Positions 1 to 64,000 of a stretch of 64,000 bases of DNA are shown here, piece after piece. A model generated the notes under the pieces. That model was not told where the DNA came from, searched no databases, and saw only the letters and a list, made by a program, of their open reading frames with translations. Numbering within the stretch: position 1 is the stretch's first letter; the number at the start of each line of letters is the position of its first letter. A program made the position numbers and the translations under genes. The stretch is taken from contig CAVVHS010000007.1 of the NCBI GenBank assembly GCA_963748215.1, positions 352,001 to 416,000 of the forward strand. The letters are read 5' to 3'. The stretch comes from an uncultured Gammaproteobacteria bacterium (GTDB taxonomy: Bacteria > Pseudomonadota > Gammaproteobacteria > UBA9214).

Positions 1-453
1 CTTGAAAAACGGGCGTGTGCCCATGTCGAACCAGTGCGTGGTGTTGGCAGGCACACTGATCAGGTCGCCGCGCTCGCACAGTACCATGTAGATGCGGTCA
101 CCGATGTGCAGGTAGAACAGGCCGCTACCGTCGACGAAAAAGCGCACCTCGAAATCCGCATGGGTATGTTCAGCGAGAAACTTGCTGCGCAGCGCAGTGG
201 CATCGGGGTGCTCCGGCGTCAGACTGACAACGTCGATAGAGCGGAAGCCATAGCGCGCGTTGAGGACCGAAACGGAATGGCGGTAGGCGTCCAGCACGGT
301 GTCCTGGTCGGCATCGGCTGCCAGTTTCCGGTCGGCCTGCCAGTGTTCGAACTCGACCCCGATGGCCTGCAGCCGCTCCGTGATGGCGGCGTGGTCGGTC
401 CAGGTTTCCGCCGGGCCGTTGCCGTCGGCGGGAGCTATGGTCAGTGTTGTCAT
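1..453 (-). CDS. mtnD: Acireductone dioxygenase (methionine salvage), 3' end runs off the window
   Basis: Not in the ORF track; read manually from the minus strand ATG at 453: MTTLTIAPADGNGPAETWTDHAAITERLQAIGVEFEHW..., with cupin motif EHTHADFEVRFFVDG; ATGA overlap with the mtnB stop. Confidence 0.85.
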   Translation of the reverse strand, partial: MTTLTIAPADGNGPAETWTDHAAITERLQAIGVEFEHWQADRKLAADADQDTVLDAYRHSVSVLNARYGFRSIDVVSLTPEHPDATALRSKFLAEHTHADFEVRFFVDGSGLFYLHIGDRIYMVLCERGDLISVPANTTHWFDMGTRPFFK

Positions 454-1088
454 GGTCGTTTCACTCCCTGCAGTCGCAGTTCGCATTCAAACAGAAATTC
501 CAGAGCCTCGACATGACGCAGCGTGTCGTCGACGCTGGCACCCCAGGTATAGAAGCCGTGGCCGCTGATCAGGTAAGCGGGCACCGGGTCGTGCACGTCC
601 ATCCAGGCGTCGACCTGTTGCGCGAGGCGTCCGATGTCCTGGTCGTTGGGAAAGTTGGGTATCACCACCTCGCAGTCGTGGGTGTCGATGCCGGGCAGCG
701 CCTTCAGCAACTCGTAGCCGCGCAGTACGCACGGCCCGCTGTCGAGACGCGACAGCAGGGTGGCGCTGGCCGGGTGCGGGTGCAGCACGGCATTGCAGTC
801 CGGAAAGCGGCGGTAGAGCTGCACGTGCAGTGCGGTTTCCGCCGAGGAACGGCGGCCGTCCAGCGTATGCCCGTCGGCATCGATCAGCATCAGCTGCAAT
901 GCGTCGAGCTTGCCCTTGTGCGCGCCGGACACGGTGATGAGGATGTCGCCGTTTGACAGCCGCGCCGAAAAATTACCGCTGGTGGCCGGTACCATGCCGC
1001 GTGCATACAGTTCCCGCCCGGCGGTGAGCAGTTCCTCGGTACGCGCGGTGATCTCCGGGCTGGCGTGTCGCGCCGCGGACATGCTCAT
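450..1088 (-). CDS. mtnB: Methylthioribulose-1-phosphate dehydratase
   Basis: C-terminal part of ORF 450..1472: ATSGNFSAR, SAETALH, GHGFYTWG class II aldolase motifs; adjacent to mtnD. Confidence 0.9.
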   Translation of the reverse strand: MSMSAARHASPEITARTEELLTAGRELYARGMVPATSGNFSARLSNGDILITVSGAHKGKLDALQLMLIDADGHTLDGRRSSAETALHVQLYRRFPDCNAVLHPHPASATLLSRLDSGPCVLRGYELLKALPGIDTHDCEVVIPNFPNDQDIGRLAQQVDAWMDVHDPVPAYLISGHGFYTWGASVDDTLRHVEALEFLFECELRLQGVKRP

Positions 1089-1104
1089 GCTGCCCGGCCA
1101 GTGC

Positions 1105-1599
1105 TCAGCCGCAGCATTTCTTGTACTTCTTGCCGCTGCCGCACGGGCAGGGATCGTTGCGCCCGACCTTGGGAGCATCGCGACGGATCTGGCCGGGACC
1201 GACCATCTTGCCGTCGTGGAAATACCAGGTATCGCCGACCTTGCGGAACTCGGCACGCTCGTGGTGCACGATCTTCTCGCCCTTGCGCCGGTAGGTGGCC
1301 CTGAATTCGACCATACCGGTGCTGCTGCCCGCGGGCATGTCGGACACATCGACGATTTCCAGGTTCTCCCACTGCGATTCCTTTGCCCAGCGCGCGGCGC
1401 CGGCCTCGTCGTAGTCGTGGCGCTGGTCCGGGTGCAGCGTCGCGGCAAGGTATGGCATGATCTGCATGGCATAGGCGGTGTAGCGCGAGCGCATCAGCGC
1501 TTCGGGGTCGGGTGCCTTGCGCGCGCCGCTGATGTAGGGCTCGCAGCAGGCCGTGTAATCCAGGCCGGAGTTGCAGGGGCAGGTCGTGATGTCGTTCAT
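1105..1599 (-). CDS. YchJ family protein with N- and C-terminal SEC-C Zn motifs
   Basis: CPCNSG...[14 protein letters not shown]-terminal [20 protein letters not shown]. Confidence 0.88.
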
Positions 1600-1669
1600 A
1601 CCGGGTCCTTTGTCATGAGGGCGCTAATATAGCAAATTTGCCGCGGGCAATGTGGGAGGGTGACAGGTT

Positions 1670-2296
1670 TTGCAGGCGATTCTGTACTACGCGCACGACC
1701 CCATGTGCAGCTGGTGCTGGGGGTTCGCGCCGGTGTTGCGCGCGCTGGAGTCGGACCTGCCGGACGGTATCGTCCTGCAACGCCTGCTGGGCGGGCTCGC
1801 GCCCGACACCGACGCGACCATGGCGGAGGAGATGCAGCAGCGGATCCAGTCCACCTGGCGGCGGATCGAGGAGACCATCCCGGGTACGGAATTCAATTTC
1901 GATTACTGGACCCGTTGCGTGCCGCGCCGCTCGACCTGGGCATCCTGCCGTGCAGTGATCGCCGCGCGCCTGCAAGGTGCCGAAAACGACAAGCGGATGA
2001 CCGCGGCCATCCAGCGCGCCTATTACACGCAGGCACGCGACCCGTCCGACGCGGCGGTGCTGGTGGAGCTGGCGCAGGAGCTGGGACTGGACGGGGCGCG
2101 CTTTGCCGATGACCTGGACAGCGCGGCGACCCGCGCGCAGCTGGATGAGGAAATGCAGCGCTGCGAGGCATTGCGCATTTACAGTTTTCCTGCCCTGGTG
2201 CTCGCAGCCGGCGAATCGCAATGGCACATACCCGTGGACTACCGCGACAGCATACCGATGCTGGGACTGGTCCATGACTTGCTCGAGATCGACTGA
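1670..2296 (+). CDS. DsbA/FrnE-family thioredoxin-fold protein
   Basis: HDPMCSWCWGF CxxC motif, SFPAL cis-Pro loop. Confidence 0.85.
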   Translation: MQAILYYAHDPMCSWCWGFAPVLRALESDLPDGIVLQRLLGGLAPDTDATMAEEMQQRIQSTWRRIEETIPGTEFNFDYWTRCVPRRSTWASCRAVIAARLQGAENDKRMTAAIQRAYYTQARDPSDAAVLVELAQELGLDGARFADDLDSAATRAQLDEEMQRCEALRIYSFPALVLAAGESQWHIPVDYRDSIPMLGLVHDLLEID

Positions 2297-2315
2297 CCGA
2301 CAGGTATCCAAGCGA

Positions 2316-2573
2316 ATGGACATTCAACACGAATCACAGCGGCAACGCTTCGTCGTCACCATGGACGGCCTGGAATCCGTGCTGGAGTACCGGCTGCGCG
2401 ATGACAGTATCGACTTTACCCGCACCTTCGTGCCCGAGGCGCTGCGTGGACGCGGTATCGCCGAGAAGCTGGTGCGCACCGGGATCGCCTGGGCGCGCGA
2501 GCAGGGCTACGCCATGCAGGCCAGCTGCTGGTATGCAAAGCGGTTTCTCGAACGCGGCCGCAAGGGTGGGTGA
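2316..2573 (+). CDS. Small GNAT-family acetyltransferase (YjdJ-like)
   Basis: TFVPEALRGRGIA acetyl-CoA motif and ASCWYA; start at MDIQHESQ. Confidence 0.82.
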   Translation: MDIQHESQRQRFVVTMDGLESVLEYRLRDDSIDFTRTFVPEALRGRGIAEKLVRTGIAWAREQGYAMQASCWYAKRFLERGRKGG

Positions 2574-3070
2574 GACACGGCCGGCGCTGCCGTGCCCCGG
2601 CTGGGTCAACTGGATTGCCCAGGACGCCAGTGGCGTGTGGTGGGGTAAGCCCGCAGTTCTCACAGGGCGGCGTTGAGAGCGCATTTCCTGTTGAAGAAAT
2701 TGAGAGAGTGCAAAATATGCTCAGCAGGTAGTGCTTCATAACGCTGCCTATCCCGGCCCTGGCTGGTCCTCGTGCACCTGGACTTGCGATGTACAGGGAT
2801 GTTCAAGTGTCGCGTGAGACAGGAAGTCGGGAGCGACCTCTTCACTCAAGTGGTAGCTGCGGCTACCACTTTCGCTCCAGAGCTGCGTCCAGGCACACGA
2901 TTACTGCGCCAGCATCCGTGATCCCTGTGAGAACTCCGGGCTACACTGTCGAGCCGTTGCGCTGCGACACCGGCTGGTACGAGAACGAGGTCGGTCGCTG
3001 CATACGGCTTGGGACCGGCGATCCGGCCGGCTGGGAGCATTCGCTGCAGCGCGTGACGGTCAGGGCCTGA
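2566..3070 (+). pseudogene. Small Trp-rich hypothetical gene interrupted by a 295-bp MITE
   Basis: 5' part (GTG 2566..2646) encodes ...PGWVNWIAQDASGVWWG; 3' part (2942..3070) encodes YTVEPLRCDTGWYENEVGRCIRLG...; removing 295 bp joins them in frame. Confidence 0.75.
2648..2942. mobile_element. MITE-like non-autonomous element with 20-bp terminal inverted repeats
   Basis: Left AGCCCGCAGTTCTCACAGGG (2648-2667) vs right CCCTGTGAGAACTCCGGGCT (2923-2942): 19/20 inverted match; no transposase ORF; lower GC than the flanks. Confidence 0.8.
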
Positions 3071-3812
3071 TTTCAACCTGTGTCGGCAGTCCCGCACGCA
3101 GCACGCTGTCGCCCGGGTCGAAGGCAATCGTCAGGGTGTAAAGACCGTTGTTGTCGGGCTCCGCACCGATGTGCTGAATGCTGCCCTCAAAGCGTGTGTC
3201 GTTCATGTTCACTATCACGGCCTGCCCGGAACGGAAGCCTGCCAGGTTGGCCGCGTCGATCCGGGCCAGTGCATGCATGGGCCGGTCCTGCGCGAGCGTG
3301 ACGAGCGGGGTTGCCTGTTGCGTGTTGATGACGGCCATGCCGGTGCTGACGTCCACTGCCAGCACGAGCCCGGCGAACGGGGCGTGCAGGGTGCTGTATT
3401 CCATGTTCAGCTTTGCCGCGTTGTGGGCCGCGAGGGCACTCGAATAGTCGGATTGCGCGGTGGCGAAGGCGATCTCTTCCAGCTCCAGGTCATGCACCGA
3501 GATCACCGTGCGTTCGTACAGTTCGCGGGTGCGTTCCAGTTCGCGCCGGGCCTCGTCGCGGTTGAGTTCCTGCTTGCGCAGCTGCGCCCCGGCGTCAGCC
3601 AGCGCGGTCGCAAACGGGCGCTGGTCGAGTTGCAACAGCGGTTGCCCGGCGCTGACATGCTCGCCGGGGCTGACGGCCACGGAACTGATCACGCCGGAGA
3701 CCGGCGTGCTCAGTACCGCCCGCTGAGACCAGTCCAGCACGGCAGGGAAGTCCGCGGCCGCGGCCGTCGTTACCTGTGCGAGAAGCGCGAGACTAGCGAA
3801 ATGTCGTTTCAT
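3060..3812 (-). CDS. Efflux RND-type periplasmic adaptor (membrane fusion protein)
   Basis: Signal peptide, LSTPVSGVI...V.PGEHV and LHAPFAG lipoyl-like halves flanking a coiled coil. Confidence 0.85.
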   Translation of the reverse strand: MKRHFASLALLAQVTTAAAADFPAVLDWSQRAVLSTPVSGVISSVAVSPGEHVSAGQPLLQLDQRPFATALADAGAQLRKQELNRDEARRELERTRELYERTVISVHDLELEEIAFATAQSDYSSALAAHNAAKLNMEYSTLHAPFAGLVLAVDVSTGMAVINTQQATPLVTLAQDRPMHALARIDAANLAGFRSGQAVIVNMNDTRFEGSIQHIGAEPDNNGLYTLTIAFDPGDSVLRAGLPTQVEIRP

Positions 3813-5145
3813 GGTGGTCGGGTCCGGGTTGTGCTGTTGACGTGGTTTCGATCCAGGGTGACCAGGGTTCACCGGTGAGTGCGGCCAGTCGCGCCCAGTT
3901 GAGCGCGAGGGCGAATTCCGTCTGCGCATGCAGCAGCGCCGACTCGGACTGCCCGACCAGGGCATCGCCGAAATCGGTCTTCAGTTCCAGCTCATACTCG
4001 GCCTGCGCGCGGTCGAAATTCAGCGCGCGCGAGCGGGTGAAGATCTCCACCTGTTCGCGCTGCGCCTGCAGGGTCTGGATATCGAGCCAGATCTCCAGCA
4101 GGCGCTGGCGCAGCTCGTACTCCCGCTGGCGTAACTCTGCTGTCAGCCGGTACACCTCGGCCTGGGCGTGCGCCACCTCGGCGTCGACACGCCCGCCGTC
4201 GTAAAGCGGGATCTCCAGGCGCAGTTCGGCCTCGAGCGGATTGCGTGACCCGACACTGCGTTCGTTGGCGGCTGCCCCCAGCGCGGCGCTCAGCACCGGG
4301 CGCTTGCCGACGCGCTGCGCGCGAACCTGCAGGCGAGCGGCCTCCAGGTCCGCGCGCAATGACAATACACTCGGGTTTGCGGCCAGCATTGCCTCGACCA
4401 GCTGTTCGTGCTCTGGCAACGGCCGGTCATTGCCCGTCAGGTCCGGCTGAACCAGGCCGGAAGGCAGCTGTCCAGGGCGGTCGAGCAGCTGGGCCAGCAG
4501 GGCGCGTGTGCTGCGCTGGCGCGCCTGCGAGCGGCTGCGCCGCATGCGGAATTCCTGGTACCGGGTTTCCTGTGCCAGCAGGTCGATGTCCGAGAGCTGC
4601 CCGAGTTCATTGCGATCACGGCTGCGGTCGGCCTGTACGTAGGCGACTGCCATGGCCTCGTTGTCGCGAGCGAACTCGAGATCGGCCAGCAGGACGTCGA
4701 AGAAGGCCTGCATGATGGCGATGCGATGGCGCAGCAGTTCGGCATCGTTGTGCAACTGCCCGCCCGTGACATTGGTCGCTGCGGCCGACTCGAGTGCCCG
4801 GGTATGGCCAAAATCGTAAAGCCGCTTGCGTGCGAACAGGATGGCGCGGGAGTCGTTGTTGCTCTGGTCGTCGGCGGTGGAAGGCGGGTCGACAACCCGG
4901 GCCTCCAGGGCGGCGCCGATGTCGATGGCATCACGCGCCGCGATGCGGTCCGCATCCGCCTCCAGTTGTGCCAGCCGTGCGCGGCTCAGCGCCAGCGCCG
5001 GGTGGTCCGCGCCCGCCAGACGCAGTGCGTCATCGAGCGTGAGCGGTTCGGGCAGCGGATCGGCGGCCTGCGCCTGCGCGCATGACAGCAGCAGGATCAC
5101 CGCCGCCCGGGGCCAGCTTCGGCCGTTAGCCGTCCGGGTCGTCAT
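3793..5145 (-). CDS. TolC family outer membrane protein
   Basis: Signal peptide, LTLDDAL, RLYDFG and IPLYDGG repeats typical of outer membrane efflux proteins. Confidence 0.88.
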   Translation of the reverse strand: MTTRTANGRSWPRAAVILLLSCAQAQAADPLPEPLTLDDALRLAGADHPALALSRARLAQLEADADRIAARDAIDIGAALEARVVDPPSTADDQSNNDSRAILFARKRLYDFGHTRALESAAATNVTGGQLHNDAELLRHRIAIMQAFFDVLLADLEFARDNEAMAVAYVQADRSRDRNELGQLSDIDLLAQETRYQEFRMRRSRSQARQRSTRALLAQLLDRPGQLPSGLVQPDLTGNDRPLPEHEQLVEAMLAANPSVLSLRADLEAARLQVRAQRVGKRPVLSAALGAAANERSVGSRNPLEAELRLEIPLYDGGRVDAEVAHAQAEVYRLTAELRQREYELRQRLLEIWLDIQTLQAQREQVEIFTRSRALNFDRAQAEYELELKTDFGDALVGQSESALLHAQTEFALALNWARLAALTGEPWSPWIETTSTAQPGPDHHETTFR

Positions 5146-5684
5146 CCGTTCGCGTCTTGCTTGCGCCTGTCGCGTTTGTAGGCTGTGAAACTTTGCGTGC
5201 GATAGTGGCCGTCGACGACGTATTCGCCGAGCCAGAGAAATTCCTGCATATCGCCGGTCGGACCGGTATGGCGGGCGATCAGGTTGCCGTCGAGGTCGAA
5301 GAAGGCGAATACCGGTGTCGCACGTACGTTGAATTGCCTGAATGCGAAATCCTTTTGCGTGGACTGCACGCCCTTGAAGTCGGTGATTTCCAGGTCACCC
5401 TCGATGTCTACGCTGAAGATGCGAAAGTGCTTGCGGAAGTAGTCCTGCACCTCTGGCTGGTTGAGCACGGTGGTCTTCATGCGATAACAGAACGGGCAGT
5501 CCTCCTGTTCGAAGAACAGCAGGATCGCCTGTTTTTGTTCCTCGCGCGCCAGGCCGAGCTCTTCGTGGAAGTTGCCGAAGGTCTCCTGGAAGAAGAACTC
5601 GTCGGGATCACGTGCCGTGTCACCGGCCTGTGTCAGCGACAGGGTAAACACGCCGAGCAGCAGTATCATTAGCCTGGGTATCAT
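5142..5684 (-). CDS. Periplasmic thioredoxin-fold protein (SoxW-like)
   Basis: Signal peptide, FEQEDCPFC, VRATPVFAFFD. Confidence 0.8.
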   Translation of the reverse strand: MIPRLMILLLGVFTLSLTQAGDTARDPDEFFFQETFGNFHEELGLAREEQKQAILLFFEQEDCPFCYRMKTTVLNQPEVQDYFRKHFRIFSVDIEGDLEITDFKGVQSTQKDFAFRQFNVRATPVFAFFDLDGNLIARHTGPTGDMQEFLWLGEYVVDGHYRTQSFTAYKRDRRKQDANG

Positions 5685-5849
5685 GCTGGTTACCTTGTTT
5701 GCCGGGGCAGCCTCGGCTGTCTGGTGCAATCTAATGTCCGGCTATCGTCCGGTCAATACGACGCGTGACCGCCGGTCACAAGAGATGAGACAGCCGTCAT
5801 GGCCTGCGGTTCAGCAGGCGCGGGCAGGGCAGGGAGCAGCCGGCCGGGT

Positions 5850-6851
5850 TCAGTCTGCCGTCACGCTGCACGCTGTTGCCTGGCAGTGCTGCGCATCCCT
5901 GCCGCCGGCGTCGGCGCTGATATCAGCCAGGGTGTCACGATACGCGGTACTGTCGGGTGCTAATGCCACCGCGCAGCGCGCGGCATTGCGTGCCTGCTGC
6001 GGGCAGCCGGTTTGCAGCAGGGCATAGGCAAGGTTGTTCCAGCCGTCGGGATCGTCCGGGGCGAGTCGCGTCGCGCGCCGGAAGGCCTGTTCTGCCGCTG
6101 CGTGATCGGCAGCTGCATAGCGGTTGTTGCCGTATGCCATCCAGGCCAGTGCCGCGTCGGGCCAGCGCCGGATTGCAGCGGCGAACGCGTCACGCGCCGC
6201 CGCCTGCTGTGCTGATGATTCAAGGTCATGCGCGGCCTGCAGGTAGCGGGCCGGTTGTGCTGTGGCCGGTATTTGACCGGCCGGCACGATCACCTGCGCC
6301 CAGTAGTCGCCGCGTGCCCAGGTTCTTTCAAACGTGGGCAGCGTGGTGCGCCAGCGCCGGGTGGTACCGGAGCGCAGGATGATCGCGTCGTCCTCGAACC
6401 AATAGCCTACGACCACGGCATAATGCCAGCGTGGCAGCCAGTTCAGGCCGAGATTCTGAAACACCAGCACCGGGTTGCCGTGCGCAACTTCGGTGAGCAG
6501 ATCCTCGAGCGAGGGCTGCAGGGGGTAGGCCAGCATGCCGTAGTGGCGTGCGGTGGCCGTGATCTCCTGCAGCAGGCTGCCGTGCAATGCTGGCACGTAA
6601 AGACGTTCCGTCAGTGCGTCGGGTGTGATCCCGATGCCGTGCGACGCGAGCACCGTCGCCAGTGCGGCGGGTCCGCACTGATAGCGGGTTTGCGGGAAGA
6701 ACGGGGTCTGTGCGAGTTCGACGCCAGCGGCCAGTTCCGGCGGAGGCGTGTGCTGCAGGGCGCGGCTTTGCGGTGTTGCGGCGCAACCGGCCAGTATCAG
6801 CGTGCAAAGCAAAACACCCGCCAGCAGGCGGGTGTTGGTTGCATATCGCAA
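5850..6851 (-). CDS. PA2778-like C39 cysteine peptidase lipoprotein with TPR repeats
   Basis: LAGC lipobox, PFFPQ...QCGPAALA, WHYAVVVGY, C-terminal TPR (WNNLAYAL); start codon approximate. Confidence 0.85.
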   Translation of the reverse strand: MRYATNTRLLAGVLLCTLILAGCAATPQSRALQHTPPPELAAGVELAQTPFFPQTRYQCGPAALATVLASHGIGITPDALTERLYVPALHGSLLQEITATARHYGMLAYPLQPSLEDLLTEVAHGNPVLVFQNLGLNWLPRWHYAVVVGYWFEDDAIILRSGTTRRWRTTLPTFERTWARGDYWAQVIVPAGQIPATAQPARYLQAAHDLESSAQQAAARDAFAAAIRRWPDAALAWMAYGNNRYAAADHAAAEQAFRRATRLAPDDPDGWNNLAYALLQTGCPQQARNAARCAVALAPDSTAYRDTLADISADAGGRDAQHCQATACSVTAD

Positions 6852-6858
6852 GCCCGAC

Positions 6859-7248
6859 TTACCTGACCGGGTGGACGAACGGGAAGATATCGGTGGCACC
6901 GATGGCGTCGGTGATGATGAACACGATGAAGATGAGCAGGATCACGCCCAGTACGCTGTCGCCGCCGGCCTGCAGGTGCCCGATGCCCTGGTTGATACGG
7001 GCGAGTTCACTGTCAGTCAGGTGCTGCACGCGTTCGCTGGCCCATTCCGGGCTGACGCCGAGGGCCTGCAACTGCTGTTGTGCAGCCTGCCTGCCAAGCA
7101 GTTGCTGCAGGCTGTCACGGGTTTGCTGGTGGCTGCTATTGGCCAGCAGTTCGTCGTTGCCGACCATGGCGGCCTGCGCGGACAGCACCGGTGTCAGGGC
7201 AAGCAGCAGGGACAGCAGGAAAGCGAGCGGGCGTTGCAGGGTGTTCAT
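6859..7248 (-). CDS. PA2779-like small membrane protein
   Basis: Signal peptide, C-terminal hydrophobic helix and ITDAIGATDIFPFV; usual partner upstream of PA2778-like genes. Confidence 0.8.
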   Translation of the reverse strand: MNTLQRPLAFLLSLLLALTPVLSAQAAMVGNDELLANSSHQQTRDSLQQLLGRQAAQQQLQALGVSPEWASERVQHLTDSELARINQGIGHLQAGGDSVLGVILLIFIVFIITDAIGATDIFPFVHPVR

Positions 7249-7350
7249 GCGGAAATCTCCAGTGGATTTTAACTGTCAATTCAGGTCGGTTGCCCGTATT
7301 GAAACCGGGTCAATAATAGCACCAATCCCGTGCGGGAACAGGTGCGGCCG

Positions 7351-7983
7351 TTACTGCCGGTAGGCACCGGCCTGGCTGAAGGTCCGCTGTACGGGCGTCA
7401 GTTCCACGCGCCGGTTGAGGATACGGCCGGGTTCGGTGGTGTTGGGCGCCAGCGGGCGGCTTTCGCCGTGACCACGAAACGTCAGCAGCCGGGAGTCAAC
7501 GCCCTGCTCGACGAGGTAATTGTGTACGGCCCGGGCGCGCCGCTTCGACAGGTCGAGATTGTAGGGGCCGGTGCCTTCGGCGCTCGCATGACCACCGACT
7601 TCCAGTGCCTGCTGCGGATTTTCGCGCAGTGTCTTCGCAACGCTGTCGAGGACCTTTTGGGAATCCGGTGTCAGTTCATCGGAGTCGAAATGGAAGTTCA
7701 CGCCGCGCAGGATCCAGCCTCCGCTTGCGGGACGTGATGGCATATAGGCGGGATAGACGGGATAGCCGCGATAGGCATTGAAGCGATTATAGCCACTGCC
7801 GCGACCGCGGCCGCTGAAGGAGGTGCCGAAACTGAAACCGCCGTCTGCGGCGCCGTCGAACGGGCCGGCGCCGTAATAGCCGTTATGGCCATAACCGGGG
7901 CCGTAACCCCAGGCCTGGACGTGAGCGGGGGCCAGGGCGAAGCCTGACAGGGCAATAACTGCGGCGAGGACGGTAGACTTCAT
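7351..7983 (-). CDS. Secreted protein: Gly/Tyr-rich sulfur-globule-protein-like N-terminus fused to an OmpA C-terminal peptidoglycan-binding domain
   Basis: AGGAG RBS; signal peptide ending VQA|WG; GPFDGAADGGFSFGTSFSGRGRGSGY; OmpA motifs VNFHFDSD, YNLDLSKRRA, NRRVE. Confidence 0.8.
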   Translation of the reverse strand: MKSTVLAAVIALSGFALAPAHVQAWGYGPGYGHNGYYGAGPFDGAADGGFSFGTSFSGRGRGSGYNRFNAYRGYPVYPAYMPSRPASGGWILRGVNFHFDSDELTPDSQKVLDSVAKTLRENPQQALEVGGHASAEGTGPYNLDLSKRRARAVHNYLVEQGVDSRLLTFRGHGESRPLAPNTTEPGRILNRRVELTPVQRTFSQAGAYRQ

Positions 7984-8175
7984 TGCGCGATTCTCCTGCA
8001 AGATCAGTAATTAATTAAATAATTATACAGAAGCCGGGAATGGCATGGAATTAAATATTATTCCATTCTTCACAATAGGTTGCATGACTTAACGCATGCT
8101 TGCGCAATCCTTGCATCCCGGCAATACCGTACACGAAACGGGTATCGGCACGGCAGCCGGTATCCTGTGCAAACG

Positions 8176-8397
8176 CTAGCGCTTGACTGCGCTGTCACGG
8201 TAATGCGCATCGAGCCAGCAGCGCGGCAGCGGTTCACCCGAAGGAAACTGCAGGTCGGACTTGTTGAATTTTTCCGGGTCCTGGACCTCTTCCCCGTGCT
8301 GGTAGCGCCCCACCACGCGTTTGCAGAACGGGTCGAACAGGTCGTTCAGTGACAGTATCTCAACCAGGTCGTCCTTGGTGCTGTGCTTCAGAAACAT
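8176..8397 (-). CDS. Conserved small hypothetical protein
   Basis: GGAGG RBS; GEEVQDPE.F.K..L.FPSGE.LPRCW looks like a conserved small family. Confidence 0.75.
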   Translation of the reverse strand: MFLKHSTKDDLVEILSLNDLFDPFCKRVVGRYQHGEEVQDPEKFNKSDLQFPSGEPLPRCWLDAHYRDSAVKR

Positions 8398-8489
8398 TGT
8401 ATCCTCCAGGCAGGCTTATTCAATGAGCATCCGGCAAGTATAGTCTTTATTGCGGGCGTTTGTCCGCACCTCACACACCATGGACCGCT

Positions 8490-8882
8490 ATGGACGACCG
8501 GGTTTTCCGTATTGACGATGTAGCCGACGACCCGCGCCGGCTGACGCAGTCCGTGCTGCAGATCACGGCGCTGCTTGGCCTGTACCAGGCCGAGCTCGCG
8601 CGCATCCTGTGCATCAAATGCAAGGACATCGGGCAACTCGCGTCCGGCCGCCGTTGCCTGGAACCGGGCAGCGAGCCATGGCGGCAGGCCCGGCGCCTGG
8701 TGCGTCTCTACCAGGCCCTGTATGCCCGGCAGGATGGCAACGGTGCCGCTATGTGTCACTGGCTGCGGGTGCCGCAGCCGGTGCTCGGCGGCGTGCCGCA
8801 CCTGCTGATGGTCGACGATGGCCGGCTGGCAGACGTGGTCCACTGCCTGGAGGAGGCAGCTGGCCCGCCGACAACCGTGTGA
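8490..8882 (+). CDS. Xre/MbcA/ParS-type antitoxin-like protein (HTH plus toxin-binding domain)
   Basis: LGLYQAELARIL HTH; WLRVPQPVLGGVPHLLM C-terminal motif. Confidence 0.65.
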   Translation: MDDRVFRIDDVADDPRRLTQSVLQITALLGLYQAELARILCIKCKDIGQLASGRRCLEPGSEPWRQARRLVRLYQALYARQDGNGAAMCHWLRVPQPVLGGVPHLLMVDDGRLADVVHCLEEAAGPPTTV

Positions 8883-9007
8883 CGTATAACCCGCATGGTC
8901 CGCATGATTGATTTGCAAATGCAGTGCCGGACATGGAGTATCTCCACGCATACCCGGGTGCATCGCGGTCCGGTGCGGCCATCGACACAACATGACGGAG
9001 AACAGTC

Positions 9008-9715
9008 TTGCATACAGTCAAACTGATCGTGATGCTGGTATTGCTGGCTGGCGCGACGGGGTGCGCAGCACTCAGGCCATCTGCCGACGGGGCAAGCGAT
9101 GCTGTTGCCGGGACGGTCACTGAACCCACGGCTACCGGCTGGTGGTATGCACGTTTCAGCATTGCCCGTCCCGATGGCGAGGCGCCGCGCTGGCATATCG
9201 ACAGCCTGCTGGGTGGTGAAGTGATTGCACCGATGTTCGATCGCAATTACCAGGACATCATGATCTGGCGCGTGCACCGGCGTGCCGGCGACGACGCCTA
9301 CGGTCACGTGTTCAGCTTCATCTTCTACAGCACCGCCGCAGCTGCACAGCGTATCTACACCGACCTGGAAAACAATCCCGTGCTGCGCAAGCTCCGGCAG
9401 GATGGCACAGTGACCGGTGTCGATTACGATGACCTCACCACGATTACACGACCACGCATCGAGGATACCAGCGACGCAAGCTGGTCGCCGGTAGTGCAGG
9501 AGAGCTGGCCGGCATTTGCCATGGGCGCAAGCCGCATGTGGCTGGACATGGTGGGTGTGATTGCCGACGGGCTCGCCGACGAGCCCGACCTGGAACAGCG
9601 CTATCGCGCCGTACAGCAGGAGGTCGACACAATCTGGGCCAGCCAGGGCCAGCATGCCATGCTGCATCATCTGAGCGCGGTGTTCGGCTACCAGCCCTTG
9701 CTCATTACCTATTGA
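9008..9715 (+). CDS. Hypothetical lipoprotein
   Basis: Hydrophobic N-terminus with ATGC lipobox-like motif; host-like codon usage. Confidence 0.7.
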   Translation: MHTVKLIVMLVLLAGATGCAALRPSADGASDAVAGTVTEPTATGWWYARFSIARPDGEAPRWHIDSLLGGEVIAPMFDRNYQDIMIWRVHRRAGDDAYGHVFSFIFYSTAAAAQRIYTDLENNPVLRKLRQDGTVTGVDYDDLTTITRPRIEDTSDASWSPVVQESWPAFAMGASRMWLDMVGVIADGLADEPDLEQRYRAVQQEVDTIWASQGQHAMLHHLSAVFGYQPLLITY

Positions 9716-9738
9716 TTACCAGACAGGACAGGACGCAC

Positions 9739-9960
9739 ATGCAATGGCTCGACCGTATACCGTTTGCCCTGCTGTTGCCGCTGGCCGTGGTGCTGGCGCT
9801 GGCGCCTTTTACGCCGGAGCCTCATCTACTCGAAAAGCTCAGGATGCTGTTCAGCGGCACGCTCACCCGTCCCGTCGACATCTTCGACCTGATCCTGCAC
9901 GGGACGCCCCTGCTGCTGGTGATCCTGAAGCTGACCGTGCGCGGGCGCGGCCGGGGTTGA
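9739..9960 (+). CDS. Small two-helix membrane protein
   Basis: LAPFTPEPHLLEKL...DIFDLILHG conserved-looking motif; AGGA RBS. Confidence 0.7.
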   Translation: MQWLDRIPFALLLPLAVVLALAPFTPEPHLLEKLRMLFSGTLTRPVDIFDLILHGTPLLLVILKLTVRGRGRG

Positions 9961-9980
9961 CCGTCAGGGTGTAGCGAGTA

Positions 9981-10208
9981 TCAGCTGCTGCAACAGCAGC
10001 CGGTAGGACAGGTCAATGACATCGTGGGCGCAGCGGACGGGTAGAAGTCGCAGAGCGAGTCGCAACAAGGGGTTGTTGTTGGCGATCTATCTCCACCATC
10101 GAAGTCCCCATACGCCGTACGGCGTGTCGAAGCGGAGAGAACAGGCCTGCGGTATCGTACATCAGGCATGGAAACCGTTGTTACGGGCATCGGTTCGCTT
10201 GTTCTCAT
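9981..10208 (-). CDS. Small hypothetical protein with Cys-rich C-terminus
   Basis: GGAGGT RBS 4 nt before ATG; 75 aa ending CCDSLC...CPTGCCCSS. Confidence 0.35.
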   Translation of the reverse strand: MRTSEPMPVTTVSMPDVRYRRPVLSASTRRTAYGDFDGGDRSPTTTPCCDSLCDFYPSAAPTMSLTCPTGCCCSS

Positions 10209-10480
10209 GCCTACCTCCGGACGGGCGATAGCCCACCAAACAAAAAAGCCTGACAGTCTGATGATTTCAGCATTTTTAATGCATTTATCCCGAATCGGGG
10301 TGTGCCCATCGCGCCGCGAGAGCGATCACTGCTTTCTGCAACCTGTTTTTGACGTTGGTCTTCACAGGCCGGGGCTTCTATACTGTTTGTCTACCGCTGA
10401 GAGATAGTAAAAAAAGCGCGTGCACTATGGTGGCGGAGTGTCCAGATAACAAAAATCTACAGGCTTTCGGCAGGAGCAGT

Positions 10481-10957
10481 ATGATGCAGCGGATAACAAG
10501 GAATTTCCTCCTGACCGGATCCAGACTGACCCTTGCGGCCTTTCTGTTATTGCATGACGGTCTGGCACGGGCGGGAGACGGCGGGGATCAATCGCTCACA
10601 GGCAGCATGCCCGCAGGCTCGCCGGAAACAGCGGTGCAGGCCCCGATCGCTGCGCAGGGTCTGCGCGTGTACCGCGATCCAAAAACGGGGCAGCTCGGCT
10701 CACCGCCTCCCGTTCAGGCGCCGTCTGTCCTGACAACCGCGGAGCAGCGCATGCTGAACCGCTCTGACCAGGGCTTGCAATCGCGCACCCTGCCGGGCGG
10801 GGGTGTTGCCGTCAATCTCCAGGGACGCTACAGGAGTATGGCTGTGGCAACGGTCGGCGCCGATGGGCAGGCTGCAGTGAGCTGTGCACTCACGCCGGCG
10901 CAGGCCGCGGCGGCCCTGCAGCCGGGCGAGCAGACTGTGGTCGGGCCAGCGGACTGA
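10481..10957 (+). CDS. Secreted small protein (post-PEP-CTERM-1-like), translationally coupled to the peptidase
   Basis: AGGAG RBS, signal peptide, VYRDPKTGQL...GGVAVNLQGRY...VSC; TGATG stop/start overlap. Confidence 0.65.
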   Translation: MMQRITRNFLLTGSRLTLAAFLLLHDGLARAGDGGDQSLTGSMPAGSPETAVQAPIAAQGLRVYRDPKTGQLGSPPPVQAPSVLTTAEQRMLNRSDQGLQSRTLPGGGVAVNLQGRYRSMAVATVGADGQAAVSCALTPAQAAAALQPGEQTVVGPAD

Positions 10958-12432
10958 TGCAGCGGCATCCGGGCTATGCCGGTTTGATCATCTGGCTGTT
11001 GCCGGTAGTGCTGGCGTGTCTGGTCGCAGCGTCGCCGGCTCTGGCGGCCAACTTCGTGATTAATAATCTGGACGACCCCGGCGAGGGCTTCAACGACTCC
11101 ACACCGGTTGCTCCCGTGGGCGGCAATGACGGGACCACCCTGGGACAGCAGCGTCTTAACCTGTTCCAGAAGGCGGCGGAGATCTGGGGGGCGGCCATCG
11201 AGAGTGCCGTGCCGATCGTCATCCAGGCGAGCTTCGATCCCTTGACCTGCTCTGCCAATTCCGCCGTTTTGGGTTCTGCGGGGACCATTGAGATTTTCAG
11301 CGACTTCCCCGGCGCACCCGAGCCGAATACCTGGTACCACGGCGCACTGGCCAATGCGATTGCCGGCTTCGATCAAAATCCGACCATGGATGATATCAGC
11401 GCGACCTTCAACAGCGACATCGACAACAATAGCAGCTGCATGTCCGGGAGCAACTGGTACCTCGGCTACGACCACAATCACGACAGCGATATCGACCTGC
11501 TGGCGGTGCTGCTGCACGAGTTCGCTCACGGCCTTGGATTTTCAAATTTCACTGACGAGTCTACTGGATCCTTCTTGCTAAACCGGCCTGACATTTTTTC
11601 ATACTTTACATTCGACAACACAATTGGTCTGCACTGGGATGAGATGAACAACACCCAGCGCAGTTTCTCCGCCACCAATACCGGCAACGTGGTATGGGAC
11701 GGCCCTGCTGTCCTTGCCGGTGTTGCGGGGTTTCTCACCAGCGGTACCGACCCGTCCGGCCATGCACGGCTATATGCCCCCAATCCGGTTCAGTCCGGCT
11801 CGTCGATTTCGCACTTCGACACCGTGGCTAATCCGAATCTCCTCATGGAACCCATCCTTACGTCGAATCTCGGTTCGGATCTCGATCTCACCGATGAGCA
11901 GCTGGTCGACGTGGGCTGGACCTCTGCGGACTCGGACGGTGACGGTGTGGCGAATACCGTGGACAACTGTCCGCAGGACCCGAACCCCGACCAGGCCGAT
12001 ACCGACGGCGACGGAGCGGGAGATGCCTGTGACAGCGACATCGACGGCGACGGACTGGACAACGCGACGGAGCTCTTGCTGGGAACAGACCCGGGGAATC
12101 CCGACAGCGATGGTGACGGACTCACTGACGGTGAGGAGGTGAATCTTTACACGACCGATCCGCTGAATCCCGATAGTGACGGCGATTACCTGGTCGATGG
12201 AGAGGAGGTCAATCTATACGGATCCGATCCCAACCATGATGACACCGGCGACCTGGCGCCGCGCGGTAATCCCGATGGTTCGCTGAATGCCGGCGACCTG
12301 ATGGTGTTGATGCGACTGGTGACGGCACTGGAAACGCCCGATGCGCGTGAGACGTTGCTGGCAGATATCAATCATGACGGCCTGCTGAATGCAGCTGACA
12401 TCCTGCTGCTTATGGCAACGCTTGGCCTGTAG
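10957..12432 (+). CDS. Secreted zinc metallopeptidase with thrombospondin type-3 Ca-binding repeats and a dockerin-like C-terminus
   Basis: Signal peptide, LLHEFAHGLGF (HExxH), SISHFD...LLMEP, DSDGDG/DNCP repeats, paired EF-hand-like DGSLNAGD / ADINHDGLLNAAD. Confidence 0.8.
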   Translation: MQRHPGYAGLIIWLLPVVLACLVAASPALAANFVINNLDDPGEGFNDSTPVAPVGGNDGTTLGQQRLNLFQKAAEIWGAAIESAVPIVIQASFDPLTCSANSAVLGSAGTIEIFSDFPGAPEPNTWYHGALANAIAGFDQNPTMDDISATFNSDIDNNSSCMSGSNWYLGYDHNHDSDIDLLAVLLHEFAHGLGFSNFTDESTGSFLLNRPDIFSYFTFDNTIGLHWDEMNNTQRSFSATNTGNVVWDGPAVLAGVAGFLTSGTDPSGHARLYAPNPVQSGSSISHFDTVANPNLLMEPILTSNLGSDLDLTDEQLVDVGWTSADSDGDGVANTVDNCPQDPNPDQADTDGDGAGDACDSDIDGDGLDNATELLLGTDPGNPDSDGDGLTDGEEVNLYTTDPLNPDSDGDYLVDGEEVNLYGSDPNHDDTGDLAPRGNPDGSLNAGDLMVLMRLVTALETPDARETLLADINHDGLLNAADILLLMATLGL

Positions 12433-12731
12433 GTACCGGCCCTGGCTTGCATTACCCGCTGGTATTTTCGATCAGTTGTGCCCATTCAGCAATAAACTAC
12501 GGAACAGTCAGCATGAGCTAGTAACCGTCTCCAGCTACCAGCGTTGCTTTTTCCGTAAACCTTGCAGTGGTGCAGGCCGCGTGGTGATTTCCATACCGCT
12601 ATTACCTTCTATTTCAACATGCTGGCGGTGAACGCCGCACCAGCAGGCCGGCTGCCTGAAAATATGAGATAATGCCCAGCTTTACGTTTGCCGGGGCAGT
12701 CCCGGGCGAGCATCAACCGACAGGATATACC

Positions 12732-14340
12732 GTGATCTCTACCGCCAATATCACCATGCAGTTCGGGGCGAAGCCCCTGTTCGAAAACGTCTCGGTGCGC
12801 TTCGGCGCGGGTCATCGTTACGGCCTGATCGGTGCCAATGGCTGCGGCAAGTCGACCTTCATGAAAATACTCGGCGGCGATCTCGAGCAGACTGCCGGCA
12901 CGGTCAGCATCGACGAGAACGAACGGGTCGGCAAGCTGCGCCAGGACCAGTTTGCCTTCGAGGAATTTACCGTCATCGATACCGTCATCATGGGGCATGA
13001 GGCGCTGTGGACTATCAAGCAGGAGCGCGACCGGCTCTACTCACTGCCGGAGATGAGCGAGGACGAGGGCATGCGCGTTGCAGACCTGGAAGTGCACTTT
13101 GCCGAACTCGACGGCTACAGCGCCGAGTCACGCGCGAGCGAGCTGCTGCTGGGCCTGGATATTCCGCTCGAGCAGCATAACGGCCTGATGTCGTGCGGTG
13201 GCGCCGGGCTGGAAGCTGCGGGTGCTGCTGGCGCAGGCGCTGTTTGCCGATCCGGACATCATGCTGCTGGACGAGCCGACCAACAACCTCGATATCAACA
13301 CCATTCGCTGGCTGGAAGGCGTGCTGAACGAACGCAACAGCACCATGATCATCATCTCGCATGACCGGCACTTCCTGAACAGCGTCTGTACCCACATGGC
13401 GGACCTCGACTACGGCGAGTTGCGTATCTACCCGGGTAATTACGATGAGTACATGACCGCGGCCACCCAGGTCCGCGAGCGCATGTATGCCAACAATGCG
13501 AAGAAAAAGGCCCAGATCGCCGAATTGCAGACCTTCGTCAGCCGTTTCTCGGCCAATGCCTCGAAGGCCCGGCAGGCGACCTCGCGTGCGCGCCAGATCG
13601 AGAAGATCAAGCTCGAGGAGATCAAGCCATCCAGCCGGGTGAACCCCTATATCCGTTTCGAGCAGGCGAAGAAGCTGTACCGACTGGCGCTGGACGTCGA
13701 GGGCCTGAGCAAGTTCTGGGGCGAGCAGCGTATCTTCGACCGACTCGACCTGAAGATCGAGGCAGGCGAGCGCGTGGCCATCATCGGCGCCAACGGAATC
13801 GGCAAGACGACCCTGCTGCGCACCCTGGCCGGCGACCTGGAGAAAGACCAGGGCCGGCTGAAATGGTCCGACAACGCGGAACTCGGTTACTTCGCCCAGG
13901 ATCATGCGGACGAGTTCGACAGCGACATGAGCCTGTTCGAGTGGATGAGCCGCTGCGGCAGGGAGGGGGACGACGAGCAGGTCATCCGCGGCACGCTCGG
14001 GCGCCTGCTGTTTTCGCAGGACGAGATCAACAAGCCGGTCAGGGTGGTTTCCGGTGGCGAGCAGGGCCGCATGCTGTTCGGCAAGCTCATGCTGCAGCAG
14101 CCTAACGTCATGCTGATGGACGAGCCGACCAATCACCTCGACATGGAATCGATCGAGTCGCTGAATCTGGCGCTGGAAAACTATCCGGGTACACTGATCT
14201 TCGTCAGTCATGACCGGGAATTCGTGTCGTCGCTGGCGACGCGGATCATTGAAATGAAGCCGGACGGTGTGGTCGATTTCAACGGCAACTACGAGGAGTA
14301 CCTGCGCAGCCAGGAACTCGCGATGAAAAAGGCGGGTTAA
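12732..14340 (+). CDS. ybiT: ABC-F family ATPase (YbiT-like); one +1 frameshift near 13195
   Basis: Walker A GANGCGKS and GANGIGKT, two DEPT motifs; split between ORFs 12672..13364 and 13198..14340 at the expected [10 protein letters not shown] signature. Confidence 0.85.
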
Positions 14341-14391
14341 CGTATATGCCGGCGCCGCTGCACCTGTGCCTCTGAAACAGGAACGATTGCG

Positions 14392-14769
14392 ATGACCAAT
14401 ATCATGGGTGTATTGCTCAACGGCATTGCCCAGCTGGAGTACGACCGCGACAAGCTGCTGCCGGAACATCAGCTGGCCTACCTGGATCGCATGGATGCGA
14501 AGATGGACAGTGGCATCCTGATCGGTACCGAGACCGTCCACAACCCCGACCTGAACCAGCGCACCCAGTTTGCGGCCGCCAACCTGGTGCATGCACTGCA
14601 GACGGCCGACGAGGCCACGGCAGCGGCCATGTGCAGCTACCTGGCCATCCGTCTGCCCGATCTCAAGCAGGTGCGCATCGAGGATGACGATGACAATGTC
14701 ACCGTCGAGTTCGTCTTCGACGAGGCCTACCGCAAGCAGGTAGTGGTGGATTTCAAGCCGCTGCACTGA
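14392..14769 (+). CDS. Conserved hypothetical protein
   Basis: 125-aa ORF, AGGA RBS, host-like codon usage. Confidence 0.7.
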   Translation: MTNIMGVLLNGIAQLEYDRDKLLPEHQLAYLDRMDAKMDSGILIGTETVHNPDLNQRTQFAAANLVHALQTADEATAAAMCSYLAIRLPDLKQVRIEDDDDNVTVEFVFDEAYRKQVVVDFKPLH

Positions 14770-14977
14770 GTGCGCGGCGCGACGGTGCCCGCTCGCGTGT
14801 CACGGGCGACCTGCCTTTTATAATATAAAAATACAACGATAACAGCAATTAGAGAAATAATAATATTATTGACATTAACTTGTACCTGGCGGGTTCGCTG
14901 CTTTTAAACGGCGGATTCGCTACTATATGCACGCGCCGGCGACATGCGTCCCGGCGTCAAGGAATTCGGAGGAGATT

Positions 14978-17900
14978 ATGGATTTTGCCCTGGCACTCGG
15001 GATGAACAAGGCGTCGGAAACACCCGAGGCAGAACGTGAAAAGGTGCAGCTCTACATCAACCTGAAGCTGGCATCCTCCGGCCAGCCGACCTGCATTCCG
15101 CCGGAATCCGCACGCCTGTTCGGCATCACGCGGGACCTGTTGCGCAGCTACCGTGAAAAGAACCGCCTGCTGTCCAGTTACCAGTGCCCGGTCGACAGAC
15201 GCATCCAGGATTTCCTCAACCGCTACCTGGCAGAGACCGGCACGGAGCAGGCACCCATGCTGCCAACCCAGACCTTTGTGCTCGACCGGCACGGCGTGGC
15301 GCGTGAGCTGTCGCTGCCGATGGGCAGGAACGAGTTTCATTCCGACATCGTGTCCAGCTATCGCGTGGAGCAGGGCGTGCTGCACAACCCGGCCAGTGAC
15401 CGGCGCACCACCAAGGGCTCGTTTCATATCGCCGAGGGCGGCCTGCCGATCCCCGGCGACAAGAAGGCGGTACCGAAGCAGACGTTTGCTCGCATGCTGG
15501 AGCGGGCGCTGGTGCCGACCGATGAGCTGCTGACCATCCCGTTCACCGCCGGGCTGGCCGTGCCGGCGCGCATGTTCGTCTCGCTGCTGCTCAGGCCGAC
15601 GGTGTGCCCCGAGGTGCCGGGCATGCAGCCGGAGAAGACCATGGAAGTGCGTTTCTTCGCGCCAGGCAACCTGGTCAGCAACCTGGACTTTGTGGAAAGC
15701 ATTTTCGGCAACGGCGGGAATCCGCAGCTGGCTGAAATCGATGCGGCACTCGATGTCGATCACTGGACCGGCACCACCGGTTGCGTGATCCTGGCGCCGC
15801 ACCTGGTCGGCATGACCAAGCGCGAGGCAGGGCTGCCTCAATGGAGTCAGGCCACGTCAGGCCAGAAGCGGGACGGCATGTGCTGGAAAGACGAAACAGA
15901 GCTCTACAACGACGGCGAGGCCTTCAAACTGACCGCACGCGACGCCTCCGGTGTGGTGGTGACCCTGCTGGCGGACAACTACTTCGGCTACTGCAAGAAG
16001 GAAGTGAAGACGCAGATCGGCTTTTCGGCCAACCTGATCGGGCTTGCCGAGGAGGAGCATGCCGGCGGGGCGCTGGCATTTGCGCGCCGCAATCACGGCG
16101 AGGAGTTTGGTGTCGACAGCCGCACCTACACTATCCCGGGTTATTCCTTCGACGACATGGTCGAACGCTATGGCGCGATGATGGACGTGCAGCCTGAAGG
16201 TTATGCCGTGGATCGCAATTATCCGCAAATCATCTACCTGCCGCAGAAACTGCGTATGGACCTTAACGCGCAGACCATCAGCTGGGAACACGACGGTGAG
16301 TTGCAGACCATCCGCCTGCAACCGGAAAGAATCTACATGCAACCGAACGGCTATCGCGTCGAGATGGAAAAGCACCCGGGCGCCCCGTCCTGGCGCCTGG
16401 TGGGTACGAGCGCGGATGGCACCTTCTGTCACAAGCCCAGCACGGTATCCGGCGGCGGCAAGTCCGAGATTTCCAAGTCGCTGAACGACGCGGTGATCTA
16501 CCGTCCCCTGTTTATCGATGATCTCGACAAGGACCTCGCGCAGGTACAGGAAATCTTCTCGCGCGACTATACGTCGCGCTTCAAGCCGGGTTTCGAAGGC
16601 GAGGACCGCGATGCCACGCGCAAGCCGCTCAGTCCCGAACGCAGCCTCGGGTCGGTGATCAAGTTGCTGACGCCGACTTCCCTGTACACCGACGACTACA
16701 ACGCCTGGCTGGCCTCGATCTCGCCGCGAATACTGGCGCTGGTTTACCTGATCAAGCGCTTCTACCGTACCGAATGGGGCGATAACTGGCGCAGCCACCT
16801 GTCGGTCGACGAGGTCGATGGCGCGCCGGCGCATGAGCTGAAACTCGATGACCGGAACATCATCGCATCCTACCTGCGCGTCGGCTTCGACAAGGGCGGC
16901 AAGTGGCGCACCTTCAAGCTGCGTCAGGACTACATCGCCACAGAGAAGGTACAGATGGAGGACGATATCTCCGCGTCCGTGGTGGTGCCGGCGAAGTGCA
17001 TCGAGGGCTGCGGTCCGCAAACGCGCGGCGATCACAGCGTCAAGCTGGTCAAGAACTGCGAATACCGCCTGTTCCAGCGTCCGGACGATGCCATCCATCC
17101 CGGTTTCGACAAGCAGACCGAGCTGGAGATGTCGCAGCCCGGCAACTTCATGGCCAATTACCAGCCACTGGGCAGGGATCACCTCGCCAACCTCGTGGAA
17201 GACGTGCACATCTTCTACAAGTACAGTGCGCCCATGCAGGGGTTGTTGCGCACGGCCTATGAAAAAGGCAGCGAATTCACCGTATCATCCGCACATCCGC
17301 GCATGGTCGACGGTGCGCCATCGAAGAACCCGCGCTATCTGCAGGTGCGCCCCGACCTGGTCCGGCCGGAGCGGAAGTACCTGGCCGAGATGGGCACGCG
17401 TCTGCAGCGCAAGCTGGATGCGCAGGCGCTGATCTGTTATCCGGTCGATGCGGTGCTGGCCGGGCGGCGCAACAACCCGCCGGAACCTGGCATCCGGCCG
17501 CTCGCGGTGTACAACCCGATCCATTACCAGGAACTGCCCGAACTGTTCATGGATTTCGTCTGCAGCCTGACCGGCAAGTCGCCGTCCACGACGGGGGCCG
17601 GCTCCGAAGGCGCGCTGACCAAGGGGCCATTCAACGCGCTGCGACCGACTGCCGACCTGAACAACGCGCTGGTGTCCATGATTCTGACCGGCCATGCCGG
17701 TTTTTCCAGTTCGGCCGGTTACGTCGGGCCGTACGTGCGGGTCGATCACGACATCAGCCTGCTGATCCCCGAAATCTGGGCACGTCTGTCGCTGGAGGAG
17801 CGTGAGCCCGCCTGGCTGATCGAGAAGGGATTCCTGGAACAGCTGGAAGACTTCGATCACGGCGGCAAGCGGGTGCTGGCGAGCCGGCTCGGGTATCGCA

Positions 17901-18598
17901 TCACCCAGCGTTTCGTGCACGGGTTCCTCGGCAAGATCTTCGACAACCCGGACGCGGTGTTCACTGACGAGATACTGAAACCGGAGATCCAGGATTTCGA
18001 GGTCTATGTCGATGGCATCAACAACATTGTCGAGGCACAGCAGCGCGTGGCGCTGCAGTATCTCGAGGACGGCAGCATCGAGGATGCCTGTCCGCCGCTG
18101 CAGGCGCTGCTGCTGGTGATGGCGACAGGCAAGTACGCGGGCATGGATGCGCATCACCCGGATTTCCGCGCCATGTTCACGCGCGAAAGCCTGCTGGCAT
18201 CGGACTGGTACAAGGAACGGCTGGAGACCAAGCAGCAGCGTGACATCGCGCTGTGGCAGCGTCATACCGCCAGCCTGCAACAGTTCCTCGATCTCGAGAT
18301 CTACGCCGACGAGGCCGAGCGTCTCGCCATCCCCGAGCGATTGCAGCATGCCCGGCTCAAGCTGCAGGCGGTGGAGAGTCCGGAATACCTGCAGAAACTG
18401 GTCGGCACCCTGGGCGCCGATCCGCTCGGACCGGCCCGGGTCATGCAGGAACAGCGCATCGTAGACTGGGGCAGGGCCAGGCTCTCACCGAGTTTCAGCA
18501 GCAATACCGGCCAGGAACCACAGGCAGCCGCGACCTACCGGGTGCCGTCGCTGCTGGAACGCTTAACCTCGCGCTTCAAGCGGGCACGCGCCAACTAG
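14978..18598 (+). CDS. Pyrophosphate-dependent phosphoenolpyruvate carboxykinase (PPi-PEPCK) family protein
   Basis: ~1200 aa; GVLHNPASDRRTTKGSFHIAEGGLPIP, DNYFGYCKKEVKTQ, CHKPSTVSGGGKSEISK, TGKSPSTTGAGSEGALTKGPFN; GGAGGAG RBS. Confidence 0.82.
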   Translation: MDFALALGMNKASETPEAEREKVQLYINLKLASSGQPTCIPPESARLFGITRDLLRSYREKNRLLSSYQCPVDRRIQDFLNRYLAETGTEQAPMLPTQTFVLDRHGVARELSLPMGRNEFHSDIVSSYRVEQGVLHNPASDRRTTKGSFHIAEGGLPIPGDKKAVPKQTFARMLERALVPTDELLTIPFTAGLAVPARMFVSLLLRPTVCPEVPGMQPEKTMEVRFFAPGNLVSNLDFVESIFGNGGNPQLAEIDAALDVDHWTGTTGCVILAPHLVGMTKREAGLPQWSQATSGQKRDGMCWKDETELYNDGEAFKLTARDASGVVVTLLADNYFGYCKKEVKTQIGFSANLIGLAEEEHAGGALAFARRNHGEEFGVDSRTYTIPGYSFDDMVERYGAMMDVQPEGYAVDRNYPQIIYLPQKLRMDLNAQTISWEHDGELQTIRLQPERIYMQPNGYRVEMEKHPGAPSWRLVGTSADGTFCHKPSTVSGGGKSEISKSLNDAVIYRPLFIDDLDKDLAQVQEIFSRDYTSRFKPGFEGEDRDATRKPLSPERSLGSVIKLLTPTSLYTDDYNAWLASISPRILALVYLIKRFYRTEWGDNWRSHLSVDEVDGAPAHELKLDDRNIIASYLRVGFDKGGKWRTFKLRQDYIATEKVQMEDDISASVVVPAKCIEGCGPQTRGDHSVKLVKNCEYRLFQRPDDAIHPGFDKQTELEMSQPGNFMANYQPLGRDHLANLVEDVHIFYKYSAPMQGLLRTAYEKGSEFTVSSAHPRMVDGAPSKNPRYLQVRPDLVRPERKYLAEMGTRLQRKLDAQALICYPVDAVLAGRRNNPPEPGIRPLAVYNPIHYQELPELFMDFVCSLTGKSPSTTGAGSEGALTKGPFNALRPTADLNNALVSMILTGHAGFSSSAGYVGPYVRVDHDISLLIPEIWARLSLEEREPAWLIEKGFLEQLEDFDHGGKRVLASRLGYRITQRFVHGFLGKIFDNPDAVFTDEILKPEIQDFEVYVDGINNIVEAQQRVALQYLEDGSIEDACPPLQALLLVMATGKYAGMDAHHPDFRAMFTRESLLASDWYKERLETKQQRDIALWQRHTASLQQFLDLEIYADEAERLAIPERLQHARLKLQAVESPEYLQKLVGTLGADPLGPARVMQEQRIVDWGRARLSPSFSSNTGQEPQAAATYRVPSLLERLTSRFKRARAN

Positions 18599-18617
18599 AC
18601 GCTCCGGTCAAGTCGCG

Positions 18618-18803
18618 ATGGCGGACGTCATACGCTTCAGGAAACCGACAGCGGCCGACAAGGCGAAGGGCAACACGCTGTGCCGGCGTGGTTTCCACAA
18701 GTGGGTACTGGTGAACGAAAACCCGTTCGACAGCAAGCAGGGCAGGCTGGTGACCGGCTACCGCTGCAGCCGCTGCGGTGTCCTGAAGACGACGGTCCGC
18801 TGA
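18618..18803 (+). CDS. Small Zn-ribbon-like hypothetical protein
   Basis: LCRRGFHKW...YRCSRCG. Confidence 0.7.
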   Translation: MADVIRFRKPTAADKAKGNTLCRRGFHKWVLVNENPFDSKQGRLVTGYRCSRCGVLKTTVR

Positions 18804-18809
18804 CGTTAC

Positions 18810-19229
18810 ATGCTGGTCATTTCACGCAATGTCTCGATCCCGGAACATGAAATCGAACTGACGGCGATCCGCGCACAGGGCGCCGGCGGGCAGAATGTCA
18901 ACAAGGTCGCGTCCGCGATTCACCTGCGGTTCGATATCAAGGCCTCCTCGTTGCCGGATTTCTACAAGCATCGTCTGCTGCAATTGAGCGACCGGCGCAT
19001 CACCGCCGACGGCCAGATCATCATCAAGGCGCAGCGCTTCCGCACCCAGGAGCAGAATCGTGCCGATGCCCTGGCACGCCTGCAGGAACTGGTCAAGGAT
19101 GCCGGGGTCATGCAGCGCCGGCGCGTGCCGACACGGGCGACCAACGCCTCGAAACAGCGCAGGCTTGATACCAAGACGCGGCGTGGCCGCGACAAGCAGA
19201 TGCGCGGCAAGGTGAAAGCGGATGACTGA
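18810..19229 (+). CDS. arfB: Alternative ribosome rescue peptidyl-tRNA hydrolase ArfB
   Basis: GAGGQNVNK motif and basic C-terminal tail. Confidence 0.93.
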   Translation: MLVISRNVSIPEHEIELTAIRAQGAGGQNVNKVASAIHLRFDIKASSLPDFYKHRLLQLSDRRITADGQIIIKAQRFRTQEQNRADALARLQELVKDAGVMQRRRVPTRATNASKQRRLDTKTRRGRDKQMRGKVKADD

Positions 19230-19252
19230 TGGTGTGTCGTGGTGAAAATCCA

Positions 19253-19951
19253 TAGCCACGGAATCACACGGAAATACACGGAAAGATAAAAAACCTACCC
19301 TCATTCAGGTACGCAACGCGCCGGGACCTGCGAGGAAACGGGGACAGTCCCCGTTTTCCATGCGTGAAACGTAAGACGTAGAGGCGTGAGGCGTGAGACG
19401 TGAAAGGTCAAAGATCAATAATGGCCACGGAATCCACGGAAGAACACGGAAAAATATAAAACCCACCCCCTTCAGGCACACAACGCGCCGGGACCTGTAG
19501 GAGCGGATCCCATCCGCGATCTTGTTGAACACCTCATCGCCCATGAGAGGTGCTCCTGCCACAAGCTGTCCTGTAATGAAACAGGGGAGGTTCAGGCCCC
19601 GTTTTTCATAAGTACTGGCCGCGGAATCCACGGAACAATGAAGAATGAATTTCGTTGATAATGGGATGGGTTCATACCATCAGCAGTGAATGAATTTGTT
19701 TTTTTTCCGTGTCGTTCCGTGTGCTTCCGTGGCCATTATCTTCTGGAAATAGCCACGGTACCCACTGCTGTCCCACGAACGCCCTCTCCCACAGGGAGAG
19801 GTTGCTCTGTTTGTTTTAATGAATTTTTCCGTGTTCTTCCGTGGATTCCGTGGCCATCACTTTCTAAAAATAGCCACGGAACCCACGGTATTCACGGAAC
19901 TATAAATATTGAATATGTTTTTCGAGCCATGTCGTGTGCTTCCGTGGCTAT
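19253..19951. repeat. Intergenic repeat island: several GCCACGGAA(tc)CACGGAA(ga)ACACGGAA units in both orientations, a GTAG-type REP, GTGAGAC/GTGAGGC heptamers and a GGGGACAGTCCCC palindrome
   Basis: Units at ~19253, 19421, 19617, 19871 (+) and ~19704, 19824, 19930 (-); GTAGGAGCGGATCCCATCCGCGA at ~19497; AACGGGGACAGTCCCCGTT at ~19337. Confidence 0.85.
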
Positions 19952-20046
19952 TCGCTTGCATGCGATCGGGGTGTGCAGGAGCCGGTGCGGGTCGAGCCGC
20001 GGCGATTGCGAATACGACGCATAACAGGACTGCAAGGGGTGTGGGC

Positions 20047-20547
20047 TCAGATCGTCGGGTAGCTGATCTCGACGATCACGTAGCTGGCGCTGCCGCCCGG
20101 CGTGGCCACCTGCACCGCTTCGTCCAGGCCCTTGCCGAGCAGGGCGCGCGCCATGGGCGAGTCGATGCTGATCCAGCCCTGTGCGGGGTCGAACTCGTCC
20201 GCGCCAACGATGCGGTAGCTGACCAGCTTGCCCGTGTCGTTTTCCAGCGTCACATTGACACCGAAAAACACCCGCGTGCAGTCGGACGGCGGGTCGCGCA
20301 CAACCTTCAGTACGGGCAGGCGTTTTTGCAGGTAGCGAATGCGCCGGTCGATTTCGCGCAGTTCCTTTTTGCGGTAGATATACTCGGCGTTTTCCGAGCG
20401 GTCGCCCTCGGCGGCGGCAGCTGTCAGCGCGCGTGTGACATCGGCGCGCCGTTTCCACAGCGCCTGCAGTTCGCTGGCGAGTTTGCGCTGACCTTCCGGC
20501 GTGATGTAGGGCGATGATTTCGGTGCGGGCGGGCGATAGCGTCCCAT
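20047..20547 (-). CDS. greB: Transcription elongation factor GreB
   Basis: YITPEG, AAAEGDRSENAEYIYRKK.LREIDRRIRYL, ISIDSPMARAL. Confidence 0.93.
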   Translation of the reverse strand: MGRYRPPAPKSSPYITPEGQRKLASELQALWKRRADVTRALTAAAAEGDRSENAEYIYRKKELREIDRRIRYLQKRLPVLKVVRDPPSDCTRVFFGVNVTLENDTGKLVSYRIVGADEFDPAQGWISIDSPMARALLGKGLDEAVQVATPGGSASYVIVEISYPTI

Positions 20548-20580
20548 CGGGGTGATCCTGCGATGCGGAACGTCTCGTTC

Positions 20581-20610
20581 AAAAAAGAACCCCGCGCAAG
20601 CGCGGGGTTC
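20581..20610 (-). terminator. Rho-independent terminator of the cold-shock gene
   Basis: Perfect 10-bp stem GAACCCCGCG-CAAG-CGCGGGGTTC with T6 tail on the minus strand. Confidence 0.85.
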
Positions 20611-20637
20611 CGTTACTGCTCAGGTTATGGACTTCCG

Positions 20638-20841
20638 TTATTGTCCGCTGACGTTGACTGCCTGCAGTCCCTTTGGACCCTGCTCGACATCAAAGTTTAC
20701 TGTCTGGCCTTCCGCTAGGGTCTTGAATCCGTCCCCGCTGATCGCAGAAAAATGCACGAATACATCCTCGCCGCCATCGCTGGGTGCGATGAAACCAAAA
20801 CCCTTGGACTCGTTGAACCATTTAACAGTACCTGTAGCCAT
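20638..20841 (-). CDS. Cold-shock protein (CspA family)
   Basis: [24 protein letters not shown]. Confidence 0.95.
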
Positions 20842-21170
20842 TTAACACCTCTAAAAATATTGATTAACAGATTCCAGAATGCAGATTAAACGTGTGGACA
20901 AGCTGGAGTTACAGCAGGAACTTCCGGGATGACCTGAGAAATGTGCAATTCTGTCATAAATGCGAATCGAAAAATGGCAGGAATGATCCGTGCCCCCCTT
21001 GTCGATCACGACCTGATCATACAACAGAACAAGACGCAAATACCATACTCCTGTTCATGTTCCTGTTTCGAATCAAGGGTCGGAAAACTGACGTCGCATA
21101 TCGCGCATGAACACTGGCCAGTGCCGGAGGCTTTGCGCATAATGACACGCTTTTCACGGGGCGATTCATT

Positions 21171-22154
21171 ATGTGGTTCAGGAATCTTCAGGTATATCGT
21201 CTGGGCAAGTCGTTCGATCTCACTCCCGACATGCTCGATACCCGCATGCAGTCCGCCGCCTTCGGGGGATGCAGCCGGATGGAAATGCTCGCGCTGGGCT
21301 GGGTGCCACCGCTGGGCCGGCATGGTCAACAGCTGGTGCATGCGGCCAACGGGTACCTGATGATCTGCCTGCGCAAGGAAGAAAAGATCATGCCTGCGGG
21401 CGTGGTGCGGCAGTTGCTCGAGGACAAGGTCGCAGAGGTCGAGGCGGCCGAGGAACGCGAGATCTACCGCCGCGAACGGATGCGCATGAAGGAGGAGATC
21501 ATCGTCGATCTGCTGCCGCGCGCGCTGACCCGCATCAGCGACCTGTTCGCCTACATCGATACGCGCAACGGCCTGCTGGTAATCGACAGCCCGTCGCCCG
21601 CCAGGGCGGAATTGCTGGTCAGCCAGTTGCGTTCCACCCTGGGGCGTTTCCCCGCCACGCCGCTGCAGACCCGGCAGGCGCCGGCCAGCGTCATGACCCG
21701 GTGGCTCAACGGTGACCCCCTGCCGCACGATTTCGACACGGGCGCGGAGTGCGTGCTGAAACATCCGGACCCGGAAGGTGGTGTCGTCACCTGCAAACAT
21801 CAGGACCTGGGTGCGACAGAGGTACGCAACCACATCCGTGGCGGCAAGCAGGTGGTACGGCTGGCGATCCAGTGGCGCGAACGCCTGTCCTGCGTCATCC
21901 AGGACGACCTGTCGATCAAGCGCCTGCGTTTCGAGGATATCGTCACGGATGCGGAGGCCGGCACCGAGGCCGACGATCCGGTCAGCCGCTTCGACCTCGA
22001 CTTCTCGCTGCTGGTGCTGGAACTTGCGGAATTCCTGCCGGAACTGGTGCGGGTGCTGGGCGGCGAGGCGCTGCCGGAGGGCCTGCAGGCCGGTGCCGGC
22101 GAACAGGACCAGCCGGCGCGCCTGCCGGATGCCGCCGACGCGGAGCCCGCATGA
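21171..22154 (+). CDS. rdgC: Recombination-associated protein RdgC
   Basis: MWFRNLQVYRL start, GWVPPLG, EEKIMP, DLLPRA. Confidence 0.92.
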   Translation: MWFRNLQVYRLGKSFDLTPDMLDTRMQSAAFGGCSRMEMLALGWVPPLGRHGQQLVHAANGYLMICLRKEEKIMPAGVVRQLLEDKVAEVEAAEEREIYRRERMRMKEEIIVDLLPRALTRISDLFAYIDTRNGLLVIDSPSPARAELLVSQLRSTLGRFPATPLQTRQAPASVMTRWLNGDPLPHDFDTGAECVLKHPDPEGGVVTCKHQDLGATEVRNHIRGGKQVVRLAIQWRERLSCVIQDDLSIKRLRFEDIVTDAEAGTEADDPVSRFDLDFSLLVLELAEFLPELVRVLGGEALPEGLQAGAGEQDQPARLPDAADAEPA

Positions 22155-22161
22155 CCGGACG

Positions 22162-22587
22162 GTGACAGACCTCCACCCCCAACTGCAGGCGGACTGCCTG
22201 GTCATCGGGCGCTTCCCGCTCTGCCACCTGCTGTTGATGCAGGACGCCAGCTACCCCTGGTTCATCCTGGTGCCGGACCGTGACGGGGTGCAGGAAATCC
22301 ATCAACTCGCAACGGCCGACCAGCGTCAGCTCATGGACGAATCCGTGCTGCTGTCGCGCGCACTGGCAGCGGCGTTCGCGCCGGACAAACTGAACATCGC
22401 GACACTGGGCAATATCGTGCCGCAATTACATGTGCACCATGTGGTGCGTTACCGCACCGATGCCGCCTGGCCGGCACCGGTGTGGGGCAGGGCGCCCGCC
22501 AGGCCCTATGACAGGCCCGGGCTGGAAGCCGTGCTGGCACAGCTCAGGCCGGCATTGCCCGCGGAGTTCGACTGGCAGCTGCGCTGA
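22162..22587 (+). CDS. HIT family protein
   Basis: LHPQLQAD, PWFILVP, LGNIVPQLHVHHVVR, AWPAPVWG. Confidence 0.88.
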   Translation: MTDLHPQLQADCLVIGRFPLCHLLLMQDASYPWFILVPDRDGVQEIHQLATADQRQLMDESVLLSRALAAAFAPDKLNIATLGNIVPQLHVHHVVRYRTDAAWPAPVWGRAPARPYDRPGLEAVLAQLRPALPAEFDWQLR

Positions 22588-22616
22588 AGGCAGGTTTGCC
22601 TGGCTGGCTGCGGACA

Positions 22617-22648
22617 AAAAAATACCCGCGCAAGGTGCTACGGGTATT
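22617..22648. terminator. Probable intrinsic terminator between convergent genes
   Basis: AATACCCG...CGGGTATT inverted repeat preceded by an A run. Confidence 0.6.
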
Positions 22649-22716
22649 CATAATGCGTTTTATCTTGTTTGTTTTGCCGCGGCATATGCCTCGGTTTGGA
22701 ACTTGCTATTGTGCCA

Positions 22717-22941
22717 CTAACCCACGCGTTCGGCACACAATTGCTGGCCGGTCATCTGGGCGAGGATCTCGAACGAGGACGTGGAGTCGGTATCGTAGGA
22801 GACCAGCATCAGGTGCGGGCGTTTGTCATTGAAGTGGGCGTGGACGACCCCCTTGTTCCCCGTCAGTGCCTTTTCGATGTTGCGCCGGCTGTCTACCCCC
22901 AGGGTGTTGTCGATGTGCATGACCATGTCTGTTATGTGCAT
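22717..22941 (-). CDS. Small HMA/ferredoxin-like fold protein (no CxxC)
   Basis: AAGGAGGAG RBS; DMVMHID...GVVHAHFN..RPHLMLVSYD. Confidence 0.75.
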   Translation of the reverse strand: MHITDMVMHIDNTLGVDSRRNIEKALTGNKGVVHAHFNDKRPHLMLVSYDTDSTSSFEILAQMTGQQLCAERVG

Positions 22942-23279
22942 GAATTACTCCTCCTTAAATTAAACGAACAAGGACCAGCTACGTTCATCGGGTGGCTGCA
23001 TTTTTGTGGCTTCCCTGTCTTCCAGCGTCCGAGGTATGCACGGTAATGAAAAACCCTTTAGTTGTCAATGTAATTAAATCATAAGTTAATGTATTACAAG
23101 GTATTAATGTATTAATCCATATTATATCTATGGTATTGTTTTACCTTACTAAATTTATGTTTATTGTGTCGGCAGGGTACAGGCGGGGGTGCGCCATGCT
23201 GTTGTGCACGAAAAATTTTTCGCGCGAATGGCGTCACACCGGCTTGCGACGGTGTGACGTCGCGCTGCTGGTGCTGCGA

Positions 23280-25094
23280 TCAGGCGCTGCGCGCGGCGCG
23301 CTTGCGTTCGTGTTCGAGCAGGTGTTTCTTGCGTAGCCGTATGTGGTGCGGTGTGACCTCGACGAGTTCATCATCGTCGATGAACTCCAGTGCCTGTTCC
23401 AGGCTCATGCGGATCGGCGGCGTGAGCAGGATGTTCTCGTCTGTTCCGGCGGCGCGGATATTGGTCAGCTGTTTGCCCTTCAAGGGGTTCACCACCAGGT
23501 CGTTGCCGCGCGAATGGATGCCGATGATGGAGCCTTCGTACACCGATTCACCGTGCCCGATGAACAGGCGGCCGCGTTCCTGCAGGTTGAACAGCGCATA
23601 ACCCAGCGCCTTGCCGCTGCCGTTCGCAATCAGTACGCCGTTGATGCGCTGTCCGTACTGGCCGGGCTTCATCGGTCCGTAGTGCGAGAACACGCTGTAG
23701 ATCAGGCCGGTGCCCTGTGTGCTGGTGAGGAACTCGGTGCGGAAACCGATCAGCCCGCGCGCGGGCATGATGTAGTCCAGGCGCACGCGGCCCTTGCCGT
23801 CCGGCATCATGTCGGTCAGTTCGCCGCCGCGCTCGCCGAGCTTTTCCATCACGGTGCCCTGATGGATATCTTCCACGTCGACAGTCACCTGCTCGTAGGG
23901 TTCGTGTGTCTCGCCGTCGATCTCGCGCAGGATGACCTCCGGGCGTGACACGCCCAGTTCGAAGCCTTCGCGGCGCATGGTCTCGATGAGGATCGCCAGG
24001 TGCAGCTCGCCGCGCCCGGATACCCGGAACTTGTCCGGGTCACCGGTTTCGTCGACGCGCAGCGCGACGTTATGCAGCAGTTCACGCTGCAGGCGCTCGT
24101 GAATGTTGCGCGAGGTGACGTACTTGCCGTCCTTGCCGGCAAACGGCGAGTTGTTCACCTGGAAGGTCATGCTGACCGTGGGCTCGTCGACAGTCAGCGC
24201 CGGCAGGGCCTCGACCTGTGCCGGATCGCAGAGTGTGTCGGAGATGTTCAGCTTGTCGATGCCGGTAAAGGCGATGATGTCACCGGCCTGCGCCTCGGGG
24301 ACCTCGATGCGTTCCAGGCCCAGGAAACCGAATACCTGCCCGACACGCCCGTTGCGCGTCTTGCCCTTGCGGTCGATGAGCGTGATCGGCATGTTGGTGC
24401 GGATCTTGCCACGACTGATACGGCCGATGCCGATGACGCCGACGTAACTGCTGTAATCGAGCGTGATCACCTGCAGCTGCAGCGGACCGTCGGGATCGAC
24501 CTGCGGTGGCTGCACCTTGTCGACGATGGTCTCGAACAGCGGGGTCATGTCGGCGGCCGGATTGTCGTGCTCGTAGCCGGCATAACCCTGCAACGCGGAG
24601 GCGTAGATGACGGGAAAATCCAGCTGCTCGTTGGTGGCGCCGAGCCGGTCGAACAGGTCGAAGGTCTGGTCCAGCACCCAGTCCGGTCGTGCACCGGGTC
24701 GGTCGATCTTGTTGATGACCACGATCGGGCGCAGCCCCAGGTTGAATGCCTTCTGGGTCACGAAACGGGTCTGCGGCATCGGGCCGTCCACGGCGTCGAC
24801 CAGCAGCAGTACCGAGTCGACCATGGACAGCACGCGCTCCACCTCGCCGCCGAAGTCGGCGTGGCCGGGGGTGTCGACGATGTTGATGCGGTAGTCACCC
24901 CAGCGGATGGCGGTGTTCTTCGACAGGATGGTGATGCCGCGTTCCTTCTCCAGGTCGCTGGAATCCATGATGCGCTCGGGCACCGCCGCGCGCTCGCCGA
25001 GCGTGCCGGACTGACTGAGCAGCTGGTCGACCAGGGTGGTCTTGCCATGATCGACGTGCGCGATAATGGCGATATTTCTGAGTTTGCTGATCAT
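23280..25094 (-). CDS. typA: Translational GTPase TypA/BipA
   Basis: [46 protein letters not shown]. Confidence 0.96.
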
Positions 25095-25583
25095 GGGAAT
25101 TTGGGCCCGGACGCGGGCGGATGTGGTTTTAAGGGCGCAGATTATACAGGAGAAGCGAGTGGCCGCGTACAGCATTTGTTCCTCTCGCACCCGGCGTGCC
25201 GTTGCCCTGTGCCACTCAGGCGCGTACCAGTCGCTGCGAGGTGATCTCCGCGGGCACCCCGCGCCGTGACGGCGGGGCCCCCGGTAAGCCGTCGCCGGCG
25301 CTGACGTACAGCCACATGCGCCGCTCGACGCGGCGCAGGCCGGGCCCATGGCTAAAGAACACCAGGGTACCGCGAACAGCGACAGGCCAGGAATGATCCG
25401 GCCTGTGCGTTGCACCAGCGGCCGGCCGGCGTGCGCAACAGCCGATGCGCCAGGTAGCGATAGCCACGTCCCGGACCGCGAGAAAAAACAGGAAGAACAC
25501 AAGCGGCTATAAGGATATTATGGGCGGAAGGTATATGCTGACCGGCAGATTACGCATTCCCGGTCGGCAACAGGGGAATTCCT

Positions 25584-25952
25584 ATGAAAATCATGCTGGT
25601 CGTCGCGCATGGCAGCCGCCGTGCGGAATCCAATGACGAGGTGCGTGCGCTGGCACAGCAGCTCAACGGGCAGGCCCGGGAGTTCGATGTCGTCAGCTGC
25701 GCCTTCCTGGAACTGGCGGAGCCTTCCATTCCCGATGGTCTGCGCGAGGCTATCGCGGCTGGTGCGCGGGAAGTGGTCGTGGTGCCGTATTTCCTGTCGG
25801 CCGGGCGGCACGTGGTGACGGATATTCCGGGCGAGGTGGAAGTGGTGCGCGCCGAGTATCCGGATATCACCATCACCCTGGCACCCTACCTGGGCGCGGC
25901 GCCGGAGCTTGCCGACCTGCTGCTGAAGCAGGCGCAGCCGGACCGCGGTTAG
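25584..25952 (+). CDS. CbiX/SirB-family chelatase-like protein (short form)
   Basis: VAHGSRR, AFLELAEPSI, PYFLSAGRHV..DIP. Confidence 0.87.
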   Translation: MKIMLVVAHGSRRAESNDEVRALAQQLNGQAREFDVVSCAFLELAEPSIPDGLREAIAAGAREVVVVPYFLSAGRHVVTDIPGEVEVVRAEYPDITITLAPYLGAAPELADLLLKQAQPDRG

Positions 25953-26112
25953 CCCGCATTTCTCACCGGGCGGCGAAACCGGGAACCGGTCCAGCGGCAG
26001 GCCGGTACCTGGCGGGGGAGGCGCAAATCACGCTTGCCGGCACCTCGCACGTGCGCTAACGGAAACAGGGACAGTTCCGAGTTTCACCGGAATAGGATTG
26101 CAGAATATTCCC

Positions 26113-27393
26113 ATGCCAGCAGAGCCTGATCATATCGCCCTGTATTACCGCTTCGGGGCGGCCCTGCTGATCGGCCTGCTGGTGGGGCTGCAACGCGAGT
26201 ATTCGCAGCTGCAGCAGAAAGAATATGAAAAGATGTTTGGCGGGGTGCGTACCTATGCCCTGCTGGGGTTGCTTGGCTGCACGGCCGCCTTCATTGCAGA
26301 ACGCACCGGATCGGTGCTTGCGTTTGTGGTGATCATCGGCATCAGTGGTGGGCTGGTCATGATCGCCTATGCCGTGACGGTGCTGCGCGGCAGCATCGGC
26401 ATGACCTCGGAAGTGGCGGCGGTGATCACGCTGCTGACCGGCGCCTTGTGTTTCTGGGGCGAACTGGAGCTGGCCGCTGCCCTGGGTGTCACCATGACGG
26501 TGGTGCTGGCACTCAAGCTTCAGACACAGACGCTGGTGCGCAACATCACCCAGGCGGATGTCTACGCCACGCTGACCTTCGCCGTGATCGCGCTCGTTAT
26601 CCTGCCGGTGCTGCCGCGCACCAGCTTCGGACCGCCGCCATTCGACGTGCTGGTGCCGTACAAGATCTGGCTTATGGTGATCTTCATCTCCGGCATCAGC
26701 TTCCTCGGCTACGTGCTTATCAAGATCGTAGGGGCACGTCGCGGCGTGGGCCTGACCGGTCTGCTCGGCGGCCTGGCCTCGAGCACCGCCGTTACGCTCA
26801 GCTTCGCCCATCGCAGCCGTGACCTGCCCGGGCTGGCGCGGCCGTTTGCGCTGGCGATCCTGCTGGCCTGGAGCATTATGTTCGTGCGGGTCATGGTCGA
26901 GGTGGCGGTGCTCAACCAGCCACTGCTGCGCATTGTCTGGATTCCGCTGACCGCGGCGCTGGTCGTCAGCATGGCCTATTGCGTCTACCTGTACTACAGC
27001 CAGTCCGCCAGCAAGCAGGAAGAGGAAGACCACTTCAAGAACCCGTTTGAACTCGGGCCGGCGCTCAGCTTCGGCCTGCTGTACGCTGCCATTCTGCTGG
27101 CGGCCAATGCCGCGCGGCTCTACCTGGGGGATACCGGGGTCTACCTGTCCAGCATCGTCTCCGGTCTGGCCGATGTCGATGCCATCACGCTGTCGATGGC
27201 CGAGCTGAGCCGCGCCGGTGGCGCGATCGAGCAGTCAACGGCGGCTCGCGCGATCGTGCTGGCGGTTGTGTCGAATACCCTGGTCAAGGGCGGTATCGTG
27301 CTCAGTATGGGTTCCGCCGCGCTGGTCAGGGCAATCCTGCCCGGCATACTGGCGACGCTGGCCACGGCGGTCGGGGTGGTGTATCTGCTGTAG
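26113..27393 (+). CDS. MgtC/SapB plus DUF4010 membrane protein
   Basis: GLLVGLQRE, GGVRTY, GMTSE, GGLASSTA, SGLADVDAI. Confidence 0.87.
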   Translation: MPAEPDHIALYYRFGAALLIGLLVGLQREYSQLQQKEYEKMFGGVRTYALLGLLGCTAAFIAERTGSVLAFVVIIGISGGLVMIAYAVTVLRGSIGMTSEVAAVITLLTGALCFWGELELAAALGVTMTVVLALKLQTQTLVRNITQADVYATLTFAVIALVILPVLPRTSFGPPPFDVLVPYKIWLMVIFISGISFLGYVLIKIVGARRGVGLTGLLGGLASSTAVTLSFAHRSRDLPGLARPFALAILLAWSIMFVRVMVEVAVLNQPLLRIVWIPLTAALVVSMAYCVYLYYSQSASKQEEEDHFKNPFELGPALSFGLLYAAILLAANAARLYLGDTGVYLSSIVSGLADVDAITLSMAELSRAGGAIEQSTAARAIVLAVVSNTLVKGGIVLSMGSAALVRAILPGILATLATAVGVVYLL

Positions 27394-27677
27394 CCCGGTT
27401 GTCACTTGCCGCCAGTGGGCCCGGGTGGATGCTGGCGGCGGCAGCGCCGTCTGGCCCGCTCACCGCATCCGGCGGGTTGTGTACTGCCGGAACGGATCCC
27501 GCATTACCATGCTTTGATACTTACGGCGAGCATCCAGTCTAGGAACATACTGCGCGCCGAATTTTCAACTTCCCTTGCGAACTTTTTCAACCCTGTTGGC
27601 CCGAACACGAGCATTATATTTAAAAATACGGCGACCAACGAATGAACGAAGGCCGCTGTGTGAGGAATAGCGCTTTG

Positions 27678-28244
27678 TTAAGCCGCCTTCCTACGCCTGC
27701 CTATCCCTATTAAACCCAGCAGTCCGGAGCCGAATAGCCAGGCAGCTGGGGGGGTGGGTACGTGTGACACCACGAAATCAAAACCATATGCATTTCGACT
27801 TAATGTTTGCAACAAGGATATTTCTATAATGTCGTTTTCTATCGGCGAGGAGAAACCAGGTCCCCAAAGGGTGTCAAGCAACGGCAGGATATCGACGCCT
27901 AAATCGTCTTGATTGACACTGAGGTGCTGCAAGCTGTCCGCGTAGTGGAGATTTAATCCAATATTGTACCCATTATCAGGCACTGGAAACTTTGTAAGAA
28001 TAATTGAATCAAGTCGAAAGCCATTTCTAAGGTCGATAGAAAAACTGTCTGCCGTGTCCGGGTATGCCCCAAGCTCACCATTTATCTCGTTACTTCCAGT
28101 GCCAACTTCAAGGATAAGTATCGCTGCATTCAGGCCAGGTAAATCTCCACTGGCCAGTTCGTCATATACGATGACTGCGTTGACGGACGAATGCCAGCAC
28201 ATCACAAGTAGTATGGATAATGGTTTGACAGTTTCATTGAACAT
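27678..28244 (-). CDS. PEP-CTERM/VPLPA-CTERM-type surface protein in a low-GC patch
   Basis: Signal peptide; C-terminal VPTPPAAWLFGSGLLGLIGIGRRRKAA sorting motif; AT-rich codon usage. Confidence 0.8.
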   Translation of the reverse strand: MFNETVKPLSILLVMCWHSSVNAVIVYDELASGDLPGLNAAILILEVGTGSNEINGELGAYPDTADSFSIDLRNGFRLDSIILTKFPVPDNGYNIGLNLHYADSLQHLSVNQDDLGVDILPLLDTLWGPGFSSPIENDIIEISLLQTLSRNAYGFDFVVSHVPTPPAAWLFGSGLLGLIGIGRRRKAA

Positions 28245-28658
28245 TGCTTTTTCTTGAACACCTCGCCACATTGATGATCGATGGTTCAAAAGATGGATTA
28301 TCTTATTGACTCTTCGGGTATGCATGAGGCACAAGTCCTGCTGCTGTCAACGACATGGAACCATGCCGTTATTGACCCGCAGCCGAATTGCTCTCTGTGA
28401 ATATGACTCTCGTTTGAAGATAGCCATTGTCGATGGCGTTAACGTCTGTGAGTGATGCTGGCTTGAGCAGAAAAGTTAATAGTTGCGGATGAGCTCACAA
28501 TATCCACACCACATCCCCGTCAAACGGGAGACGAAACATAACTTTAGGTTTGATAGGTAAAGAACTGTTTATGGCTTGGTGTCCGGATTGACCATACCCC
28601 GGTCATTCGAGCCATGCGTGATGCGGGATTTCCTGTCAGTTGGAATGCCGGCCTGCAA

Positions 28659-29858
28659 TCATGCGCCTGATGTCTTCCCCCATACCGCGAACACCGGGTC
28701 CGACCGCGACAGCTGGCCGGTGTACTTGTCGTCGGCCGGGCGCGGGTATCCGTGCACCGATTCACTGGCCAGCCCGGTGAAATTACCCGCCGCGCGCAGG
28801 TACTCCAGCACCAGGCCCATACGCTCGAACGGGTGCAGCTCGCTCCACAGCGCAATCGCCTTGGTCGGGAACCAGCGGTCGGAAAAGGTAATGACGAGCG
28901 GGGTTTCAGGCTTCAGCACGCGACCCAGCTCGCGCAGCACCGCCACCGGTTGGGTCAGGTATTCGATGGACACAGTGCAGACGGCCGCGTCGAACGTGCC
29001 ATCGCCGAACGGCAGGACCGGGTCCAGGTTCAGGTCGTGCACCACGCGCTGCGCGAGCCGTGGATTGTGCGCCAGCTCGTCCGCGTTCATGCCCAGCCCG
29101 GTGACCTGCAGGCCGTCGGTATCCCCGGGCAGGTGCGACACCCAGCTGCTCATCAGGTCGAGCACCCGCATGCCGGGGGCGAGGAAACGGCGGTGGATGG
29201 CCACGATGTTGTCGATGGCCGTGCTGTCGATATGCTGTACCAGGCGTGGCTGCGCGTAGAACTGCGCATCCTCGCGCGTGTCCATGCGCCGAAACGGGTC
29301 GGCGGAAAACCAGTCCGTGGCGCCGGGTGCCTGCAGCGTTTCCAGGCCGACGCCGGCGTCGAGCGCGTCCATGACGAGGTCGTTGCAGCGTCCGCCGTGT
29401 TCGCCGGCAGGGCCGATCCGCCGGTCGATGCGTGCCGCGACGGTGAGCGGCAGGCATGCCAGCGGGTGGTTGAGATCCAGTGTGACCGAGGCCTCGTCCA
29501 GCTCGACGATGCGCAGCGGCTGTACGTTTTCCGGATAGATGTCCGCCGTGCCGGCCGCAATGTAGCGCGGGTAGTGGCGGCCGCGGAAAATCTGTATTGG
29601 CGGGCCGTTGCGGCGCTGCAGCTTGAGCGCGCTGCGCGGGATATGATGCAGGTTGCGGTCTGTGTACGGCGGCACCAGCTCGCCGGGTGCGAAATTATCG
29701 GTGACCCACTCGCCCTCGCTGGGCGGGAGTTTGAGCGACAGCGCGCCCGGCAGGATGTCACGCCAGAAGTTGATTTTCCCGAAGTACTGCCGGTTGCCGT
29801 GCGTGATTGCGTCCTGTTGCCAGTCGATGCGCAATTCCACGGCGGCCTGTTCTGTCAT
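28659..29858 (-). CDS. Class I SAM-dependent methyltransferase with an N-terminal FKBP/SlyD-like domain
   Basis: LDLNHPLA (SlyD-like); DAQFY.QPRLVQHID, VLDLMSSWVSHLP, FSDRWFPTKAI. Confidence 0.82.
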   Translation of the reverse strand: MTEQAAVELRIDWQQDAITHGNRQYFGKINFWRDILPGALSLKLPPSEGEWVTDNFAPGELVPPYTDRNLHHIPRSALKLQRRNGPPIQIFRGRHYPRYIAAGTADIYPENVQPLRIVELDEASVTLDLNHPLACLPLTVAARIDRRIGPAGEHGGRCNDLVMDALDAGVGLETLQAPGATDWFSADPFRRMDTREDAQFYAQPRLVQHIDSTAIDNIVAIHRRFLAPGMRVLDLMSSWVSHLPGDTDGLQVTGLGMNADELAHNPRLAQRVVHDLNLDPVLPFGDGTFDAAVCTVSIEYLTQPVAVLRELGRVLKPETPLVITFSDRWFPTKAIALWSELHPFERMGLVLEYLRAAGNFTGLASESVHGYPRPADDKYTGQLSRSDPVFAVWGKTSGA

Positions 29859-29927
29859 GGTGCTTATCCGTATAAATGGAAAATTACTGTGTTGTTGGAG
29901 GGCATGGTGTTTTTACTGCTACAACTG

Positions 29928-30198
29928 AATGGCCACGGAATCCACGGAAGAACACGGAAAAATAAAACCGGCATTGTATATGGCCCCGGGTGTATACGGG
30001 ATAAATCGCAATGCTACCTGCGTGCAGAGTTTGCGCAGTCAAGTCAGCGAATATCCGGCAGGCTGGAAAGTTCTTCTGTCCCCATTTGATATTCCTGTAC
30101 AAACTATCAGTGGCTGATAACGAATCAAGCGCCGGGTTCTCTCTGTCAAAAAACGTTGCTTTTTTCTTTCCGTGTTCTTCCGTGGGTTCCGTGGCTAT
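29928..30198. repeat. Inverted pair of CACGGAA-type repeats bracketing ~200 bp
   Basis: ATGGCCACGGAATCCACGGAAGAACACGGAAAA (~29929) and TTTCCGTGTTCTTCCGTGGGTTCCGTGGCTAT (~30167). Confidence 0.85.
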
Positions 30199-30229
30199 TC
30201 CAGATCATGCAAGAATTTTGTTGCCAGGG

Positions 30230-31219
30230 TCAGTATTCCGCATGGTCCTGGCTGAGCTCGATGTAGAACGTCGACAGGACCTTTTCCGGTTCCTTGCGTG
30301 CTGGCAGCGTCTGGCGGATGCGCGCCTCGACCCGTGCGGCATCGATGACCTGCCGGTCGATAATGCGCGGGTAGAGCCGGTACTGCTGCGCCAGCTTGAG
30401 CGGCTGCACACGGGCATGCTGCTCGAAGGTGGCACGCGTTGCCGTGTCCAGCGCGGGCAGCAACAGCTGCCAGGGGGCCTGCCAGCGGATAAAGTCATCG
30501 ATCAGCTGGCGGTGCATCGCATCGTGGTGCGTGGCATCGATCAGGGTGGCGGGAAAGGCGTCGCCGGCCAGCGTGCGGCCTGCCAGTACGGCGTCGAGGT
30601 CGATACCCGCCACGCCACAGCCGCTGCCGTCGTCCCGGCGTCGAAAGACCTGGGCGGCGGGGGTCGGGCCGGCACAGTCGTTGATGTAGGCGCCCAGGTA
30701 GTCGGCGATGGCCCCGGCCGCGGTGGCGTCGATACCGAGCTGTCCGGCAGCCGTGGAGATGAAGGTGCGCCGGCAGTTCTGGCCGGTCAGCCACACCAGA
30801 GATTGCCGGCTGGCCAGCTCATCCGGTGCCACGGCGCTGTCCAGCAGCACCAGCGGGCGCGCTGTCCGGTCCAGCAGCCACAGTTCGTAGTGGTCGTGGA
30901 AGGGGAAGGGGACCTGGTCGTGTACCGTCAGCAGGTGCTCGTACACACGCTGCCCCATCTGTTCCATGCGCCGGAAATCCTCGGAAGGAAAGATCGGACC
31001 GCGCCGGAGTCCCTTGTCCTGCGACCAGGCGCCGAAACGGATGTCGCTGACCTGCGGCCTGCCGTGACCCGCCAGGTCTTCCATCAGGCCGTCGTTGCTG
31101 ACGTAGATATCCCAGTGCACGCCATCCGCCGTGACGGCGTCCGCCGAGCCGTAGCGCACGCAGTTCATACTGCCGCGAAACGGGTTGAGCATGCGTTGTG
31201 AGTAGCACTGAAAAGACAT
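30230..31219 (-). CDS. Conserved hypothetical protein
   Basis: 329-aa ORF with host-like codon usage (RMLNPFRG, DHYELWLLD, WQAPWQLLLP). Confidence 0.75.
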   Translation of the reverse strand: MSFQCYSQRMLNPFRGSMNCVRYGSADAVTADGVHWDIYVSNDGLMEDLAGHGRPQVSDIRFGAWSQDKGLRRGPIFPSEDFRRMEQMGQRVYEHLLTVHDQVPFPFHDHYELWLLDRTARPLVLLDSAVAPDELASRQSLVWLTGQNCRRTFISTAAGQLGIDATAAGAIADYLGAYINDCAGPTPAAQVFRRRDDGSGCGVAGIDLDAVLAGRTLAGDAFPATLIDATHHDAMHRQLIDDFIRWQAPWQLLLPALDTATRATFEQHARVQPLKLAQQYRLYPRIIDRQVIDAARVEARIRQTLPARKEPEKVLSTFYIELSQDHAEY

Positions 31220-31330
31220 CGTCCCGGTGCGCCTTTCTGACCGCGATTAGGCTATCCTACACCACCCGGGACGAGTATGCCCGGTGATGCCTAACCATAG
31301 ACTGCAACGCTTTCCGATCCGGATTCAAAC

Positions 31331-33220
31331 ATGCCTGTACTGCGACTCGACAAGGTTTCGCTCGCCTTCGGCCATCGCGCGCTGCTGGACGGCGTGGACC
31401 TGGAATTGCGCAGGGGCGAGCGCGTGTGCCTGGTGGGGCGCAATGGCGAGGGCAAGTCCTCGCTGCTGCGCGTGATCAGCGGCGAGCAGGCCGCCGATGA
31501 GGGCGAGGTATGGCTGCGTCCCGGTATGCGGATTGCCACGCTGGCGCAGGAGGTCACCCTGGACAGCGCGGCCCCCGTCTTCGACGTGGTGGCCGGTGGC
31601 CTGGGGGCGCTGGCGGAAGTGGTCTCAGCCTACCATCATGCCGCTCATGCGCTCGGGCAGCACCAGGACGCGGCCGCCATGGAACGGCTGGCGGACCTGC
31701 AGCACAAACTGGAGGCCGGCGATGGCTGGCAGCTCGAGCAGCGTGTGGAGGCCGTGTTGTCACGCCTGCAGCTGGACGGCGAGGCCGGCTTCGACACGCT
31801 GTCCGGCGGCTGGCGCCGCCGCGTGTTGCTGGCGCGCGCGCTGGTGTGCGAGCCGGACATCCTGCTGCTGGACGAGCCGACCAATCACCTCGACATCGAG
31901 GCCATCACCTGGCTGGAAGAGTTCATGGCGGACTTTGCCGGGGCGCTGCTGTTTATCACGCACGACCGGGCCTTCGTGCGGCGGCTGGCGACGCGCATCA
32001 TCGAACTCGACCGCGGCCGGCTGAGTTCGTGGCCCGGGAACTACGATGATTACCTGCGCAGGAAGGCAGCACAGCTGGAGGTCGAGGAACGCCACCACGC
32101 ACAGTTCGACCGCAAGCTCGCGCAGGAAGAGGCCTGGATACGCCAGGGTATCAAGGCACGCCGTACCCGCAACGAGGGGCGGGTGCGGGCGCTGCAGGGT
32201 TTGCGCGAGGAGCGCTCGCAGCGCCGCGAACGTGGCGGCCGCGCCGACCTGCAGCTGGACCGCGGCGAGCAGTCCGGCCGCCTGGTATTCGAGGCTGAGG
32301 ATGTCACGGTGCGTTTCGGTGAGCGCACCATCATCCGCGATTTCTCCGCCACCATCCTGCGCGGCGACCGGGTCGGCATCATCGGCCCGAACGGGGCCGG
32401 CAAGTCGACGCTGATCCGTGTACTGCTTGGCGACCTGCAGCCGGACAGCGGGCGAGTGCGGCGCGGCACGCGCCAGCAGGTCGCGTATTTCGACCAGCAG
32501 CGCGAGCAGCTCGATGCGGACAAGTCGGTGATGGACAGCGTCGCTGCCGGCAGTCAGCGCGTGATCGTGAACGGCAGCGACCGGCATGTGGCCGGTTACC
32601 TTCGCGATTTCCTGTTCCCGCCGGAGCGCCTGCAGTCACCGGTGAGTTCGCTGTCCGGCGGCGAACGCAACCGTCTGCTGCTGGCGCGCCTGTTCGCGCG
32701 TCCCGCCAATCTGCTGGTGATGGACGAACCGACCAACGACCTCGACGTGGAGACGCTGGAACTGCTCGAGGAACTGCTGATGGATTACCATGGCACCCTG
32801 CTGCTGGTCAGTCACGACCGCGCCTTCCTCGACAATGTCGTCACCAGCTCACTGGTGTTCGAGGGTGACGGTATCATCAACGAGTACGTGGGCGGTTACA
32901 CGGACTGGCAGCGCCAGCGCGCGGCCGGCGCGCAGCGAAGTCCCCGGTCGCCGGCGGCGAAGCCGGGGAAAACGCCACAGGACAGGACTCCCGCTGCCAG
33001 GCCGGTCAAGCTTGCCTACAGGGAACAGCGTGAACTCGACACGCTGCCGGCAAGGATCGAGACACTCGAAGCCGAGCAGGCGGCGTTGCAGAAGGCGGTC
33101 AATGACCCGGGGTTCTACCGGCAGGACAGTGCGGAGATTGCCGCCGCGCTGGCGCGACTGGAAGCACTCGGCACGGAACTGGAACAGTGCTACGCGCGCT
33201 GGGCGCAGCTGGAATCCTGA
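31331..33220 (+). CDS. uup: ABC-F family ATPase Uup
   Basis: GRNGEGKS, LSGGWRRR, WIRQGIKARRTRNEGRVRAL, LSGGERNRL, C-terminal coiled coil. Confidence 0.92.
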   Translation: MPVLRLDKVSLAFGHRALLDGVDLELRRGERVCLVGRNGEGKSSLLRVISGEQAADEGEVWLRPGMRIATLAQEVTLDSAAPVFDVVAGGLGALAEVVSAYHHAAHALGQHQDAAAMERLADLQHKLEAGDGWQLEQRVEAVLSRLQLDGEAGFDTLSGGWRRRVLLARALVCEPDILLLDEPTNHLDIEAITWLEEFMADFAGALLFITHDRAFVRRLATRIIELDRGRLSSWPGNYDDYLRRKAAQLEVEERHHAQFDRKLAQEEAWIRQGIKARRTRNEGRVRALQGLREERSQRRERGGRADLQLDRGEQSGRLVFEAEDVTVRFGERTIIRDFSATILRGDRVGIIGPNGAGKSTLIRVLLGDLQPDSGRVRRGTRQQVAYFDQQREQLDADKSVMDSVAAGSQRVIVNGSDRHVAGYLRDFLFPPERLQSPVSSLSGGERNRLLLARLFARPANLLVMDEPTNDLDVETLELLEELLMDYHGTLLLVSHDRAFLDNVVTSSLVFEGDGIINEYVGGYTDWQRQRAAGAQRSPRSPAAKPGKTPQDRTPAARPVKLAYREQRELDTLPARIETLEAEQAALQKAVNDPGFYRQDSAEIAAALARLEALGTELEQCYARWAQLES

Positions 33221-33231
33221 GCGGCCGCGGG

Positions 33232-33795
33232 TCAGGCCCGCGACATGTATTCGCCGGTGCCCGTGTTGACCTTGATCAGTTCGCCCGTGGCGAGGTATTC
33301 CGGCACCTGCACTACCAGCCCGGTGCTCAGTGTGGCAGGCTTGGTGCGCGCGGAGGCGGACGCCCCCTTCATGCCGGGTGCGGTATCGGCGATCGCCAGC
33401 GCCACGGTGGCCGGCAGTTCGATGCCGAGGATGGCGCCGTCGGCGATCATGGCCAGGATACCGTCGAGGTCCTCGGTGAGATATTGCAGTTCGTCTTCCA
33501 GGTCAGCCGTGCCGAGCGTGTACTGCTCGTAGCTCTCCTTGTCCATGAAGGTGCAGCCGTCGGCATCCCGGTACAGGTACTGCACCGGCCGCCGCCCGAA
33601 CTCGACCGGCTGGACGACATCGTCGCCCTTGAAACGGTTTTCATATTTCGCCTTGCTGACGATGTCGAAGCCCCGCACCTTGTAAAGTGTGCTGCCGCTG
33701 CGCGAGGACGGGCTCTGGACATCCAGTGCCTTGATGATCAACTTGCGGCCATCGATGTCGATGACCATGCCTTTTCTAAGTTCGCTGGCCTTCAT
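33232..33795 (-). CDS. yeiP: Elongation factor P-like protein YeiP (EfpL)
   Basis: KASELRKG, SPSSRSG loop (Arg tip), ASASARTKPA.LSTGL.VQVPEY. Confidence 0.88.
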   Translation of the reverse strand: MKASELRKGMVIDIDGRKLIIKALDVQSPSSRSGSTLYKVRGFDIVSKAKYENRFKGDDVVQPVEFGRRPVQYLYRDADGCTFMDKESYEQYTLGTADLEDELQYLTEDLDGILAMIADGAILGIELPATVALAIADTAPGMKGASASARTKPATLSTGLVVQVPEYLATGELIKVNTGTGEYMSRA

Positions 33796-33803
33796 CTGGC
33801 GGG

Positions 33804-34289
33804 CTAGTCGTGGTGGTGTCCGTCCGGGCCGTGTACGTGACCGTGTTCCAGTTCCTCGGGTGTGGCCTCGCGGATGTCGATGACCCTGACGTCGAAGTTG
33901 AGCTGCACGCCGGCCAGCGGGTGGTTGCCGTCCACGGTGATGGTGTCGTCCTCGACCTTCGCGATCATCACCACGATAGCCTGGCCGTCCGGGCCCTGGG
34001 CATGGAACTGCATGCCGGGCTGAATCTCCTGGTCGGCGGGGAACATCTCGCGCGGAACCGACTGGACCCGCTCCGCCTCGCGCACGCCGTAACCCTGTTC
34101 GGGCGGGATGGACACGGACAGCTCTTCTCCGGCGGTCTTGCCGGTGAGCGCGTCTTCCAGGCCCGGGATGATGTTGCTGGCGCCGTGCAGGTAGCAGAAG
34201 CTGCCGTCGTCCGACTGGTCGATGATGTTGTCGTCGTTGTCTTTCAGTGTATAGGCGATACTGATCACGCGGTTGTTTGCTATCTGCAT
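33804..34289 (-). CDS. slyD: FKBP-type peptidyl-prolyl isomerase SlyD
   Basis: YLHGASNIIPGLE, VDGNHPLAG, His-rich tail HGHVHGPDGHHHD. Confidence 0.92.
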   Translation of the reverse strand: MQIANNRVISIAYTLKDNDDNIIDQSDDGSFCYLHGASNIIPGLEDALTGKTAGEELSVSIPPEQGYGVREAERVQSVPREMFPADQEIQPGMQFHAQGPDGQAIVVMIAKVEDDTITVDGNHPLAGVQLNFDVRVIDIREATPEELEHGHVHGPDGHHHD

Positions 34290-34577
34290 GCGAGGCTCCT
34301 GTAGAATTGTGCCGGGTGACTGCCGGATTTGGGTGATCGTAGCGGGCATGGCGGGAGAGCGAGGGCGTATCTTCCCGGCCCCGGGCGCATAACGATGCCA
34401 TGCAAGGGGGATAGGGGAAGTTCTGGCCGCTGCTTCCAACAGCGCAGTCGATAGATCCTGGGTCCGACAGCCTCCTGGATGCGGGATTGTGGCGTAAGGC
34501 GCCAAATGTTAGCACAGCCTATTGGCCGATGTGTGAAATTGCCGTGAAACAGGGGAAAAACAGGTATTACGAACGGC

Positions 34578-34841
34578 ATGGACTGGCAGGTATACATCAT
34601 TCTCTGTTCCGATGATTCGCTCTATACCGGGATCACCTGCGATGTCCGGCGCCGGCTCGGGCAGCACGGCGGCAAGCGGGGAGCGAAATATTTCCGCGGC
34701 CGCCAGCCGCTGCAGGTCGTCTACCTCGAAGCCGGCCACAGCCGCAGCAGCGCGAGCCGGCGCGAGGCCGCGATCAAGAAGCTGACGCGTACCGGGAAGC
34801 TGCGGCTGATCGGCTCTGGCGCACCAATACCCTGTGGATGA
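34578..34841 (+). CDS. GIY-YIG nuclease family protein (YhbQ-like)
   Basis: WQVYII..SLYTGIT..RR..QH..GAKY. Confidence 0.85.
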   Translation: MDWQVYIILCSDDSLYTGITCDVRRRLGQHGGKRGAKYFRGRQPLQVVYLEAGHSRSSASRREAAIKKLTRTGKLRLIGSGAPIPCG

Positions 34842-34870
34842 TATGCGAATGACCGACGCTGCGGCGCCGG

Positions 34871-35452
34871 TTAACCCTGCGGGTCGTCCGGTGGCACGGG
34901 AACGCTCGTGTCCTTGCCATTCGCAGCCGGGCGCACCGGCCTGGTGCGTAAAGCTTTCTTCTTGACGTCCAGCGTGAACCAGTCGTCCCGGGTGATTTCG
35001 TGGAAGTAGTCGGCTTCCTCTATCAGCTGCCTCGAGGTCGTGGCGGGCACGGCCGCAATCTCGACGCGCACGCCTTCCGATTTCAGATGGCTGACCAGCT
35101 CGATGTAATCCGAATCGCCCGACATGATGATGATGGTGTCGACCTTGTTGGCCAGTTGCGTGGCCTTGATGGATAGCGGGATATCCGCGCTCTTGTGGCA
35201 GGGGCGCACCGAGCCATGGTAGTTGGCATGCAGGCGTTCGCGCAGCTTGGACGAAATCTGCTTGCCTTCGCGGAAATACACCAGCCGGTTGAGCCCGCGG
35301 TTACCGAGCAGACGCGGCACCAGGGTATCGAAGTTGAGCATGGTGTTGGGCTTGTTGGTCTCGGCGTGAATACTGCGCTCGATGTTGTTGCCATCGACCA
35401 GGATGGCGACGGACTGGCTGATCAGGACCTGCTGGTTATCGCTGCTTGTCAT
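34871..35452 (-). CDS. NYN domain (LabA/DUF88) protein
   Basis: ILVDGNN, KSADI, MSGDSDY. Confidence 0.87.
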   Translation of the reverse strand: MTSSDNQQVLISQSVAILVDGNNIERSIHAETNKPNTMLNFDTLVPRLLGNRGLNRLVYFREGKQISSKLRERLHANYHGSVRPCHKSADIPLSIKATQLANKVDTIIIMSGDSDYIELVSHLKSEGVRVEIAAVPATTSRQLIEEADYFHEITRDDWFTLDVKKKALRTRPVRPAANGKDTSVPVPPDDPQG

Positions 35453-35547
35453 CGGAAATGTCCGGTAAGGAACGGTATTTTTCGGCGGGTGCATTGTACA
35501 ATGCACAGAAATTATCCGAATTTCAATGATCGTTACGGGGTGCGGGC

Positions 35548-36012
35548 ATGATGGGCATGGCGTTGTCGATACACGTGTGGAGCGCTGTGATCTGGGTGGG
35601 CGGAATGTTCTTTGCCTGGATGGTGCTGCGACCGGTGGTGGCCGGCCAGCTCGAACCGCCGCAGCGGCTGACGCTGTGGGACGGAGTGTTCCGCCGCTTT
35701 TTCCCCTGGGTGTTTGCCGCAATCGCCGTATTGCTGGCAACCGGTTACTGGATGGTGCTGTCCTTTTACGGCGGTTTCGATCACGTCGGGCTATACATAC
35801 ATGTCATGCACTGGGGCGGCTATGTCATGATCCTGATTTTCCTGCACGTGTTTTTCGCCCCGACCCGGCGCCTCAGGGCCGCGGTGGCCGAAGCGGACTG
35901 GCCTGCGGGTGGCAGGGCGCTGGCACAGATCCGCCGGCTGGTCGGCGTCAATGTGCTGGTCGGCCTGCTGGTGGTGGCGGTCGCATCGGGCGGGCGTTAC
36001 CTGCTCGGCTAG
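35548..36012 (+). CDS. CopD/DUF2269-like four-TM membrane protein
   Basis: IHVWSAVIWVGGMFF..VLRP; IRRLVGVN. Confidence 0.8.
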   Translation: MMGMALSIHVWSAVIWVGGMFFAWMVLRPVVAGQLEPPQRLTLWDGVFRRFFPWVFAAIAVLLATGYWMVLSFYGGFDHVGLYIHVMHWGGYVMILIFLHVFFAPTRRLRAAVAEADWPAGGRALAQIRRLVGVNVLVGLLVVAVASGGRYLLG

Positions 36013-36213
36013 CCCGCATGTCTCACCCGGACAGGCTGCAACCGATGTCACACGGTTTGTTGCCATATGGGCATCAGTTACATGCTTAAGCGCATGTTGT
36101 CGAACAACCGCCGCCTGGTGAGCAATGCGGGCCAGCTTGCGTGTACCCGAGCTGCGTACTACATTCATAATGGATAGCCACAAACGGCGCGAACAGGCGC
36201 AAGGAGCAGGGTT

Positions 36214-36567
36214 GTGATCGACTCGACAACATTCCAGGGTTCGGCCAATTCCGGGTTTCCGCATGCACCCGCGGGCTGGTCAGTAGCCGAGGCAGAGCAG
36301 GCGGCGTCAGGCGAAGGCCTGCAAACTGATGACGGTCACTGGGAGGCGGTGCGCGCGTTGCAGGAGTATTTTGCGCGGCATGCGGACGGCCCGGTGTTAA
36401 ATGCGCGTGAACTGCATGATGCCCTGGAGGAGAAGTTCCATGCCCGTGGCGGCATGAAATACCTTTACCGGCTGTTTCCGGGTGGCCCGGTGACGCAGGG
36501 TTGTCGTCTGGCCGGGCTCGAAGCGCCGGCTGGCAGCAGCGACCGTGGATTTGGCAGCGTGCAGTGA
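36214..36567 (+). CDS. TusE/DsrC/DsvC-family protein lacking the terminal Cys
   Basis: HWEAVRALQEYF, KYLYRLFPGGPV.QGCRLAGL; ends ...GFGSVQ. Confidence 0.82.
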   Translation: MIDSTTFQGSANSGFPHAPAGWSVAEAEQAASGEGLQTDDGHWEAVRALQEYFARHADGPVLNARELHDALEEKFHARGGMKYLYRLFPGGPVTQGCRLAGLEAPAGSSDRGFGSVQ

Positions 36568-36573
36568 CAGTCG

Positions 36574-37131
36574 GTGGATGATCATTTTGTCCCTGGACGG
36601 GAAGTCCTGACTTTCTGGTTCAGTGGGCCGGCAAGCCGACACTGGTTCAATTCCACGCCCGCCTTCGACAGCGTGATCAGGGAACGCTTCGAGGCCACCT
36701 GGCTACAGGCCCGGGACGGTGCCCTGTTGAGCTGGGAACAAACCCCGGACGGTGCCCTGGCGCTGGTCATCGTGCTTGACCAGTTTCCGCTGAACATGTA
36801 CCGCGATCAGGCGCTTTCCTACAGCACCGAGGCACAGGCACGGGCCGTGGCAAGTCGCGCCATCGAGCGTGGCCATGACCGGCAGCTGCCGGGTGAGCGC
36901 GTGGCCTTTCTGTATCTGCCTTTCATGCACAGCGAGACGCTGGCGGACCAGGACCGTTCGGTGGCGCTGTTTCGGGCGGCCGGGCTGGATAAAAACCTTG
37001 AGTTCGCACTGGGTCATCGCGACATCGTGCGACGCTTCGGACGTTTCCCGCACCGCAATCGTGTCCTCGGACGCGACAGCAGTGCCGAGGAACTCGCCTG
37101 GCTGGCCTCGCCCGGGGCTTTCAACCCCTGA
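36574..37131 (+). CDS. DUF924 family protein
   Basis: VLTFWF, IVLDQFP.N, FLYLPFMHSE, RFGRFPHRN. Confidence 0.9.
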   Translation: MDDHFVPGREVLTFWFSGPASRHWFNSTPAFDSVIRERFEATWLQARDGALLSWEQTPDGALALVIVLDQFPLNMYRDQALSYSTEAQARAVASRAIERGHDRQLPGERVAFLYLPFMHSETLADQDRSVALFRAAGLDKNLEFALGHRDIVRRFGRFPHRNRVLGRDSSAEELAWLASPGAFNP

Positions 37132-37137
37132 GAACGT

Positions 37138-37176
37138 AAAAACGGCCCTGTACCGTGTCGTCCGGGGCAGGGCCGC
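37138..37176. terminator. Probable intrinsic terminator between convergent genes
   Basis: CGGCCCTG...CAGGGCCG stem preceded by A5. Confidence 0.6.
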
Positions 37177-37209
37177 TACTCTGTAAAAATCCGTTACGAA
37201 CCGGCCTGT

Positions 37210-37455
37210 TCAGTCAGCGCCAAGGCTCTTGTCTGCGGTTCCCTGCATGCAATCTGCAATGTATTGGTCCTTCTTGTCTTCATCCAGATCGGATGCGATG
37301 AAATCTGCAACACAGTTGGCCTTCTTTTCTGCGTCGGCTTCCATTTCGGCAGGGGAACCAGTGCCGGTGTCGCCGGGAACGGTATTTTCCTCCGACGCAA
37401 AGGTCATACCGGTCAGGGCAAGGGCGGCTGCAAACATCAAACTGCTGTACTTCAT
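37210..37455 (-). CDS. Small secreted acidic protein with two Cys
   Basis: AGGAG RBS, signal peptide MKYSSLMFAAALAL..TFA, C...YIADC. Confidence 0.7.
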   Translation of the reverse strand: MKYSSLMFAAALALTGMTFASEENTVPGDTGTGSPAEMEADAEKKANCVADFIASDLDEDKKDQYIADCMQGTADKSLGAD

Positions 37456-37754
37456 TTCTGTCTCCTGGCAGACCGTCTGGTCTGTGCATCGTGCGCGAGC
37501 TGCTGCCCGCAAGTGCATTAAGGGTGCAGGCGGCGTTCCTGTAAAGTGAATTGTTTTTATCCTGACCATGCAGAAAAGTATTCCTGCCGCCGACCGGGCT
37601 GCGCGCTTCGTCCGTCACCCCGACGGCAACCGCATGGCAGGTCCGGCGAGACGGGACGGCAGCCGGATTCTGCGGTAACATCGGCTCATGCCAGTCCCTC
37701 GATTCATCCTGTCAGCCGTCAGTCCGTGCTGAGCCGCCTTCCGGAACAGGCCAC

Positions 37755-39272
37755 GTGAAGCCCGGTCCCGTCATGCTGGTGATCTTCGATGGCTTCGGGC
37801 TCAATCCGAGTCGCGCGCACAATGCCTGGGCGCTGGCGCGTACGCCGCACCTCGACCACTACTTCGCCAGCTGGCCGCATTCCGTGCTGCAGGCCTCCGG
37901 TCGCGCCGTGGGATTGCCGGACGGGCAGTTCGGCAACTCCGAGGTCGGCCACCTGACGCTCGGTTCGGGGCGTATCCTGGAACAGGACCTGGTACGCATT
38001 GCCAATGCGATCTACGACGGCCGGCTCGCACACAACCCGGTCTGGCAGGATATGCTGCAGGGCGCCCGGCGCCTGCACCTGGTGGGCATGGTGTCCGATG
38101 GTGGCGTGCATTCCCACATCGAACACCTGTATGGCGTACTCGACCTGCTGCATGACAGCGGCATCGAGCCCGTGCTGCACATGATCACCGACGGGCGCGA
38201 TACTGCACCGCGGGCCGCACTGGACTATCTCGATCGACTCGAGGACAAGCTGACGCGCCTGGGCACGGGGACCATTGCCACAGTATGCGGGCGCTATTGC
38301 GCCATGGACCGTGCCAGGAACTGGGACCGTACCGAGCGTGCCTGGCGCTGCCTGGTGCGGGCAGACGGGTTGACGGCGGCATCGGTGCGCGCCGCCATCG
38401 AGTCCGCCTATGCACGCGGTGAAGGTGACGAGTTTATCCAGCCCACCGTGATAACAGGCTACCAGGGCATGGATCTGTCCGATCCGGTGTTGTGTTTCAA
38501 CTTCCGCAGCGACCGCATGCGCCAGCTGGCGGCCGCGTTCGGCCTGGCGGAGTTTGATGCCTTTGCGCGCGACGGCAGTGTGCTGCAACGCCTGGTATGC
38601 ATGACCGAATATGATGCGAATTACCCGTTTCCGGTGCTATTCGAGCCGCAATCGCCGCAAGGGGTGCTGGCCGAGCTGATCAGCGCCGCCGGGCTGCGCC
38701 AGCTGCACTGTGCCGAGACCGAGAAATACCCGCACGTCACCTATTTCTTCAACGGCGGCCGCGAACAGCCTTACGCCGGAGAGGAGCGCATCATCGTGCC
38801 ATCGCCCACCGTGGCCACCTACGACATGCAGCCGGAAATGAGCGCGGACAGGGTCGCGGACGAACTGGTCAAGGCCATAGAAAGCGCGCAGTATGATTTC
38901 ATAGTGACCAATTTTGCCAACACCGACATGGTCGGACACACCGCGCGCCGCGAGGCCGTGATCAAGGCCGTGGAGACTATCGACAACGAGAGCCACCGGG
39001 TATTCCGCGCGGCGCTGGAACGCGGCTGGCGCATCCTGCTGACGGCCGATCATGGCAATTGCGACGAAATGGTCAATCCCAATACCGGCGAACCCCATAC
39101 CCAGCACAGTGAGTACCCGGTACCGTTCCTGATCATGGGTGCGGGACCGGTGCGACTGGGGACCGGACGCGGCCTGGCGGACATCGCGCCTACCATCCTC
39201 GATCTGCTGGGTTTGCCACGGCCGCCGGAGATGACCGGGCACAGCCTGATACTGAGAGACGGACTGTTGTGA
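37755..39272 (+). CDS. gpmI: 2,3-bisphosphoglycerate-independent phosphoglycerate mutase
   Basis: GLPDGQFGNSEVGH, SDGGVHSH, AETEKYPHVT, DMVGHT, TADHGN. Confidence 0.95.
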   Translation: MKPGPVMLVIFDGFGLNPSRAHNAWALARTPHLDHYFASWPHSVLQASGRAVGLPDGQFGNSEVGHLTLGSGRILEQDLVRIANAIYDGRLAHNPVWQDMLQGARRLHLVGMVSDGGVHSHIEHLYGVLDLLHDSGIEPVLHMITDGRDTAPRAALDYLDRLEDKLTRLGTGTIATVCGRYCAMDRARNWDRTERAWRCLVRADGLTAASVRAAIESAYARGEGDEFIQPTVITGYQGMDLSDPVLCFNFRSDRMRQLAAAFGLAEFDAFARDGSVLQRLVCMTEYDANYPFPVLFEPQSPQGVLAELISAAGLRQLHCAETEKYPHVTYFFNGGREQPYAGEERIIVPSPTVATYDMQPEMSADRVADELVKAIESAQYDFIVTNFANTDMVGHTARREAVIKAVETIDNESHRVFRAALERGWRILLTADHGNCDEMVNPNTGEPHTQHSEYPVPFLIMGAGPVRLGTGRGLADIAPTILDLLGLPRPPEMTGHSLILRDGLL

Positions 39273-39282
39273 ACCGGAGACA

Positions 39283-40242
39283 GTGATGAACGATACCCGC
39301 ACTTCCGACATTGCCGTGCTGGCGCACAACCCGGCCGTGGATATCAGCTACGAGGTGGCGCAACTGGTCGCCGATCGCAAGGTGCGCGCGGACCGTACCC
39401 GCTATTTTCCGGGCGGCAACGGCATCAATGTGGCCCGGGCGCTGGCCGAACTGGCGACGCCGTTTCGCTGTTGCAGCGTGGTCGGCGGCGAAAGCGGCGA
39501 TCTGCTGCTGCGCCTGCTCGGTGACCGGTTCGAAGACAATTACAGCATCTTCCGGGTCGCGGGCGAGACCCGGGTCAATGCCACCCTGCTGCAGAAGTCA
39601 CCACCGACCCAGTACGAGGTGGACAGTTGCGGGCCCGAGATACCGCCCGAAATCCTGGACGCTATGGATCGCTGTTTTCTTGCCGACTGCGGCAAAGGAT
39701 TCGGCGTGCTGAGCGGTTCGAACCCGCCCGGCGTACCGGATTCACATCGCCGCCTGCTGGCGGAACAGCTCGGGGCGCAGGGCGGCAGGGCGGTGGTGGA
39801 TGCCTACGGCCCGGTGTTGCAGGAGGCGTTGCAGGCGAACCCGTACCTGCTGCGGCTTAATCGCTACGTGCTGGAAATGACCACCATGCGGCGCCTGGAA
39901 AGCATCGAGGTGGTTGCCGCTGCCGCGCGCGAATTGCAGCAGGGCGGTGTCGAGATCGTCTGCATCTCGCTCGGGGCGGACGGCGCCATCCTGGCCGAGG
40001 CGCAGAACAGCTATCACTGTGCCGCGCCGCGCATGCACGTGCAGTCCACGGTCGGTTGTGGCGACGCGCTGCTGGCCGGCCTGGTGTCCGCTGCCGCGCA
40101 TGGCGCGGATGCACAGGCGATGCTGCGACTCGGTGTCGTGTGCGGCACGGCCACGGCCGCGCACCCGGGAACGGAATTGTTCAGCATCGAGGAAATCGAG
40201 CCTCTGTCCGCCCGGGTGCAGGTGACCGTGCTGGATATCTGA
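39283..40242 (+). CDS. PfkB/FruK-family hexose-phosphate kinase
   Basis: NPAVD, PGGNGINVAR, STVGCGDA. Confidence 0.87.
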   Translation: MMNDTRTSDIAVLAHNPAVDISYEVAQLVADRKVRADRTRYFPGGNGINVARALAELATPFRCCSVVGGESGDLLLRLLGDRFEDNYSIFRVAGETRVNATLLQKSPPTQYEVDSCGPEIPPEILDAMDRCFLADCGKGFGVLSGSNPPGVPDSHRRLLAEQLGAQGGRAVVDAYGPVLQEALQANPYLLRLNRYVLEMTTMRRLESIEVVAAAARELQQGGVEIVCISLGADGAILAEAQNSYHCAAPRMHVQSTVGCGDALLAGLVSAAAHGADAQAMLRLGVVCGTATAAHPGTELFSIEEIEPLSARVQVTVLDI

Positions 40243-40305
40243 TGGTGGGCCGGGTACCGTGGCATGAAAGGGTGACAACTATCCGTTCTGGTGGATTGGG
40301 GGTAG

Positions 40306-40347
40306 TTGACAAATATCAAGGCCGTGGTCTGCAAGCTCTGCTAGTAT
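40306..40347 (+). promoter_or_regulatory. FNR-type box with class II promoter geometry
   Basis: TTGAC-AAAT-ATCAA (40306-40319); TG-C-TAGTAT extended -10 at 40342-40347. Confidence 0.7.
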
Positions 40348-40398
40348 TTTAAATTGCCGGAGATTGTGCTGGTAGGCATGGCCCGGGGGGGGGCAGCC

Positions 40399-40587
40399 AT
40401 GAAAGACAAAAACACCACAGCCACGCAGGTCGCTCCGACTGACATCCTGAACGCCAGGAACAGCCTGGAGCTGATGTTGCTCGAATACGGCAACGTCCAT
40501 ATCGAAACACTTGGCCAGCTGCTCAGCCTGACCAGGACGGTTGAAATCGAATACTCGCATATTTGCGCCCACCGCCTTTGCCAATGA
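40399..40587 (+). CDS. Small hypothetical protein downstream of the FNR-type promoter
   Basis: 62 aa MKDKNTT...HICAHRLCQ; G-rich RBS region. Confidence 0.5.
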   Translation: MKDKNTTATQVAPTDILNARNSLELMLLEYGNVHIETLGQLLSLTRTVEIEYSHICAHRLCQ

Positions 40588-40627
40588 TGCGGGCGACCGC
40601 CCGCGGCGTACGCGGTAGCCCTGTCTC

Positions 40628-43216
40628 CTACAGCCAGCGCATCAATCCGCATTCCAGCGGATGACTGAGCTGATGGTGGCAGGGATAGTAGCGAATCTTG
40701 AACTGCTGCAGACCGCCCGCCGAACAGACATTCTCCATATCGAACAGATCGCAGCGGAACAGCGTGGCGCCGTCCGCGTGGGTGCCGGACAGGTAGAACA
40801 GCCGCTTGTGGGTCGTCTCGAAGTTCTCATCCTCGTCGATCCGCCCCAGGACGCATTCCACGACGATATCGTCCGGCTGCAGGCCATTGAGCTGCAGCGC
40901 CACTTCGAATGACAGCATTTCGCCGGCCTGGATCGTGGCCGGCACCGGCGAGACCAGCTGCCCGCGCACGGCCGGCCAGGCGCTGGCGACCTGCTGCTTC
41001 CAGGTCGCCAGCTCGCGTGCGCCTTCCGCCGCGTTGGCGGCCAGGCGACGGCCTTCGCGCGCCGCGGGGGAGTAGGACTGCGCCAGGTAATCCATGGCCA
41101 TGCGGATGGTGTTGAAACGCGGCAGGATCGTCTTCATCGAGGCGCGGGCGATGCGCAGCCATTCATCCGAGTAACCCTCGCCGTTACGCGTGTAGTAAGC
41201 GGGGATGACCTGGTATTCAAGAATGTTCATCAACTCCACCGCCTCCAGCTGCTCGCGGGTCTCGCGGTCGAACTCGGGGTGCGGCGTGATGCTCCAGCCA
41301 TTCTCGCCATTCCAGGCCTCGGCCCACCAGCCGTCGGTGACGCTGAGGTTGATGGCGCCGTTGATGGCGGCCTTCATGCCTGAGGTGCCGCAGGCCTCCA
41401 TCGGGTATTCCGGCGTGTTCAGCCAGACGTCGACGCCGGGCAGGAAATCGCGCGTCAGCGAGAGGTTGTAGTTCTCCAGCAGGATGACCCGGCCCTGGAA
41501 TTCCGGGAGCAGGCTGATTTCGAAAATCCTGCGCAGCAACGCCTGCCCCGGCTGGTCGTTGGGATGCGCCTTGCCGGCAAAGACCAGCGTGACCGGTCGC
41601 TGCGGGTCGTTGACCAGACGGGCCAGGCGTTCCAGGTCCCGGAAGATCAGGCCGGCACGCTTGTAGGTCGCGAAGCGGCGCGCGAAGCCGATCAGCAGGG
41701 TGTTGATGTTGCGCGAGGTCAGGTTCGCGGTGAGCCTGCTGGACAGCGACTTGGTGCGCGCACAGCGCTCGTATTGCTGCACTGCACGCTCCCGGATTTC
41801 GTCGATGGCCGCGGCCTTCAGCAGTTGCCGTACGCTGAGGAAGACGTGATCGGGGATCTGGTCGATGAAGCTGTCCCAGAACCCGGTGTCGGTCAGCTTG
41901 GCGCGCCAGCCGCCGCCCATGTACATCTCGAACAGCGCCACCCAGGAACCTGCCAGGTAGCTGTCCACATCGGCGCCGTTGGTGATGTAGCCCATGGGGT
42001 TTTCCGCGACCTGGATCTCCGGCCACGCGTACGACTCCATCTCCGCTGCAATACCGCCGTGGATCCGGCTGACACCGTTGCGGTAGCGCGAGCCGCGCAC
42101 GGCAAGCGAGGTGGTACAGAAACCGTTCGGGTCGCGCGGGTTCGCGCCCAGGGCGAGGAACTGCGCCTCGCTGATGCCCAGGTCATTGGCCGTGTTGCCG
42201 AAATAGTTGCGCATCATGCCGTGGTCGAACACATCGTGACCGGCGGTCACCGGCGTATGGGTGGTGAACGCCGTGGCGGCGGCCACCAGTTCCAGCGCAC
42301 TCGGGAAATCCAGGCCGCTCGTGACCTGCTCGTGGCAGCGCTCCAGTATCTGGAAGGCGGCATGGCCTTCGTTGATGTGCCAGACCGTGGGGTGCAGCTG
42401 CAGGGCGCGCAGGGCGCGCACGCCGCCGATGCCGAGAATGACTTCCTGCTGGATGCGGGTTTCGCGATAGCCGCCGTAGAGCTGTGCCGTCAATTCGCGA
42501 TCGGTCGGACTGTTGTCCTCGACGTCGCTGTCCAGCAGCAACAGGCGAATATGCCCGGCGCGCGCCTCCCAGACGCGCAGTACCAGGCTGCGTCCAGGGA
42601 GGTCGACGCGGACCTTCACTTCCTCGCCGTTGCTGTCCAGCGCCGGGGTTACCGGCAGGTCGCAGGGATCGCTGCGCCGGTAGGTGGCGATCTGGTTGCC
42701 ATTGCAGTCGAAGCGCTGCGTGAAATAGCCGTGCCGGTAAAGGATGCCGATGCCCACAAACGGCACCCACAGGTTGCTCATGGCCTTGCAGTAATCGGCG
42801 GCCAGGATGCCGAGCCCGCCGGCGTAGATGGGCATGCTTTCGTGGAAACCGTACTCGGCGGAGAAATAGGCGATCAGGTCGGCCTTCGAGTCAATGAGCC
42901 TCTCGATGCGCATGCTCGGCATCTGTTCCATGTAGGTATCGTAGCCGGACAGTGTTTGCCGGTATTCGGTCAGCAGGATCGGGTCCTGTGCCGCCTGGTT
43001 GATACGGTCCTGTCGCAGCCGGCGCAGGAATACCCGGGGATTGTGGTCGGAGGCATCCCAGCACTCGGGGTCCAGGTGGCGGAACAGGCGCCGGACGCTG
43101 CGATTCCAGCTGTAATACAGGTCATTGCCGAGCTCGCCAAGGCGTTCGAAGCGCCTGGGCAGGGTCGCCTGGATCTCTACACTGAAGGAAGTGCCGTTAC
43201 GGGTCTTGTCGTTCAT
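40628..43216 (-). CDS. glgP: Alpha-glucan (glycogen/maltodextrin) phosphorylase
   Basis: AYFSAEYG, YAGGLGILAAD, HINEGH, FARRFATYKRA, EACGTSGMKA (PLP lysine). Confidence 0.94.
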   Translation of the reverse strand: MNDKTRNGTSFSVEIQATLPRRFERLGELGNDLYYSWNRSVRRLFRHLDPECWDASDHNPRVFLRRLRQDRINQAAQDPILLTEYRQTLSGYDTYMEQMPSMRIERLIDSKADLIAYFSAEYGFHESMPIYAGGLGILAADYCKAMSNLWVPFVGIGILYRHGYFTQRFDCNGNQIATYRRSDPCDLPVTPALDSNGEEVKVRVDLPGRSLVLRVWEARAGHIRLLLLDSDVEDNSPTDRELTAQLYGGYRETRIQQEVILGIGGVRALRALQLHPTVWHINEGHAAFQILERCHEQVTSGLDFPSALELVAAATAFTTHTPVTAGHDVFDHGMMRNYFGNTANDLGISEAQFLALGANPRDPNGFCTTSLAVRGSRYRNGVSRIHGGIAAEMESYAWPEIQVAENPMGYITNGADVDSYLAGSWVALFEMYMGGGWRAKLTDTGFWDSFIDQIPDHVFLSVRQLLKAAAIDEIRERAVQQYERCARTKSLSSRLTANLTSRNINTLLIGFARRFATYKRAGLIFRDLERLARLVNDPQRPVTLVFAGKAHPNDQPGQALLRRIFEISLLPEFQGRVILLENYNLSLTRDFLPGVDVWLNTPEYPMEACGTSGMKAAINGAINLSVTDGWWAEAWNGENGWSITPHPEFDRETREQLEAVELMNILEYQVIPAYYTRNGEGYSDEWLRIARASMKTILPRFNTIRMAMDYLAQSYSPAAREGRRLAANAAEGARELATWKQQVASAWPAVRGQLVSPVPATIQAGEMLSFEVALQLNGLQPDDIVVECVLGRIDEDENFETTHKRLFYLSGTHADGATLFRCDLFDMENVCSAGGLQQFKIRYYPCHHQLSHPLECGLMRWL

Positions 43217-43254
43217 GGCGTCACCGGGTCAGGTCATGGGCTGGTGTGGCAATC

Positions 43255-44946
43255 TCAGGGTTCCGGTTCCATTACGATATAGGCCGATGGGCATTCGCGG
43301 GCACATATGCCGCAGCCCTTGCAGAAGTCGTAATCAAACACGTAGTACGAGCCGTCTTCGACCGGGCTGCGCGTCTTCAGCACCGCGACGTCCGGGCACA
43401 GGGTCCAGCAGTTGTCGCAGGCCAGGCAATTGCCGCAGGAAAGGCAGCGCAGGGCTTCCTGCGCTGCCTGCTGTGGCGCCAGACCGCCGATGATTTCGGC
43501 ATCGCCGACGCGCTCAGCGACAGCTAGTGTCGGTGCATGCTGGCGGGATTTCGGCTCGAAGTAATTCAGATTGATCTGCGCAGCCGTCACCGGGACTGCC
43601 GCGCGGTCATCGGGGTCGGCCTGACGCTGCACGTCGCGCGCCATGGCCAGCGCGGCGCGCCGCCCGTCGCCGATGGCGCCGCTCACCGTGCCACCGCCGC
43701 CACGCGCGTCGCCGCCGGTGTACAGACCCGGGTGTCCGCGGATGCGGCCATGTTCGCTGGCGGTAAGGAATTCACGCTGCCCGAGCAGCGAGGCCAGGCC
43801 GGCCGGGTCGACGGTCTGGCCGATGGCGGGTATGACCTGTTCGACATGCAGCAGGGTTTCCGTGCCTTCAAAGGAGACGGAGCGGGTGCTGTTGTCGGCC
43901 TCGTGCAGTTTTTTCCGGTGTACGAGTTCCAGGCCGACCACCTGTTCGCCGCGCAGCACCAGGCGCTGCACACCGCGGTGTTCGTGAATGATCACGCCTT
44001 CCTCCATGGCCTGCTCGATTTCACGCGCGATGGCCGGCATGGTGTCCGGCTGCTCGACGCCTGCGCGCGGCAGTGACTCGTGCGTGACCACGTGCACCGC
44101 CTCCACGCCACAGCGTTTGAGGATGCGCGCCAGGTCGATGGCCGTGTTGCCGCCGCCGATGATGGCCGCACTGGACCAGCCGGGCATCGAGCCGACATCC
44201 AGCCAGCGCTTCAGCAGGTCGAGTCCGACGTGCAGGTCGTGCGGCGTGGCACCGTCGATGTCCCAGTCACGGCTGCGCTGGGTGCCCGGCGCCAGAAACA
44301 CCGCCGCGTATTCGGCGTGCAGTTCATCGAGCGAGAAATCCCGCCCGAGCCGTTGCCCCGGGCGGAACGCGATACCGCTGGCCAGCAGGCGTTCGAGTTC
44401 CGGGTCGAGCACGTTGCGCGGCAGGCGGTAAGGTGGCAGGGCGCTGCGCAGCAGGCCGCCGGCTACCGGCAGGGCCTCGAACAGATCCACCCGGTAACCG
44501 AGCCGGGTCAGCTGCCAGGCCGCGGAACAACCGGCCGGTCCGCTGCCGACGACCGCTATGGCCTGTGCACCGTGCGCGACCGGCTGCGCCGGGTAGTCCC
44601 AGCCGGCGGCGATGGCCTGGTCACCCAGCCAGCGCTCCACGTGGTGGATGGCGATCGGTTCGTCGTAGTGGCCGCGGTTGCAGACCTGTTCGCAGGGATG
44701 GTGGCAGACCCGTCCGGTAATCGCGGGCAGCGGATTCGCCGCGACGATGGTTTCCCACGCCTCGCGGTATCGTTCTTCGGCGGCCAGTGCCAGCCAGGCC
44801 TGGCCGTCCTCGCCGGCCGGGCAGGCGGTGTGGCAGGGCGCCGGCCGGTGTTGATGCACCGGGCGTTCGATACGCCAGCTGCCGGTGTGGTAGCGCAGCG
44901 AGGTGCCCGGGTGTGCGAATGCGCCACGTGTCAGCTTCAGGCCCAC
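43255..44946 (-). CDS. PorD (delta) / GltD-NfnB-like FAD-NAD(P) oxidoreductase fusion with C-terminal 2x[4Fe-4S]
   Basis: N-terminal PGTS..YHTGSWR..RPV (PorD start), PCHTACPAG and GRVCHHPCEQVCNR FeS motifs, GSGPAG and GGGNTA Rossmann motifs, CLACDNCWTLCPD and DFCKGCGICARECP. Confidence 0.85.
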   Translation of the reverse strand: MGLKLTRGAFAHPGTSLRYHTGSWRIERPVHQHRPAPCHTACPAGEDGQAWLALAAEERYREAWETIVAANPLPAITGRVCHHPCEQVCNRGHYDEPIAIHHVERWLGDQAIAAGWDYPAQPVAHGAQAIAVVGSGPAGCSAAWQLTRLGYRVDLFEALPVAGGLLRSALPPYRLPRNVLDPELERLLASGIAFRPGQRLGRDFSLDELHAEYAAVFLAPGTQRSRDWDIDGATPHDLHVGLDLLKRWLDVGSMPGWSSAAIIGGGNTAIDLARILKRCGVEAVHVVTHESLPRAGVEQPDTMPAIAREIEQAMEEGVIIHEHRGVQRLVLRGEQVVGLELVHRKKLHEADNSTRSVSFEGTETLLHVEQVIPAIGQTVDPAGLASLLGQREFLTASEHGRIRGHPGLYTGGDARGGGGTVSGAIGDGRRAALAMARDVQRQADPDDRAAVPVTAAQINLNYFEPKSRQHAPTLAVAERVGDAEIIGGLAPQQAAQEALRCLSCGNCLACDNCWTLCPDVAVLKTRSPVEDGSYYVFDYDFCKGCGICARECPSAYIVMEPEP

Positions 44947-45911
44947 CGCAAGCCTCCGCGTCGCACCGTGTCGGCGCCCTCGCTGTCGCGCTTGTCCGAA
45001 CGGGTGCCGCGCAGGTTGTAGAGCTCGATGTTGTGGTTGGCCAGCGCCTGCAGGTGTTCCAGCTCCTCGCGCGCGCGGTCCTCGTCGGCGAACAGGTGCC
45101 GAAAGCGGTTTTGCAGTTTCAGATAGTCTGTAACCGGGCGCACCGTGCGGATCGGCATCGAGCCGGCGAGCCGGCCGCGCTCCAGTTCGATGATCGGGAA
45201 CAGGCCGGACTGCACGGCGAGCCGTGCTACCTCGATACTGAGCGCGCCGTCGTGGCCCCAGCCCAGCGGGCAGGGCGTGTGGATATGCAGGAAGGTCGGG
45301 CCGTCGATGGCGAGTGCGCGCCGTACCTTCTTGCGGATGTCGGAGGGATAGGCCACCGAACTGGTGGCGGCATACGGGATGTGGTGTGCGGCCACGATCG
45401 AGACGATGTCCTTTTTCAGATGGCGCTTGCCCATGCGTGCCTTGCCCGAGGGCGAGGTGGTGGTGACCGCGGCATGCGGCGTCGAGCTGGAGCGCTGGAT
45501 GCCGGTATTCATGTAGGCCTCGTTGTCGAAACACACGTGCAGCACGCTGTGGCCGCGCTCCAGCATGCCGGACAGCGCCTGGAAACCGATGTCGAAGGTG
45601 CTGCCGTCACCGCCCATCGAGATGACACGTGTGGTCTTGCCGCGCTGTTTCAGTGCCGCCTCCATGCCCGCGGCCACGGCGGGCGCGTTCTCGAACAGGG
45701 AGTGTATCCAGCCCACGCGCCAGGCCGACTCCGGCCAGGCGGTGGTGAACACCTCGAGACAGCCGGTGGCGTTAGCGTATACCACGTCCGGTCCGGCGGC
45801 CTCGGTCACCAGCCGTGCGGCCAGCGCCTCGCCGCAACCCTGGCAGGCACGGTGGCCGGCTTCCATGCCGGAGAATCGTGGTTGTGCATGACGCAGTTCG
45901 CGATGGCTCAT
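44937..45911 (-). CDS. porB: Pyruvate/2-oxoacid:ferredoxin oxidoreductase beta subunit
   Basis: GHRACQGCG, ATGCLEV, GGDGSTFDIG, DNEAYMNTGIQRS, TPCPLGW. Confidence 0.9.
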   Translation of the reverse strand: MSHRELRHAQPRFSGMEAGHRACQGCGEALAARLVTEAAGPDVVYANATGCLEVFTTAWPESAWRVGWIHSLFENAPAVAAGMEAALKQRGKTTRVISMGGDGSTFDIGFQALSGMLERGHSVLHVCFDNEAYMNTGIQRSSSTPHAAVTTTSPSGKARMGKRHLKKDIVSIVAAHHIPYAATSSVAYPSDIRKKVRRALAIDGPTFLHIHTPCPLGWGHDGALSIEVARLAVQSGLFPIIELERGRLAGSMPIRTVRPVTDYLKLQNRFRHLFADEDRAREELEHLQALANHNIELYNLRGTRSDKRDSEGADTVRRGGLRWA

Positions 45912-45946
45912 GGGGTCGGTCGAGTTTCCATGCAATGCTCCTGTGT

Positions 45947-47116
45947 TCAGCTGGCCGCCGGCAGCTTGTCCGGCTCCAGATCGATGATGTCAAAGGGGAT
46001 GCCGCTGCCGGCGCGCAGCGCCGCGTGAATGCGCGGGTAGATGTCGAGTGGCACGTCGCGGCCGCCGAGGCCGACACTGAAGTTGTGGACGCGCGGTGCA
46101 TCGCGCATCTCGGTCAGCGCGGCGCGGATCTCGGTACCGACGATGCCGCCGCTGCCCGGCGACAGCGCGCGTTCCAGCACCACCAGGTCGGTCAGTCCGG
46201 CGCACGCCTCGCGGATGGCTGCGGCGGGGAACGGGCGAAAGGTGCGCAGGGCCATCAGCCGCGTGGCAGGAAGGTCCTGATAGTGTTCCCGCGCGGCCGT
46301 CAGCGTGCCGGCGATGGAACCCAGTGTCAGGATGCCGGTGCGGGCATCCGGCATGTCATGGATGCACAGCAGCGGGTTCTGCCGACGGCCGCAGACGTCT
46401 TCCCAGGCCGCGGCCGCGGCCACGATCGCCTGCTGGGCATTGAGCAGCGCCTGGTGATGGTCCTGACGTGCCTCGGTGTAGAATTCCGGCGAGACCAGCG
46501 TGCCGATGCTGATCGGGTTGGCGGGGTCGAGCCGGCGCTCGAAATTGAACGGTGGCAGGAAACGGTCGACCTGCTGCTGGTCCGGAATGTCGAGTACTTC
46601 CAGCGTGTGCGTCAGGGTGAAGCCATCGACGCACACCATGACCGGCAGTTCCGTCTGCTCGGCGATGTGGTAGGCCTGGATAGTGGTGTCCACGGCATCC
46701 TGGTTGGTGGTGCAGTAGATCTGGATCCAGCCGGCATCACGCACCGCCATGGAGTCCTGCTGGTCATTCCAGATCGACAGCGGCCCCGACACCGCGCGAT
46801 TGGCGCAGGTCATTACCATCGGCAGGCGCAGGCCGGCGATGTTGAAGAGCACTTCGCTCATCAGCAGGATGCCCTGGGAGGAACTGGCGGTATAGGCACG
46901 GGCGCCGGCCGCGACGGCACCCAGCACCACCGAGGCGGCGGAGAACTCGCTTTCCACACTCACCAGCTCGCAGTCCAGTACACCGTCCGCGACCAGCTTC
47001 GACAGGTTTTCGACAATGTGGGTCTGCGGTGTGATCGGGTACGCGGCGATGACCTGGGGACGGCACAGCGCCACGGTGCGGGCCAGTGCCTGGGAACCTT
47101 CAAGCGCGTACTGCAT
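45947..47116 (-). CDS. porA: Pyruvate/2-oxoacid:ferredoxin oxidoreductase alpha subunit
   Basis: AAYPITPQT, VESEFSA, TASSSQG, DGFTLTH, GLGGRD. Confidence 0.9.
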   Translation of the reverse strand: MQYALEGSQALARTVALCRPQVIAAYPITPQTHIVENLSKLVADGVLDCELVSVESEFSAASVVLGAVAAGARAYTASSSQGILLMSEVLFNIAGLRLPMVMTCANRAVSGPLSIWNDQQDSMAVRDAGWIQIYCTTNQDAVDTTIQAYHIAEQTELPVMVCVDGFTLTHTLEVLDIPDQQQVDRFLPPFNFERRLDPANPISIGTLVSPEFYTEARQDHHQALLNAQQAIVAAAAAWEDVCGRRQNPLLCIHDMPDARTGILTLGSIAGTLTAAREHYQDLPATRLMALRTFRPFPAAAIREACAGLTDLVVLERALSPGSGGIVGTEIRAALTEMRDAPRVHNFSVGLGGRDVPLDIYPRIHAALRAGSGIPFDIIDLEPDKLPAAS

Positions 47117-47675
47117 GTGGACCCTCCTGCCAGGCGCCGGTATCGACCTCCGCCGCGGCGCGTTCGACCAGTTGCCGGTTTTTTTCGAGTACTGCGCCAT
47201 GGAAACGCTCGCCCAGGGCCTTGAGCAGCGCACTGCGCGGCAGCAGGCCGGTCAGTTCCAGGAACGCCGATAACAGCGCGGTATTCGGTACCGGCCGGCC
47301 GAGAATTTCCTGCGCCATTGCGCCGGCCGGCAGGGCGACGACGTTGCAACCCAGTTGTTCGGCGAGTTCGGCACTGGTGCGGTTCGAGTTGACCAGTATC
47401 GCACCGCCGGTCTGCAGTCCCGCCGTGATGTCAGACAGGTGCAGCAGGGTGTCGTCCTGTACGATGAGGAAGGCAGGTTCAAGTACCTGGCAGCGGCGCC
47501 GGATCGGCCGGTCGGCGATGCGCACGAACGCCGTGACCGGAGCGCCGCGCCGTTCGGCGCCGAAATTCGGGAACGCCTGCGGGTAGAGACCTTCCTCGAA
47601 GGCCGCGGCGGCAAGCAGGTAGGCGGCGACCACATTGCCCTGGCCGCCGCGGCCGTGGATACGGATTTCGATCAT
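47100..47675 (-). CDS. porC: Pyruvate/2-oxoacid:ferredoxin oxidoreductase gamma subunit
   Basis: EIRIHGRGGQG, FGAERRGAPV. Confidence 0.9.
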   Translation of the reverse strand: MIEIRIHGRGGQGNVVAAYLLAAAAFEEGLYPQAFPNFGAERRGAPVTAFVRIADRPIRRRCQVLEPAFLIVQDDTLLHLSDITAGLQTGGAILVNSNRTSAELAEQLGCNVVALPAGAMAQEILGRPVPNTALLSAFLELTGLLPRSALLKALGERFHGAVLEKNRQLVERAAAEVDTGAWQEGPHAVRA

Positions 47676-47744
47676 GGTCCCTTCAGAATCCCCATCGGGG
47701 ACAGACCCCGTTTTCCATAAAAAACACGGCCTGTCCCACGTATG

Positions 47745-50170
47745 TCAGTCCGCCAGTGCCGGTTCGCGTTGGGTTTCTCCCTCGATGTCCAGCACGACCT
47801 GCGTCATCTTCATCACGCTGTCCGGGTTCAGCGAAATGGACTCGATGCCCTGATCGACCAGCCAGCGTGTGATTTCGGGAAAATCGGACGGGGCCTGGCC
47901 GCAGATGCCGATATACTTGCCGGATTCGCGGCAGGCGCGAATGGCCATTTCCATCAGCGCCAGCACCGCCGGGTTGCGTTCGTCGTAGCCGGTCAGGATG
48001 CCGGAGTCGCGATCCACGCCCAGGGTCAGCTGGGTGAGGTCGTTGGAGCCGATGGAGAAGCCGTCGCAGTGCTCGAGGAACTGCTTCGCGCGCACGGCAT
48101 TGGCGGGTATTTCGCACATCAGCTTGACCTTCAGGCCGTGTTCACCGCGGCGCAGCCCGTAGTTTGCCATCAGTCCCAGCACCAGCTGCACCTCTTCCAC
48201 GGTGCGCGCGAACGGGATCATGAGTTCGAGATTGTCCAGGCCCATCTCCTCGCGTACCTTCACCATCGCCGCGCATTCCAGTGCGAAGCAGTCCGAGAAA
48301 GACTCCGAGTGATAGCGCGAGGCGCCGCGGAAACCGATCATCGGGTTTTCCTCGACCGGTTCGAAGGCACGGCCACCGAGCAGGGCGGCATATTCATTGG
48401 ACTTGAAATCGCTCATGCGCACCGTCACCGGCTTTGGATAGAACGCCGCGGCAATGGTGCCGACACCCTCGGCAAGGCGGTCGATGTAGAAGTCGCGCGG
48501 GCTGGCATAGCCATGGATGCGCGGCGCGATTTCGTTACGGATGTCCTCCGGCAGGCTGTCGTACTCCAGCAGCGCGCGCGGGTGGATGCCGATGGTGTTG
48601 TTGATGATGAATTCGAGGCGCGCCAGTCCGACACCGGCGTTGGGCAGGGCGGAGAATTCCAGCGCCTGCACCGGGTTGCCGACGATCAGCATGACCTTGG
48701 TGCGCGGTGTCGCCAGCCCGGTCAGGTTAACCGACTCCTTGGTGAAGGGCAGTATGCCCTCGTAGACAAAACCGGTATCGCCCTCGACGCAGGACACCGT
48801 GACCTCCGTGCCGTCGTGTATTTCATGGGTTGCGTCACCGGCACCGACTACCGCGGGGATGCCGAGTTCGCGCGCCACGATGGCGGCATGGCAGACACGA
48901 CCACCGCGATTGGTGACAATGGCGCTGGCGATCTTCATCACCGGTTCCCAGTCCGGGTCGGTGATATCGGTCACCAGCACCTCGCCGGGCTGCAGGTCGT
49001 GCATGTGTGCGGCCTCGAGGATGATGCGCGCCTTGCCGGCGCCGATCTTGGCACCGACGGCCTTGCCCTGCGACAGCACCGGGCCGCGTTGCTGCAGGGT
49101 GAAGATGTCCTGGAAGGCGCCGGTGCGGATGGAATGCACCGTTTCCGGACGCGCCTGCACGATGAACAGCTCGCCGCTTTCGCCGTCCTTCGCCCACTCG
49201 ATGTCCATGGGCCGCGACTTGCCGGCCGATGCCGAGTAGTGTTTCTCGATGACTACGGCGTAGCGCGCCAGGGTGAGTATCTCGTCGTCGCTGATCGCGA
49301 ACTTGCGCGCGTTCCTCCTTTTTCACGGCGACGTTGCGCGTGGCCGCGGCGGTGACCGGGTCGCGCGTGTAGATCATCTTGATGGCCTTCTCGCCGAGGT
49401 GACGGCGGATGATGGGCCGGTGGCCGGATTCGAGCGTGGGCTTGAACACCAGGAACTCGTCCGGGTTGACCGCGCCCTGCACCACGTTCTCGCCCAGGCC
49501 ATAGGCCGCCGTGATCATGACCACGTCGCGGAAGCCGCTTTCGGTGTCGAGCGTGAACATCACGCCCGAGCTGGCCAGGTCGGAACGCACCATCTTCTGC
49601 ACGCCGATCGATAATGCGATGCTCATGTGATCGAAGCCCTTGTCCACGCGGTAGTGGATGGCGCGATCGGTGAATAATGAGGCCAGCACGCGCTTGCAGG
49701 TACGCAGCAGCTGCTCGATGCCGCGAATGTTCAGGTAGGTCTCCTGCTGGCCGGCGAACGAGGCGTCCGGCAGGTCCTCGGCGGTGGCGGAACTGCGTAC
49801 CGCTACGTCGGGCTCATTGCCGTACTCGATGGCCATGTCCTGGTAGGCGGCCTGGATTTCCTCGGCCAGTTGCGGCGGCAACTCGCCGTCGATCATCCAG
49901 CCGCGGATCTGCGCGCCGGTGACGGCCAGTGCGTCGACATCATCCATGTCCAGCGTTTCGAGTGCCTCGCGGATGCGGGCATCGAGCTTGTTGTGCGTCG
50001 AGGTAGTCGCGATAGGCCTGCGCGGTCGTGGCGAAACCATTCGGTACCTTGACGCCCTGGCCTGACAGCGTGCGATACATTTCACCGAGCGAGGCATTCT
50101 TGCCGCCGACCAGCGGTACGTCAGCGATGCCGAGTTCATTGAAACGTCGAATATAGGTCAAGGATTGCAT
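47745..50170 (-). CDS. ppsA: Phosphoenolpyruvate synthase; two +1 frameshifts (~49995, ~49310)
   Basis: [66 protein letters not shown] spread over three ORFs. Confidence 0.92.
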
Positions 50171-50266
50171 CAGAGGTGGACCTCGTTTGTTTTGTTAAGG
50201 GTATGGGTAGAGTGCATTGTGCCCACAATGCCCCTGCGTAATTGCCACATCATTCGACCTGTCGTA

Positions 50267-50280
50267 TTGACGAATGTCAA
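50267..50280. promoter_or_regulatory. FNR-type box 1 in the divergent ppsA/mbx promoter
   Basis: TTGAC-GAAT-GTCAA with perfectly inverted half-sites. Confidence 0.72.
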
Positions 50281-50366
50281 ATAAAGTGTGATTGTGCCCA
50301 GGCATGTTGACGAGCATGCCATGAAGCATATATCAGTCTTGCCCGGAACATCTGTCTGGGTGCAAA

Positions 50367-50408
50367 ATGATTTATGTCAAAACGCCAGTCACGGATTCGC
50401 GCTAGATT
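50367..50408 (+). promoter_or_regulatory. FNR-type box 2 with a -10 element facing the mbx operon
   Basis: ATGAT-TTAT-GTCAA (50367-50380); TAGATT at 50403-50408, same spacing as the 40306 promoter. Confidence 0.62.
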
Positions 50409-50577
50409 CCGCTGCTGTAAAACCAGCGTCTCAGAGACAGGCGTTGTCATATAAATGTAATAATTCGCGGGGGTTGCCAGTTTCGGTCAGTGACAGTGCA
50501 AGCGTCAGAATACCCTTGATCGACCCTGGTTTCACATATCATGCGCCTAGCAAGTTTTTACGTACTGATCTCCTGAT

Positions 50578-51105
50578 ATGAGCGGAAGCGGGACGTCGGT
50601 CATTAGCGGCACACGTGGACACATGGTGCTGGTCTTTCTGCTCGGCTGGCTGGCCTGGTTGCTGCTGGCCGGCACGCTGACTGTCGAGGAAGTCGTCGCC
50701 GGCGCGCTGGTGTCCCTGCTGGTCACGCTGCTGTCCGGCCGGCACCTGGCCGTCTATGCCGGGGTCCGCTTCACCCCCGATGCCATTCTCCACCTGTTTG
50801 CCTTTCTCGCCGTGTTCCTGCGTGCGCTGCTGCACGCGAACATCGACATGGCGCGCCGCGTGCTGTCGCCCGCGCTGCCGATCCGGCCAGCCGTGGTGGA
50901 AGTCGAAACGCAACTGCAGTCCGCGCTGGGCAAACTGTTGCTGACCAATGCCATAACGTTGACGCCCGGTACCCTCTCCATCGACGTCGAGGACAACCGT
51001 ATCAAGGTGCACTGGGTGGATTGCCCGCCAGGTCTGGACCTGCACGGCAAGACGGCCGCCATTGTCAGCGGTTTCGAACGCCACTTGCTCGGGTTCCTGG
51101 TATGA
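50578..51105 (+). CDS. Mrp/Mbx subunit A (MnhE-like)
   Basis: ANIDMARRVL.P, NAITLTPGTL. Confidence 0.9.
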   Translation: MSGSGTSVISGTRGHMVLVFLLGWLAWLLLAGTLTVEEVVAGALVSLLVTLLSGRHLAVYAGVRFTPDAILHLFAFLAVFLRALLHANIDMARRVLSPALPIRPAVVEVETQLQSALGKLLLTNAITLTPGTLSIDVEDNRIKVHWVDCPPGLDLHGKTAAIVSGFERHLLGFLV

Positions 51106-51368
51106 GCGTGTCCCTGTTACAGCTTGTCGCGCTGTGCCTGCTCGGTACCGGCCTGGTGCTGGGTACGATCCGCTTCGTGCTGGGACCGACCACGCCGGAC
51201 CGCATCGTCGCGGCAGACACCCTGTCGATCCTGATCACCGCGGGCCTGGTGTGGCTGGCGCACCTGCTCGACAGCGGCATCTATCTGTCCATCGCACTGG
51301 TGTTCGGGGCGCTGTCATTCGTCGGTACCGTGGCCCTGGCGCGTGCCATCGAGGGCAACCGCTCATGA
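51102..51368 (+). CDS. Mrp/Mbx subunit B (MnhF-like)
   Basis: RFVLGPTTPDRIVAAD, LSFVGTVALAR. Confidence 0.9.
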   Translation: MSVSLLQLVALCLLGTGLVLGTIRFVLGPTTPDRIVAADTLSILITAGLVWLAHLLDSGIYLSIALVFGALSFVGTVALARAIEGNRS

Positions 51369-51697
51369 CGCTGGCCGGCGACCTGTTTCTGTTGCTGGGT
51401 TCCGCGTTCGCCTGTCTCGGTGCGCTGGGCCTGATTCGCATGCCGGATGTCTACAACCGCCTGCAGGCGGGTACCAAATCGGTCACGCTGGGGACCATGG
51501 CCATCCTCATCGGCATCGGCCTGCACCACCCGCAGTGGTGGTCCAATCTGCTGATGATCGGTGTGCTGGTGCTGTTCACCAATCCGGTCGGCTCTGCCTC
51601 CATCGCGCGCGCCGCACTGATTGCCGGTATTCGTCCCTGGCAGGTACCGGAGGCGGCGCCGCAACAGCTGCCGGCCGGCGAGGGGAAGGACGACTGA
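51365..51697 (+). CDS. Mrp/Mbx subunit C (MnhG-like)
   Basis: GLIRMPDVYNRLQAGTK, FTNPVG. Confidence 0.9.
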   Translation: MTLAGDLFLLLGSAFACLGALGLIRMPDVYNRLQAGTKSVTLGTMAILIGIGLHHPQWWSNLLMIGVLVLFTNPVGSASIARAALIAGIRPWQVPEAAPQQLPAGEGKDD

Positions 51698-51990
51698 TGG
51701 CCGACTGGATCAACTGGGTGGCCCTGCTGGCGGTGCTGGTGATGCTGGCCGGCGCGGTAGCGGTGCTCCTGTTGAATAATTTCCTCGCGGCCGTGGCCGC
51801 GACCTCGGTGGTATCGCTGGGCGCTGCGGTGATTTTCGTGTTGCTGCGCGCGCCGGACGTGGCGCTGACCGAGGCCGCCGTGGGGGCCGGCCTGAGCAGC
51901 GTGATCATGGCGTTGTGCCTGCGACGGCTCGGCCTGTGGCACATCGCGCCGAATACGACCGGTGCGGATGACGCGGGAGGCAGCCGCTGA
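51697..51990 (+). CDS. Mrp/Mbx subunit D (DUF4040/MbhD-like)
   Basis: LRAPDVALTEAAVGAGL. Confidence 0.88.
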   Translation: MADWINWVALLAVLVMLAGAVAVLLLNNFLAAVAATSVVSLGAAVIFVLLRAPDVALTEAAVGAGLSSVIMALCLRRLGLWHIAPNTTGADDAGGSR

Positions 51991-52679
51991 TGCGCAACTA
52001 CATCTCCCTGCTGTTCGTGGCCGGCCTGGCATTCCTGCTGTTCGTGATTACCGGTCAGCTCGAGTTCGGCGCGGCGCCGATGCTGATTGGACAGGCCATC
52101 AACCAGGCGGCGCCGGAGCAGGTCGGTGCCGCCAACATCGTCACCTCCGTGGTGCTGGGCTACCGTGCACTCGACACCCTGGGCGAGCTGGCGATCCTGT
52201 TCACTGCGGCCACCGCCGGCGGCCTGATGCTCGGGCGTCCGCGCCCCGGCGCGGCACATGATCCGGAGGCGGGTTTCATCCTGCGTACCGCCGCCGACCT
52301 GCTGTTTCCGTTGCTGCTGGTGGTGGGTCTGTTCATCATCGTGCACGGCCACCTGACGCCGGGTGGCGGCTTCCAGGGTGGCGTGATCCTGGCCGCGGCC
52401 TTTTTCGTGCCCTTGCTGGCGCGGCCCGGTACGCACTTCGACCACGCGTCCTTTGCCGTCGTCGAGGGCCTGGCCGGTGCCACCTTCATCGTGATCGGCC
52501 TGCTCGGCCTGGTGTATGGCGGCGAGTTTCTCGCGCCGCTGCTGGGACAGGGCGAGATGGGCAGCCTGCTGTCGGCCGGTACGCTGCCGTTGCTTTATAT
52601 CGCCGTTGGCCTGAAGGTCGGCACCGAGCTGGCCGGGCTGATGGCACACATTGCCGCCTACGAGGCGGTGGATTCATGA
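51990..52679 (+). CDS. Mrp/Mbx MnhB-like subunit
   Basis: NIVTSVVLGYRALDTLGE, HGHLTPGGGFQGG. Confidence 0.9.
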   Translation: MRNYISLLFVAGLAFLLFVITGQLEFGAAPMLIGQAINQAAPEQVGAANIVTSVVLGYRALDTLGELAILFTAATAGGLMLGRPRPGAAHDPEAGFILRTAADLLFPLLLVVGLFIIVHGHLTPGGGFQGGVILAAAFFVPLLARPGTHFDHASFAVVEGLAGATFIVIGLLGLVYGGEFLAPLLGQGEMGSLLSAGTLPLLYIAVGLKVGTELAGLMAHIAAYEAVDS

Positions 52680-53134
52680 GCCCGCCGGACCTGGGGGCGA
52701 TCCTGTTCACCGGTGCCTTCGGCCTGGTGGTGATCGGCATCCTCGGCATTGTCACGTCCACGCACCTGGTGCGCATCGTACTGTCCATCGTGCTGCTGGA
52801 GACGGGCGCCAACCTGCTGCTGATGCTGTCGGGTTACCGGCCCGGCGCGGCGGCGCCGATCATTATCGACGGCGTGGTGCCGGCCGCCATGGTCGATCCG
52901 GTGCCGCAGGCCCTGGTGCTGACCGCGATCGTCATCGGTGTCGCGGTGCAGGCGTTCATGATGACGCTGGTACTGCGACTGCGCAGTGTTTACGGCACCC
53001 TGGATATTCGCGAGCTGCGTGGCCGCCTGGAGCGCGATCTCGCGCGGGAGGCCGGCATCGGTCTGCCGACCAGCGACGATGCCCCGGACGTGGCGGGTGT
53101 CGGTACGGCGCGTCCGCAGGGAGGTGACACCTGA
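52676..53134 (+). CDS. Mrp/Mbx subunit G (MnhC-like)
   Basis: DPVPQALVLTAIVIG, YGTLD. Confidence 0.9.
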   Translation: MSPPDLGAILFTGAFGLVVIGILGIVTSTHLVRIVLSIVLLETGANLLLMLSGYRPGAAAPIIIDGVVPAAMVDPVPQALVLTAIVIGVAVQAFMMTLVLRLRSVYGTLDIRELRGRLERDLAREAGIGLPTSDDAPDVAGVGTARPQGGDT

Positions 53135-54591
53135 TGTCGCCCGTGCTGATGTTCGTCCTGCCGTTGCTGGGTGCGTTCCTGTTGCCGATCGTGGCGCGTG
53201 CTTCGGCAATGGCTGGCCGCCTGTTCGGCCCGCTGGTGCTGGCGCTGAACTGTGTGATCGGCGTGCTGGCCTGGGGTACGGTGAGTGAACAGACCCAGGT
53301 CATTGCGCTGGGTGGCTTTCAGCCGCCGTTGGGTATCGCCTTCTATGTCGACCGGCTGGCGTTGCTGTTCGCCATCGCGGTCTCGCTCGGTGTGCTGCTG
53401 CTGTGGCCGGACGCCGGAGAGGATGAGGCCGCGCAGCGCGAGAACACGCTGACCCTGGTGCTGGCGGCAGCCGCGACCGGGCTGGCCTTGTCCGGCGACC
53501 TGTTCAATATCTACGTCTTTTACGAGCTCACGGCAGTGGCTTCCTACGGCCTGGCCGCGGCGCGCCGCAACGGCGCCGCCTATGCCGCCACGCTGCGCTA
53601 CGTGGTGATCAGCAGTTTCGGCGCGGCACTGATGCTGATGGGCATCGCGCTGGTGTACATGGCCACGGGCACGCTCAACCTCGCGCAGCTGGCGCAGCTT
53701 GCGCCCGGCGCGCTGGACGGTCCGCTCGGGCTGGCCGCGTTCGTGTTCATCCTGATCGGTGCCGGCGTCAAGGCCGAGCTGTTCCCGGTCAACACCTGGG
53801 TACCCGAGGTGTACGCGGCGGCCTCGAAGCGCGTCGCCGGCCTGCTGGCCGGTATCATTTCCAAGCTGGCATTGCTGATCATCGTGCGCCTGCTGGTGCT
53901 GGTTTTTCAGCAGCCCGAGGCGCTGCAGATCCTGTTGACGCTGGGCATCCTCGGCGTGATCACCGGCGAGCTGGCCGCCTGGTATGCGCGTGATCTGACA
54001 CGCATGCTGGCCTACTCGTCGATCGGCCAGCTTGGTGTGATGTTCATTGCCTTTTCCATTCCGGGTACGGCCGGCCTGTATGCCGGCCTGGCCGTGGCGC
54101 TGCATCATATGGTGGTCAAGCCGGCCCTGTTCCTGCTGGCGGAGCGCCAGGGCGGCGCGCTGGAACGCCTCGCCGGGTCGGCGCAGGCCTCGCCGGTGGC
54201 CGCCGGGCTGTTCATCCTGCTGGCGCTGTCACTGATCGGCATTCCGCCCTTGCCCGGTTTCTGGGCCAAATTCCTGGTGGTGACGGCGGCGCTGGCCCAG
54301 CCGGGCACGGCGTACCTGCTGAGCGTGGCGGTCATCCTGCTGGCCGTGGTGGTGGAGGCCAGCTACCTGTTCCGCGTGATCGTGCAGCTGTACCGGCGCG
54401 TGCCGCCGACCGAGGTCGGTGACGGGCACGATGGTGCGACGCTGACCGTCAGTGCAGCCCTGGGCCTGGCGCTGATCGCTGCCGTACTGTGGCTGGCACC
54501 ACTGGGCAACGGCCTGCAGGGCATCGCTGCGCAGGCCGCGGACCGGGCCGGCTACATCGAGGCGGTGCTGCCTGCCGGAGCCGGGTTATGA
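53134..54591 (+). CDS. Mrp/Mbx subunit H (MnhD/NuoN-like ion-translocating subunit)
   Basis: DLFNIYVFYEL, KAELFP..WVPEVY, RMLAYSSI, GIPPLPGFWAK. Confidence 0.9.
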   Translation: MSPVLMFVLPLLGAFLLPIVARASAMAGRLFGPLVLALNCVIGVLAWGTVSEQTQVIALGGFQPPLGIAFYVDRLALLFAIAVSLGVLLLWPDAGEDEAAQRENTLTLVLAAAATGLALSGDLFNIYVFYELTAVASYGLAAARRNGAAYAATLRYVVISSFGAALMLMGIALVYMATGTLNLAQLAQLAPGALDGPLGLAAFVFILIGAGVKAELFPVNTWVPEVYAAASKRVAGLLAGIISKLALLIIVRLLVLVFQQPEALQILLTLGILGVITGELAAWYARDLTRMLAYSSIGQLGVMFIAFSIPGTAGLYAGLAVALHHMVVKPALFLLAERQGGALERLAGSAQASPVAAGLFILLALSLIGIPPLPGFWAKFLVVTAALAQPGTAYLLSVAVILLAVVVEASYLFRVIVQLYRRVPPTEVGDGHDGATLTVSAALGLALIAAVLWLAPLGNGLQGIAAQAADRAGYIEAVLPAGAGL

Positions 54592-56450
54592 ACACGTTCG
54601 ACCAGTTGTTGCTGCTGGCTTTGGTCACCGTGCTGACGACGCTGCTCACCGGCGGCCTGCGCTGGGGTGGCTGGCTGGCAACACTGCTGTATGCGGGCCA
54701 GCTGGTATTGCTGTTCGGCATGGCGACGGTCGGCCAGGAAGGCGCATCGGTCAGTTCCGGACTGGCGATCGAGGTGCCGGGCTTTGTACTGCACTGGGAG
54801 ATGACGCCGCTGTCCTGGTTCTTCGCGCTGTTGACGGTGGGCGCCGGCCTGCTGTGCAGCGCCTATGCCGCGGGCGAGTGGGGGCAGGCTTACGGCGCGC
54901 AGCGCTCGTTGCGCCTGTTGAACGTGACGCTGGCGCTGAACGTCGCCAGCATGCTGTTGCTGGTCACCAGTGCCGACCTGTTGAGCCTGTTTATCGGCTG
55001 GGAGCTGATGAGCTGGGCCAGCCTGCTGATGATGATCCAGAACGGCCCCGCGTCGGTGCGCGCGGCGCTGCGTTACCTGCCGTATGCCATGGCCGGTGCG
55101 ATGGCGCTGCTCGGTGCCATCGCGCTGGTGTACGTGCAGGGCGGCACGCTTGAATTCGATGGCCTGCGCGCACTGCTGGCCGGCCTGGGCACGCTGCCGT
55201 TGTGGACGCTGCTGATGTTGCTGTTCGCCGGTTTCGCGGTGAAGATGGCCGCGGTGCCGTTCCACCTCTGGCAACCGCAGGCCTACAGCGAGGCACCCGG
55301 TGCGGGCGCGGCCTTCCTCGGCGCGATCTCATCGCGCATGGGCCTGTTCGCCATGGCGCTGGTGCTGGTCAAGCTGGTCGGTTTCGACTACCTGGCCGAT
55401 GCACAGGCCTGGGTCAGTCCGCAGGATGTCATGCTGCTGCTGTCTGCGGCCACCATCATCATCGGCGCCTACGTGGCGCTGCGCCAGGACGATGCGCGGC
55501 TGCTGCTGGCCTGGAGCGGTATCAGCCAGGGCGGCTACATGATGCTGGGGCTGTACAGCGGCGCACCGCTGGCGGTGGCCGGCGGCCTGAGTCATGTATT
55601 CAGCTATGCCACCTACGAGGCCGGCCTGTTCATGGTGGTGTTCGCCGTTGTCCACCGCACCGGCACCGCCGACATGAACCGGCTGGGCGGGCTGGTCACG
55701 CGCATGCCGCTGTCGTTCCTGGTGCTGCTGATGGGCATCATCGGGCTGGCCGGGCTGCCGCCGATCAACGGTTTCGTGTCGAAGTGGATGATCTACCGCG
55801 GCCTGCTCGACCAGGGCATGGTGCTCTATTTCCTGGTGTCGGTGATCGGCACCCTGGGCAGCGTGCTGTACTGCTACAAGCTGATCCACAATATCTTCCT
55901 CGGCCAGCTGCGGCTCGAGCACCACGCGGTGCGCGAGGCGCCGTGGAGCATGACCGTGCCCATGCTGGTGCTTGGCGCGCTGATGTTCGCCACCGGCTAC
56001 ATGCCGGGCCTCGTGCTCGACTGGGTAGCGCCGGCCATGGCCTACCTCGGCATTCAGCCGCCGGAATACACGCTCGGTGCCATCCTGACCGCGGGCGCCG
56101 ACCTCGACATGCTGTGGCTGGTGACCTTCATGCTGATTGGTTTCGGCATAGGCGCGGTGATTTTCTACTCGGCTGGCCGTGCCCAGCGCGTGCACCAGCT
56201 GAACAACTATGCCGGCGGCCATTTCCTGACGGCCGATACGCGTTACCAGTACAGCTACAATTTCTATCCGGCGCTTTACCGCCTGATCGGGCCGCTCTAT
56301 CGCAACAGCTTTCAGTGGCTGGAATCCGGCGTGCTGTCGCTGATGAATTTCGTGTCCGCCGGGGCGCAGGGCATTTACCGTTCGGTGCACCCGTCGCTGT
56401 ACCTGCTGGCCGTGGTGGTGCTGGTGAGCCTGTTCTGGGGGGCGACGTGA
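54588..56450 (+). CDS. Mrp/Mbx subunit H' (second antiporter-like subunit)
   Basis: FIGWELMS, KMAAVPFHLWQP, GLPPINGFVSKW. Confidence 0.88.
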   Translation: MNTFDQLLLLALVTVLTTLLTGGLRWGGWLATLLYAGQLVLLFGMATVGQEGASVSSGLAIEVPGFVLHWEMTPLSWFFALLTVGAGLLCSAYAAGEWGQAYGAQRSLRLLNVTLALNVASMLLLVTSADLLSLFIGWELMSWASLLMMIQNGPASVRAALRYLPYAMAGAMALLGAIALVYVQGGTLEFDGLRALLAGLGTLPLWTLLMLLFAGFAVKMAAVPFHLWQPQAYSEAPGAGAAFLGAISSRMGLFAMALVLVKLVGFDYLADAQAWVSPQDVMLLLSAATIIIGAYVALRQDDARLLLAWSGISQGGYMMLGLYSGAPLAVAGGLSHVFSYATYEAGLFMVVFAVVHRTGTADMNRLGGLVTRMPLSFLVLLMGIIGLAGLPPINGFVSKWMIYRGLLDQGMVLYFLVSVIGTLGSVLYCYKLIHNIFLGQLRLEHHAVREAPWSMTVPMLVLGALMFATGYMPGLVLDWVAPAMAYLGIQPPEYTLGAILTAGADLDMLWLVTFMLIGFGIGAVIFYSAGRAQRVHQLNNYAGGHFLTADTRYQYSYNFYPALYRLIGPLYRNSFQWLESGVLSLMNFVSAGAQGIYRSVHPSLYLLAVVVLVSLFWGAT

Positions 56451-57355
56451 TGGACTGGCAGACGGTGTTGTTCGATGTCGTGGTCATGCCGCTGGTGGCC
56501 TTTATCGTCGGGCTGCTGCTGGTGCTGATGATGCGCCGCACGCGCGCCCGGCTCGAGCGCCGCGTCGGGCCGCCGTTCTTCCAGCCGCTGTACGACATCC
56601 TCAAGCTGTATTCCAAGGATATCCAGGTCTCGCACGGTTTCATCCATGACCTGGGCATCATCATGGTGGTCGGTGGCTACATTACGGTGGAGATGTTCCT
56701 GCCGGTGCCGGGCATGGTCGGGCTGGCCGAGAAGGGCGACCTGATCGCGCTGGTGTACCTGATGATGGTGCCGTCGCTGGGCATGGCACTGGGCGTCGGC
56801 CAGTGCGCCAACCCGAACGGCTCGATCGGCATTTCGCGTGCGCTGACTTCCATGCTCGGCTACGACATTCCGTTCGTGCTGGTCGTGGTCGCGGCCGCGG
56901 CGATGTACGGCACCACCAGCCTGCCGGAGATCATCGCCATCCAGCAGCAGGGTGGAATCTCGACCTGGGGTATTGCGAGCATGCCGGTCATGGCGCTGGC
57001 CGGCTTAATCACCACTCACGTGATGCTGGCCAAGGAGCCGTTCGAGACCTACATCGCGCCGGCCGAGATCGCCACCGGGCCGATGGTCGAGATGGGCGGC
57101 AAGTTCATGGGCGGTTTGTTCGTCGTACAGACCTTTCAGGTCTATACTGCAGGTGTGCTGTTCACGACGCTGTTTCTGGGCGGCGGCGTCACCTGGTTCG
57201 ATTTTCTGCCAAAGGTGTTTGCCGTGCTGTTCCTGCCGTTCGCCATCACCATCCTGTATCCGCGTTACAAGGCCGGAGAAGGGTTACTCTGGGTGTGGAA
57301 ATGGCCGACCGGTATCGCGCTGCTGGGACTGGCGCTGATCTTTATGCAGAGGTGA
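56450..57355 (+). CDS. Mbx subunit M (NuoH-like)
   Basis: ARLERRVGPPFFQPLYDILKL, PFE...EIATGPMVE. Confidence 0.88.
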   Translation: MDWQTVLFDVVVMPLVAFIVGLLLVLMMRRTRARLERRVGPPFFQPLYDILKLYSKDIQVSHGFIHDLGIIMVVGGYITVEMFLPVPGMVGLAEKGDLIALVYLMMVPSLGMALGVGQCANPNGSIGISRALTSMLGYDIPFVLVVVAAAAMYGTTSLPEIIAIQQQGGISTWGIASMPVMALAGLITTHVMLAKEPFETYIAPAEIATGPMVEMGGKFMGGLFVVQTFQVYTAGVLFTTLFLGGGVTWFDFLPKVFAVLFLPFAITILYPRYKAGEGLLWVWKWPTGIALLGLALIFMQR

Positions 57356-57359
57356 GACC

Positions 57360-58091
57360 ATGAGCGACAAGCAACTCGAAATTCCGGTTACACAGGGCAG
57401 CCCTGCGCCCGGCGGCGGCAATCCCTATCGCGGCGTGTTTGACCGCCTGCAGGATTTCTGCCGCGCCCGCTCGCTGTTCATGCTGCATTACTGTACCGGC
57501 TGCGGGGCCATCGAGCTGCCACCGGCGATGACCTCGCGCTACGACATGGAGCGGCTCGGTATCCAGCCCATGGCCACGCCGCGCCAGGCGGACATCCTGC
57601 TGGTCACCGGCTATGTCGCCACCAAGACCCTGAAGCGCATCCTGCTGACCTACGAGCAGATGAGCGCGCCGCGCTATGTGATCGGCATCTGCTCCTGCAC
57701 CGTGAATGGCGGCATGTACTGGCAGAGCTACGCCACGGTGAAGAAACTTAACGACTACCTGCCGGTCGATATGTACATCGCCGGCTGCATGCCGCGCCCG
57801 GAGGCGGTCATCGTTGGCCTGCAGAAGCTGATGGAGAAGATCGATGCCGGCCGCGCGGAGTCCTGGAAGGACTACTACCGCAACTACGACTATTACCTGG
57901 GCAAGCAGCAGACGCTGTTCGGCGAACGCTGGCAGACGCCGACCGACATCATCGCCGAGGCGCGCCGCTACGACTTGTTCGGGCCGGACACGCTGGGATC
58001 ACACACCGCGCTGCTGGAGCAGTACCAGACGCCGCTGGAGATGCCGTCTACCCCGGTGTTCGGGCGCGAGCGCGAGAAAATCGAGCGGTAG
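57360..58091 (+). CDS. Mbx subunit J (NuoB-like FeS subunit)
   Basis: YCTGCGAIELPP, RYDMERLG, PRQAD, CSCTVNGG, GCMPRPE. Confidence 0.9.
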   Translation: MSDKQLEIPVTQGSPAPGGGNPYRGVFDRLQDFCRARSLFMLHYCTGCGAIELPPAMTSRYDMERLGIQPMATPRQADILLVTGYVATKTLKRILLTYEQMSAPRYVIGICSCTVNGGMYWQSYATVKKLNDYLPVDMYIAGCMPRPEAVIVGLQKLMEKIDAGRAESWKDYYRNYDYYLGKQQTLFGERWQTPTDIIAEARRYDLFGPDTLGSHTALLEQYQTPLEMPSTPVFGREREKIER

Positions 58092-58172
58092 ATCGCGCCA
58101 TAAGCACCGCCCGGATCTATGGTGCGCGTGGCGCACCCTACAAAAGGGAAATTAACCCCGCAGGCAAATTTC

Positions 58173-58712
58173 ATGGATAGCGGCAAGGAACTGGTCAACT
58201 GGCTGGACAAGGTGCTGGAGGAATTCCAGGGTGTGCAGGTGCGGCGCAAGAGCACCTCGCGCGTGCGCGTCGACGTGGATGCCGACGCGCTGCCGGCGCT
58301 GCTGGAGCTGCTGCAGGGGCGCGCCGGCTACGTGCACCTGTCCGCGCTGAGTTGCGTGGACTGGATCGACGACAACGAGTTCGAGCTGGTCTACCACGTG
58401 TGGTCCTACGAGACCCGCTCGCTGGTATCCGCGCACATCCGCATCCCGCGCGAGCCGGGGGCCTACCTCTCGGTCTACGACATCTACAAGCCGGCGGCCT
58501 TTTTCGAGCGCGACATCTTCGAAATGTTCGGCGTGTTCTTCGAGGGCAGTCCGCACATGGAGAAATTCATTCTCACCGAGTGGGACGGGCCGCCGCCGAT
58601 GCGCAAGGAATTCGATACCCGCCAGTACGTGCACGACACCTTCGACTGGCAGCAGTACAACCCGGAGTGGCTGCAGGAGATCCGCGCCAAGGGCGGGGGG
58701 ATCGTCGAATGA
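58173..58712 (+). CDS. Mbx subunit K (NuoC-like)
   Basis: SCVDW, FELVYH, FERDIFEMFGVFFEG, PPMRKEF; start may lie upstream at 58119. Confidence 0.88.
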   Translation: MDSGKELVNWLDKVLEEFQGVQVRRKSTSRVRVDVDADALPALLELLQGRAGYVHLSALSCVDWIDDNEFELVYHVWSYETRSLVSAHIRIPREPGAYLSVYDIYKPAAFFERDIFEMFGVFFEGSPHMEKFILTEWDGPPPMRKEFDTRQYVHDTFDWQQYNPEWLQEIRAKGGGIVE

Positions 58713-59851
58713 GGCCCGAGAACTACCAGGCGGTCAGTCATCCGCCCAGCCACGAATTCGAGCTGAATATCGGCCCCAACCACCCCGGCATCGAGGGCAA
58801 CTACGCGCTCAAGCTGAAGCTGGAGGGCGACATCGTGGTGGCGGCAAAGGCCGACGCCGGCTACCTGCACCGCGGCTTCGAGAAGCTCATGGAAGGCCGG
58901 TTGTGGATGCAGAACATTGCGCTGGTGCCGCGCATCTGCGTGCCGGACCCGGCGCACATGGAGATCTGCTACGCGCTGGGCGTGGAAATGCTCGGCGGGC
59001 TGGAGGTGCCGGAGCGCGCGCAGTGGCTGCGTGTCATGCAGCTGGAGCTGTCGCGCCTCACCGCGCACCTGTTCTATTTCGGCGGCGCCGCCGCCACCAT
59101 GGGCATGTACAGCAACATGTTCTGGGGCGTGTCCGACCGCGACCTGATACTCGACCTGTTCGAGGAATTCACCGGCGGGCGCGTGTACAGCATGTACAAC
59201 GTGCCCGGCGGCGTGCGCCGCGACCTGCCCGAGGGCTTCATCGGTCGCCTGGTGTCGCTGCTGGATTACCTCGATTCGCGCCTGGACGACTACGACAACC
59301 TGTTCTTCACCAACTACGTGATGGTGCACCGCACGCGCGGCACCGGTGCCATGAACCAGCAGCAGGCGCTGGAATGGGGCGTGACCGGACCCAACCTGCG
59401 TTCCACCGGGCTGGCCTTCGACGTACGCCGTGACGATCCCTACCTGGTGTACGACCAGCTCGAGTTCGACATCCCGGTCGAGGAGGCCGGCGACGCGCTG
59501 TCGCGTATCCTGGTGCGGCGCAACGAGTTGATACAGAGCATCCGCATCCTGCGCCAGGTGGCCGAGCGCCTGCCGTCGATCGGCGGGCCGGTGCGCTGCC
59601 CGCTGCCCAATCCGCTGGCCTGGAACGTGCCGGCCGGCGAGAGCTACGCGCGCGTGGAATCCTCCAAGGGCGAGCTGGCCTACTACACCGTCTCCAATGG
59701 CAGCGACAAGCCGTGGCGCGTGCACATCCGCGGGCCGTCACAGATGCATGGCGTGCAGGTGCTGGAGAACCTCTGCATCGGCGCGCGCATCGAGGACGTC
59801 GCCCAGATCATTTTCACTCTCGACGCCTGTCCGCCGGAGGTCGACCGCTGA
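58709..59851 (+). CDS. Mbx subunit L (NuoD/[NiFe] large-subunit-like, no Ni ligands)
   Basis: IGPNHPG, GYLHRGFEK, RICVPDP and DACPPEVDR: one Cys in each of the two hydrogenase CxxC positions. Confidence 0.9.
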   Translation: MRPENYQAVSHPPSHEFELNIGPNHPGIEGNYALKLKLEGDIVVAAKADAGYLHRGFEKLMEGRLWMQNIALVPRICVPDPAHMEICYALGVEMLGGLEVPERAQWLRVMQLELSRLTAHLFYFGGAAATMGMYSNMFWGVSDRDLILDLFEEFTGGRVYSMYNVPGGVRRDLPEGFIGRLVSLLDYLDSRLDDYDNLFFTNYVMVHRTRGTGAMNQQQALEWGVTGPNLRSTGLAFDVRRDDPYLVYDQLEFDIPVEEAGDALSRILVRRNELIQSIRILRQVAERLPSIGGPVRCPLPNPLAWNVPAGESYARVESSKGELAYYTVSNGSDKPWRVHIRGPSQMHGVQVLENLCIGARIEDVAQIIFTLDACPPEVDR

Positions 59852-61686
59852 TGGCCGATATCGATTACAAGAGCCGCGGCAGCATCCTCAACCCGCTGCG
59901 CAACCTGTCGTTCCTGACGCGCAAGCCGGTCACGCTGCCGCTCGAACCGCGCGAGGCCTCGGCCAATTACCGCGGCTTTCACCTCAACGACTGGGAAAAG
60001 TGCATCGGCTGCAGCACCTGCCAGAAGATCTGCGACAACGAAGCGATTACCATGATCCACATCCCGGACCTGCCGGAGGACCCGATCAAGGGGGTGCGGG
60101 CGCAGCGACCGGCCATCGATTACGGCCGCTGCTGCTGGTGCGGCCTGTGTGTGGACATCTGTCCGACGGCGTCGCTGTCGCTGTCGCGCGAGTACGTGCA
60201 TACCTGCGAGGAACACGAGCTGGACAGCTATTTCATCCTGCCCGACCCGCAGGGCATGCACAAGAAGTTCTACGGCCACGGCTGGCGCAAGACCGCGGAC
60301 GAGGATCTAATTGACCTCGAGCGCCAGGCCATGCCCGAGCAGCCGGCGGAACAGCGCCTGCAGTCGTTCGGCGAATTCGTGCAGGGTTACGACATGCAGC
60401 AGGCCATCGTCGAGGCATCGCGATGCGTGCAGTGCGGCATGTGCCACGATTCCTGCCCGGCACACATGAACGCACCGGAATATATCCGCGCCATCTGGGA
60501 ACAGGACCTGGAGGAGGCGGTGCGCCAGATCTACCGCACCAACCCGTTCGCGCACGTGTGCGGGCGCGTTTGCACGCGGCGCTGCGAGGCGGCCTGTTCC
60601 ATCGGCGTACGGGGCGAGCCGGTGGCTATCCGCTGGCTGAAGCGATATGCCATGGACAGCGTCGGCCATGAACGCATACGCGAGATTGCAGGCGAGGGGC
60701 GTGGCGACTATCTCAGCGGTGGCAAGGTTGCGGTGATCGGTGCCGGACCCGCCGGCCTGACCGCGGCCTTCGACCTGGCACGGCACGGCCACAGCGTCAC
60801 GGTGTACGAGGCGCAGCCGGCGGCGGGCGGCATGATGCGCTACGGCATCCCGGCCTACCGGTTGCCGTACGCGCGCATCGACGACGACGTCGACGTGATT
60901 CGCGCCATGGGCGTCGACATCCAGTACAATACGCGCATTGGCCGCGATATTTCCATGTCGCAGCTGCAGGCGGACTACGATGGCGTACTGCTGGCCATCG
61001 GCCTGTGGAACGGTCGCTCCACGCGCGTGCCCGGTTCGGACCACGCACAGGTGCGCAGTGCGGTCGAGCTGCTGCGCGAGATCACGCTCAACGAGTCCTT
61101 GACGGTGCCGCAGTCGGCTGTGGTCATCGGCGGTGGCAATACCGCCATGGATATCGCGCGCAGCATGGCACGCCTGCAGCTCGTGCAATACGGACAGGCC
61201 AATATCACGCTTACCGCACTGGAAGACGCCGATCACTTGCTGGCCGACCCGGTGGAGATCCGCGAGACCGACGAGGAAGGCATTACCATCCTGCCGGGGC
61301 GCGGTCCGCGCCGCTGCATGATGGACGAGCAGGGCCGGCTGGTCGGGCTGGAGACCGTGCGCGTGGTGTCGCTGCATGACGAACAGGGCCGCTTCGCGCC
61401 GCAATACGACGACGGCGATGTGCAGATGCACGTCGCGGATATGGTGATCGAGGCCATCGGCCAGCAGGCGGACACCTCGCTGCTGAGCGTGGAACTTACC
61501 GAGGCGCTGGAATGGGAGCGCGGCCGGATCAAGACCGATGCCGGCGGTCGCAGCTCGGTCGGCTGGCTGTGGGCGGCCGGCGACGTGGTTACGGGGCCGG
61601 ATGTTATCCACGCCGTGGCCGACGGGCACCGCGTCGCAGCCAGCATCGAGGCCTGCCTGGGACAGGAGAGATATGCCAATGGGTAG
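59851..61686 (+). CDS. Mbx subunit N (NuoI-like 2x[4Fe-4S]) fused to a GltD/SudA/NfnB-like FAD-NAD(P) oxidoreductase
   Basis: CIGCSTCQKIC and CCWCGLCVDICP; then EASRCVQC..C...CPAH, CGRVCTRRCE..C, GAGPAG, GGGNTAMD, AAGDVVTG. Confidence 0.9.
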   Translation: MADIDYKSRGSILNPLRNLSFLTRKPVTLPLEPREASANYRGFHLNDWEKCIGCSTCQKICDNEAITMIHIPDLPEDPIKGVRAQRPAIDYGRCCWCGLCVDICPTASLSLSREYVHTCEEHELDSYFILPDPQGMHKKFYGHGWRKTADEDLIDLERQAMPEQPAEQRLQSFGEFVQGYDMQQAIVEASRCVQCGMCHDSCPAHMNAPEYIRAIWEQDLEEAVRQIYRTNPFAHVCGRVCTRRCEAACSIGVRGEPVAIRWLKRYAMDSVGHERIREIAGEGRGDYLSGGKVAVIGAGPAGLTAAFDLARHGHSVTVYEAQPAAGGMMRYGIPAYRLPYARIDDDVDVIRAMGVDIQYNTRIGRDISMSQLQADYDGVLLAIGLWNGRSTRVPGSDHAQVRSAVELLREITLNESLTVPQSAVVIGGGNTAMDIARSMARLQLVQYGQANITLTALEDADHLLADPVEIRETDEEGITILPGRGPRRCMMDEQGRLVGLETVRVVSLHDEQGRFAPQYDDGDVQMHVADMVIEAIGQQADTSLLSVELTEALEWERGRIKTDAGGRSSVGWLWAAGDVVTGPDVIHAVADGHRVAASIEACLGQERYANG

Positions 61687-62206
61687 TGATACAGATACAC
61701 GCAGCCGGGAGGGCGCCTTGCATGGCAAGGACCTGCTGGCGTCGAAAAAGTCGCTGCAGGACATCCTGCTCGTGGCAACGGCCTTCGAGAAGACGGCGCG
61801 CGATTTCTACACGGCGTTGATTCCGCGCGTCAGCAAGCAGATCCGCTACCTGGTGGAGGAGCTGGCGGAAGAGGAGCAGCGTCACTACGACCTGTTCACT
61901 GAGCTGGCGAAATCACCGGACATCAACGAGCTTGTCCACGCGCAGGTTACTGTGCCCGTCAACGACCACCATTTTTCCGACTACGTGCACATGCCGGAAA
62001 TCGATGATGCGCCGGATGACCAGGCAATCCTGCAATATGCGCTCGCACGCGAGCATGCTGCGATGGAGCAGTATCGCGACCTCGCCAATAACACCGAATC
62101 AGGCCCGATCCACGACCTGTTCGAGTTCCTGGCCATCGAGGAGACCAAGCACAAGCGCGAACTGGAGAAGATCTACTACGAGACGGTGCACAGCGGGGGC
62201 GTCTGA
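61673..62206 (+). CDS. Ferritin-like (rubrerythrin-type di-iron) protein
   Basis: FEKTARDFY, LAEEEQRH, EHAAMEQY, LAIEETKH; overlaps the end of the upstream gene. Confidence 0.85.
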   Translation: MPMGSDTDTRSREGALHGKDLLASKKSLQDILLVATAFEKTARDFYTALIPRVSKQIRYLVEELAEEEQRHYDLFTELAKSPDINELVHAQVTVPVNDHHFSDYVHMPEIDDAPDDQAILQYALAREHAAMEQYRDLANNTESGPIHDLFEFLAIEETKHKRELEKIYYETVHSGGV

Positions 62207-62255
62207 GCCGGACCTGCAAACGCCATCCAGCGGGTTATCCGTTTTAAGCGGTTTA

Positions 62256-62463
62256 AATGGCCACGGAATCCACGGCAGAACACGGAAAACACGTAGGATG
62301 CACTCCGTGCACCATTGGGTGAGACGTGAGACGTGAACAGCAGAATGGCCACGGAATCAACGGCAGAACACGGAAAACACGTAGGATGCACTCCGTGCAC
62401 CATTGGGTGAGACGTGAGACGTGAACAGCAGAATGGCCACGGAATCAACGGCAGAACACGGAA
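62256..62463 (+). repeat. Tandem direct repeat, 88-bp unit x ~2.4
   Basis: AATGGCCACGGAATC.ACGGCAGAACACGGAA starts at 62256, 62344 and 62432; the unit contains GTAGGATGCACTCCGTGCACCA and GTGAGACGTGAGACGTGA. Confidence 0.9.
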
Positions 62464-62497
62464 TGACGTCAAGAACCTCTACGAGTCTATACCTCGC

Positions 62498-62580
62498 CAT
62501 TGCGAGCGGAGCGAAGCAATCTTTCGATTTCATGATCAGTCGGCTGGAGATCGCTTCGTCACTGCATTCCTCGCAATGAC
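62498..62580. repeat. REP/RPE-like palindromic element
   Basis: CATTGCGAGCGGAGCGAAGCAATCT ... AGATCGCTTCGTCACTGCATTCCTCGCAATG imperfect inverted repeat. Confidence 0.75.
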
Positions 62581-62607
62581 GGGATGATCAGGGTTACCTT
62601 GAATAAA

Positions 62608-62773
62608 TAGCCACGGAAACACACGGAAGAACACGGAATGAATCTGGATTTTTCCGTGTTCTTCCGTGTTCTTCCGTGGATTCCGTGGCAATAATAACTG
62701 GCTGCATTAATGCCACAGCAATCACCGAATAACGCTTATGTGATCAGAATATTTCCGTGATTTCCGTGGCCAT
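62608..62773. repeat. CACGGAA-type repeats forming a hairpin, plus one extra copy
   Basis: GCCACGGAAACACACGGAAGAACACGGAA then TTCCGTGTTCTTCCGTGTTCTTCCGTGGATTCCGTGGC; TTTCCGTGATTTCCGTGGCCAT at ~62752. Confidence 0.85.
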
Positions 62774-62843
62774 AATCCAGCTTTACAGAATTTGCGGACA
62801 GGCTGTATGGTGTGACCTGCATAGGTAACAACAGGGGACAATA

Positions 62844-63860
62844 ATGCAACTGGGAATGATCGGCCTCGGGCGCATGGGCGCCAACATGGTTCAGCGCCTG
62901 ATGCGTGCCGGGCACGAATGCGTGGTCTACGACCGCAACCCGGAGGCGGTGCATGGCCTGGAGTCGCACGGTGCGTTCGGCACCACCAATCTCGACGGCT
63001 TTATCGCCAGCCTCGACAAGCCGCGCGCCATCTGGCTGATGGTGCCGGCCGCCGTGGTCGACCGCGTGATCGACGAGCTGGCGCCGCAGCTCGAGGCGGG
63101 CGACATCCTGATCGACGGCGGTAATTCGTATTACCGTGACGACATCATGCGCGCCGCTCAGTTGCAGGCACGCGGTATCCACTATCTCGACGTCGGCACC
63201 AGCGGCGGTGTGTGGGGCCTGGAGCGCGGCTACTGCCTGATGATCGGCGGCGAGCAGGATATCGTCGCGCACCTCGAGCCGCTGTTTTCCACGCTGGCAC
63301 CGGGTGTCGGCGACATCCCGCGCACGCAGGGCCGCAGCGGTCCGCCGGCGCGCGCCGAACAGGGCTACCTGCACTGTGGTCCGGCCGGCGCCGGGCACTT
63401 CGTGAAAATGGTGCATAACGGCATCGAGTACGGCCTGATGGCAGCCTACGCCGAGGGTCTGAACATTCTGGCGCACGCCAATGTCGGCAACGACGGGCAT
63501 GCCGAGGACGCCGAGACCACGCCGCTGCGCGACCCGGACGCGTTCCGCTACGATATCGACCTCGCCGCGGTGACCGAGCTGTGGCGGCGTGGCAGCGTGG
63601 TCAGTTCGTGGCTGCTGGATCTCACCGCAGAGGCGCTGCAGCGCAGCCCCGACCTGGCGGAGTTCAGCGGTCACGTGTCCGATTCCGGCGAGGGCCGCTG
63701 GACCAGCATCGCCGCCATCGAGTGCGGTGCGCCGGCACGCGTGCTGACCACGGCGCTGTACGACCGTTTCACCTCGCGCGGCGAATCGGACTTCGCCGAC
63801 AAGGTGCTGTCCGCCATGCGCTTCGGTTTCGGCGGGCATCATGAGAAACGTGAATCGTGA
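62844..63860 (+). CDS. gnd: 6-phosphogluconate dehydrogenase, decarboxylating (short, probably NAD-preferring type)
   Basis: GMIGLGRMG, YDRN, IDGGNS, GHFVKMVHNGIEYG, DSGEGRW, MRFGFGGH; 338 aa. Confidence 0.92.
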   Translation: MQLGMIGLGRMGANMVQRLMRAGHECVVYDRNPEAVHGLESHGAFGTTNLDGFIASLDKPRAIWLMVPAAVVDRVIDELAPQLEAGDILIDGGNSYYRDDIMRAAQLQARGIHYLDVGTSGGVWGLERGYCLMIGGEQDIVAHLEPLFSTLAPGVGDIPRTQGRSGPPARAEQGYLHCGPAGAGHFVKMVHNGIEYGLMAAYAEGLNILAHANVGNDGHAEDAETTPLRDPDAFRYDIDLAAVTELWRRGSVVSSWLLDLTAEALQRSPDLAEFSGHVSDSGEGRWTSIAAIECGAPARVLTTALYDRFTSRGESDFADKVLSAMRFGFGGHHEKRES

Positions 63861-63870
63861 GAGGTGATTT

Positions 63871-64000
63871 GTGAGTGAGGTCGACACGGCGTCCCCCAGT
63901 GTCATGGTGATCTTCGGCGCCGGCGGGGACCTGACCCGGCGCAAGCTGATTCCGGCCATCTACTACCTGTGCCGCGATGGCCTCCTGCCGGAGACCTTTG
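63871..64000 (+). CDS. zwf: Glucose-6-phosphate dehydrogenase, N-terminus (runs off the window)
   Basis: Read manually: [24 protein letters not shown]. Confidence 0.85.

Follow-up and report, generated by a model that had tools for sequence, protein, structure and literature searches.

How a sulfur-oxidizing bacterium might breathe stored sulfur without oxygen, and which carbon store would supply the electrons, is the question raised by a locus within a 64,000-nucleotide stretch of DNA (hereafter the window) from an uncultured gammaproteobacterium, whose genome (G000) encodes RuBisCO, dsrAB-dsrE, and glgA. The initial annotation had described a 26-kb island joining glycogen breakdown to an Mrp-Mbx complex in a candidate Thermococcales-style route from glycogen to sulfur. 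All of the genes it named (glgP, a pfkB-type kinase, gpmI, ppsA, POR, gnd, zwf, and Mrp-Mbx) are present by Pfam and NCBIfam, and the sulfur oxidation genes it anticipated in the host are found as dsrAB-dsrE. The region is not an island by composition, as its GC content (0.61-0.68) overlaps that found elsewhere (0.58-0.66) and its upstream neighbors are housekeeping genes by Pfam. The reading that we favor, to which we give about an even chance, is that the locus encodes an anoxically induced, ion-pumping NADH:sulfane-sulfur reductase, which would re-oxidize NADH from an NAD-linked POR and from glycogen catabolism. If so, stored carbon would be oxidized with stored sulfur and energy conserved under anoxia, and the locus may show how such bacteria respire stored sulfur when oxygen is lacking.

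Relationship of the membrane complex to MBS

The mbx operon consists of 13 genes (50578-61686, + strand) in the order MnhE, MnhF, MnhG, MbhD, MbhE/MnhB, MnhC, H, H', M, J, K, L, N, and is closed by a rubrerythrin-like gene.

50578..53134, +, whole Mrp-type module (Pfam MNHE, MrpF_PhaF, PhaG_MnhG_YufB, MbhD, MbhE+MnhB, Oxidored_q2; start codons checked)
50578-51105, +, MbxA/MnhE (Pfam MNHE)
51102-51368, +, MbxB/MnhF (Pfam MrpF_PhaF)
51365-51697, +, MbxC/MnhG (Pfam PhaG_MnhG_YufB)
51697-51990, +, MbxD (Pfam MbhD)
51990-52679, +, MbxE/MnhB (Pfam MbhE+MnhB)
52676-53134, +, MbxG/MnhC (Pfam Oxidored_q2)
53134..56450, +, pair of antiporter-like subunits (two Proton_antipo_M proteins by Pfam; start codons checked)
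53134-54591, +, H, antiporter-like (Proton_antipo_M)
54588-56450, +, H', antiporter-like, longer than H (Proton_antipo_M)
56450..59851, +, block of M, J, K, and L (Pfam families)
56450-57355, +, M, NuoH-like (Pfam)
57360-58091, +, J, NuoB-like (Pfam)
58119-58712, +, K, NuoC-like (Pfam)
58709-59851, +, L, NuoD-like (Pfam)
59851..61686, +, MbxN (two [4Fe-4S]) and an NfnB/GltD-like FAD/NAD(P)H flavoprotein in one ORF of 611 aa (structure matches, NCBIfam)
61673..62206, +, rubrerythrin-like di-iron protein that lacks a rubredoxin domain (Pfam Rubrerythrin)

Subunit L matches P. furiosus MbsL (6u8y_L) over its full length at 388 bits, compared with 269 bits for Nqo4 of complex I and 123 bits for MbhL. 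The cysteines it retains are the two of MBS only, and counterparts of Nqo4 His38 and Tyr87, the quinone residues of complex I, are missing. Similarly, J matches MbsJ (6u8y_J) gaplessly at 220 bits, CxxC loop and other cluster cysteines included (MbhJ, 104 bits), and the tandem cysteines of complex I are absent. Pyrococcus MBS is the best match of both subunits, without gaps across the catalytic motifs, and judged from these alignments the catalytic subunits place the complex among the true relatives of MBS/Mbx. The earlier call of a complete Mrp-Mbx operon is borne out by these matches together with the Pfam assignments. In the available portions of the structure paper, catalysis by MBS is assigned to the site-differentiated cluster of J (PMC7684303).

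The N gene product aligns to 6u8y_N over residues 7-131 and to 5jca_L, 4ylf_B, 9bov_A, and 8oh5_C over residues 157-606, with NCBIfam PRK13984 matching full-length at 803.8 bits (cut-off, 946). Full-length relatives of this fusion were found at 66-93% identity, and further ones at 41-49% identity in Spirochaetota, Planctomycetota, Zixibacteria, and other phyla. To our knowledge, the carriers in these phyla are not known as sulfur storers, so the complex is probably not specific to organisms of that kind, which counts against the reading we favor. Type-1 fusions have an acidic LE(D) motif where 9bov_A and the type-2 fusion of the family have YRR, and it is this single loop motif that suggests a preference for NADH over NADPH.

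The POR operon and its probable electron carrier

Divergent from mbx lies a second operon, which begins with ppsA and the POR genes.

43255..44946, -, NfnB/GltD-like FAD flavoprotein with a C-terminal PorD two-[4Fe-4S] domain, last gene of the POR set (Pfam Fer4_20, Pyr_redox_2, Fer4; GTG at 44946 as inferred start)
44937..45935, -, porB, TPP-binding beta subunit (Pfam TPP_enzyme_C; NCBIfam PorB 368.5 bits, cut-off 405)
45947..47116, -, porA, alpha subunit (Pfam POR_N, PFOR_II; start codon checked)
47100..47675, -, porG, gamma subunit (Pfam POR; NCBIfam TIGR02175 above cut-off)
47745..50170, -, ppsA (PEP synthase), split over three reading frames in the assembly (Pfam PPDK_N, PEP-utilizers, PEP-utilizers_C over two ORFs)

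The subunits of the four-part POR described previously are all encoded, and porA is the sole POR_N match in G000, but the parts are not the plain four, since delta forms one protein with an NfnB/GltD-like flavoprotein. The best solved-structure matches of this fusion are the NfnB-type modules 9n5u_A, 9bov_A, and 4ylf_B; its NCBIfam matches are PRK12771 over the full length (483.5 bits, cut-off 516) and the PorD_KorD model over residues 477-533. The NCBIfam models for NADH-dependent 2-oxoacid oxidoreductase (phenylglyoxylate dehydrogenase) match the Por subunits below their cut-offs. Because POR and Mbx each have an NfnB-like NAD(P)H module of their own, NADH, and not free ferredoxin, is the most likely electron carrier, contrary to the Thermococcales-style scheme. 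NAD(P)H can reduce acetyl-CoA plus CO2 only in a strongly uphill reaction, and POR should therefore run oxidatively here. As the host also encodes a PDH-type E1 alpha, POR would represent an extra pyruvate-oxidizing route and not the sole one.

The reading frame of ppsA is broken near 50000 and near 49303-49361. A tblastn search with the G030 ortholog recovers it in three different frames, as aa 1-57, 58-289, and 268-807 (89-95% identity), and the gene is intact in all four relatives checked (G030, G051, G017, and G043); the breaks, a point against the reading we favor, are probably due to assembly error. Glycolytic operation of Pps, as once assumed, is not required, given that the host genome has two pyruvate kinases. 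In bacteria, the role of PpsA is usually gluconeogenic, and a gluconeogenic PpsA would be a poor fit to a catabolic operon unless reversed or anaplerotic, which counts against the reading we favor.

Glycogen and sugar genes

Genes for glycogen and sugar catabolism flank these operons on both sides.

37755..39272, +, gpmI, cofactor-independent phosphoglycerate mutase (Pfam Metalloenzyme, iPGM_N)
39283..40242, +, PfkB-family hexose(-phosphate) kinase (Pfam PfkB)
40399..40587, +, short ORF (62 aa) of no known family, conserved in a codon-like pattern in G030 and G044
40628..43216, -, alpha-glucan (glycogen/maltodextrin) phosphorylase of the DUF3417 type (Pfam DUF3417, Phosphorylase; NCBIfam TIGR02094 732.7 bits, above cut-off)
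62844..63860, +, gnd, short-type 6-phosphogluconate dehydrogenase (Pfam NAD_binding_2, 6PGD)
63871..64000, +, 5' end of zwf, which exits the window and continues to G000:C7:417394 (507-aa ORF in the genome)

The kinase scores 233.6 bits against NCBIfam TIGR03168 ('hexose kinase'), above cut-off, with the 1-PFK and 6-PFK II models under their cut-offs, so its substrate is assigned as hexose(-phosphate) only. Its gene adjoins gpmI also in G030, G044, and G047. No Pfam match was obtained for the 62-aa ORF at E up to 1. Both TIGR00872 (named NAD+-dependent) and PRK09599 match gnd above their cut-offs. We take the 507-aa ORF to be zwf from an N-terminus that resembles the G6PDH N-terminal motif, and the next ORF (C7:417382-418098) is presumably pgl.

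FNR-type boxes

Three candidate FNR-type sites were located:

40306..40319, unstranded, FNR/FixK-type palindrome TTGA-N6-TCAA, exact, ~85 nt upstream of the 62-aa ORF
50267..50280, unstranded, FNR/FixK-type palindrome TTGAC-N4-GTCAA in the region from which ppsA and mbx diverge, with its center ~103 nt from the start codon of ppsA
50367..50380, unstranded, second FNR-like site of that region, imperfect (TGAT-N4-GTCAA, two mismatches to consensus), ~200 nt upstream of mbxA

The window contains two exact TTGA-N6-TCAA sequences compared with 0.31 expected, a count reached in 1 of 100 shuffles. Among the aligned genomes of the family (G000 itself, G030, G044, G051, and G017), the box at 50267-50280 keeps its aligned position in four of the five and is displaced in G017. 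The flanks of the imperfect site are kept in G030, G044, and G051, and the 40306 box has an equivalent at the aligned position in G030 and G044 (3/3). An exact box occurs upstream of mbxA in just 1 of 13 non-family genomes, which weakens the reading we favor. FNR-type boxes in a region shared by the divergent operons, as initially noted, are thus confirmed within the family, and as FNR/FixK-type sites they suggest low-oxygen induction.

Conservation of the linkage

Within the family, the predicted co-localization of ppsA, por, glgP, and mbx is conserved: ppsA is divergent from mbx in all five genomes with long enough contigs, with POR and glgP next in four of these, and in G043 a divergent type-2 mbx is followed by ppsA, an OFOR, and glgP. 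It does not extend far beyond, another point against the reading we favor. Among 18 non-family genomes, ppsA and a 2-oxoacid oxidoreductase adjoin mbx in two, both rearranged (in G075, a co-directional ppsA-porGAB-nfnB set immediately precedes mbx; in G167, mbx is immediately followed by ppsA, an nfnB-like gene, and an OFOR), and mbx is unlinked to ppsA/POR in the other 16. Linkage to glycogen genes (glgP, gpmI, pfkB, gnd) is largely limited to the one family, with glgP almost never near mbx elsewhere. Between gnd and ppsA lies a slot of ~12 kb that, in G047 and G052, is filled by nqrA-F/apbE (Na+-NQR) in place of mbx, while G044 has mbx and Na+-NQR side by side; no NqrA was found in G000. Na+-NQR is an NADH-oxidizing enzyme and a quinone reductase. 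The expected correlation with dsr genes is seen in our class sample of 401 genomes, where dsrB is present in all 18 mbx carriers compared with 103 of 382 others.

It is conceivable that mbx and the glycogen/pyruvate genes are neighbors by descent only and function independently. This would agree with the sparse linkage outside the family, with the five family genomes that have POR without any mbx, and with the three type-1 mbx carriers that have no POR match; furthermore, genomes within one family are non-independent observations. However, the association recurs in four arrangements (divergent across the family, with the partners upstream of mbx in G075, downstream in G167, and likewise downstream of the type-2 copy in G043), a close POR ortholog occurs in 8 of 18 carriers (44%) compared with 15 of 383 others (4%) of the class sample, and a conserved palindrome is common to the divergent promoters. 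We regard independence as unlikely.

Proposed mechanism

The complex would combine an Mrp-like membrane arm with J, K, L, and an entry subunit N fused to the NfnB/GltD-type flavoprotein. The flavin of the fused module would oxidize NADH, and electrons would pass via the iron-sulfur clusters of NfnB and MbxN to an MbsJ-type proximal cluster, which, by homology, may reduce cytoplasmic sulfane sulfur (polysulfide or persulfide from stored sulfur) and thereby power Na+/H+ translocation. Sulfane sulfur as the acceptor is suggested by one line of evidence, homology to a ferredoxin-using enzyme of archaea. NADH would be supplied by the divergent operon ppsA-porGAB-(NfnB-PorD fusion)-glgP, with glycogen being phosphorolyzed and pyruvate oxidized by POR, whose fused flavoprotein would deliver the electrons to NAD+; gpmI, pfkB, and gnd-zwf-pgl would provide the rest of sugar catabolism. 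From the glycogen-to-sulfur route first proposed, this scheme retains the MBS identity, the host genes, the family linkage, and the boxes, but it takes NADH as the likely carrier, does not require a glycolytic Pps, and treats the glycogen linkage as largely limited to one family.

Alternative functions of the complex

The complex could operate in reverse, with the Na+/H+ gradient used to reduce NAD(P)+ at the expense of sulfide or polysulfide, a cheap source of reductant for CO2 fixation. The dsrB of all 18 carriers and the RuBisCO of the host accord with this, the potentials of the sulfur couple and NAD+ are close, so the energy need would be small, and members of this superfamily can in principle work in both directions. 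On the other hand, the conserved FNR-type boxes point toward low-oxygen induction, the recurrent partners ppsA and NAD-linked POR would gain nothing from extra NADH, and the NADH-oxidizing Na+-NQR fills the same slot in congeners. The 2024 paper on the tubeworm symbiont Endoriftia, in the sections available, places MBX among complexes of unknown direction in a figure legend, but there the Mrp-Mbx genes are co-expressed with an anaerobic/rTCA set, and neither CBB nor sulfide oxidation genes follow the same pattern (PMC11636981). Reverse operation is, in our estimation, unlikely.

An Rnf-like ferredoxin:NAD(P)+ oxidoreductase, which would reduce NAD(P)+ at the GltD-like module and move ions without sulfur chemistry, appears quite improbable. 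The fused flavoprotein is NfnB-like, and such modules in Nfn enzymes link ferredoxin and pyridine nucleotides; the RnfD-like gene in G000 likewise hints at a ferredoxin pool. However, a ferredoxin donating at N to the flavin fused there would leave out the J/L/M coupling site, whose MBS-specific features persist gapless, and the sole 2-oxoacid:ferredoxin oxidoreductase of the genome has its own NAD(P)-linked module. The mbx-like operons of Thermotoga and proteobacteria were read in this manner in 2015 (PMC4758237, as excerpted), but that reading built on an older view of Pyrococcus Mbx, an enzyme which later work, in its available parts, showed to be a sulfane reductase (PMC7684303).

A still less likely candidate is an alternative NADH:quinone oxidoreductase, i.e. 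a complex I with an NfnB-like protein in place of the NuoEFG module. L does exceed the cut-off of the NCBIfam NuoD model PRK06075, the quinone reductase in the same slot of congeners would be consistent with such a role, and host respiration, with a canonical nuoD, uses quinones. Against this stand the far higher score of L against MbsL than against any complex I subunit, its lack of equivalents of Nqo4 His38/Tyr87, and the CxxC loop of J, which is that of MBS and not the tandem cysteines of complex I (PMC7684303, in part). Gradient-driven reductant formation for POR/Pps-dependent carbon assimilation, the alternative put forward in the initial annotation, is a poor fit because an NAD(P)H-linked POR would need extra energy input for making pyruvate.

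Relation to earlier work and the rubrerythrin-like gene

This type of machine was known before from genome comparisons: in the portions available, an mbx-gltD-rubrerythrin operon was in print in 2015 (PMC4758237) and the Mbx complex of Endoriftia in 2024 (PMC11636981). What is new is the linkage to ppsA, POR, and glycogen genes. The rubrerythrin-like gene directly follows the fusion gene in 37 loci and likewise in 14/14 downstream flanks, and its product would probably shield the oxygen-sensitive complex. Along with the MbxN-flavoprotein and POR delta-flavoprotein fusions, this gene had been missed in the initial annotation.

Organization of the gene cluster

The 26-kb stretch from 37755 to 64000 is a gene cluster, and the term "island" under which it was originally presented does not hold in the sense of a mobile element: its GC content is like that of the rest of the window, its flanks are housekeeping genes, and its gene order is common to congeners. 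The genes named in the initial annotation are all present according to Pfam and NCBIfam scans, for which start codons were inspected, and they are arranged as follows.

Features of the cluster (window coordinates, strand, description)
37755-39272, +, gpmI
39283-40242, +, PfkB-family hexose kinase
43216-40628, -, alpha-glucan phosphorylase (glgP)
44946-43255, -, NfnB/GltD-like flavoprotein with PorD domain, 563 aa
50170-47745, -, ppsA; transcription order ppsA, porG, porA, porB, flavoprotein, alpha-glucan phosphorylase
50578-61686, +, mbx operon of 13 genes diverging from ppsA, with homologs of MnhE, MnhF, MnhG, MbhD, MbhE/MnhB, MnhC, H, H', M, J, K, L and N
61673-62206, +, rubrerythrin-like gene after the mbx genes
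62844-63860, +, gnd
63871 to past the window end, +, zwf; pgl is next in the genome

What had been missed is that MbxN and an NfnB/GltD-like flavoprotein form a single ORF of 611 aa, that a second flavoprotein of this NfnB/GltD-like kind ends, at its C-terminus, in the PorD two-cluster domain, and that the rubrerythrin-like gene is part of the mbx operon. The gnd product matches an NCBIfam model named NAD+-dependent. A 97-aa ORF at 50288-50581 was rejected as a gene, having no Pfam match and sitting in a poorly conserved stretch of the divergent region. Between pfkB and glgP there is a 62-aa ORF (40399-40587, +) that belongs to no Pfam family and is conserved in G030 and G044, two genomes of the host's family. 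The housekeeping genes upstream (23280-35740) include typA/bipA, an ABC-F ATPase gene, efp and a gene for an NYN-domain protein. Elsewhere in the window (10957-12432, 13015-14766 and 14927-18598), a protein with bacterial thrombospondin-type repeats and a dockerin domain is encoded beside two large ORFs, which, at 583 and 1223 aa, have no Pfam match.

Gene calls from the host genome (G000; 3.52 Mb, 9 contigs, 95% complete) need care. Within the window, ppsA is spread over three frames, which at 89-95% identity cover aa 1-57, 58-289 and 268-807 of its ortholog in G030. The breaks in ppsA are probably local indel errors of the assembly, as are those in dsrAB and nuoD. We lean this way for ppsA because dsrAB (G000:C6:351977-354189) shows about 7 frame switches in an otherwise well conserved protein, nuoD (G000:C6:1020290-1021187) is split into several pieces, and ppsA is one ORF in 4/4 relatives (G030, G051, G017 and G043). 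Neither ppsA, with its two frame breaks, nor dsrAB or nuoD contains in-frame stops, and the encoded proteins are well conserved.

Identity of the complex and its electron donor

Among solved structures, the best relative of the L, J and N subunits is the membrane-bound sulfane reductase (MBS) of P. furiosus (MbsA-N, PDB 6U8Y), with which the window's complex also shares the 13-subunit order, the Mrp module, both H and H', and a J loop motif of equal length. By Pfam order, the genes at 50578-61686, comprising an Mrp-like module (A, B, C, D, E, G) together with H, H', M, J, K, L and N, keep the MBS arrangement. The L subunit matches MbsL (6u8y_L) over its full length with 388 bits, versus 269 for Thermus Nqo4 and 123 for MbhL, and, like MbsL (C85 and C385), it has kept a single cysteine per former [NiFe] motif, the second of each of the two pairs being gone in the alignment to 6u8y_L. 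The J subunit aligns to MbsJ (6u8y_J) without gaps across the CxxC loop, whose shortening in MBS frees one iron of the proximal cluster, and across two further cluster cysteines, scoring 220 bits versus 104 for MbhJ. There are two antiporter-like Proton_antipo_M proteins, of 485 aa (H) and about 620 aa (H'), whereas MBH has one. According to the accessible text of the MBS structure paper, two such subunits serving as proton pumps are a feature of MBS, and sulfane reduction is assigned to the site-differentiated proximal cluster (PMC7684303).

Complex I and Na+-NQR have the same proposed job, namely NADH oxidation coupled to ion pumping, but both of them reduce quinone, whereas the Mbx L subunit is without the quinone-binding residues: at the positions aligned to the Nqo4 ligands His38 and Tyr87 it has Glu and Val (alignment to 2fug_4; the Nqo4 numbering was checked against PMC4758237). 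Na+-NQR is furthermore made of proteins unrelated to Mbx. No Pfam families of the NuoE/F/G NADH-dehydrogenase module were found among the mbx operon genes, and a separate canonical nuoD is encoded elsewhere in the host genome (C6:1020290-1021187).

The only MBS-defining feature found absent among those examined is a stand-alone, ferredoxin-accepting N subunit. Residues 7-131 of the 611-aa protein match 6u8y_N and the remainder matches the NfnB-type modules 5jca_L, 4ylf_B, 9bov_A and 8oh5_C. This fusion of N to an NfnB/GltD-like flavoprotein, which P. furiosus MBS does not have, makes a pyridine nucleotide rather than free ferredoxin the likely partner of the window's complex. Further differences from P. 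furiosus MBS are the appended rubrerythrin-like gene and the host, which is a mesophilic bacterial sulfur oxidizer.

Both fused flavoproteins of the cluster pair a Fer4_20 two-cluster domain with one that binds FAD/NAD(P), and their alignments to NfnB/SudA- and GltD-type structures (PDB 5JCA, 4YLF and 2VDC, and the NfnB-like modules 9BOV and 8OH5) are full-length. They differ from these structures in being fused to MbxN or PorD. After its second Rossmann strand, 9bov_A carries a YRR motif in the alignment, which we take to be the motif holding the NADPH phosphate. The fusions of the kind found in the window (type 1) have T(A/C)LE(D) at that position in all sampled phyla and the POR-linked module has THES, while among the fused modules compared only the more distant, type-2 fusion of the family genome G043 has YRR. 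An acidic residue at this position usually denotes NADH, and this one motif suggests that type-1 fusions prefer NADH.

A similar arrangement can be seen in the pyruvate:ferredoxin oxidoreductase (POR). Like PorABCD, it has alpha, beta and gamma subunits, encoded separately, and a PorD two-cluster domain, and Por models are its best NCBIfam matches, most of the equivalog scores falling just under the NCBIfam cut-offs. Unlike PorABCD, its delta domain is not separate, being part of the 563-aa flavoprotein. Besides PorABCD, the systems closest to it are NAD+-linked 2-oxoacid oxidoreductases (OFORs) such as phenylglyoxylate dehydrogenase, as the NCBIfam models are named. By its domain composition, the flavoprotein-linked POR probably passes its electrons directly to NAD(P)+.

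Previous work has described mbx-like operons, in Thermotoga and proteobacteria, that carry a gltD-related flavoprotein where NuoI would stand and end with a rubrerythrin gene; the accessible text of that study reads them as ferredoxin:NAD(P)+ oxidoreductases (Degli Esposti 2015, PMC4758237). The window conforms to this architecture, sharing the Mrp-Mbx set, the gltD-like protein at the NuoI position, the final rubrerythrin, which follows the fusion in 37 loci, and the vestigial NuoD cysteines; it differs in that NuoI is there said to be substituted, whereas the window keeps a NuoI-like two-cluster domain in fused form. Thus, the complex itself is of a kind already described from genome comparisons.

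Conservation of the locus and the alternative occupant of the mbx slot

When the 54 genomes of the host's family were searched with the fusion protein, type-1 fusions (identity of at least 67%) were encoded by 10 and fusions of a second type (38-42%) by 12, and the other 32 gave only ordinary GltD-like matches. The second Mbx type (L024 and L025 of G043, plus 11 other family genomes; 12/54) has subunits 30-46% identical to those of the window and a fusion about 40% identical. In all five type-1 genomes with long enough contigs (G000, G030, G044, G051 and G017), ppsA diverges from mbxA; porGAB, the flavoprotein gene and glgP are next in 4/5, the exception being G017, and gpmI-pfkB then follow in 3 of the 4 having glgP. 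In G043, the type-2 mbx genes have ppsA next to them, downstream and in the same orientation, and then come an OFOR-like pair and glgP.

Outside of the family, the arrangement is rarely retained. Five genomes (three gammaproteobacterial MAGs, a Thiothrix MAG and a Thiobacillus MAG) carry ppsA and glgP on contigs other than that of mbx, giving a linkage of 0/5. Among 13 further gammaproteobacterial genomes with sequence flanking mbx, G075 encodes ppsA-porG-porA-porB-flavoprotein immediately upstream of mbxA on the same strand, with a glgP homolog 9 kb past the rubrerythrin gene, and in G167 the rubrerythrin gene is immediately followed by ppsA, an NfnB-like gene and an OFOR; nothing more than a distant OFOR lies close by in G317, and the ppsA, POR and glgP partners are all missing from the other 10. 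Clear adjacency of ppsA and POR to mbx was therefore found in 2/18 genomes outside the family, in arrangements unlike the family's. The co-localization of ppsA, por and glgP with mbx, which the initial annotation had proposed to look for across genomes, accordingly stands within the family, where ppsA is adjacent in 5/5 and POR and glgP in 4/5, and fails for the most part beyond it. The recurrent partner of mbx is ppsA with flavoprotein-linked POR, whereas the glycogen genes are mostly a family feature.

The gnd-to-ppsA interval of the family can hold a second ion-pumping machine. In G047 and G052, two congeners without any mbx, gnd lies at one end and ppsA-porGAB-flavoprotein-glgP / pfkB-gpmI at the other, and the slot of about 12 kb between gnd and ppsA is occupied by a different rubrerythrin-like gene, a UbiA prenyltransferase gene, nqrA-F with apbE, and a gene for an SQR/FCSD-like flavoprotein with two CBS domains.

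Loci of the NQR block
L129:4201-15452, in G047
L131, in G052
L133 and L015, in G044

In G044, the NQR block and the rubrerythrin-mbx block stand in tandem between gnd and ppsA, while G000 and G030 have a slot with mbx only. NqrA was not found anywhere in G000 and is encoded by 14/54 family genomes. A strict replacement of mbx by NQR was rejected, since the two stand in tandem in G044 and also occur together in the genome of G051. The presence of two unrelated ion-pumping, NADH-oxidizing machines in one slot supports an NADH-oxidizing, ion-motive role for the fused Mbx. The SQR-like protein with CBS domains may itself link quinone and sulfur chemistry beside NQR.

Distribution and association with sulfur metabolism

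A sample of 401 gammaproteobacterial genomes contained 20 with the fusion, 18 of them type 1 (G000 and G051 counted). All 18 type-1 carriers encode dsrB, versus 103/382 of the others scored, in line with the correlation of mbx with rdsr genes that the initial annotation had proposed to test. A close porA ortholog (at least 58% identity) is found in 8/18 carriers versus 15/383 others, and porA matches at E up to 1e-60 in 11/18 versus 34/383; in the family, 13/54 genomes have the POR ortholog, 7 of these being among the 10 type-1 carriers. Since relatedness keeps the genomes from being independent observations, these figures are descriptive counts and not tests; at least 14 families are represented among the 18 carriers.

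The host itself is, as had been supposed, a Dsr-type autotrophic sulfur oxidizer able to make glycogen: G000 encodes RuBisCO, dsrAB followed by dsrE (the latter read by eye on the translation) and glgA, together with a [NiFe] hydrogenase, two pyruvate kinases, a PDH-type E1 alpha and SucA. Close relatives of its fusion protein are from MAGs named Gammaproteobacteria, Chromatiales and Ectothiorhodospiraceae, and the fusion proteins of tubeworm endosymbionts are 70% identical to it. In Ca. Parabeggiatoa (L053:3481-5265) and Thiomargarita (L056:10001-11779), the fusion and the rubrerythrin-like gene occur as a pair at 60% identity; other mbx genes were not found in the 3.4-10 kb upstream, and either the pair has been separated from the remaining operon or it exists by itself.

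Full-length relatives at 41-49% identity with adjoining mbx genes are encoded by Spirochaetota, Pirellulales, Sedimentisphaerales, Zixibacteria, Chitinispirillaceae and others. The rubrerythrin-like gene is absent from all 20 of these loci (0/20) and accompanies the fusion in 37 loci where the latter is at least 56% identical, nearly all of them proteobacterial records. This distribution fits a protective role in organisms meeting oxygen.

Palindromes in the divergent region

The two main operons had been said to diverge from a region with FNR-type boxes. Two exact copies of the core TTGA-N6-TCAA are present in the window, versus 0.31 expected. The site at 50267-50280, about 103 nt from the ppsA start, is kept at the aligned position in 4/5 family genomes aligned (G000, G030, G044 and G051), and an imperfect second site at 50367-50380 is conserved in G030, G044 and G051. 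The other exact site, at 40306-40319, lies upstream of the conserved 62-aa ORF in 3/3 genomes. To the full FNR/FixK consensus, TTGAT-N4-ATCAA, there are two mismatches, and the boxes with an exact core (50267 and 40306) are candidate FNR/FixK sites. An exact core upstream of mbxA was found in 1/13 non-family genomes, which makes the palindrome signal a family trait. Within the family, these palindromes suggest low-oxygen control.

Function and direction of electron flow

Based upon these features, we propose that the NfnB-fused MBS is a complex-I-like NADH:sulfur oxidoreductase and the long-missing enzyme for dark, anoxic respiration of stored sulfur in Dsr-type sulfur storers (tubeworm symbionts, the Thiothrix and Thiobacillus MAGs and the host's family), which would receive NADH from NAD-linked POR and glycogen breakdown and would be interchangeable in the host genus with Na+-NQR at one slot as the ion-pumping outlet. 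The proposal is a tentative one, which we consider somewhat less probable than not in its entirety. The original interpretation of the region as a candidate anoxic glycogen-to-sulfur respiration module is supported in part, with NADH most likely in the place of ferredoxin as the link. Sulfur as the acceptor is suggested by homology only. At low sulfide, electron flow from NADH to sulfur is estimated to yield enough energy to move ions.

In the forward, respiratory mode, electrons would pass from the flavin to N, to J and to the substrate site, a geometry that would also allow the reverse. A more daring possibility would be electron bifurcation at the NfnB flavin, with one branch entering the Mbx chain and the other reducing a ferredoxin; this seems less plausible, since nothing points to a second exit, and no NfnA partner ([2Fe-2S] cluster and second FAD) is encoded in the mbx or ppsA-POR operon according to Pfam. 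Weak points of the forward reading are that PpsA is normally gluconeogenic and that G000 has two pyruvate kinases. Nevertheless, we prefer the forward respiratory mode for several reasons: 1) a POR wired to NAD(P)+ can, on thermodynamic grounds, only run oxidatively, 2) glgP, pfkB and zwf-gnd-pgl are catabolic, 3) the palindromes suggest low-oxygen control, 4) the alternative occupant of the slot is NQR, and 5) the corresponding genes of Endoriftia go with anaerobic processes.

Endoriftia, the Riftia symbiont and likewise a gammaproteobacterial sulfur oxidizer, encodes a putative Mrp-Mbx complex co-expressed with an rTCA/anaerobic gene set; the accessible text suggests zero-valent sulfur reduction, citing the role in other organisms, lists the direction as unknown, and reports glycogen catabolism, a PFOR and ppdk as up under oxygen limitation (Mitchell et al. 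2024, PMC11636981). According to the same source, Endoriftia differs in having an rTCA cycle and several OFOR isoforms, whereas G000 has a single POR_N gene, that of the mbx locus. An rTCA link as in Endoriftia is for this reason unlikely; a search of G000 for ATP-citrate lyase gave no match, a result that is uninformative as the control search was equally silent. A role for POR as the sole pyruvate-oxidizing enzyme of the host is not supported either, since an E1-alpha and a SucA-type gene exist, though no AceE-type E1 was found in G000.

The literature search found no paper on mbx adjoining ppsA-POR-glgP; supplementary files lay outside its scope, and the tables of Mitchell et al. 2024 may hold mbx expression values. 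The main text of that study, as far as accessible, does not report such linkage (PMC11636981), and the accessible text of Degli Esposti 2015 mentions neither ppsA, POR and glycogen genes nor Dsr co-occurrence or NQR alternation (PMC4758237). What is new is that mbx is repeatedly tied to ppsA and an NAD-linked POR, that throughout the family it is embedded in glycogen and OPP genes, that its co-occurrence with Dsr in the class sample is complete and that it alternates with NQR. Reduction of stored sulfur with stored carbon under anoxia has been shown for sulfur-storing bacteria, and sulfur respiration is documented for Beggiatoa in a paper whose text names no enzyme, the words "enzyme" and "reductase" being absent from it (PMC3253548). 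Together, the findings at this locus yield a candidate for that route which is concrete and can be tested. Should the NfnB-fused MBS prove to be the enzyme in question, it would supply a gene marker and a testable mechanism for a process shaping sulfide fluxes at oxic-anoxic interfaces and bearing on the survival of chemosynthetic symbionts, as well as a natural case of the complex I scaffold working on NADH with sulfur replacing quinone; simple experimental handles would then come from the NAD-linked POR and from the way in which NQR and Mbx alternate at one slot. Were the complex instead to run backwards or in an Rnf-like manner, the locus would still show how autotrophic sulfur oxidizers balance reductant.

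Two further loci of the host genome concern its redox carriers. An RnfD/NqrB-like gene (G000:C7:79525-80235), which shares 33% identity with NqrB of G047, suggests that the host has an Rnf complex and, with it, a pool of ferredoxin. About 48 kb past the window, the gene for a [NiFe] hydrogenase large subunit has another GltD/NfnB-like gene nearby (G000:C7:459150-464767), and the two may encode a cytoplasmic NAD(P)-linked (sulf)hydrogenase such as has been considered for Endoriftia.

Follow-up and report, generated by a model that had tools for sequence, protein, structure and literature searches.

A flavoprotein-fused MBS/Mbx-type operon in a gammaproteobacterium and its reading as a candidate NADH:sulfane-sulfur ion pump

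In the window (the whole stretch of 64,000 nucleotides of contig CAVVHS010000007.1 that was analyzed), 14 genes are best explained, judging from their sequences, as encoding a single membrane complex that belongs to the MBS/Mbx family and is related to complex I. We infer that electrons enter this complex from NADH, not ferredoxin, and, from likeness to one archaeal enzyme only, that its substrate is sulfane sulfur. Our best reading, although an even call, is that the complex would work as a reversible NADH:sulfane-sulfur ion pump. The operon type is already known from genomes and is common in sulfur-oxidizing bacteria; what is new here is its co-occurrence with dsrA in the class, the A-L-E donor motif, and a ferritin-like protein that is fused to N in Spirochaetota, together with its predicted docking.

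Gene organization

Open reading frame, junction, and Pfam analyses agree with an earlier note on this DNA that 13 coupled genes (50578-61686) follow the order of an Mrp module and then NuoH/B/C/D/I, and a Pfam family was assigned to each of them (Table 1). The junctions are overlaps of 1 to 5 nt, except that J is preceded by a 4-nt gap and K by one of 27 nt. All 13 genes stand, but the note missed a 14th that overlaps the end of N, and it took the last of its genes for a plain NuoI, whereas Pfam, NCBIfam, and PDB matches describe a 611-aa fusion of an MbsN-like domain with an FAD flavoprotein. By sequence, the Mrp-type arm for ion translocation is complete, with H' and seven other subunits that are small or antiporter-like; the operon also holds the anchor M and a peripheral arm, J-K-L-N, that is nearest to Pyrococcus furiosus MBS.

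Codon usage is host-like, as had been claimed, only roughly: the GC content is 0.655 in the operon versus 0.605 in the genome, and GC3 is 0.82-0.91 in the operon genes that were read in frame versus 0.73-0.86 in seven neighboring genes. The suspicion that pipelines would mislabel the operon was well founded, as NCBIfam cut-offs give "NADH-quinone oxidoreductase subunit D/B" and "antiporter subunit G," and public records call L "NADH-quinone oxidoreductase subunit D." No conserved flanking genes were found among the 15 proteobacterial loci compared, so genomic context is uninformative. A gene for the alpha subunit of a 2-oxoacid:ferredoxin oxidoreductase lies 3.3 kb upstream of the operon, inside the window.

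Table 1. Genes of the operon, in coordinates of the window
Gene	Product	Coordinates	Strand	Evidence
1	MnhE-like membrane subunit, 175 aa	50578..51105	+	Pfam PF01899 MNHE, E 2.2e-32; ATGA overlap with gene 2
2	MrpF/PhaF-like subunit, 88 aa	51102..51368	+	Pfam PF04066 MrpF_PhaF, E 7.8e-16; tblastn relatives in related loci
3	MnhG-like subunit, 110 aa	51365..51697	+	Pfam PF03334 PhaG_MnhG, E 2.5e-24; TIGR01300 87.2 bits, above cut-off of 63.1
4	MbhD/DUF4040 subunit, 97 aa	51697..51990	+	Pfam PF13244 MbhD (DUF4040), E 5.6e-19
5	MbhE + MnhB-like subunit, 229 aa	51990..52679	+	Pfam MnhB/MbhE: PF04039, E 2.2e-22, and PF20501; NF009217 163 bits
6	MnhC/NuoK-like subunit, 152 aa	52676..53134	+	Pfam PF00420 Oxidored_q2, E 1.1e-21
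7	Antiporter-like pump subunit H, 485 aa	53134..54591	+	Pfam Proton_antipo_M; best PDB match 6u8y_H
8	Antiporter-like pump subunit H' with long C-terminal part, 620 aa	54588..56450	+	Pfam Proton_antipo_M; best PDB match 6u8y_X
9	NuoH/MbsM-like membrane anchor, 302 aa	56447..57355	+	Pfam PF00146 NADHdh; best PDB match 6u8y_M
10	NuoB/MbsJ-like subunit holding proximal [4Fe-4S] cluster, 243 aa	57360..58091	+	Pfam Oxidored_q6; best PDB match 6u8y_J
11	NuoC/MbsK-like subunit, 197 aa from first ATG (later ATG 58170 possible)	58119..58712	+	Pfam PF00329 Complex1_30kDa, E 2.4e-26; ATGA overlap with L
12	NuoD/MbsL-like large subunit, two-Cys type, 380 aa	58709..59851	+	Pfam Complex1_49kDa; best PDB match 6u8y_L; signature C,D,C,E; trees
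13	N: MbsN-like 2x[4Fe-4S] domain fused to GltD/NfnB-like 2x[4Fe-4S] + FAD + NAD(H) flavoprotein, 611 aa	59851..61686	+	Pfam Fer4, Fer4_20, Pyr_redox_2
14	Ferritin/rubrerythrin-like protein without rubredoxin domain, 175 aa	61679..62206	+	Pfam PF02915, E 1.9e-13; 8-nt overlap with N

Family placement

P. furiosus MBS (6U8Y) is the best PDB match for all six subunits compared (L, J, N, H, H', and M). L matches 6u8y_L in one stretch (388.3 bits, versus 269.2 for Nqo4 and 123 for MbhL), J matches 6u8y_J without gaps over 168 residues (219.9 bits, versus 117 for NDH-K and 104 for MbhJ), and the N-terminal domain of N (residues 7-131) matches 6u8y_N (88.8 bits; best non-MBS match, 52). The membrane subunits behave alike: H scores 199.4 bits (next, Mrp D at 153.8), H' scores 173.9 over residues 59-615 (next, MbhH at 131.9), and M scores 177.7 (next, MbhM at 61.7).

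In an IQ-TREE phylogeny of 82 L rows, the clade of the window's L falls inside a 49-row clade (99/92) together with L086, a Thermococcales stand-in for MbsL that scores 758 bits against 6u8y_L; NuoD-like rows (99/96) and NiFe rows (100/100) lie apart. Constraining the clade of the window's L to group with the NuoD-like rows was rejected by the AU test (delta lnL 219.7, p 6e-6). An L phylogeny was among the checks that the earlier note had proposed, and this grouping, the rejected NuoD placement, and the CxxC motif kept in J bear out its view that the operon is of the Mbx/MBS type and neither complex I nor a hydrogenase. Ehr, which it had set up as an alternative outcome, is no alternative, as Mbx is counted as one kind of Ehr (PMC6349859). 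Its label "Thermococcales-order" has to be dropped: the sister clade of the window's L belongs to Spirochaetota (~62% identity), whereas the Thermococcales stand-in is 49.6% identical and takes no settled position inside the shared clade. On these comparisons, the operon is not a Thermococcales import.

Could the complex nonetheless be an alternative NADH:quinone oxidoreductase, an enzyme like complex I but with another kind of NADH module? The NCBIfam NuoD and NuoB models score above their cut-offs, an NADH-type input module is present, and the canonical nuoCD of the assembly is spread over three frames. However, L lies outside the NuoD clade, J has CxxC and not tandem Cys, and the positions of the quinone ligands of complex I, Nqo4 H38 and Y87, are occupied by E and V in the window's L. 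Similar splits affect dsrA and a pps/ppdK-like gene of the assembly, so the breaks in nuoCD look like assembly indels and not gene loss. We therefore consider a quinone-reducing enzyme very improbable.

The predicted catalytic site

As the earlier note had read from RICVPD and DACPPEVDR, L has two cysteines and no Ni site: Cys77 lies in PRICVPDP and Cys374 in LDACPPEVDR at the C-terminal end, and the other two NiFe-ligand positions are D80 and E377, which gives the four-position signature C,D,C,E. The absence of hydrogenase maturation genes that it had remarked nearby extends further, in that a Pfam profile search for HypD (PF01924) found no match in the whole 95%-complete genome. An H2-evolving, MBH-like group 4 [NiFe] hydrogenase, for which only the family relationship seen in the MbhL and MbhJ scores speaks, is already contradicted by the two missing NiFe cysteines, the HypD result, and the separate NiFe clade, and it keeps next to no probability.

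In contrast, the claim that the two cysteines discriminate function fails. The C85A/C385A double mutant of MBS is still active, as reported in PMC7684303, and Cys occurs at the same L positions in Fpo and Nautiliales Nuo (PMC4758237) and, in our trees, in a separate two-Cys group adjoining NuoD; moreover, whole MBS-like clades lack this pair (L signatures NEVE and CEYE).

The conserved element is J. Its C45-x-x-C48, C113, and C143 align with MbsJ C25, C28, C93, and C123, so that all four Cys positions are kept, with the MBS-type CxxC where complex I has tandem CC. MBS catalysis has been assigned to the proximal [4Fe-4S] cluster (PMC7684303). Several sister clades have Gly (AYGTGCG) in place of the first, non-ligating Cys, which fits a three-Cys cluster as a trait of the family. 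We posit that the proximal cluster of J would have, as in MBS, one iron without a Cys ligand and that this iron would reduce the S-S bond of sulfane sulfur.

Electron entry through N

Subunit N joins a NuoI/MbsN-like 2x[4Fe-4S] domain (~residues 7-131) to Fer4_20 and Pyr_redox_2 domains (~residues 157-606). The latter stretch matches the NfnI large subunit (5jca_L, 235.8 bits), and N as a whole scores 803.8 bits against NF010590 over profile positions 10-609 of 611, below the cut-off of 946; its Cys clusters lie at 51/54/57/61, 94-104, 192-202, and 237-249. Given this fusion, the electron donor predicted for the complex is NAD(H) instead of ferredoxin. N has A-L-E where relatives carry YRR, a marker of NADP(H) in NfnB and DsrL-2 (PMC7596348), with GGGN and E458 invariant, and this replacement predicts NADH as the donor. 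Electrons would then pass from NADH to FAD, through the four clusters in N, and on to the proximal cluster in J.

An older reading of MBX as an ion-translocating ferredoxin:NAD(P)+ oxidoreductase was applied in 2015 to gltD-bearing bacterial operons and given for operons termed "mbx-like" in Thermotoga and proteobacteria (PMC4758237); here, the flavoprotein would be the site of NAD(P)+ reduction and ferredoxin the donor. The upstream 2-oxoacid:ferredoxin oxidoreductase gene suits this reading, but its adjacency is not kept in other loci. Furthermore, P. furiosus MBX later proved to be a sulfane reductase (PMC7684303), the fused domain occupies the ferredoxin-facing end of N, and transfer within N would presumably skip the J/L pocket, the coupling site in complex-I-type machines. 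We regard ferredoxin as a quite unlikely donor and retain NADH.

Ion pumping and energetics

PDB alignment against the pump residues listed for MbsH and MbsH' (PMC7684303) finds 7 of 10 identical and 2 more still charged. H keeps E138, K250, and K393, with K for E219 and V for H330; H' keeps E128, K217, H336, and K399, with R for K248. The V at H330 and the R at K248 were counted against our best reading. We propose that the reaction drives H+/Na+ translocation via H, H', and the Mrp module.

Electron transfer from NADH to polysulfide yields only ~10 kJ per 2 e-. With this donor and so small a driving force, the complex would be expected to run near equilibrium, perhaps reversibly. Both pump modules are kept despite the small yield, an observation counted against our best reading. 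The values given for MBS with ferredoxin and for MBH are 42 and 12 kJ, respectively (PMC8165549).

The ferritin-like protein

Among the 80 related loci, 18 have gene 14 after N, and all of these are, by title, from Pseudomonadota or gammaproteobacterial symbionts. Its product is a diiron-type protein with invariant ligand-type residues; its fold model is helical, and the weak matches of that model are ferritin-like. In Spirochaetota, the protein is fused to N as a C-terminal tail with which it shares homology (hhalign probability 90%, E 1.6e-6), although the tail lacks several of the ligand positions. Modeled with N, it reached an ipSAE of 0.73 (runs 0.73, 0.72, and 0.77), whereas the highest-scoring of 3 controls stood at 0.00; the mark applied is attained by 116 of 157 complexes with solved structures and by 2 of 215 mismatched pairs. 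The runs share at least 85% of contacts, and the partner pLDDT is at least 74. These models suggest that the protein is probably a subunit docking on N, seated on its NAD-binding part, where, in these facultatively aerobic hosts, it may shield flavin and clusters against O2 or H2O2. A rubrerythrin was proposed as a radical quencher by Degli Esposti in 2015 (PMC4758237).

Distribution, direction, and acceptor

The same fused operon is present in 64 of the 80 related loci, across ~20 phyla. The earlier note had thought it striking in a gammaproteobacterium, but the variant (at least 70% identity in an even sample of the class) is carried by 16 of 400 class genomes, more than 120 protein clusters are 75-93% identical, mostly from sulfur oxidizers and tubeworm or clam symbionts, and the operon type was described in 2015 (PMC4758237). 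A "putative Mrp-Mbx complex," matched to the present operon by name, followed in 2024 from the Riftia tubeworm symbiont, where its expression goes together with that of the rTCA cycle and hydrogenases, as does that of the sulfur-globule protein genes (PMC11636981).

A dsrA match is present in each of the 16 variant-carrying genomes (above the cut-off in 13 and fragmentary in 3) against a background of 119 of 401 genomes of the class sample over the cut-off (30%), counts made on related, non-independent genomes. The likely sulfur source would be polysulfide or persulfide from stored sulfur, mobilized into the cytoplasm by dsr-type sulfur oxidizers.

Might the same machine run in reverse, with ion-motive force from aerobic or nitrate respiration pushing electrons from sulfide, polysulfide, or persulfide to NAD+? 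The NADH and polysulfide couples lie ~50 mV apart, so an ion gradient would set the direction. The strict co-occurrence with oxidative dsr genomes and the need of autotrophic hosts for reductant point this way, as does the bias toward NAD+ reduction of a related flavoprotein from a sulfur oxidizer, AvDsrL-1A (PMC7596348). If so, sulfur-oxidizing autotrophs would gain NADH without costly reverse running of complex I from quinol. However, the MBS assays described in PMC7684303 run in the reducing direction only, and S-S bond formation at an Fe-S cluster is not known; in the Riftia symbiont, expression of the putative complex goes with that of rTCA and hydrogenase genes and not with that of the Sox, rDsr, and CBB genes (PMC11636981); and many non-autotrophic anaerobes have the same operon. 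We hold the reversed direction to be possible but unlikely.

The best reading, NADH-driven reduction of sulfane sulfur, also has to be set against other acceptors. Many fermentative anaerobes without known sulfur metabolism (Bacteroidales, Planctomycetota, and Thermotogae MAGs) have the same fused operon, so across the family the acceptor need not be sulfur. The J/L pocket might take an organic disulfide or persulfide carrier, thiosulfate, or tetrathionate, or peroxide or oxygen via the ferritin-like subunit, in a redox-balancing NADH oxidase. The spread over phyla of differing metabolism is consistent with this idea, as are an L signature that varies among relatives (CDCE, CECE, CEYE, and NEVE) beside a conserved J, the diiron protein predicted to dock on N, and the suggested radical quenching. 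Yet the J pocket motif is identical to that of MBS, and, apart from the ligand-poor Spirochaetota tail, the ferritin-like gene occurs only in Pseudomonadota loci, which marks it as accessory and not core chemistry. We thus view another acceptor as conceivable, if doubtful.

Although carried-over DNA could supply such contigs, four sediment RNA libraries contain contigs that match at 92-99% in 19-25 of 30 bins, some spanning gene junctions, which weakly suggests that the operon is expressed.

An operon of the MBS family

All 13 open frames of the operon carry a Pfam family, in the order that the earlier note had read from the sequence; what escaped that reading is that N, the last of the 13, is fused to a flavoprotein and that a 14th gene follows (see the table). 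Adjacent frames are joined by overlaps of 1 to 5 nt or by gaps of 4 nt and 27 nt, and the span of 11.6 kb is intact in the assembly.

Features of the operon, its surroundings and two genes on another contig. Positions are those of the window unless C6, another contig of the same genome, is named.
Feature	Position	Strand	Basis or remark
Operon, 13 open frames	50578-61686	+	Pfam family for every gene
First six genes, in order: MnhE, MrpF, MnhG, MbhD/DUF4040, MnhB(+MbhE), MnhC/NuoK-like		+	Pfam
H (485 aa) and H' (620 aa), two Proton_antipo_M subunits		+	Pfam
NuoH-, NuoB-, NuoC- and NuoD-like subunits (M, J, K, L), then Fer4 protein (N)		+	Pfam
Large subunit L, 380 aa	58709-59851	+	motifs RICVPD, DACPPEVDR
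N, 611 aa, fusion protein closing the 13-gene set		+	Pfam Fer4, Fer4_20, Pyr_redox_2
14th gene, ferritin/rubrerythrin-like, 175 aa	61679-62206	+	Pfam Rubrerythrin, E 1.9e-13; 8-nt overlap with N
GltD-like protein (759 aa) adjoining 2-oxoacid:ferredoxin oxidoreductase (POR) alpha subunit	43258-47233	-	Fer4_20 + Pyr_redox_2; POR_N, PFOR_II
PEP-synthase/PPDK-like gene, split in two overlapping frames	47748-50139	-	
Frame with PPDK_N	48838-50139	-	
Frame with PEP-utilizers domains	47748-49208	-	
Sigma-70-like site	62782-62811		sole such site in the 12.9-kb scan
6-phosphogluconate-dehydrogenase-like gene	62844-63857	+	NAD_binding_2 + 6PGD start
dsrA, split	C6:353160-354375		4 TGA inside
nuoCD of the canonical nuo locus, in three frames	C6:1020290-1022025		

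By sequence comparison, the product of the operon is an MBS-like complex, that is, a relative of the membrane-bound sulfane reductase (MBS, Mbx) of Pyrococcus furiosus. When six subunits were searched against all PDB sequences, P. furiosus MBS (6U8Y) was the top match for all six: L scored 388 bits, against 269 for Thermus Nqo4 and 123 for MbhL, and J, the N-terminal domain of N, H, H' and M scored 220, 89, 199, 174 and 178 bits, against 117, 52, 154, 132 and 62 for their best non-MBS matches. Also shared with MBS are the 13-part layout (on what we take to be the P. furiosus gene order), the long H' subunit, the two Cys kept in L, and, in J, a CTGCG loop of identical length together with three further Cys. 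J aligns with MbsJ over 168 residues without a gap, and its C45, C48, C113 and C143 pair with MbsJ C25, C28, C93 and C123; three-Cys ligation is predicted. Passages of PMC7684303 place MBS catalysis at the proximal cluster and attribute its having only three Cys ligands to the short CxxC loop. The window differs from MBS in several respects. In MBS, ferredoxin is the donor via a stand-alone MbsN, whereas N in the window is fused to a flavoprotein of ~460 residues of the FAD/NAD(H) kind; the window has the extra ferritin-like gene; and its host is a mesophilic dsr-type sulfur oxidizer. Because N is fused rather than stand-alone, we regard the window as a variant within the MBS family and not as its type form.

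Respiratory complex I and the MBH hydrogenase have homologous NuoH/B/C/D/I modules and antiporter-like subunits, and both had to be weighed. For complex I, the quinone-binding residues H38 and Y87 of Nqo4 correspond to E and V in L (alignment to Nqo4), and J reads CTGC, without the tandem Cys of NuoB (for the quinone role of these positions and for the tandem Cys, we rely on passages of PMC4758237 and PMC7684303). There are no NuoE/F/G genes within the operon, and L belongs to a separate clade; we consider this reading unlikely. A canonical nuo locus is present elsewhere in the genome, on contig C6. A group 4 [NiFe] hydrogenase (MBH, Ech, FHL) was rejected. The four NiFe-binding positions of hydrogenases read C, D, C, E in L, so that the earlier claim of a missing Ni site holds, with two of the four Cys kept; beyond the lack of maturation genes nearby, HypD found no match anywhere in the genome. 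Finally, the operon falls under the definition of Ehr (group 4-related, incomplete NiFe ligands, Mrp-like subunits), but since Mbx is counted as a kind of Ehr in a passage of PMC6349859, Ehr is an umbrella term rather than a rival.

What do the two Cys of L tell us? Both motifs that the earlier note quoted are present, and Cys77 and Cys374 pair with MbsL C85 and C385, with D and E at the partner positions. They are thus a genuine family vestige. The note had further taken the two-Cys signature to set MBS apart from hydrogenase and complex I, and as a mark of function it does not stand: the MBS C85A/C385A mutant is active and the two Cys of MbsL are dispensable (PMC7684303, same passages), which makes them a marker and not a functional discriminator.

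Phylogeny of the large subunit

Rows for the L tree were drawn from a search over 1.84 billion cluster representatives, of which 150 were taken, and from 80 titled genome loci; trees were built with FastTree (146 rows), in two quick IQ-TREE runs (82 rows) and in a careful IQ-TREE run under LG+C20 PMSF; the topology was consistent over all of them. Since the L of L086, a locus from a Thermococci MAG, scores 758 bits against 6u8y_L, it serves as a stand-in for Thermococcales MbsL. One clade is made up of the NiFe (CCCC) rows (100/100) and another of the NuoD-like rows together with a second two-Cys group (99/96). The L of the window lies with L086 inside a 49-row clade (99/92) and, more narrowly, within a proteobacterial clade of 11 rows (100/100) that has Spirochaetota as its sister (100/99). 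A tree in which the clade of the window is forced to join the NuoD-like rows, a grouping defined after inspection of the tree, is worse by 219.7 log-likelihood units (AU test, p-AU 6e-6). The phylogenetic check that had been proposed for L thus places it with the Thermococcales stand-in and not with NuoD. The phrase "Thermococcales-order," however, overstates the link, given the spirochaetal sister group and the weakly supported placement (49/85) of L086 inside the 49-row clade. Identity of the window's L is 75-77% with proteins of Thiobacillaceae and tubeworm symbionts, 62% with that of a spirochaete and 49.6% with L086.

Spread among genomes

The family is very widespread in bacteria, where its function is a predicted one: at least 579 relatives were found among at least 600 pattern-matched stretches scored in a species-genome collection. 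The best 80 of these at least 579 relatives form our locus set, in which the parts were sought by tblastn with the window's proteins. By title, these best 80 loci span about 20 phyla, including a few archaea; 19 are Pseudomonadota (Thiodiazotropha, Sedimenticola, Thiomargarita, Thiobacillaceae, Hydrogenophilales and others), 15 Bacteroidota and 6 Spirochaetota, with Campylobacterota, Thermotogota, Planctomycetota and others besides. Locus L025 bears the title of a Sedimenticola thiotaurini MAG, and the genus has cultured isolates. All 13 parts occur in 41 of the best 80 and are collinear by best match in 39 of those 41; two archaeal loci (L036 and L038) have the same gene order as the window. 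The NuoI-like and GltD-like parts share a single frame in 64 of the best 80 loci, so the fused N is the usual bacterial form. N is unfused in 10 (Thermococci, Thermoplasmatota, Synergistota, one Clostridiaceae, three Campylobacterota and two cut by contig ends) and missing in 6, of which 4 are cut by contig ends and 2 are true NuoD loci.

Several loci depart from the common pattern. In three MAGs of Sulfurovum and Nitratifractor (L055, L058, L073), an MnhE-like gene directly follows the unfused N, and in a Thermotogae MAG (L009), the J-K-L-N block lies upstream of the Mrp genes. One contig titled as a Candidatus Bathyarchaeota MAG (L032) has H', M, J, K and L that are 57-75% identical to those of the window, like the proteobacterial loci, and is probably misbinned. 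In the J of L008, L010, L055, L060, L072 and others, from Bacteroidota, Ignavibacteriota, Campylobacterota and related clades, Gly replaces the first Cys of CxxC (AYGTGCG); the three Cys left for the proximal cluster agree with the three-Cys ligation seen in MBS. An MBS-like clade of MAGs titled Thermotogota, Planctomycetota, Sumerlaeota and others (including L009, L011, L012, L037, L053 and L057) has no Cys at any NiFe position of L (NEVE or NETE) and nonetheless retains the fused N and CTGCG in J.

The fused N subunit and its predicted donor

Residues 7-131 of N are MbsN/NuoI-like, with two CxxCxxCxxxC motifs, and residues about 157-606 form an iron-sulfur flavoprotein of the GltD/NfnB/SudA type (Fer4_20 and Pyr_redox_2); the NCBIfam model NF010590 matches N along the full profile with 803.8 bits, below its cut-off of 946. 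The C-terminal ~450 residues have in common with NfnB, DsrL and GltD (5JCA_L, 4YLF_B; passages of PMC7596348) the two-cluster ferredoxin domain, the FAD motif GxGxxG and the NAD(P) motif GGGN. According to the same passages, the NADP phosphate is gripped by YRR in this family (Y310-R311-R312 in NfnB), and DsrL types with YRR favor NADP(H) and those without it NAD(H). In alignment to a YRR-bearing relative, the N of the window has A-L-E in this place; among the best 80 of at least 579 loci, YRR occurs in 24, and an acidic motif in 37 as well as in the window. Given A-L-E in place of YRR and the invariance of GGGN and E458 in 17 proteobacterial N sequences, we predict that N prefers NADH as its donor. 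The operon contains no NfnA/SudB-type partner gene, and we would therefore not expect electron bifurcation.

A GltD/SudA-type NADPH module together with an MBX-type membrane complex is also found in SudA-linked, MBX-related operons of Desulfurococcaceae, for which NADPH oxidation was proposed, the acceptor being protons or sulfur (PMC3035292, in part). There, however, sudA is separate and the operon is composed differently, whereas the window has the module as a fused part of N, with a predicted preference for NADH. A second NfnB/GltD-type flavoprotein, the 759-aa GltD-like protein, lies within 6 kb of the operon; its pairing with the POR alpha subunit beside the operon is not kept in other loci.

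The ferritin-like gene

A ferritin-like gene follows N in 18 of the best 80 of at least 579 loci. By title, all 18 are Pseudomonadota or gammaproteobacterial symbionts, and every proteobacterial locus among the best 80 that reaches past N carries the gene. In nine ferritin-like sequences, E37, E65/E66, H69, E125, E154/E155 and H158 are invariant, a diiron-site pattern. When the model of the protein was searched with Foldseek, nothing matched at E 0.001 or better; DPS-like, thioferritin and rubrerythrin entries led the weak rows. In the sister clade, Spirochaetota, N is longer, at 749-770 aa (L016:11742-14051, L019:4539-6827 and L033), and its tails of ~170 residues are homologous to the ferritin-like protein by profile comparison, on which the homology rests (hhalign probability 90%, E 1.6e-6, 131 columns); BLASTP against the Spirochaetota N was weak (E 0.05 and 1.4), Pfam recognized no rubrerythrin domain in the tails, and several diiron ligand positions are lost.

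Modeling supports binding of the ferritin-like protein to N. The complex model reached an ipSAE of 0.73 (runs 0.73, 0.72 and 0.77; best of three controls 0.00). Among solved complexes, 116 of 157 attain this mark, and among mismatched pairs, 2 of 215 do. The runs had 85% or more of their contacts in common, and the partner pLDDT was at least 74. The modeled contacts on N (388-394, 427-432, 457, 486-488, 515-519, 535-538 and 550-558) fall on its NAD-binding part. To our knowledge, no such complex has been solved.

Association with sulfur oxidizers and earlier descriptions

In an evenly drawn class sample (400 genomes scored for L and 401 for dsrA), 16 of 400 genomes, the window's own counted, had an L match of full length with an identity of at least 70%; a second MBS-like type accounted for 7 further L matches in the sample (44-50% identity), and NuoD for 14 (34-40%). 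Two genomes flagged as unpublished, G039 and G308, enter these denominators and nothing else. For dsrA (TIGR02064), 119 of the 401 genomes scored above the cut-off. Each of the 16 carriers had a dsrA match; it passed the cut-off in 13, and in the other 3, among them the window's own genome, the gene was split or at contig ends. Of the 7 genomes with the second MBS-like type, 6 had a dsrA match too. Because related genomes are not independent, this co-occurrence is an association and not a test. The operon varies in presence within the genus, since one genome of the same genus has the operon L at 89% and another, G367 (98% complete), has no L match. One genome of the sample, G215, combines the two types, with the window's variant at 70% identity and the second MBS-like one at 49%.

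Operons of this type have been described before. Passages of Degli Esposti (2015; PMC4758237) report mbx-like operons in Thermotoga and proteobacteria; there, a flavoprotein related to gltD stands where NuoI would be, NuoD has vestigial Cys, and the operon "often terminates with rubrerythrin." The components of that type, namely pha/mrp genes followed by nuoH/B/C/D homologues, the gltD-related protein and a terminal rubrerythrin, are all in the window; NuoI, called "substituted" there, is instead retained in the window as a NuoI-like domain and fused. The ferredoxin:NAD(P)+ function in the same passages was assumed, as the paper predates MBS biochemistry.

More recently, a "putative Mrp-Mbx complex" was named in the Riftia symbiont Candidatus Endoriftia persephone, and its authors tie it to S0 reduction and leave the direction undecided (PMC11636981, 2024, in part). 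The host is likewise a gammaproteobacterial sulfur oxidizer, a symbiont, and the likeness of its complex to the window's operon is one of description; tubeworm-symbiont L proteins are those at 75-77% identity. The Mrp-Mbx passages of that paper mention no flavoprotein fusion. They report co-expression with genes for V-type ATPase subunit I, which found no match in the window's own genome, so this partner is not transferable to the window. In the full-text literature, "Mrp-Mbx" occurred in this paper only, as did Mbx together with a named sulfur-oxidizer genus, among the matches listed.

Judged by its genes, then, the operon is an intact, conserved member of an already described operon type, in a flavoprotein-fused variant, predicted to be of the NADH type, that carries a ferritin-like gene and is typical of dsr sulfur oxidizers.

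Proposed mechanism and direction

In the mechanism we propose, electrons from NADH would pass to FAD, then to the two clusters of the flavoprotein domain, to the two clusters of the MbsN-like domain and on to the proximal cluster in J, where the S-S bond of a polysulfide or persulfide would be reduced; this reduction would be coupled to the passage of H+/Na+ by way of H, H' and the Mrp module. Ten pump residues are named for MbsH/MbsH'; in the window, seven of them are identical, E219 and K248 are replaced by other charged residues (K and R, respectively), and H330 is lost, with V in its place. With presumed redox potentials, we estimate about 10 kJ per 2 e- for NADH to polysulfide, so that the complex should work near equilibrium. 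A review (PMC8165549, in part) puts MBS with ferredoxin at 42 kJ per 2 e- and MBH at 12 kJ.

In which direction would such a complex run? Sulfur-storing bacteria reduce stored sulfur under anoxia, and the forward direction would fit both this and the data on the Riftia symbiont, in which genes of the rTCA cycle and of hydrogenases fall into one group with the putative complex, and those for sulfur-globule proteins do too (passages of PMC11636981). The reverse direction would provide cheap NADH for autotrophs. We speculate, tentatively and as a reading that we hold to be possible rather than probable, that the complex is the enzyme of "endogenous sulfur respiration" in sulfur-storing dsr-type oxidizers: under anoxia, it would pass electrons of NADH from the breakdown of storage carbon to stored sulfur while pumping ions, and on an energized membrane it could reverse and make NADH from sulfide. 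It would have 14 subunits, with the ferritin-like diiron subunit on the NADH domain letting an O2-sensitive three-Cys enzyme survive in facultative aerobes.

The MBS/Mbx family connects archaeal sulfur respiration with complex I. If the sulfur-oxidizer variant does couple NADH to sulfane sulfur, the survival of sulfur-storing bacteria and animal symbionts under anoxia, on their stored sulfur, would be accounted for, and models of the sulfur cycle would gain an energy-conserving step. There is also a lesson for annotation: as the earlier note foresaw, pipelines break the operon into genes labeled "Na+/H+ antiporter," "NADH-quinone oxidoreductase" and "oxidoreductase."

Genomic surroundings, expression and assembly

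Upstream of the operon in the window are genes for PPDK/PEP-synthase-like, POR alpha, GltD-like and glycogen phosphorylase proteins. In the other loci, most of which offered ~2.3 kb of upstream flank, none of eight neighbor proteins of the window recurred next to the operon; across 15 proteobacterial loci and the window taken together, no flank gene family turned up in three or more. As the flanking genes are not conserved, the cassette is self-contained, and a link to fermentation or the rTCA cycle, suggested by the gene neighborhood, was dropped. The split PPDK-like gene, dsrA and nuoCD, taken together, point to assembly indel errors rather than pseudogenes, and the assembly seems to carry such errors.

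Four sediment RNA libraries contain short contigs 92-99% alike to the region 50000-62900, in 19 to 25 of its 30 bins, and some of them span the E-G, M-J, K-L and N-ferritin-like junctions; parts of the operon that these contigs do not cover are uninformative. Since DNA carry-over is possible, the contigs are weak evidence of transcription in relatives. Rfam gave no match in 50100-50620 at E up to 1, no sigma-70-like site was found upstream of the operon, and terminator-like sites in the 12.9-kb scan were no commoner than in shuffles. The whole 12.9 kb held one sigma-70-like site against 2.6 expected; it lies directly upstream of the 6-phosphogluconate-dehydrogenase-like gene, which begins ~640 bp past the operon.
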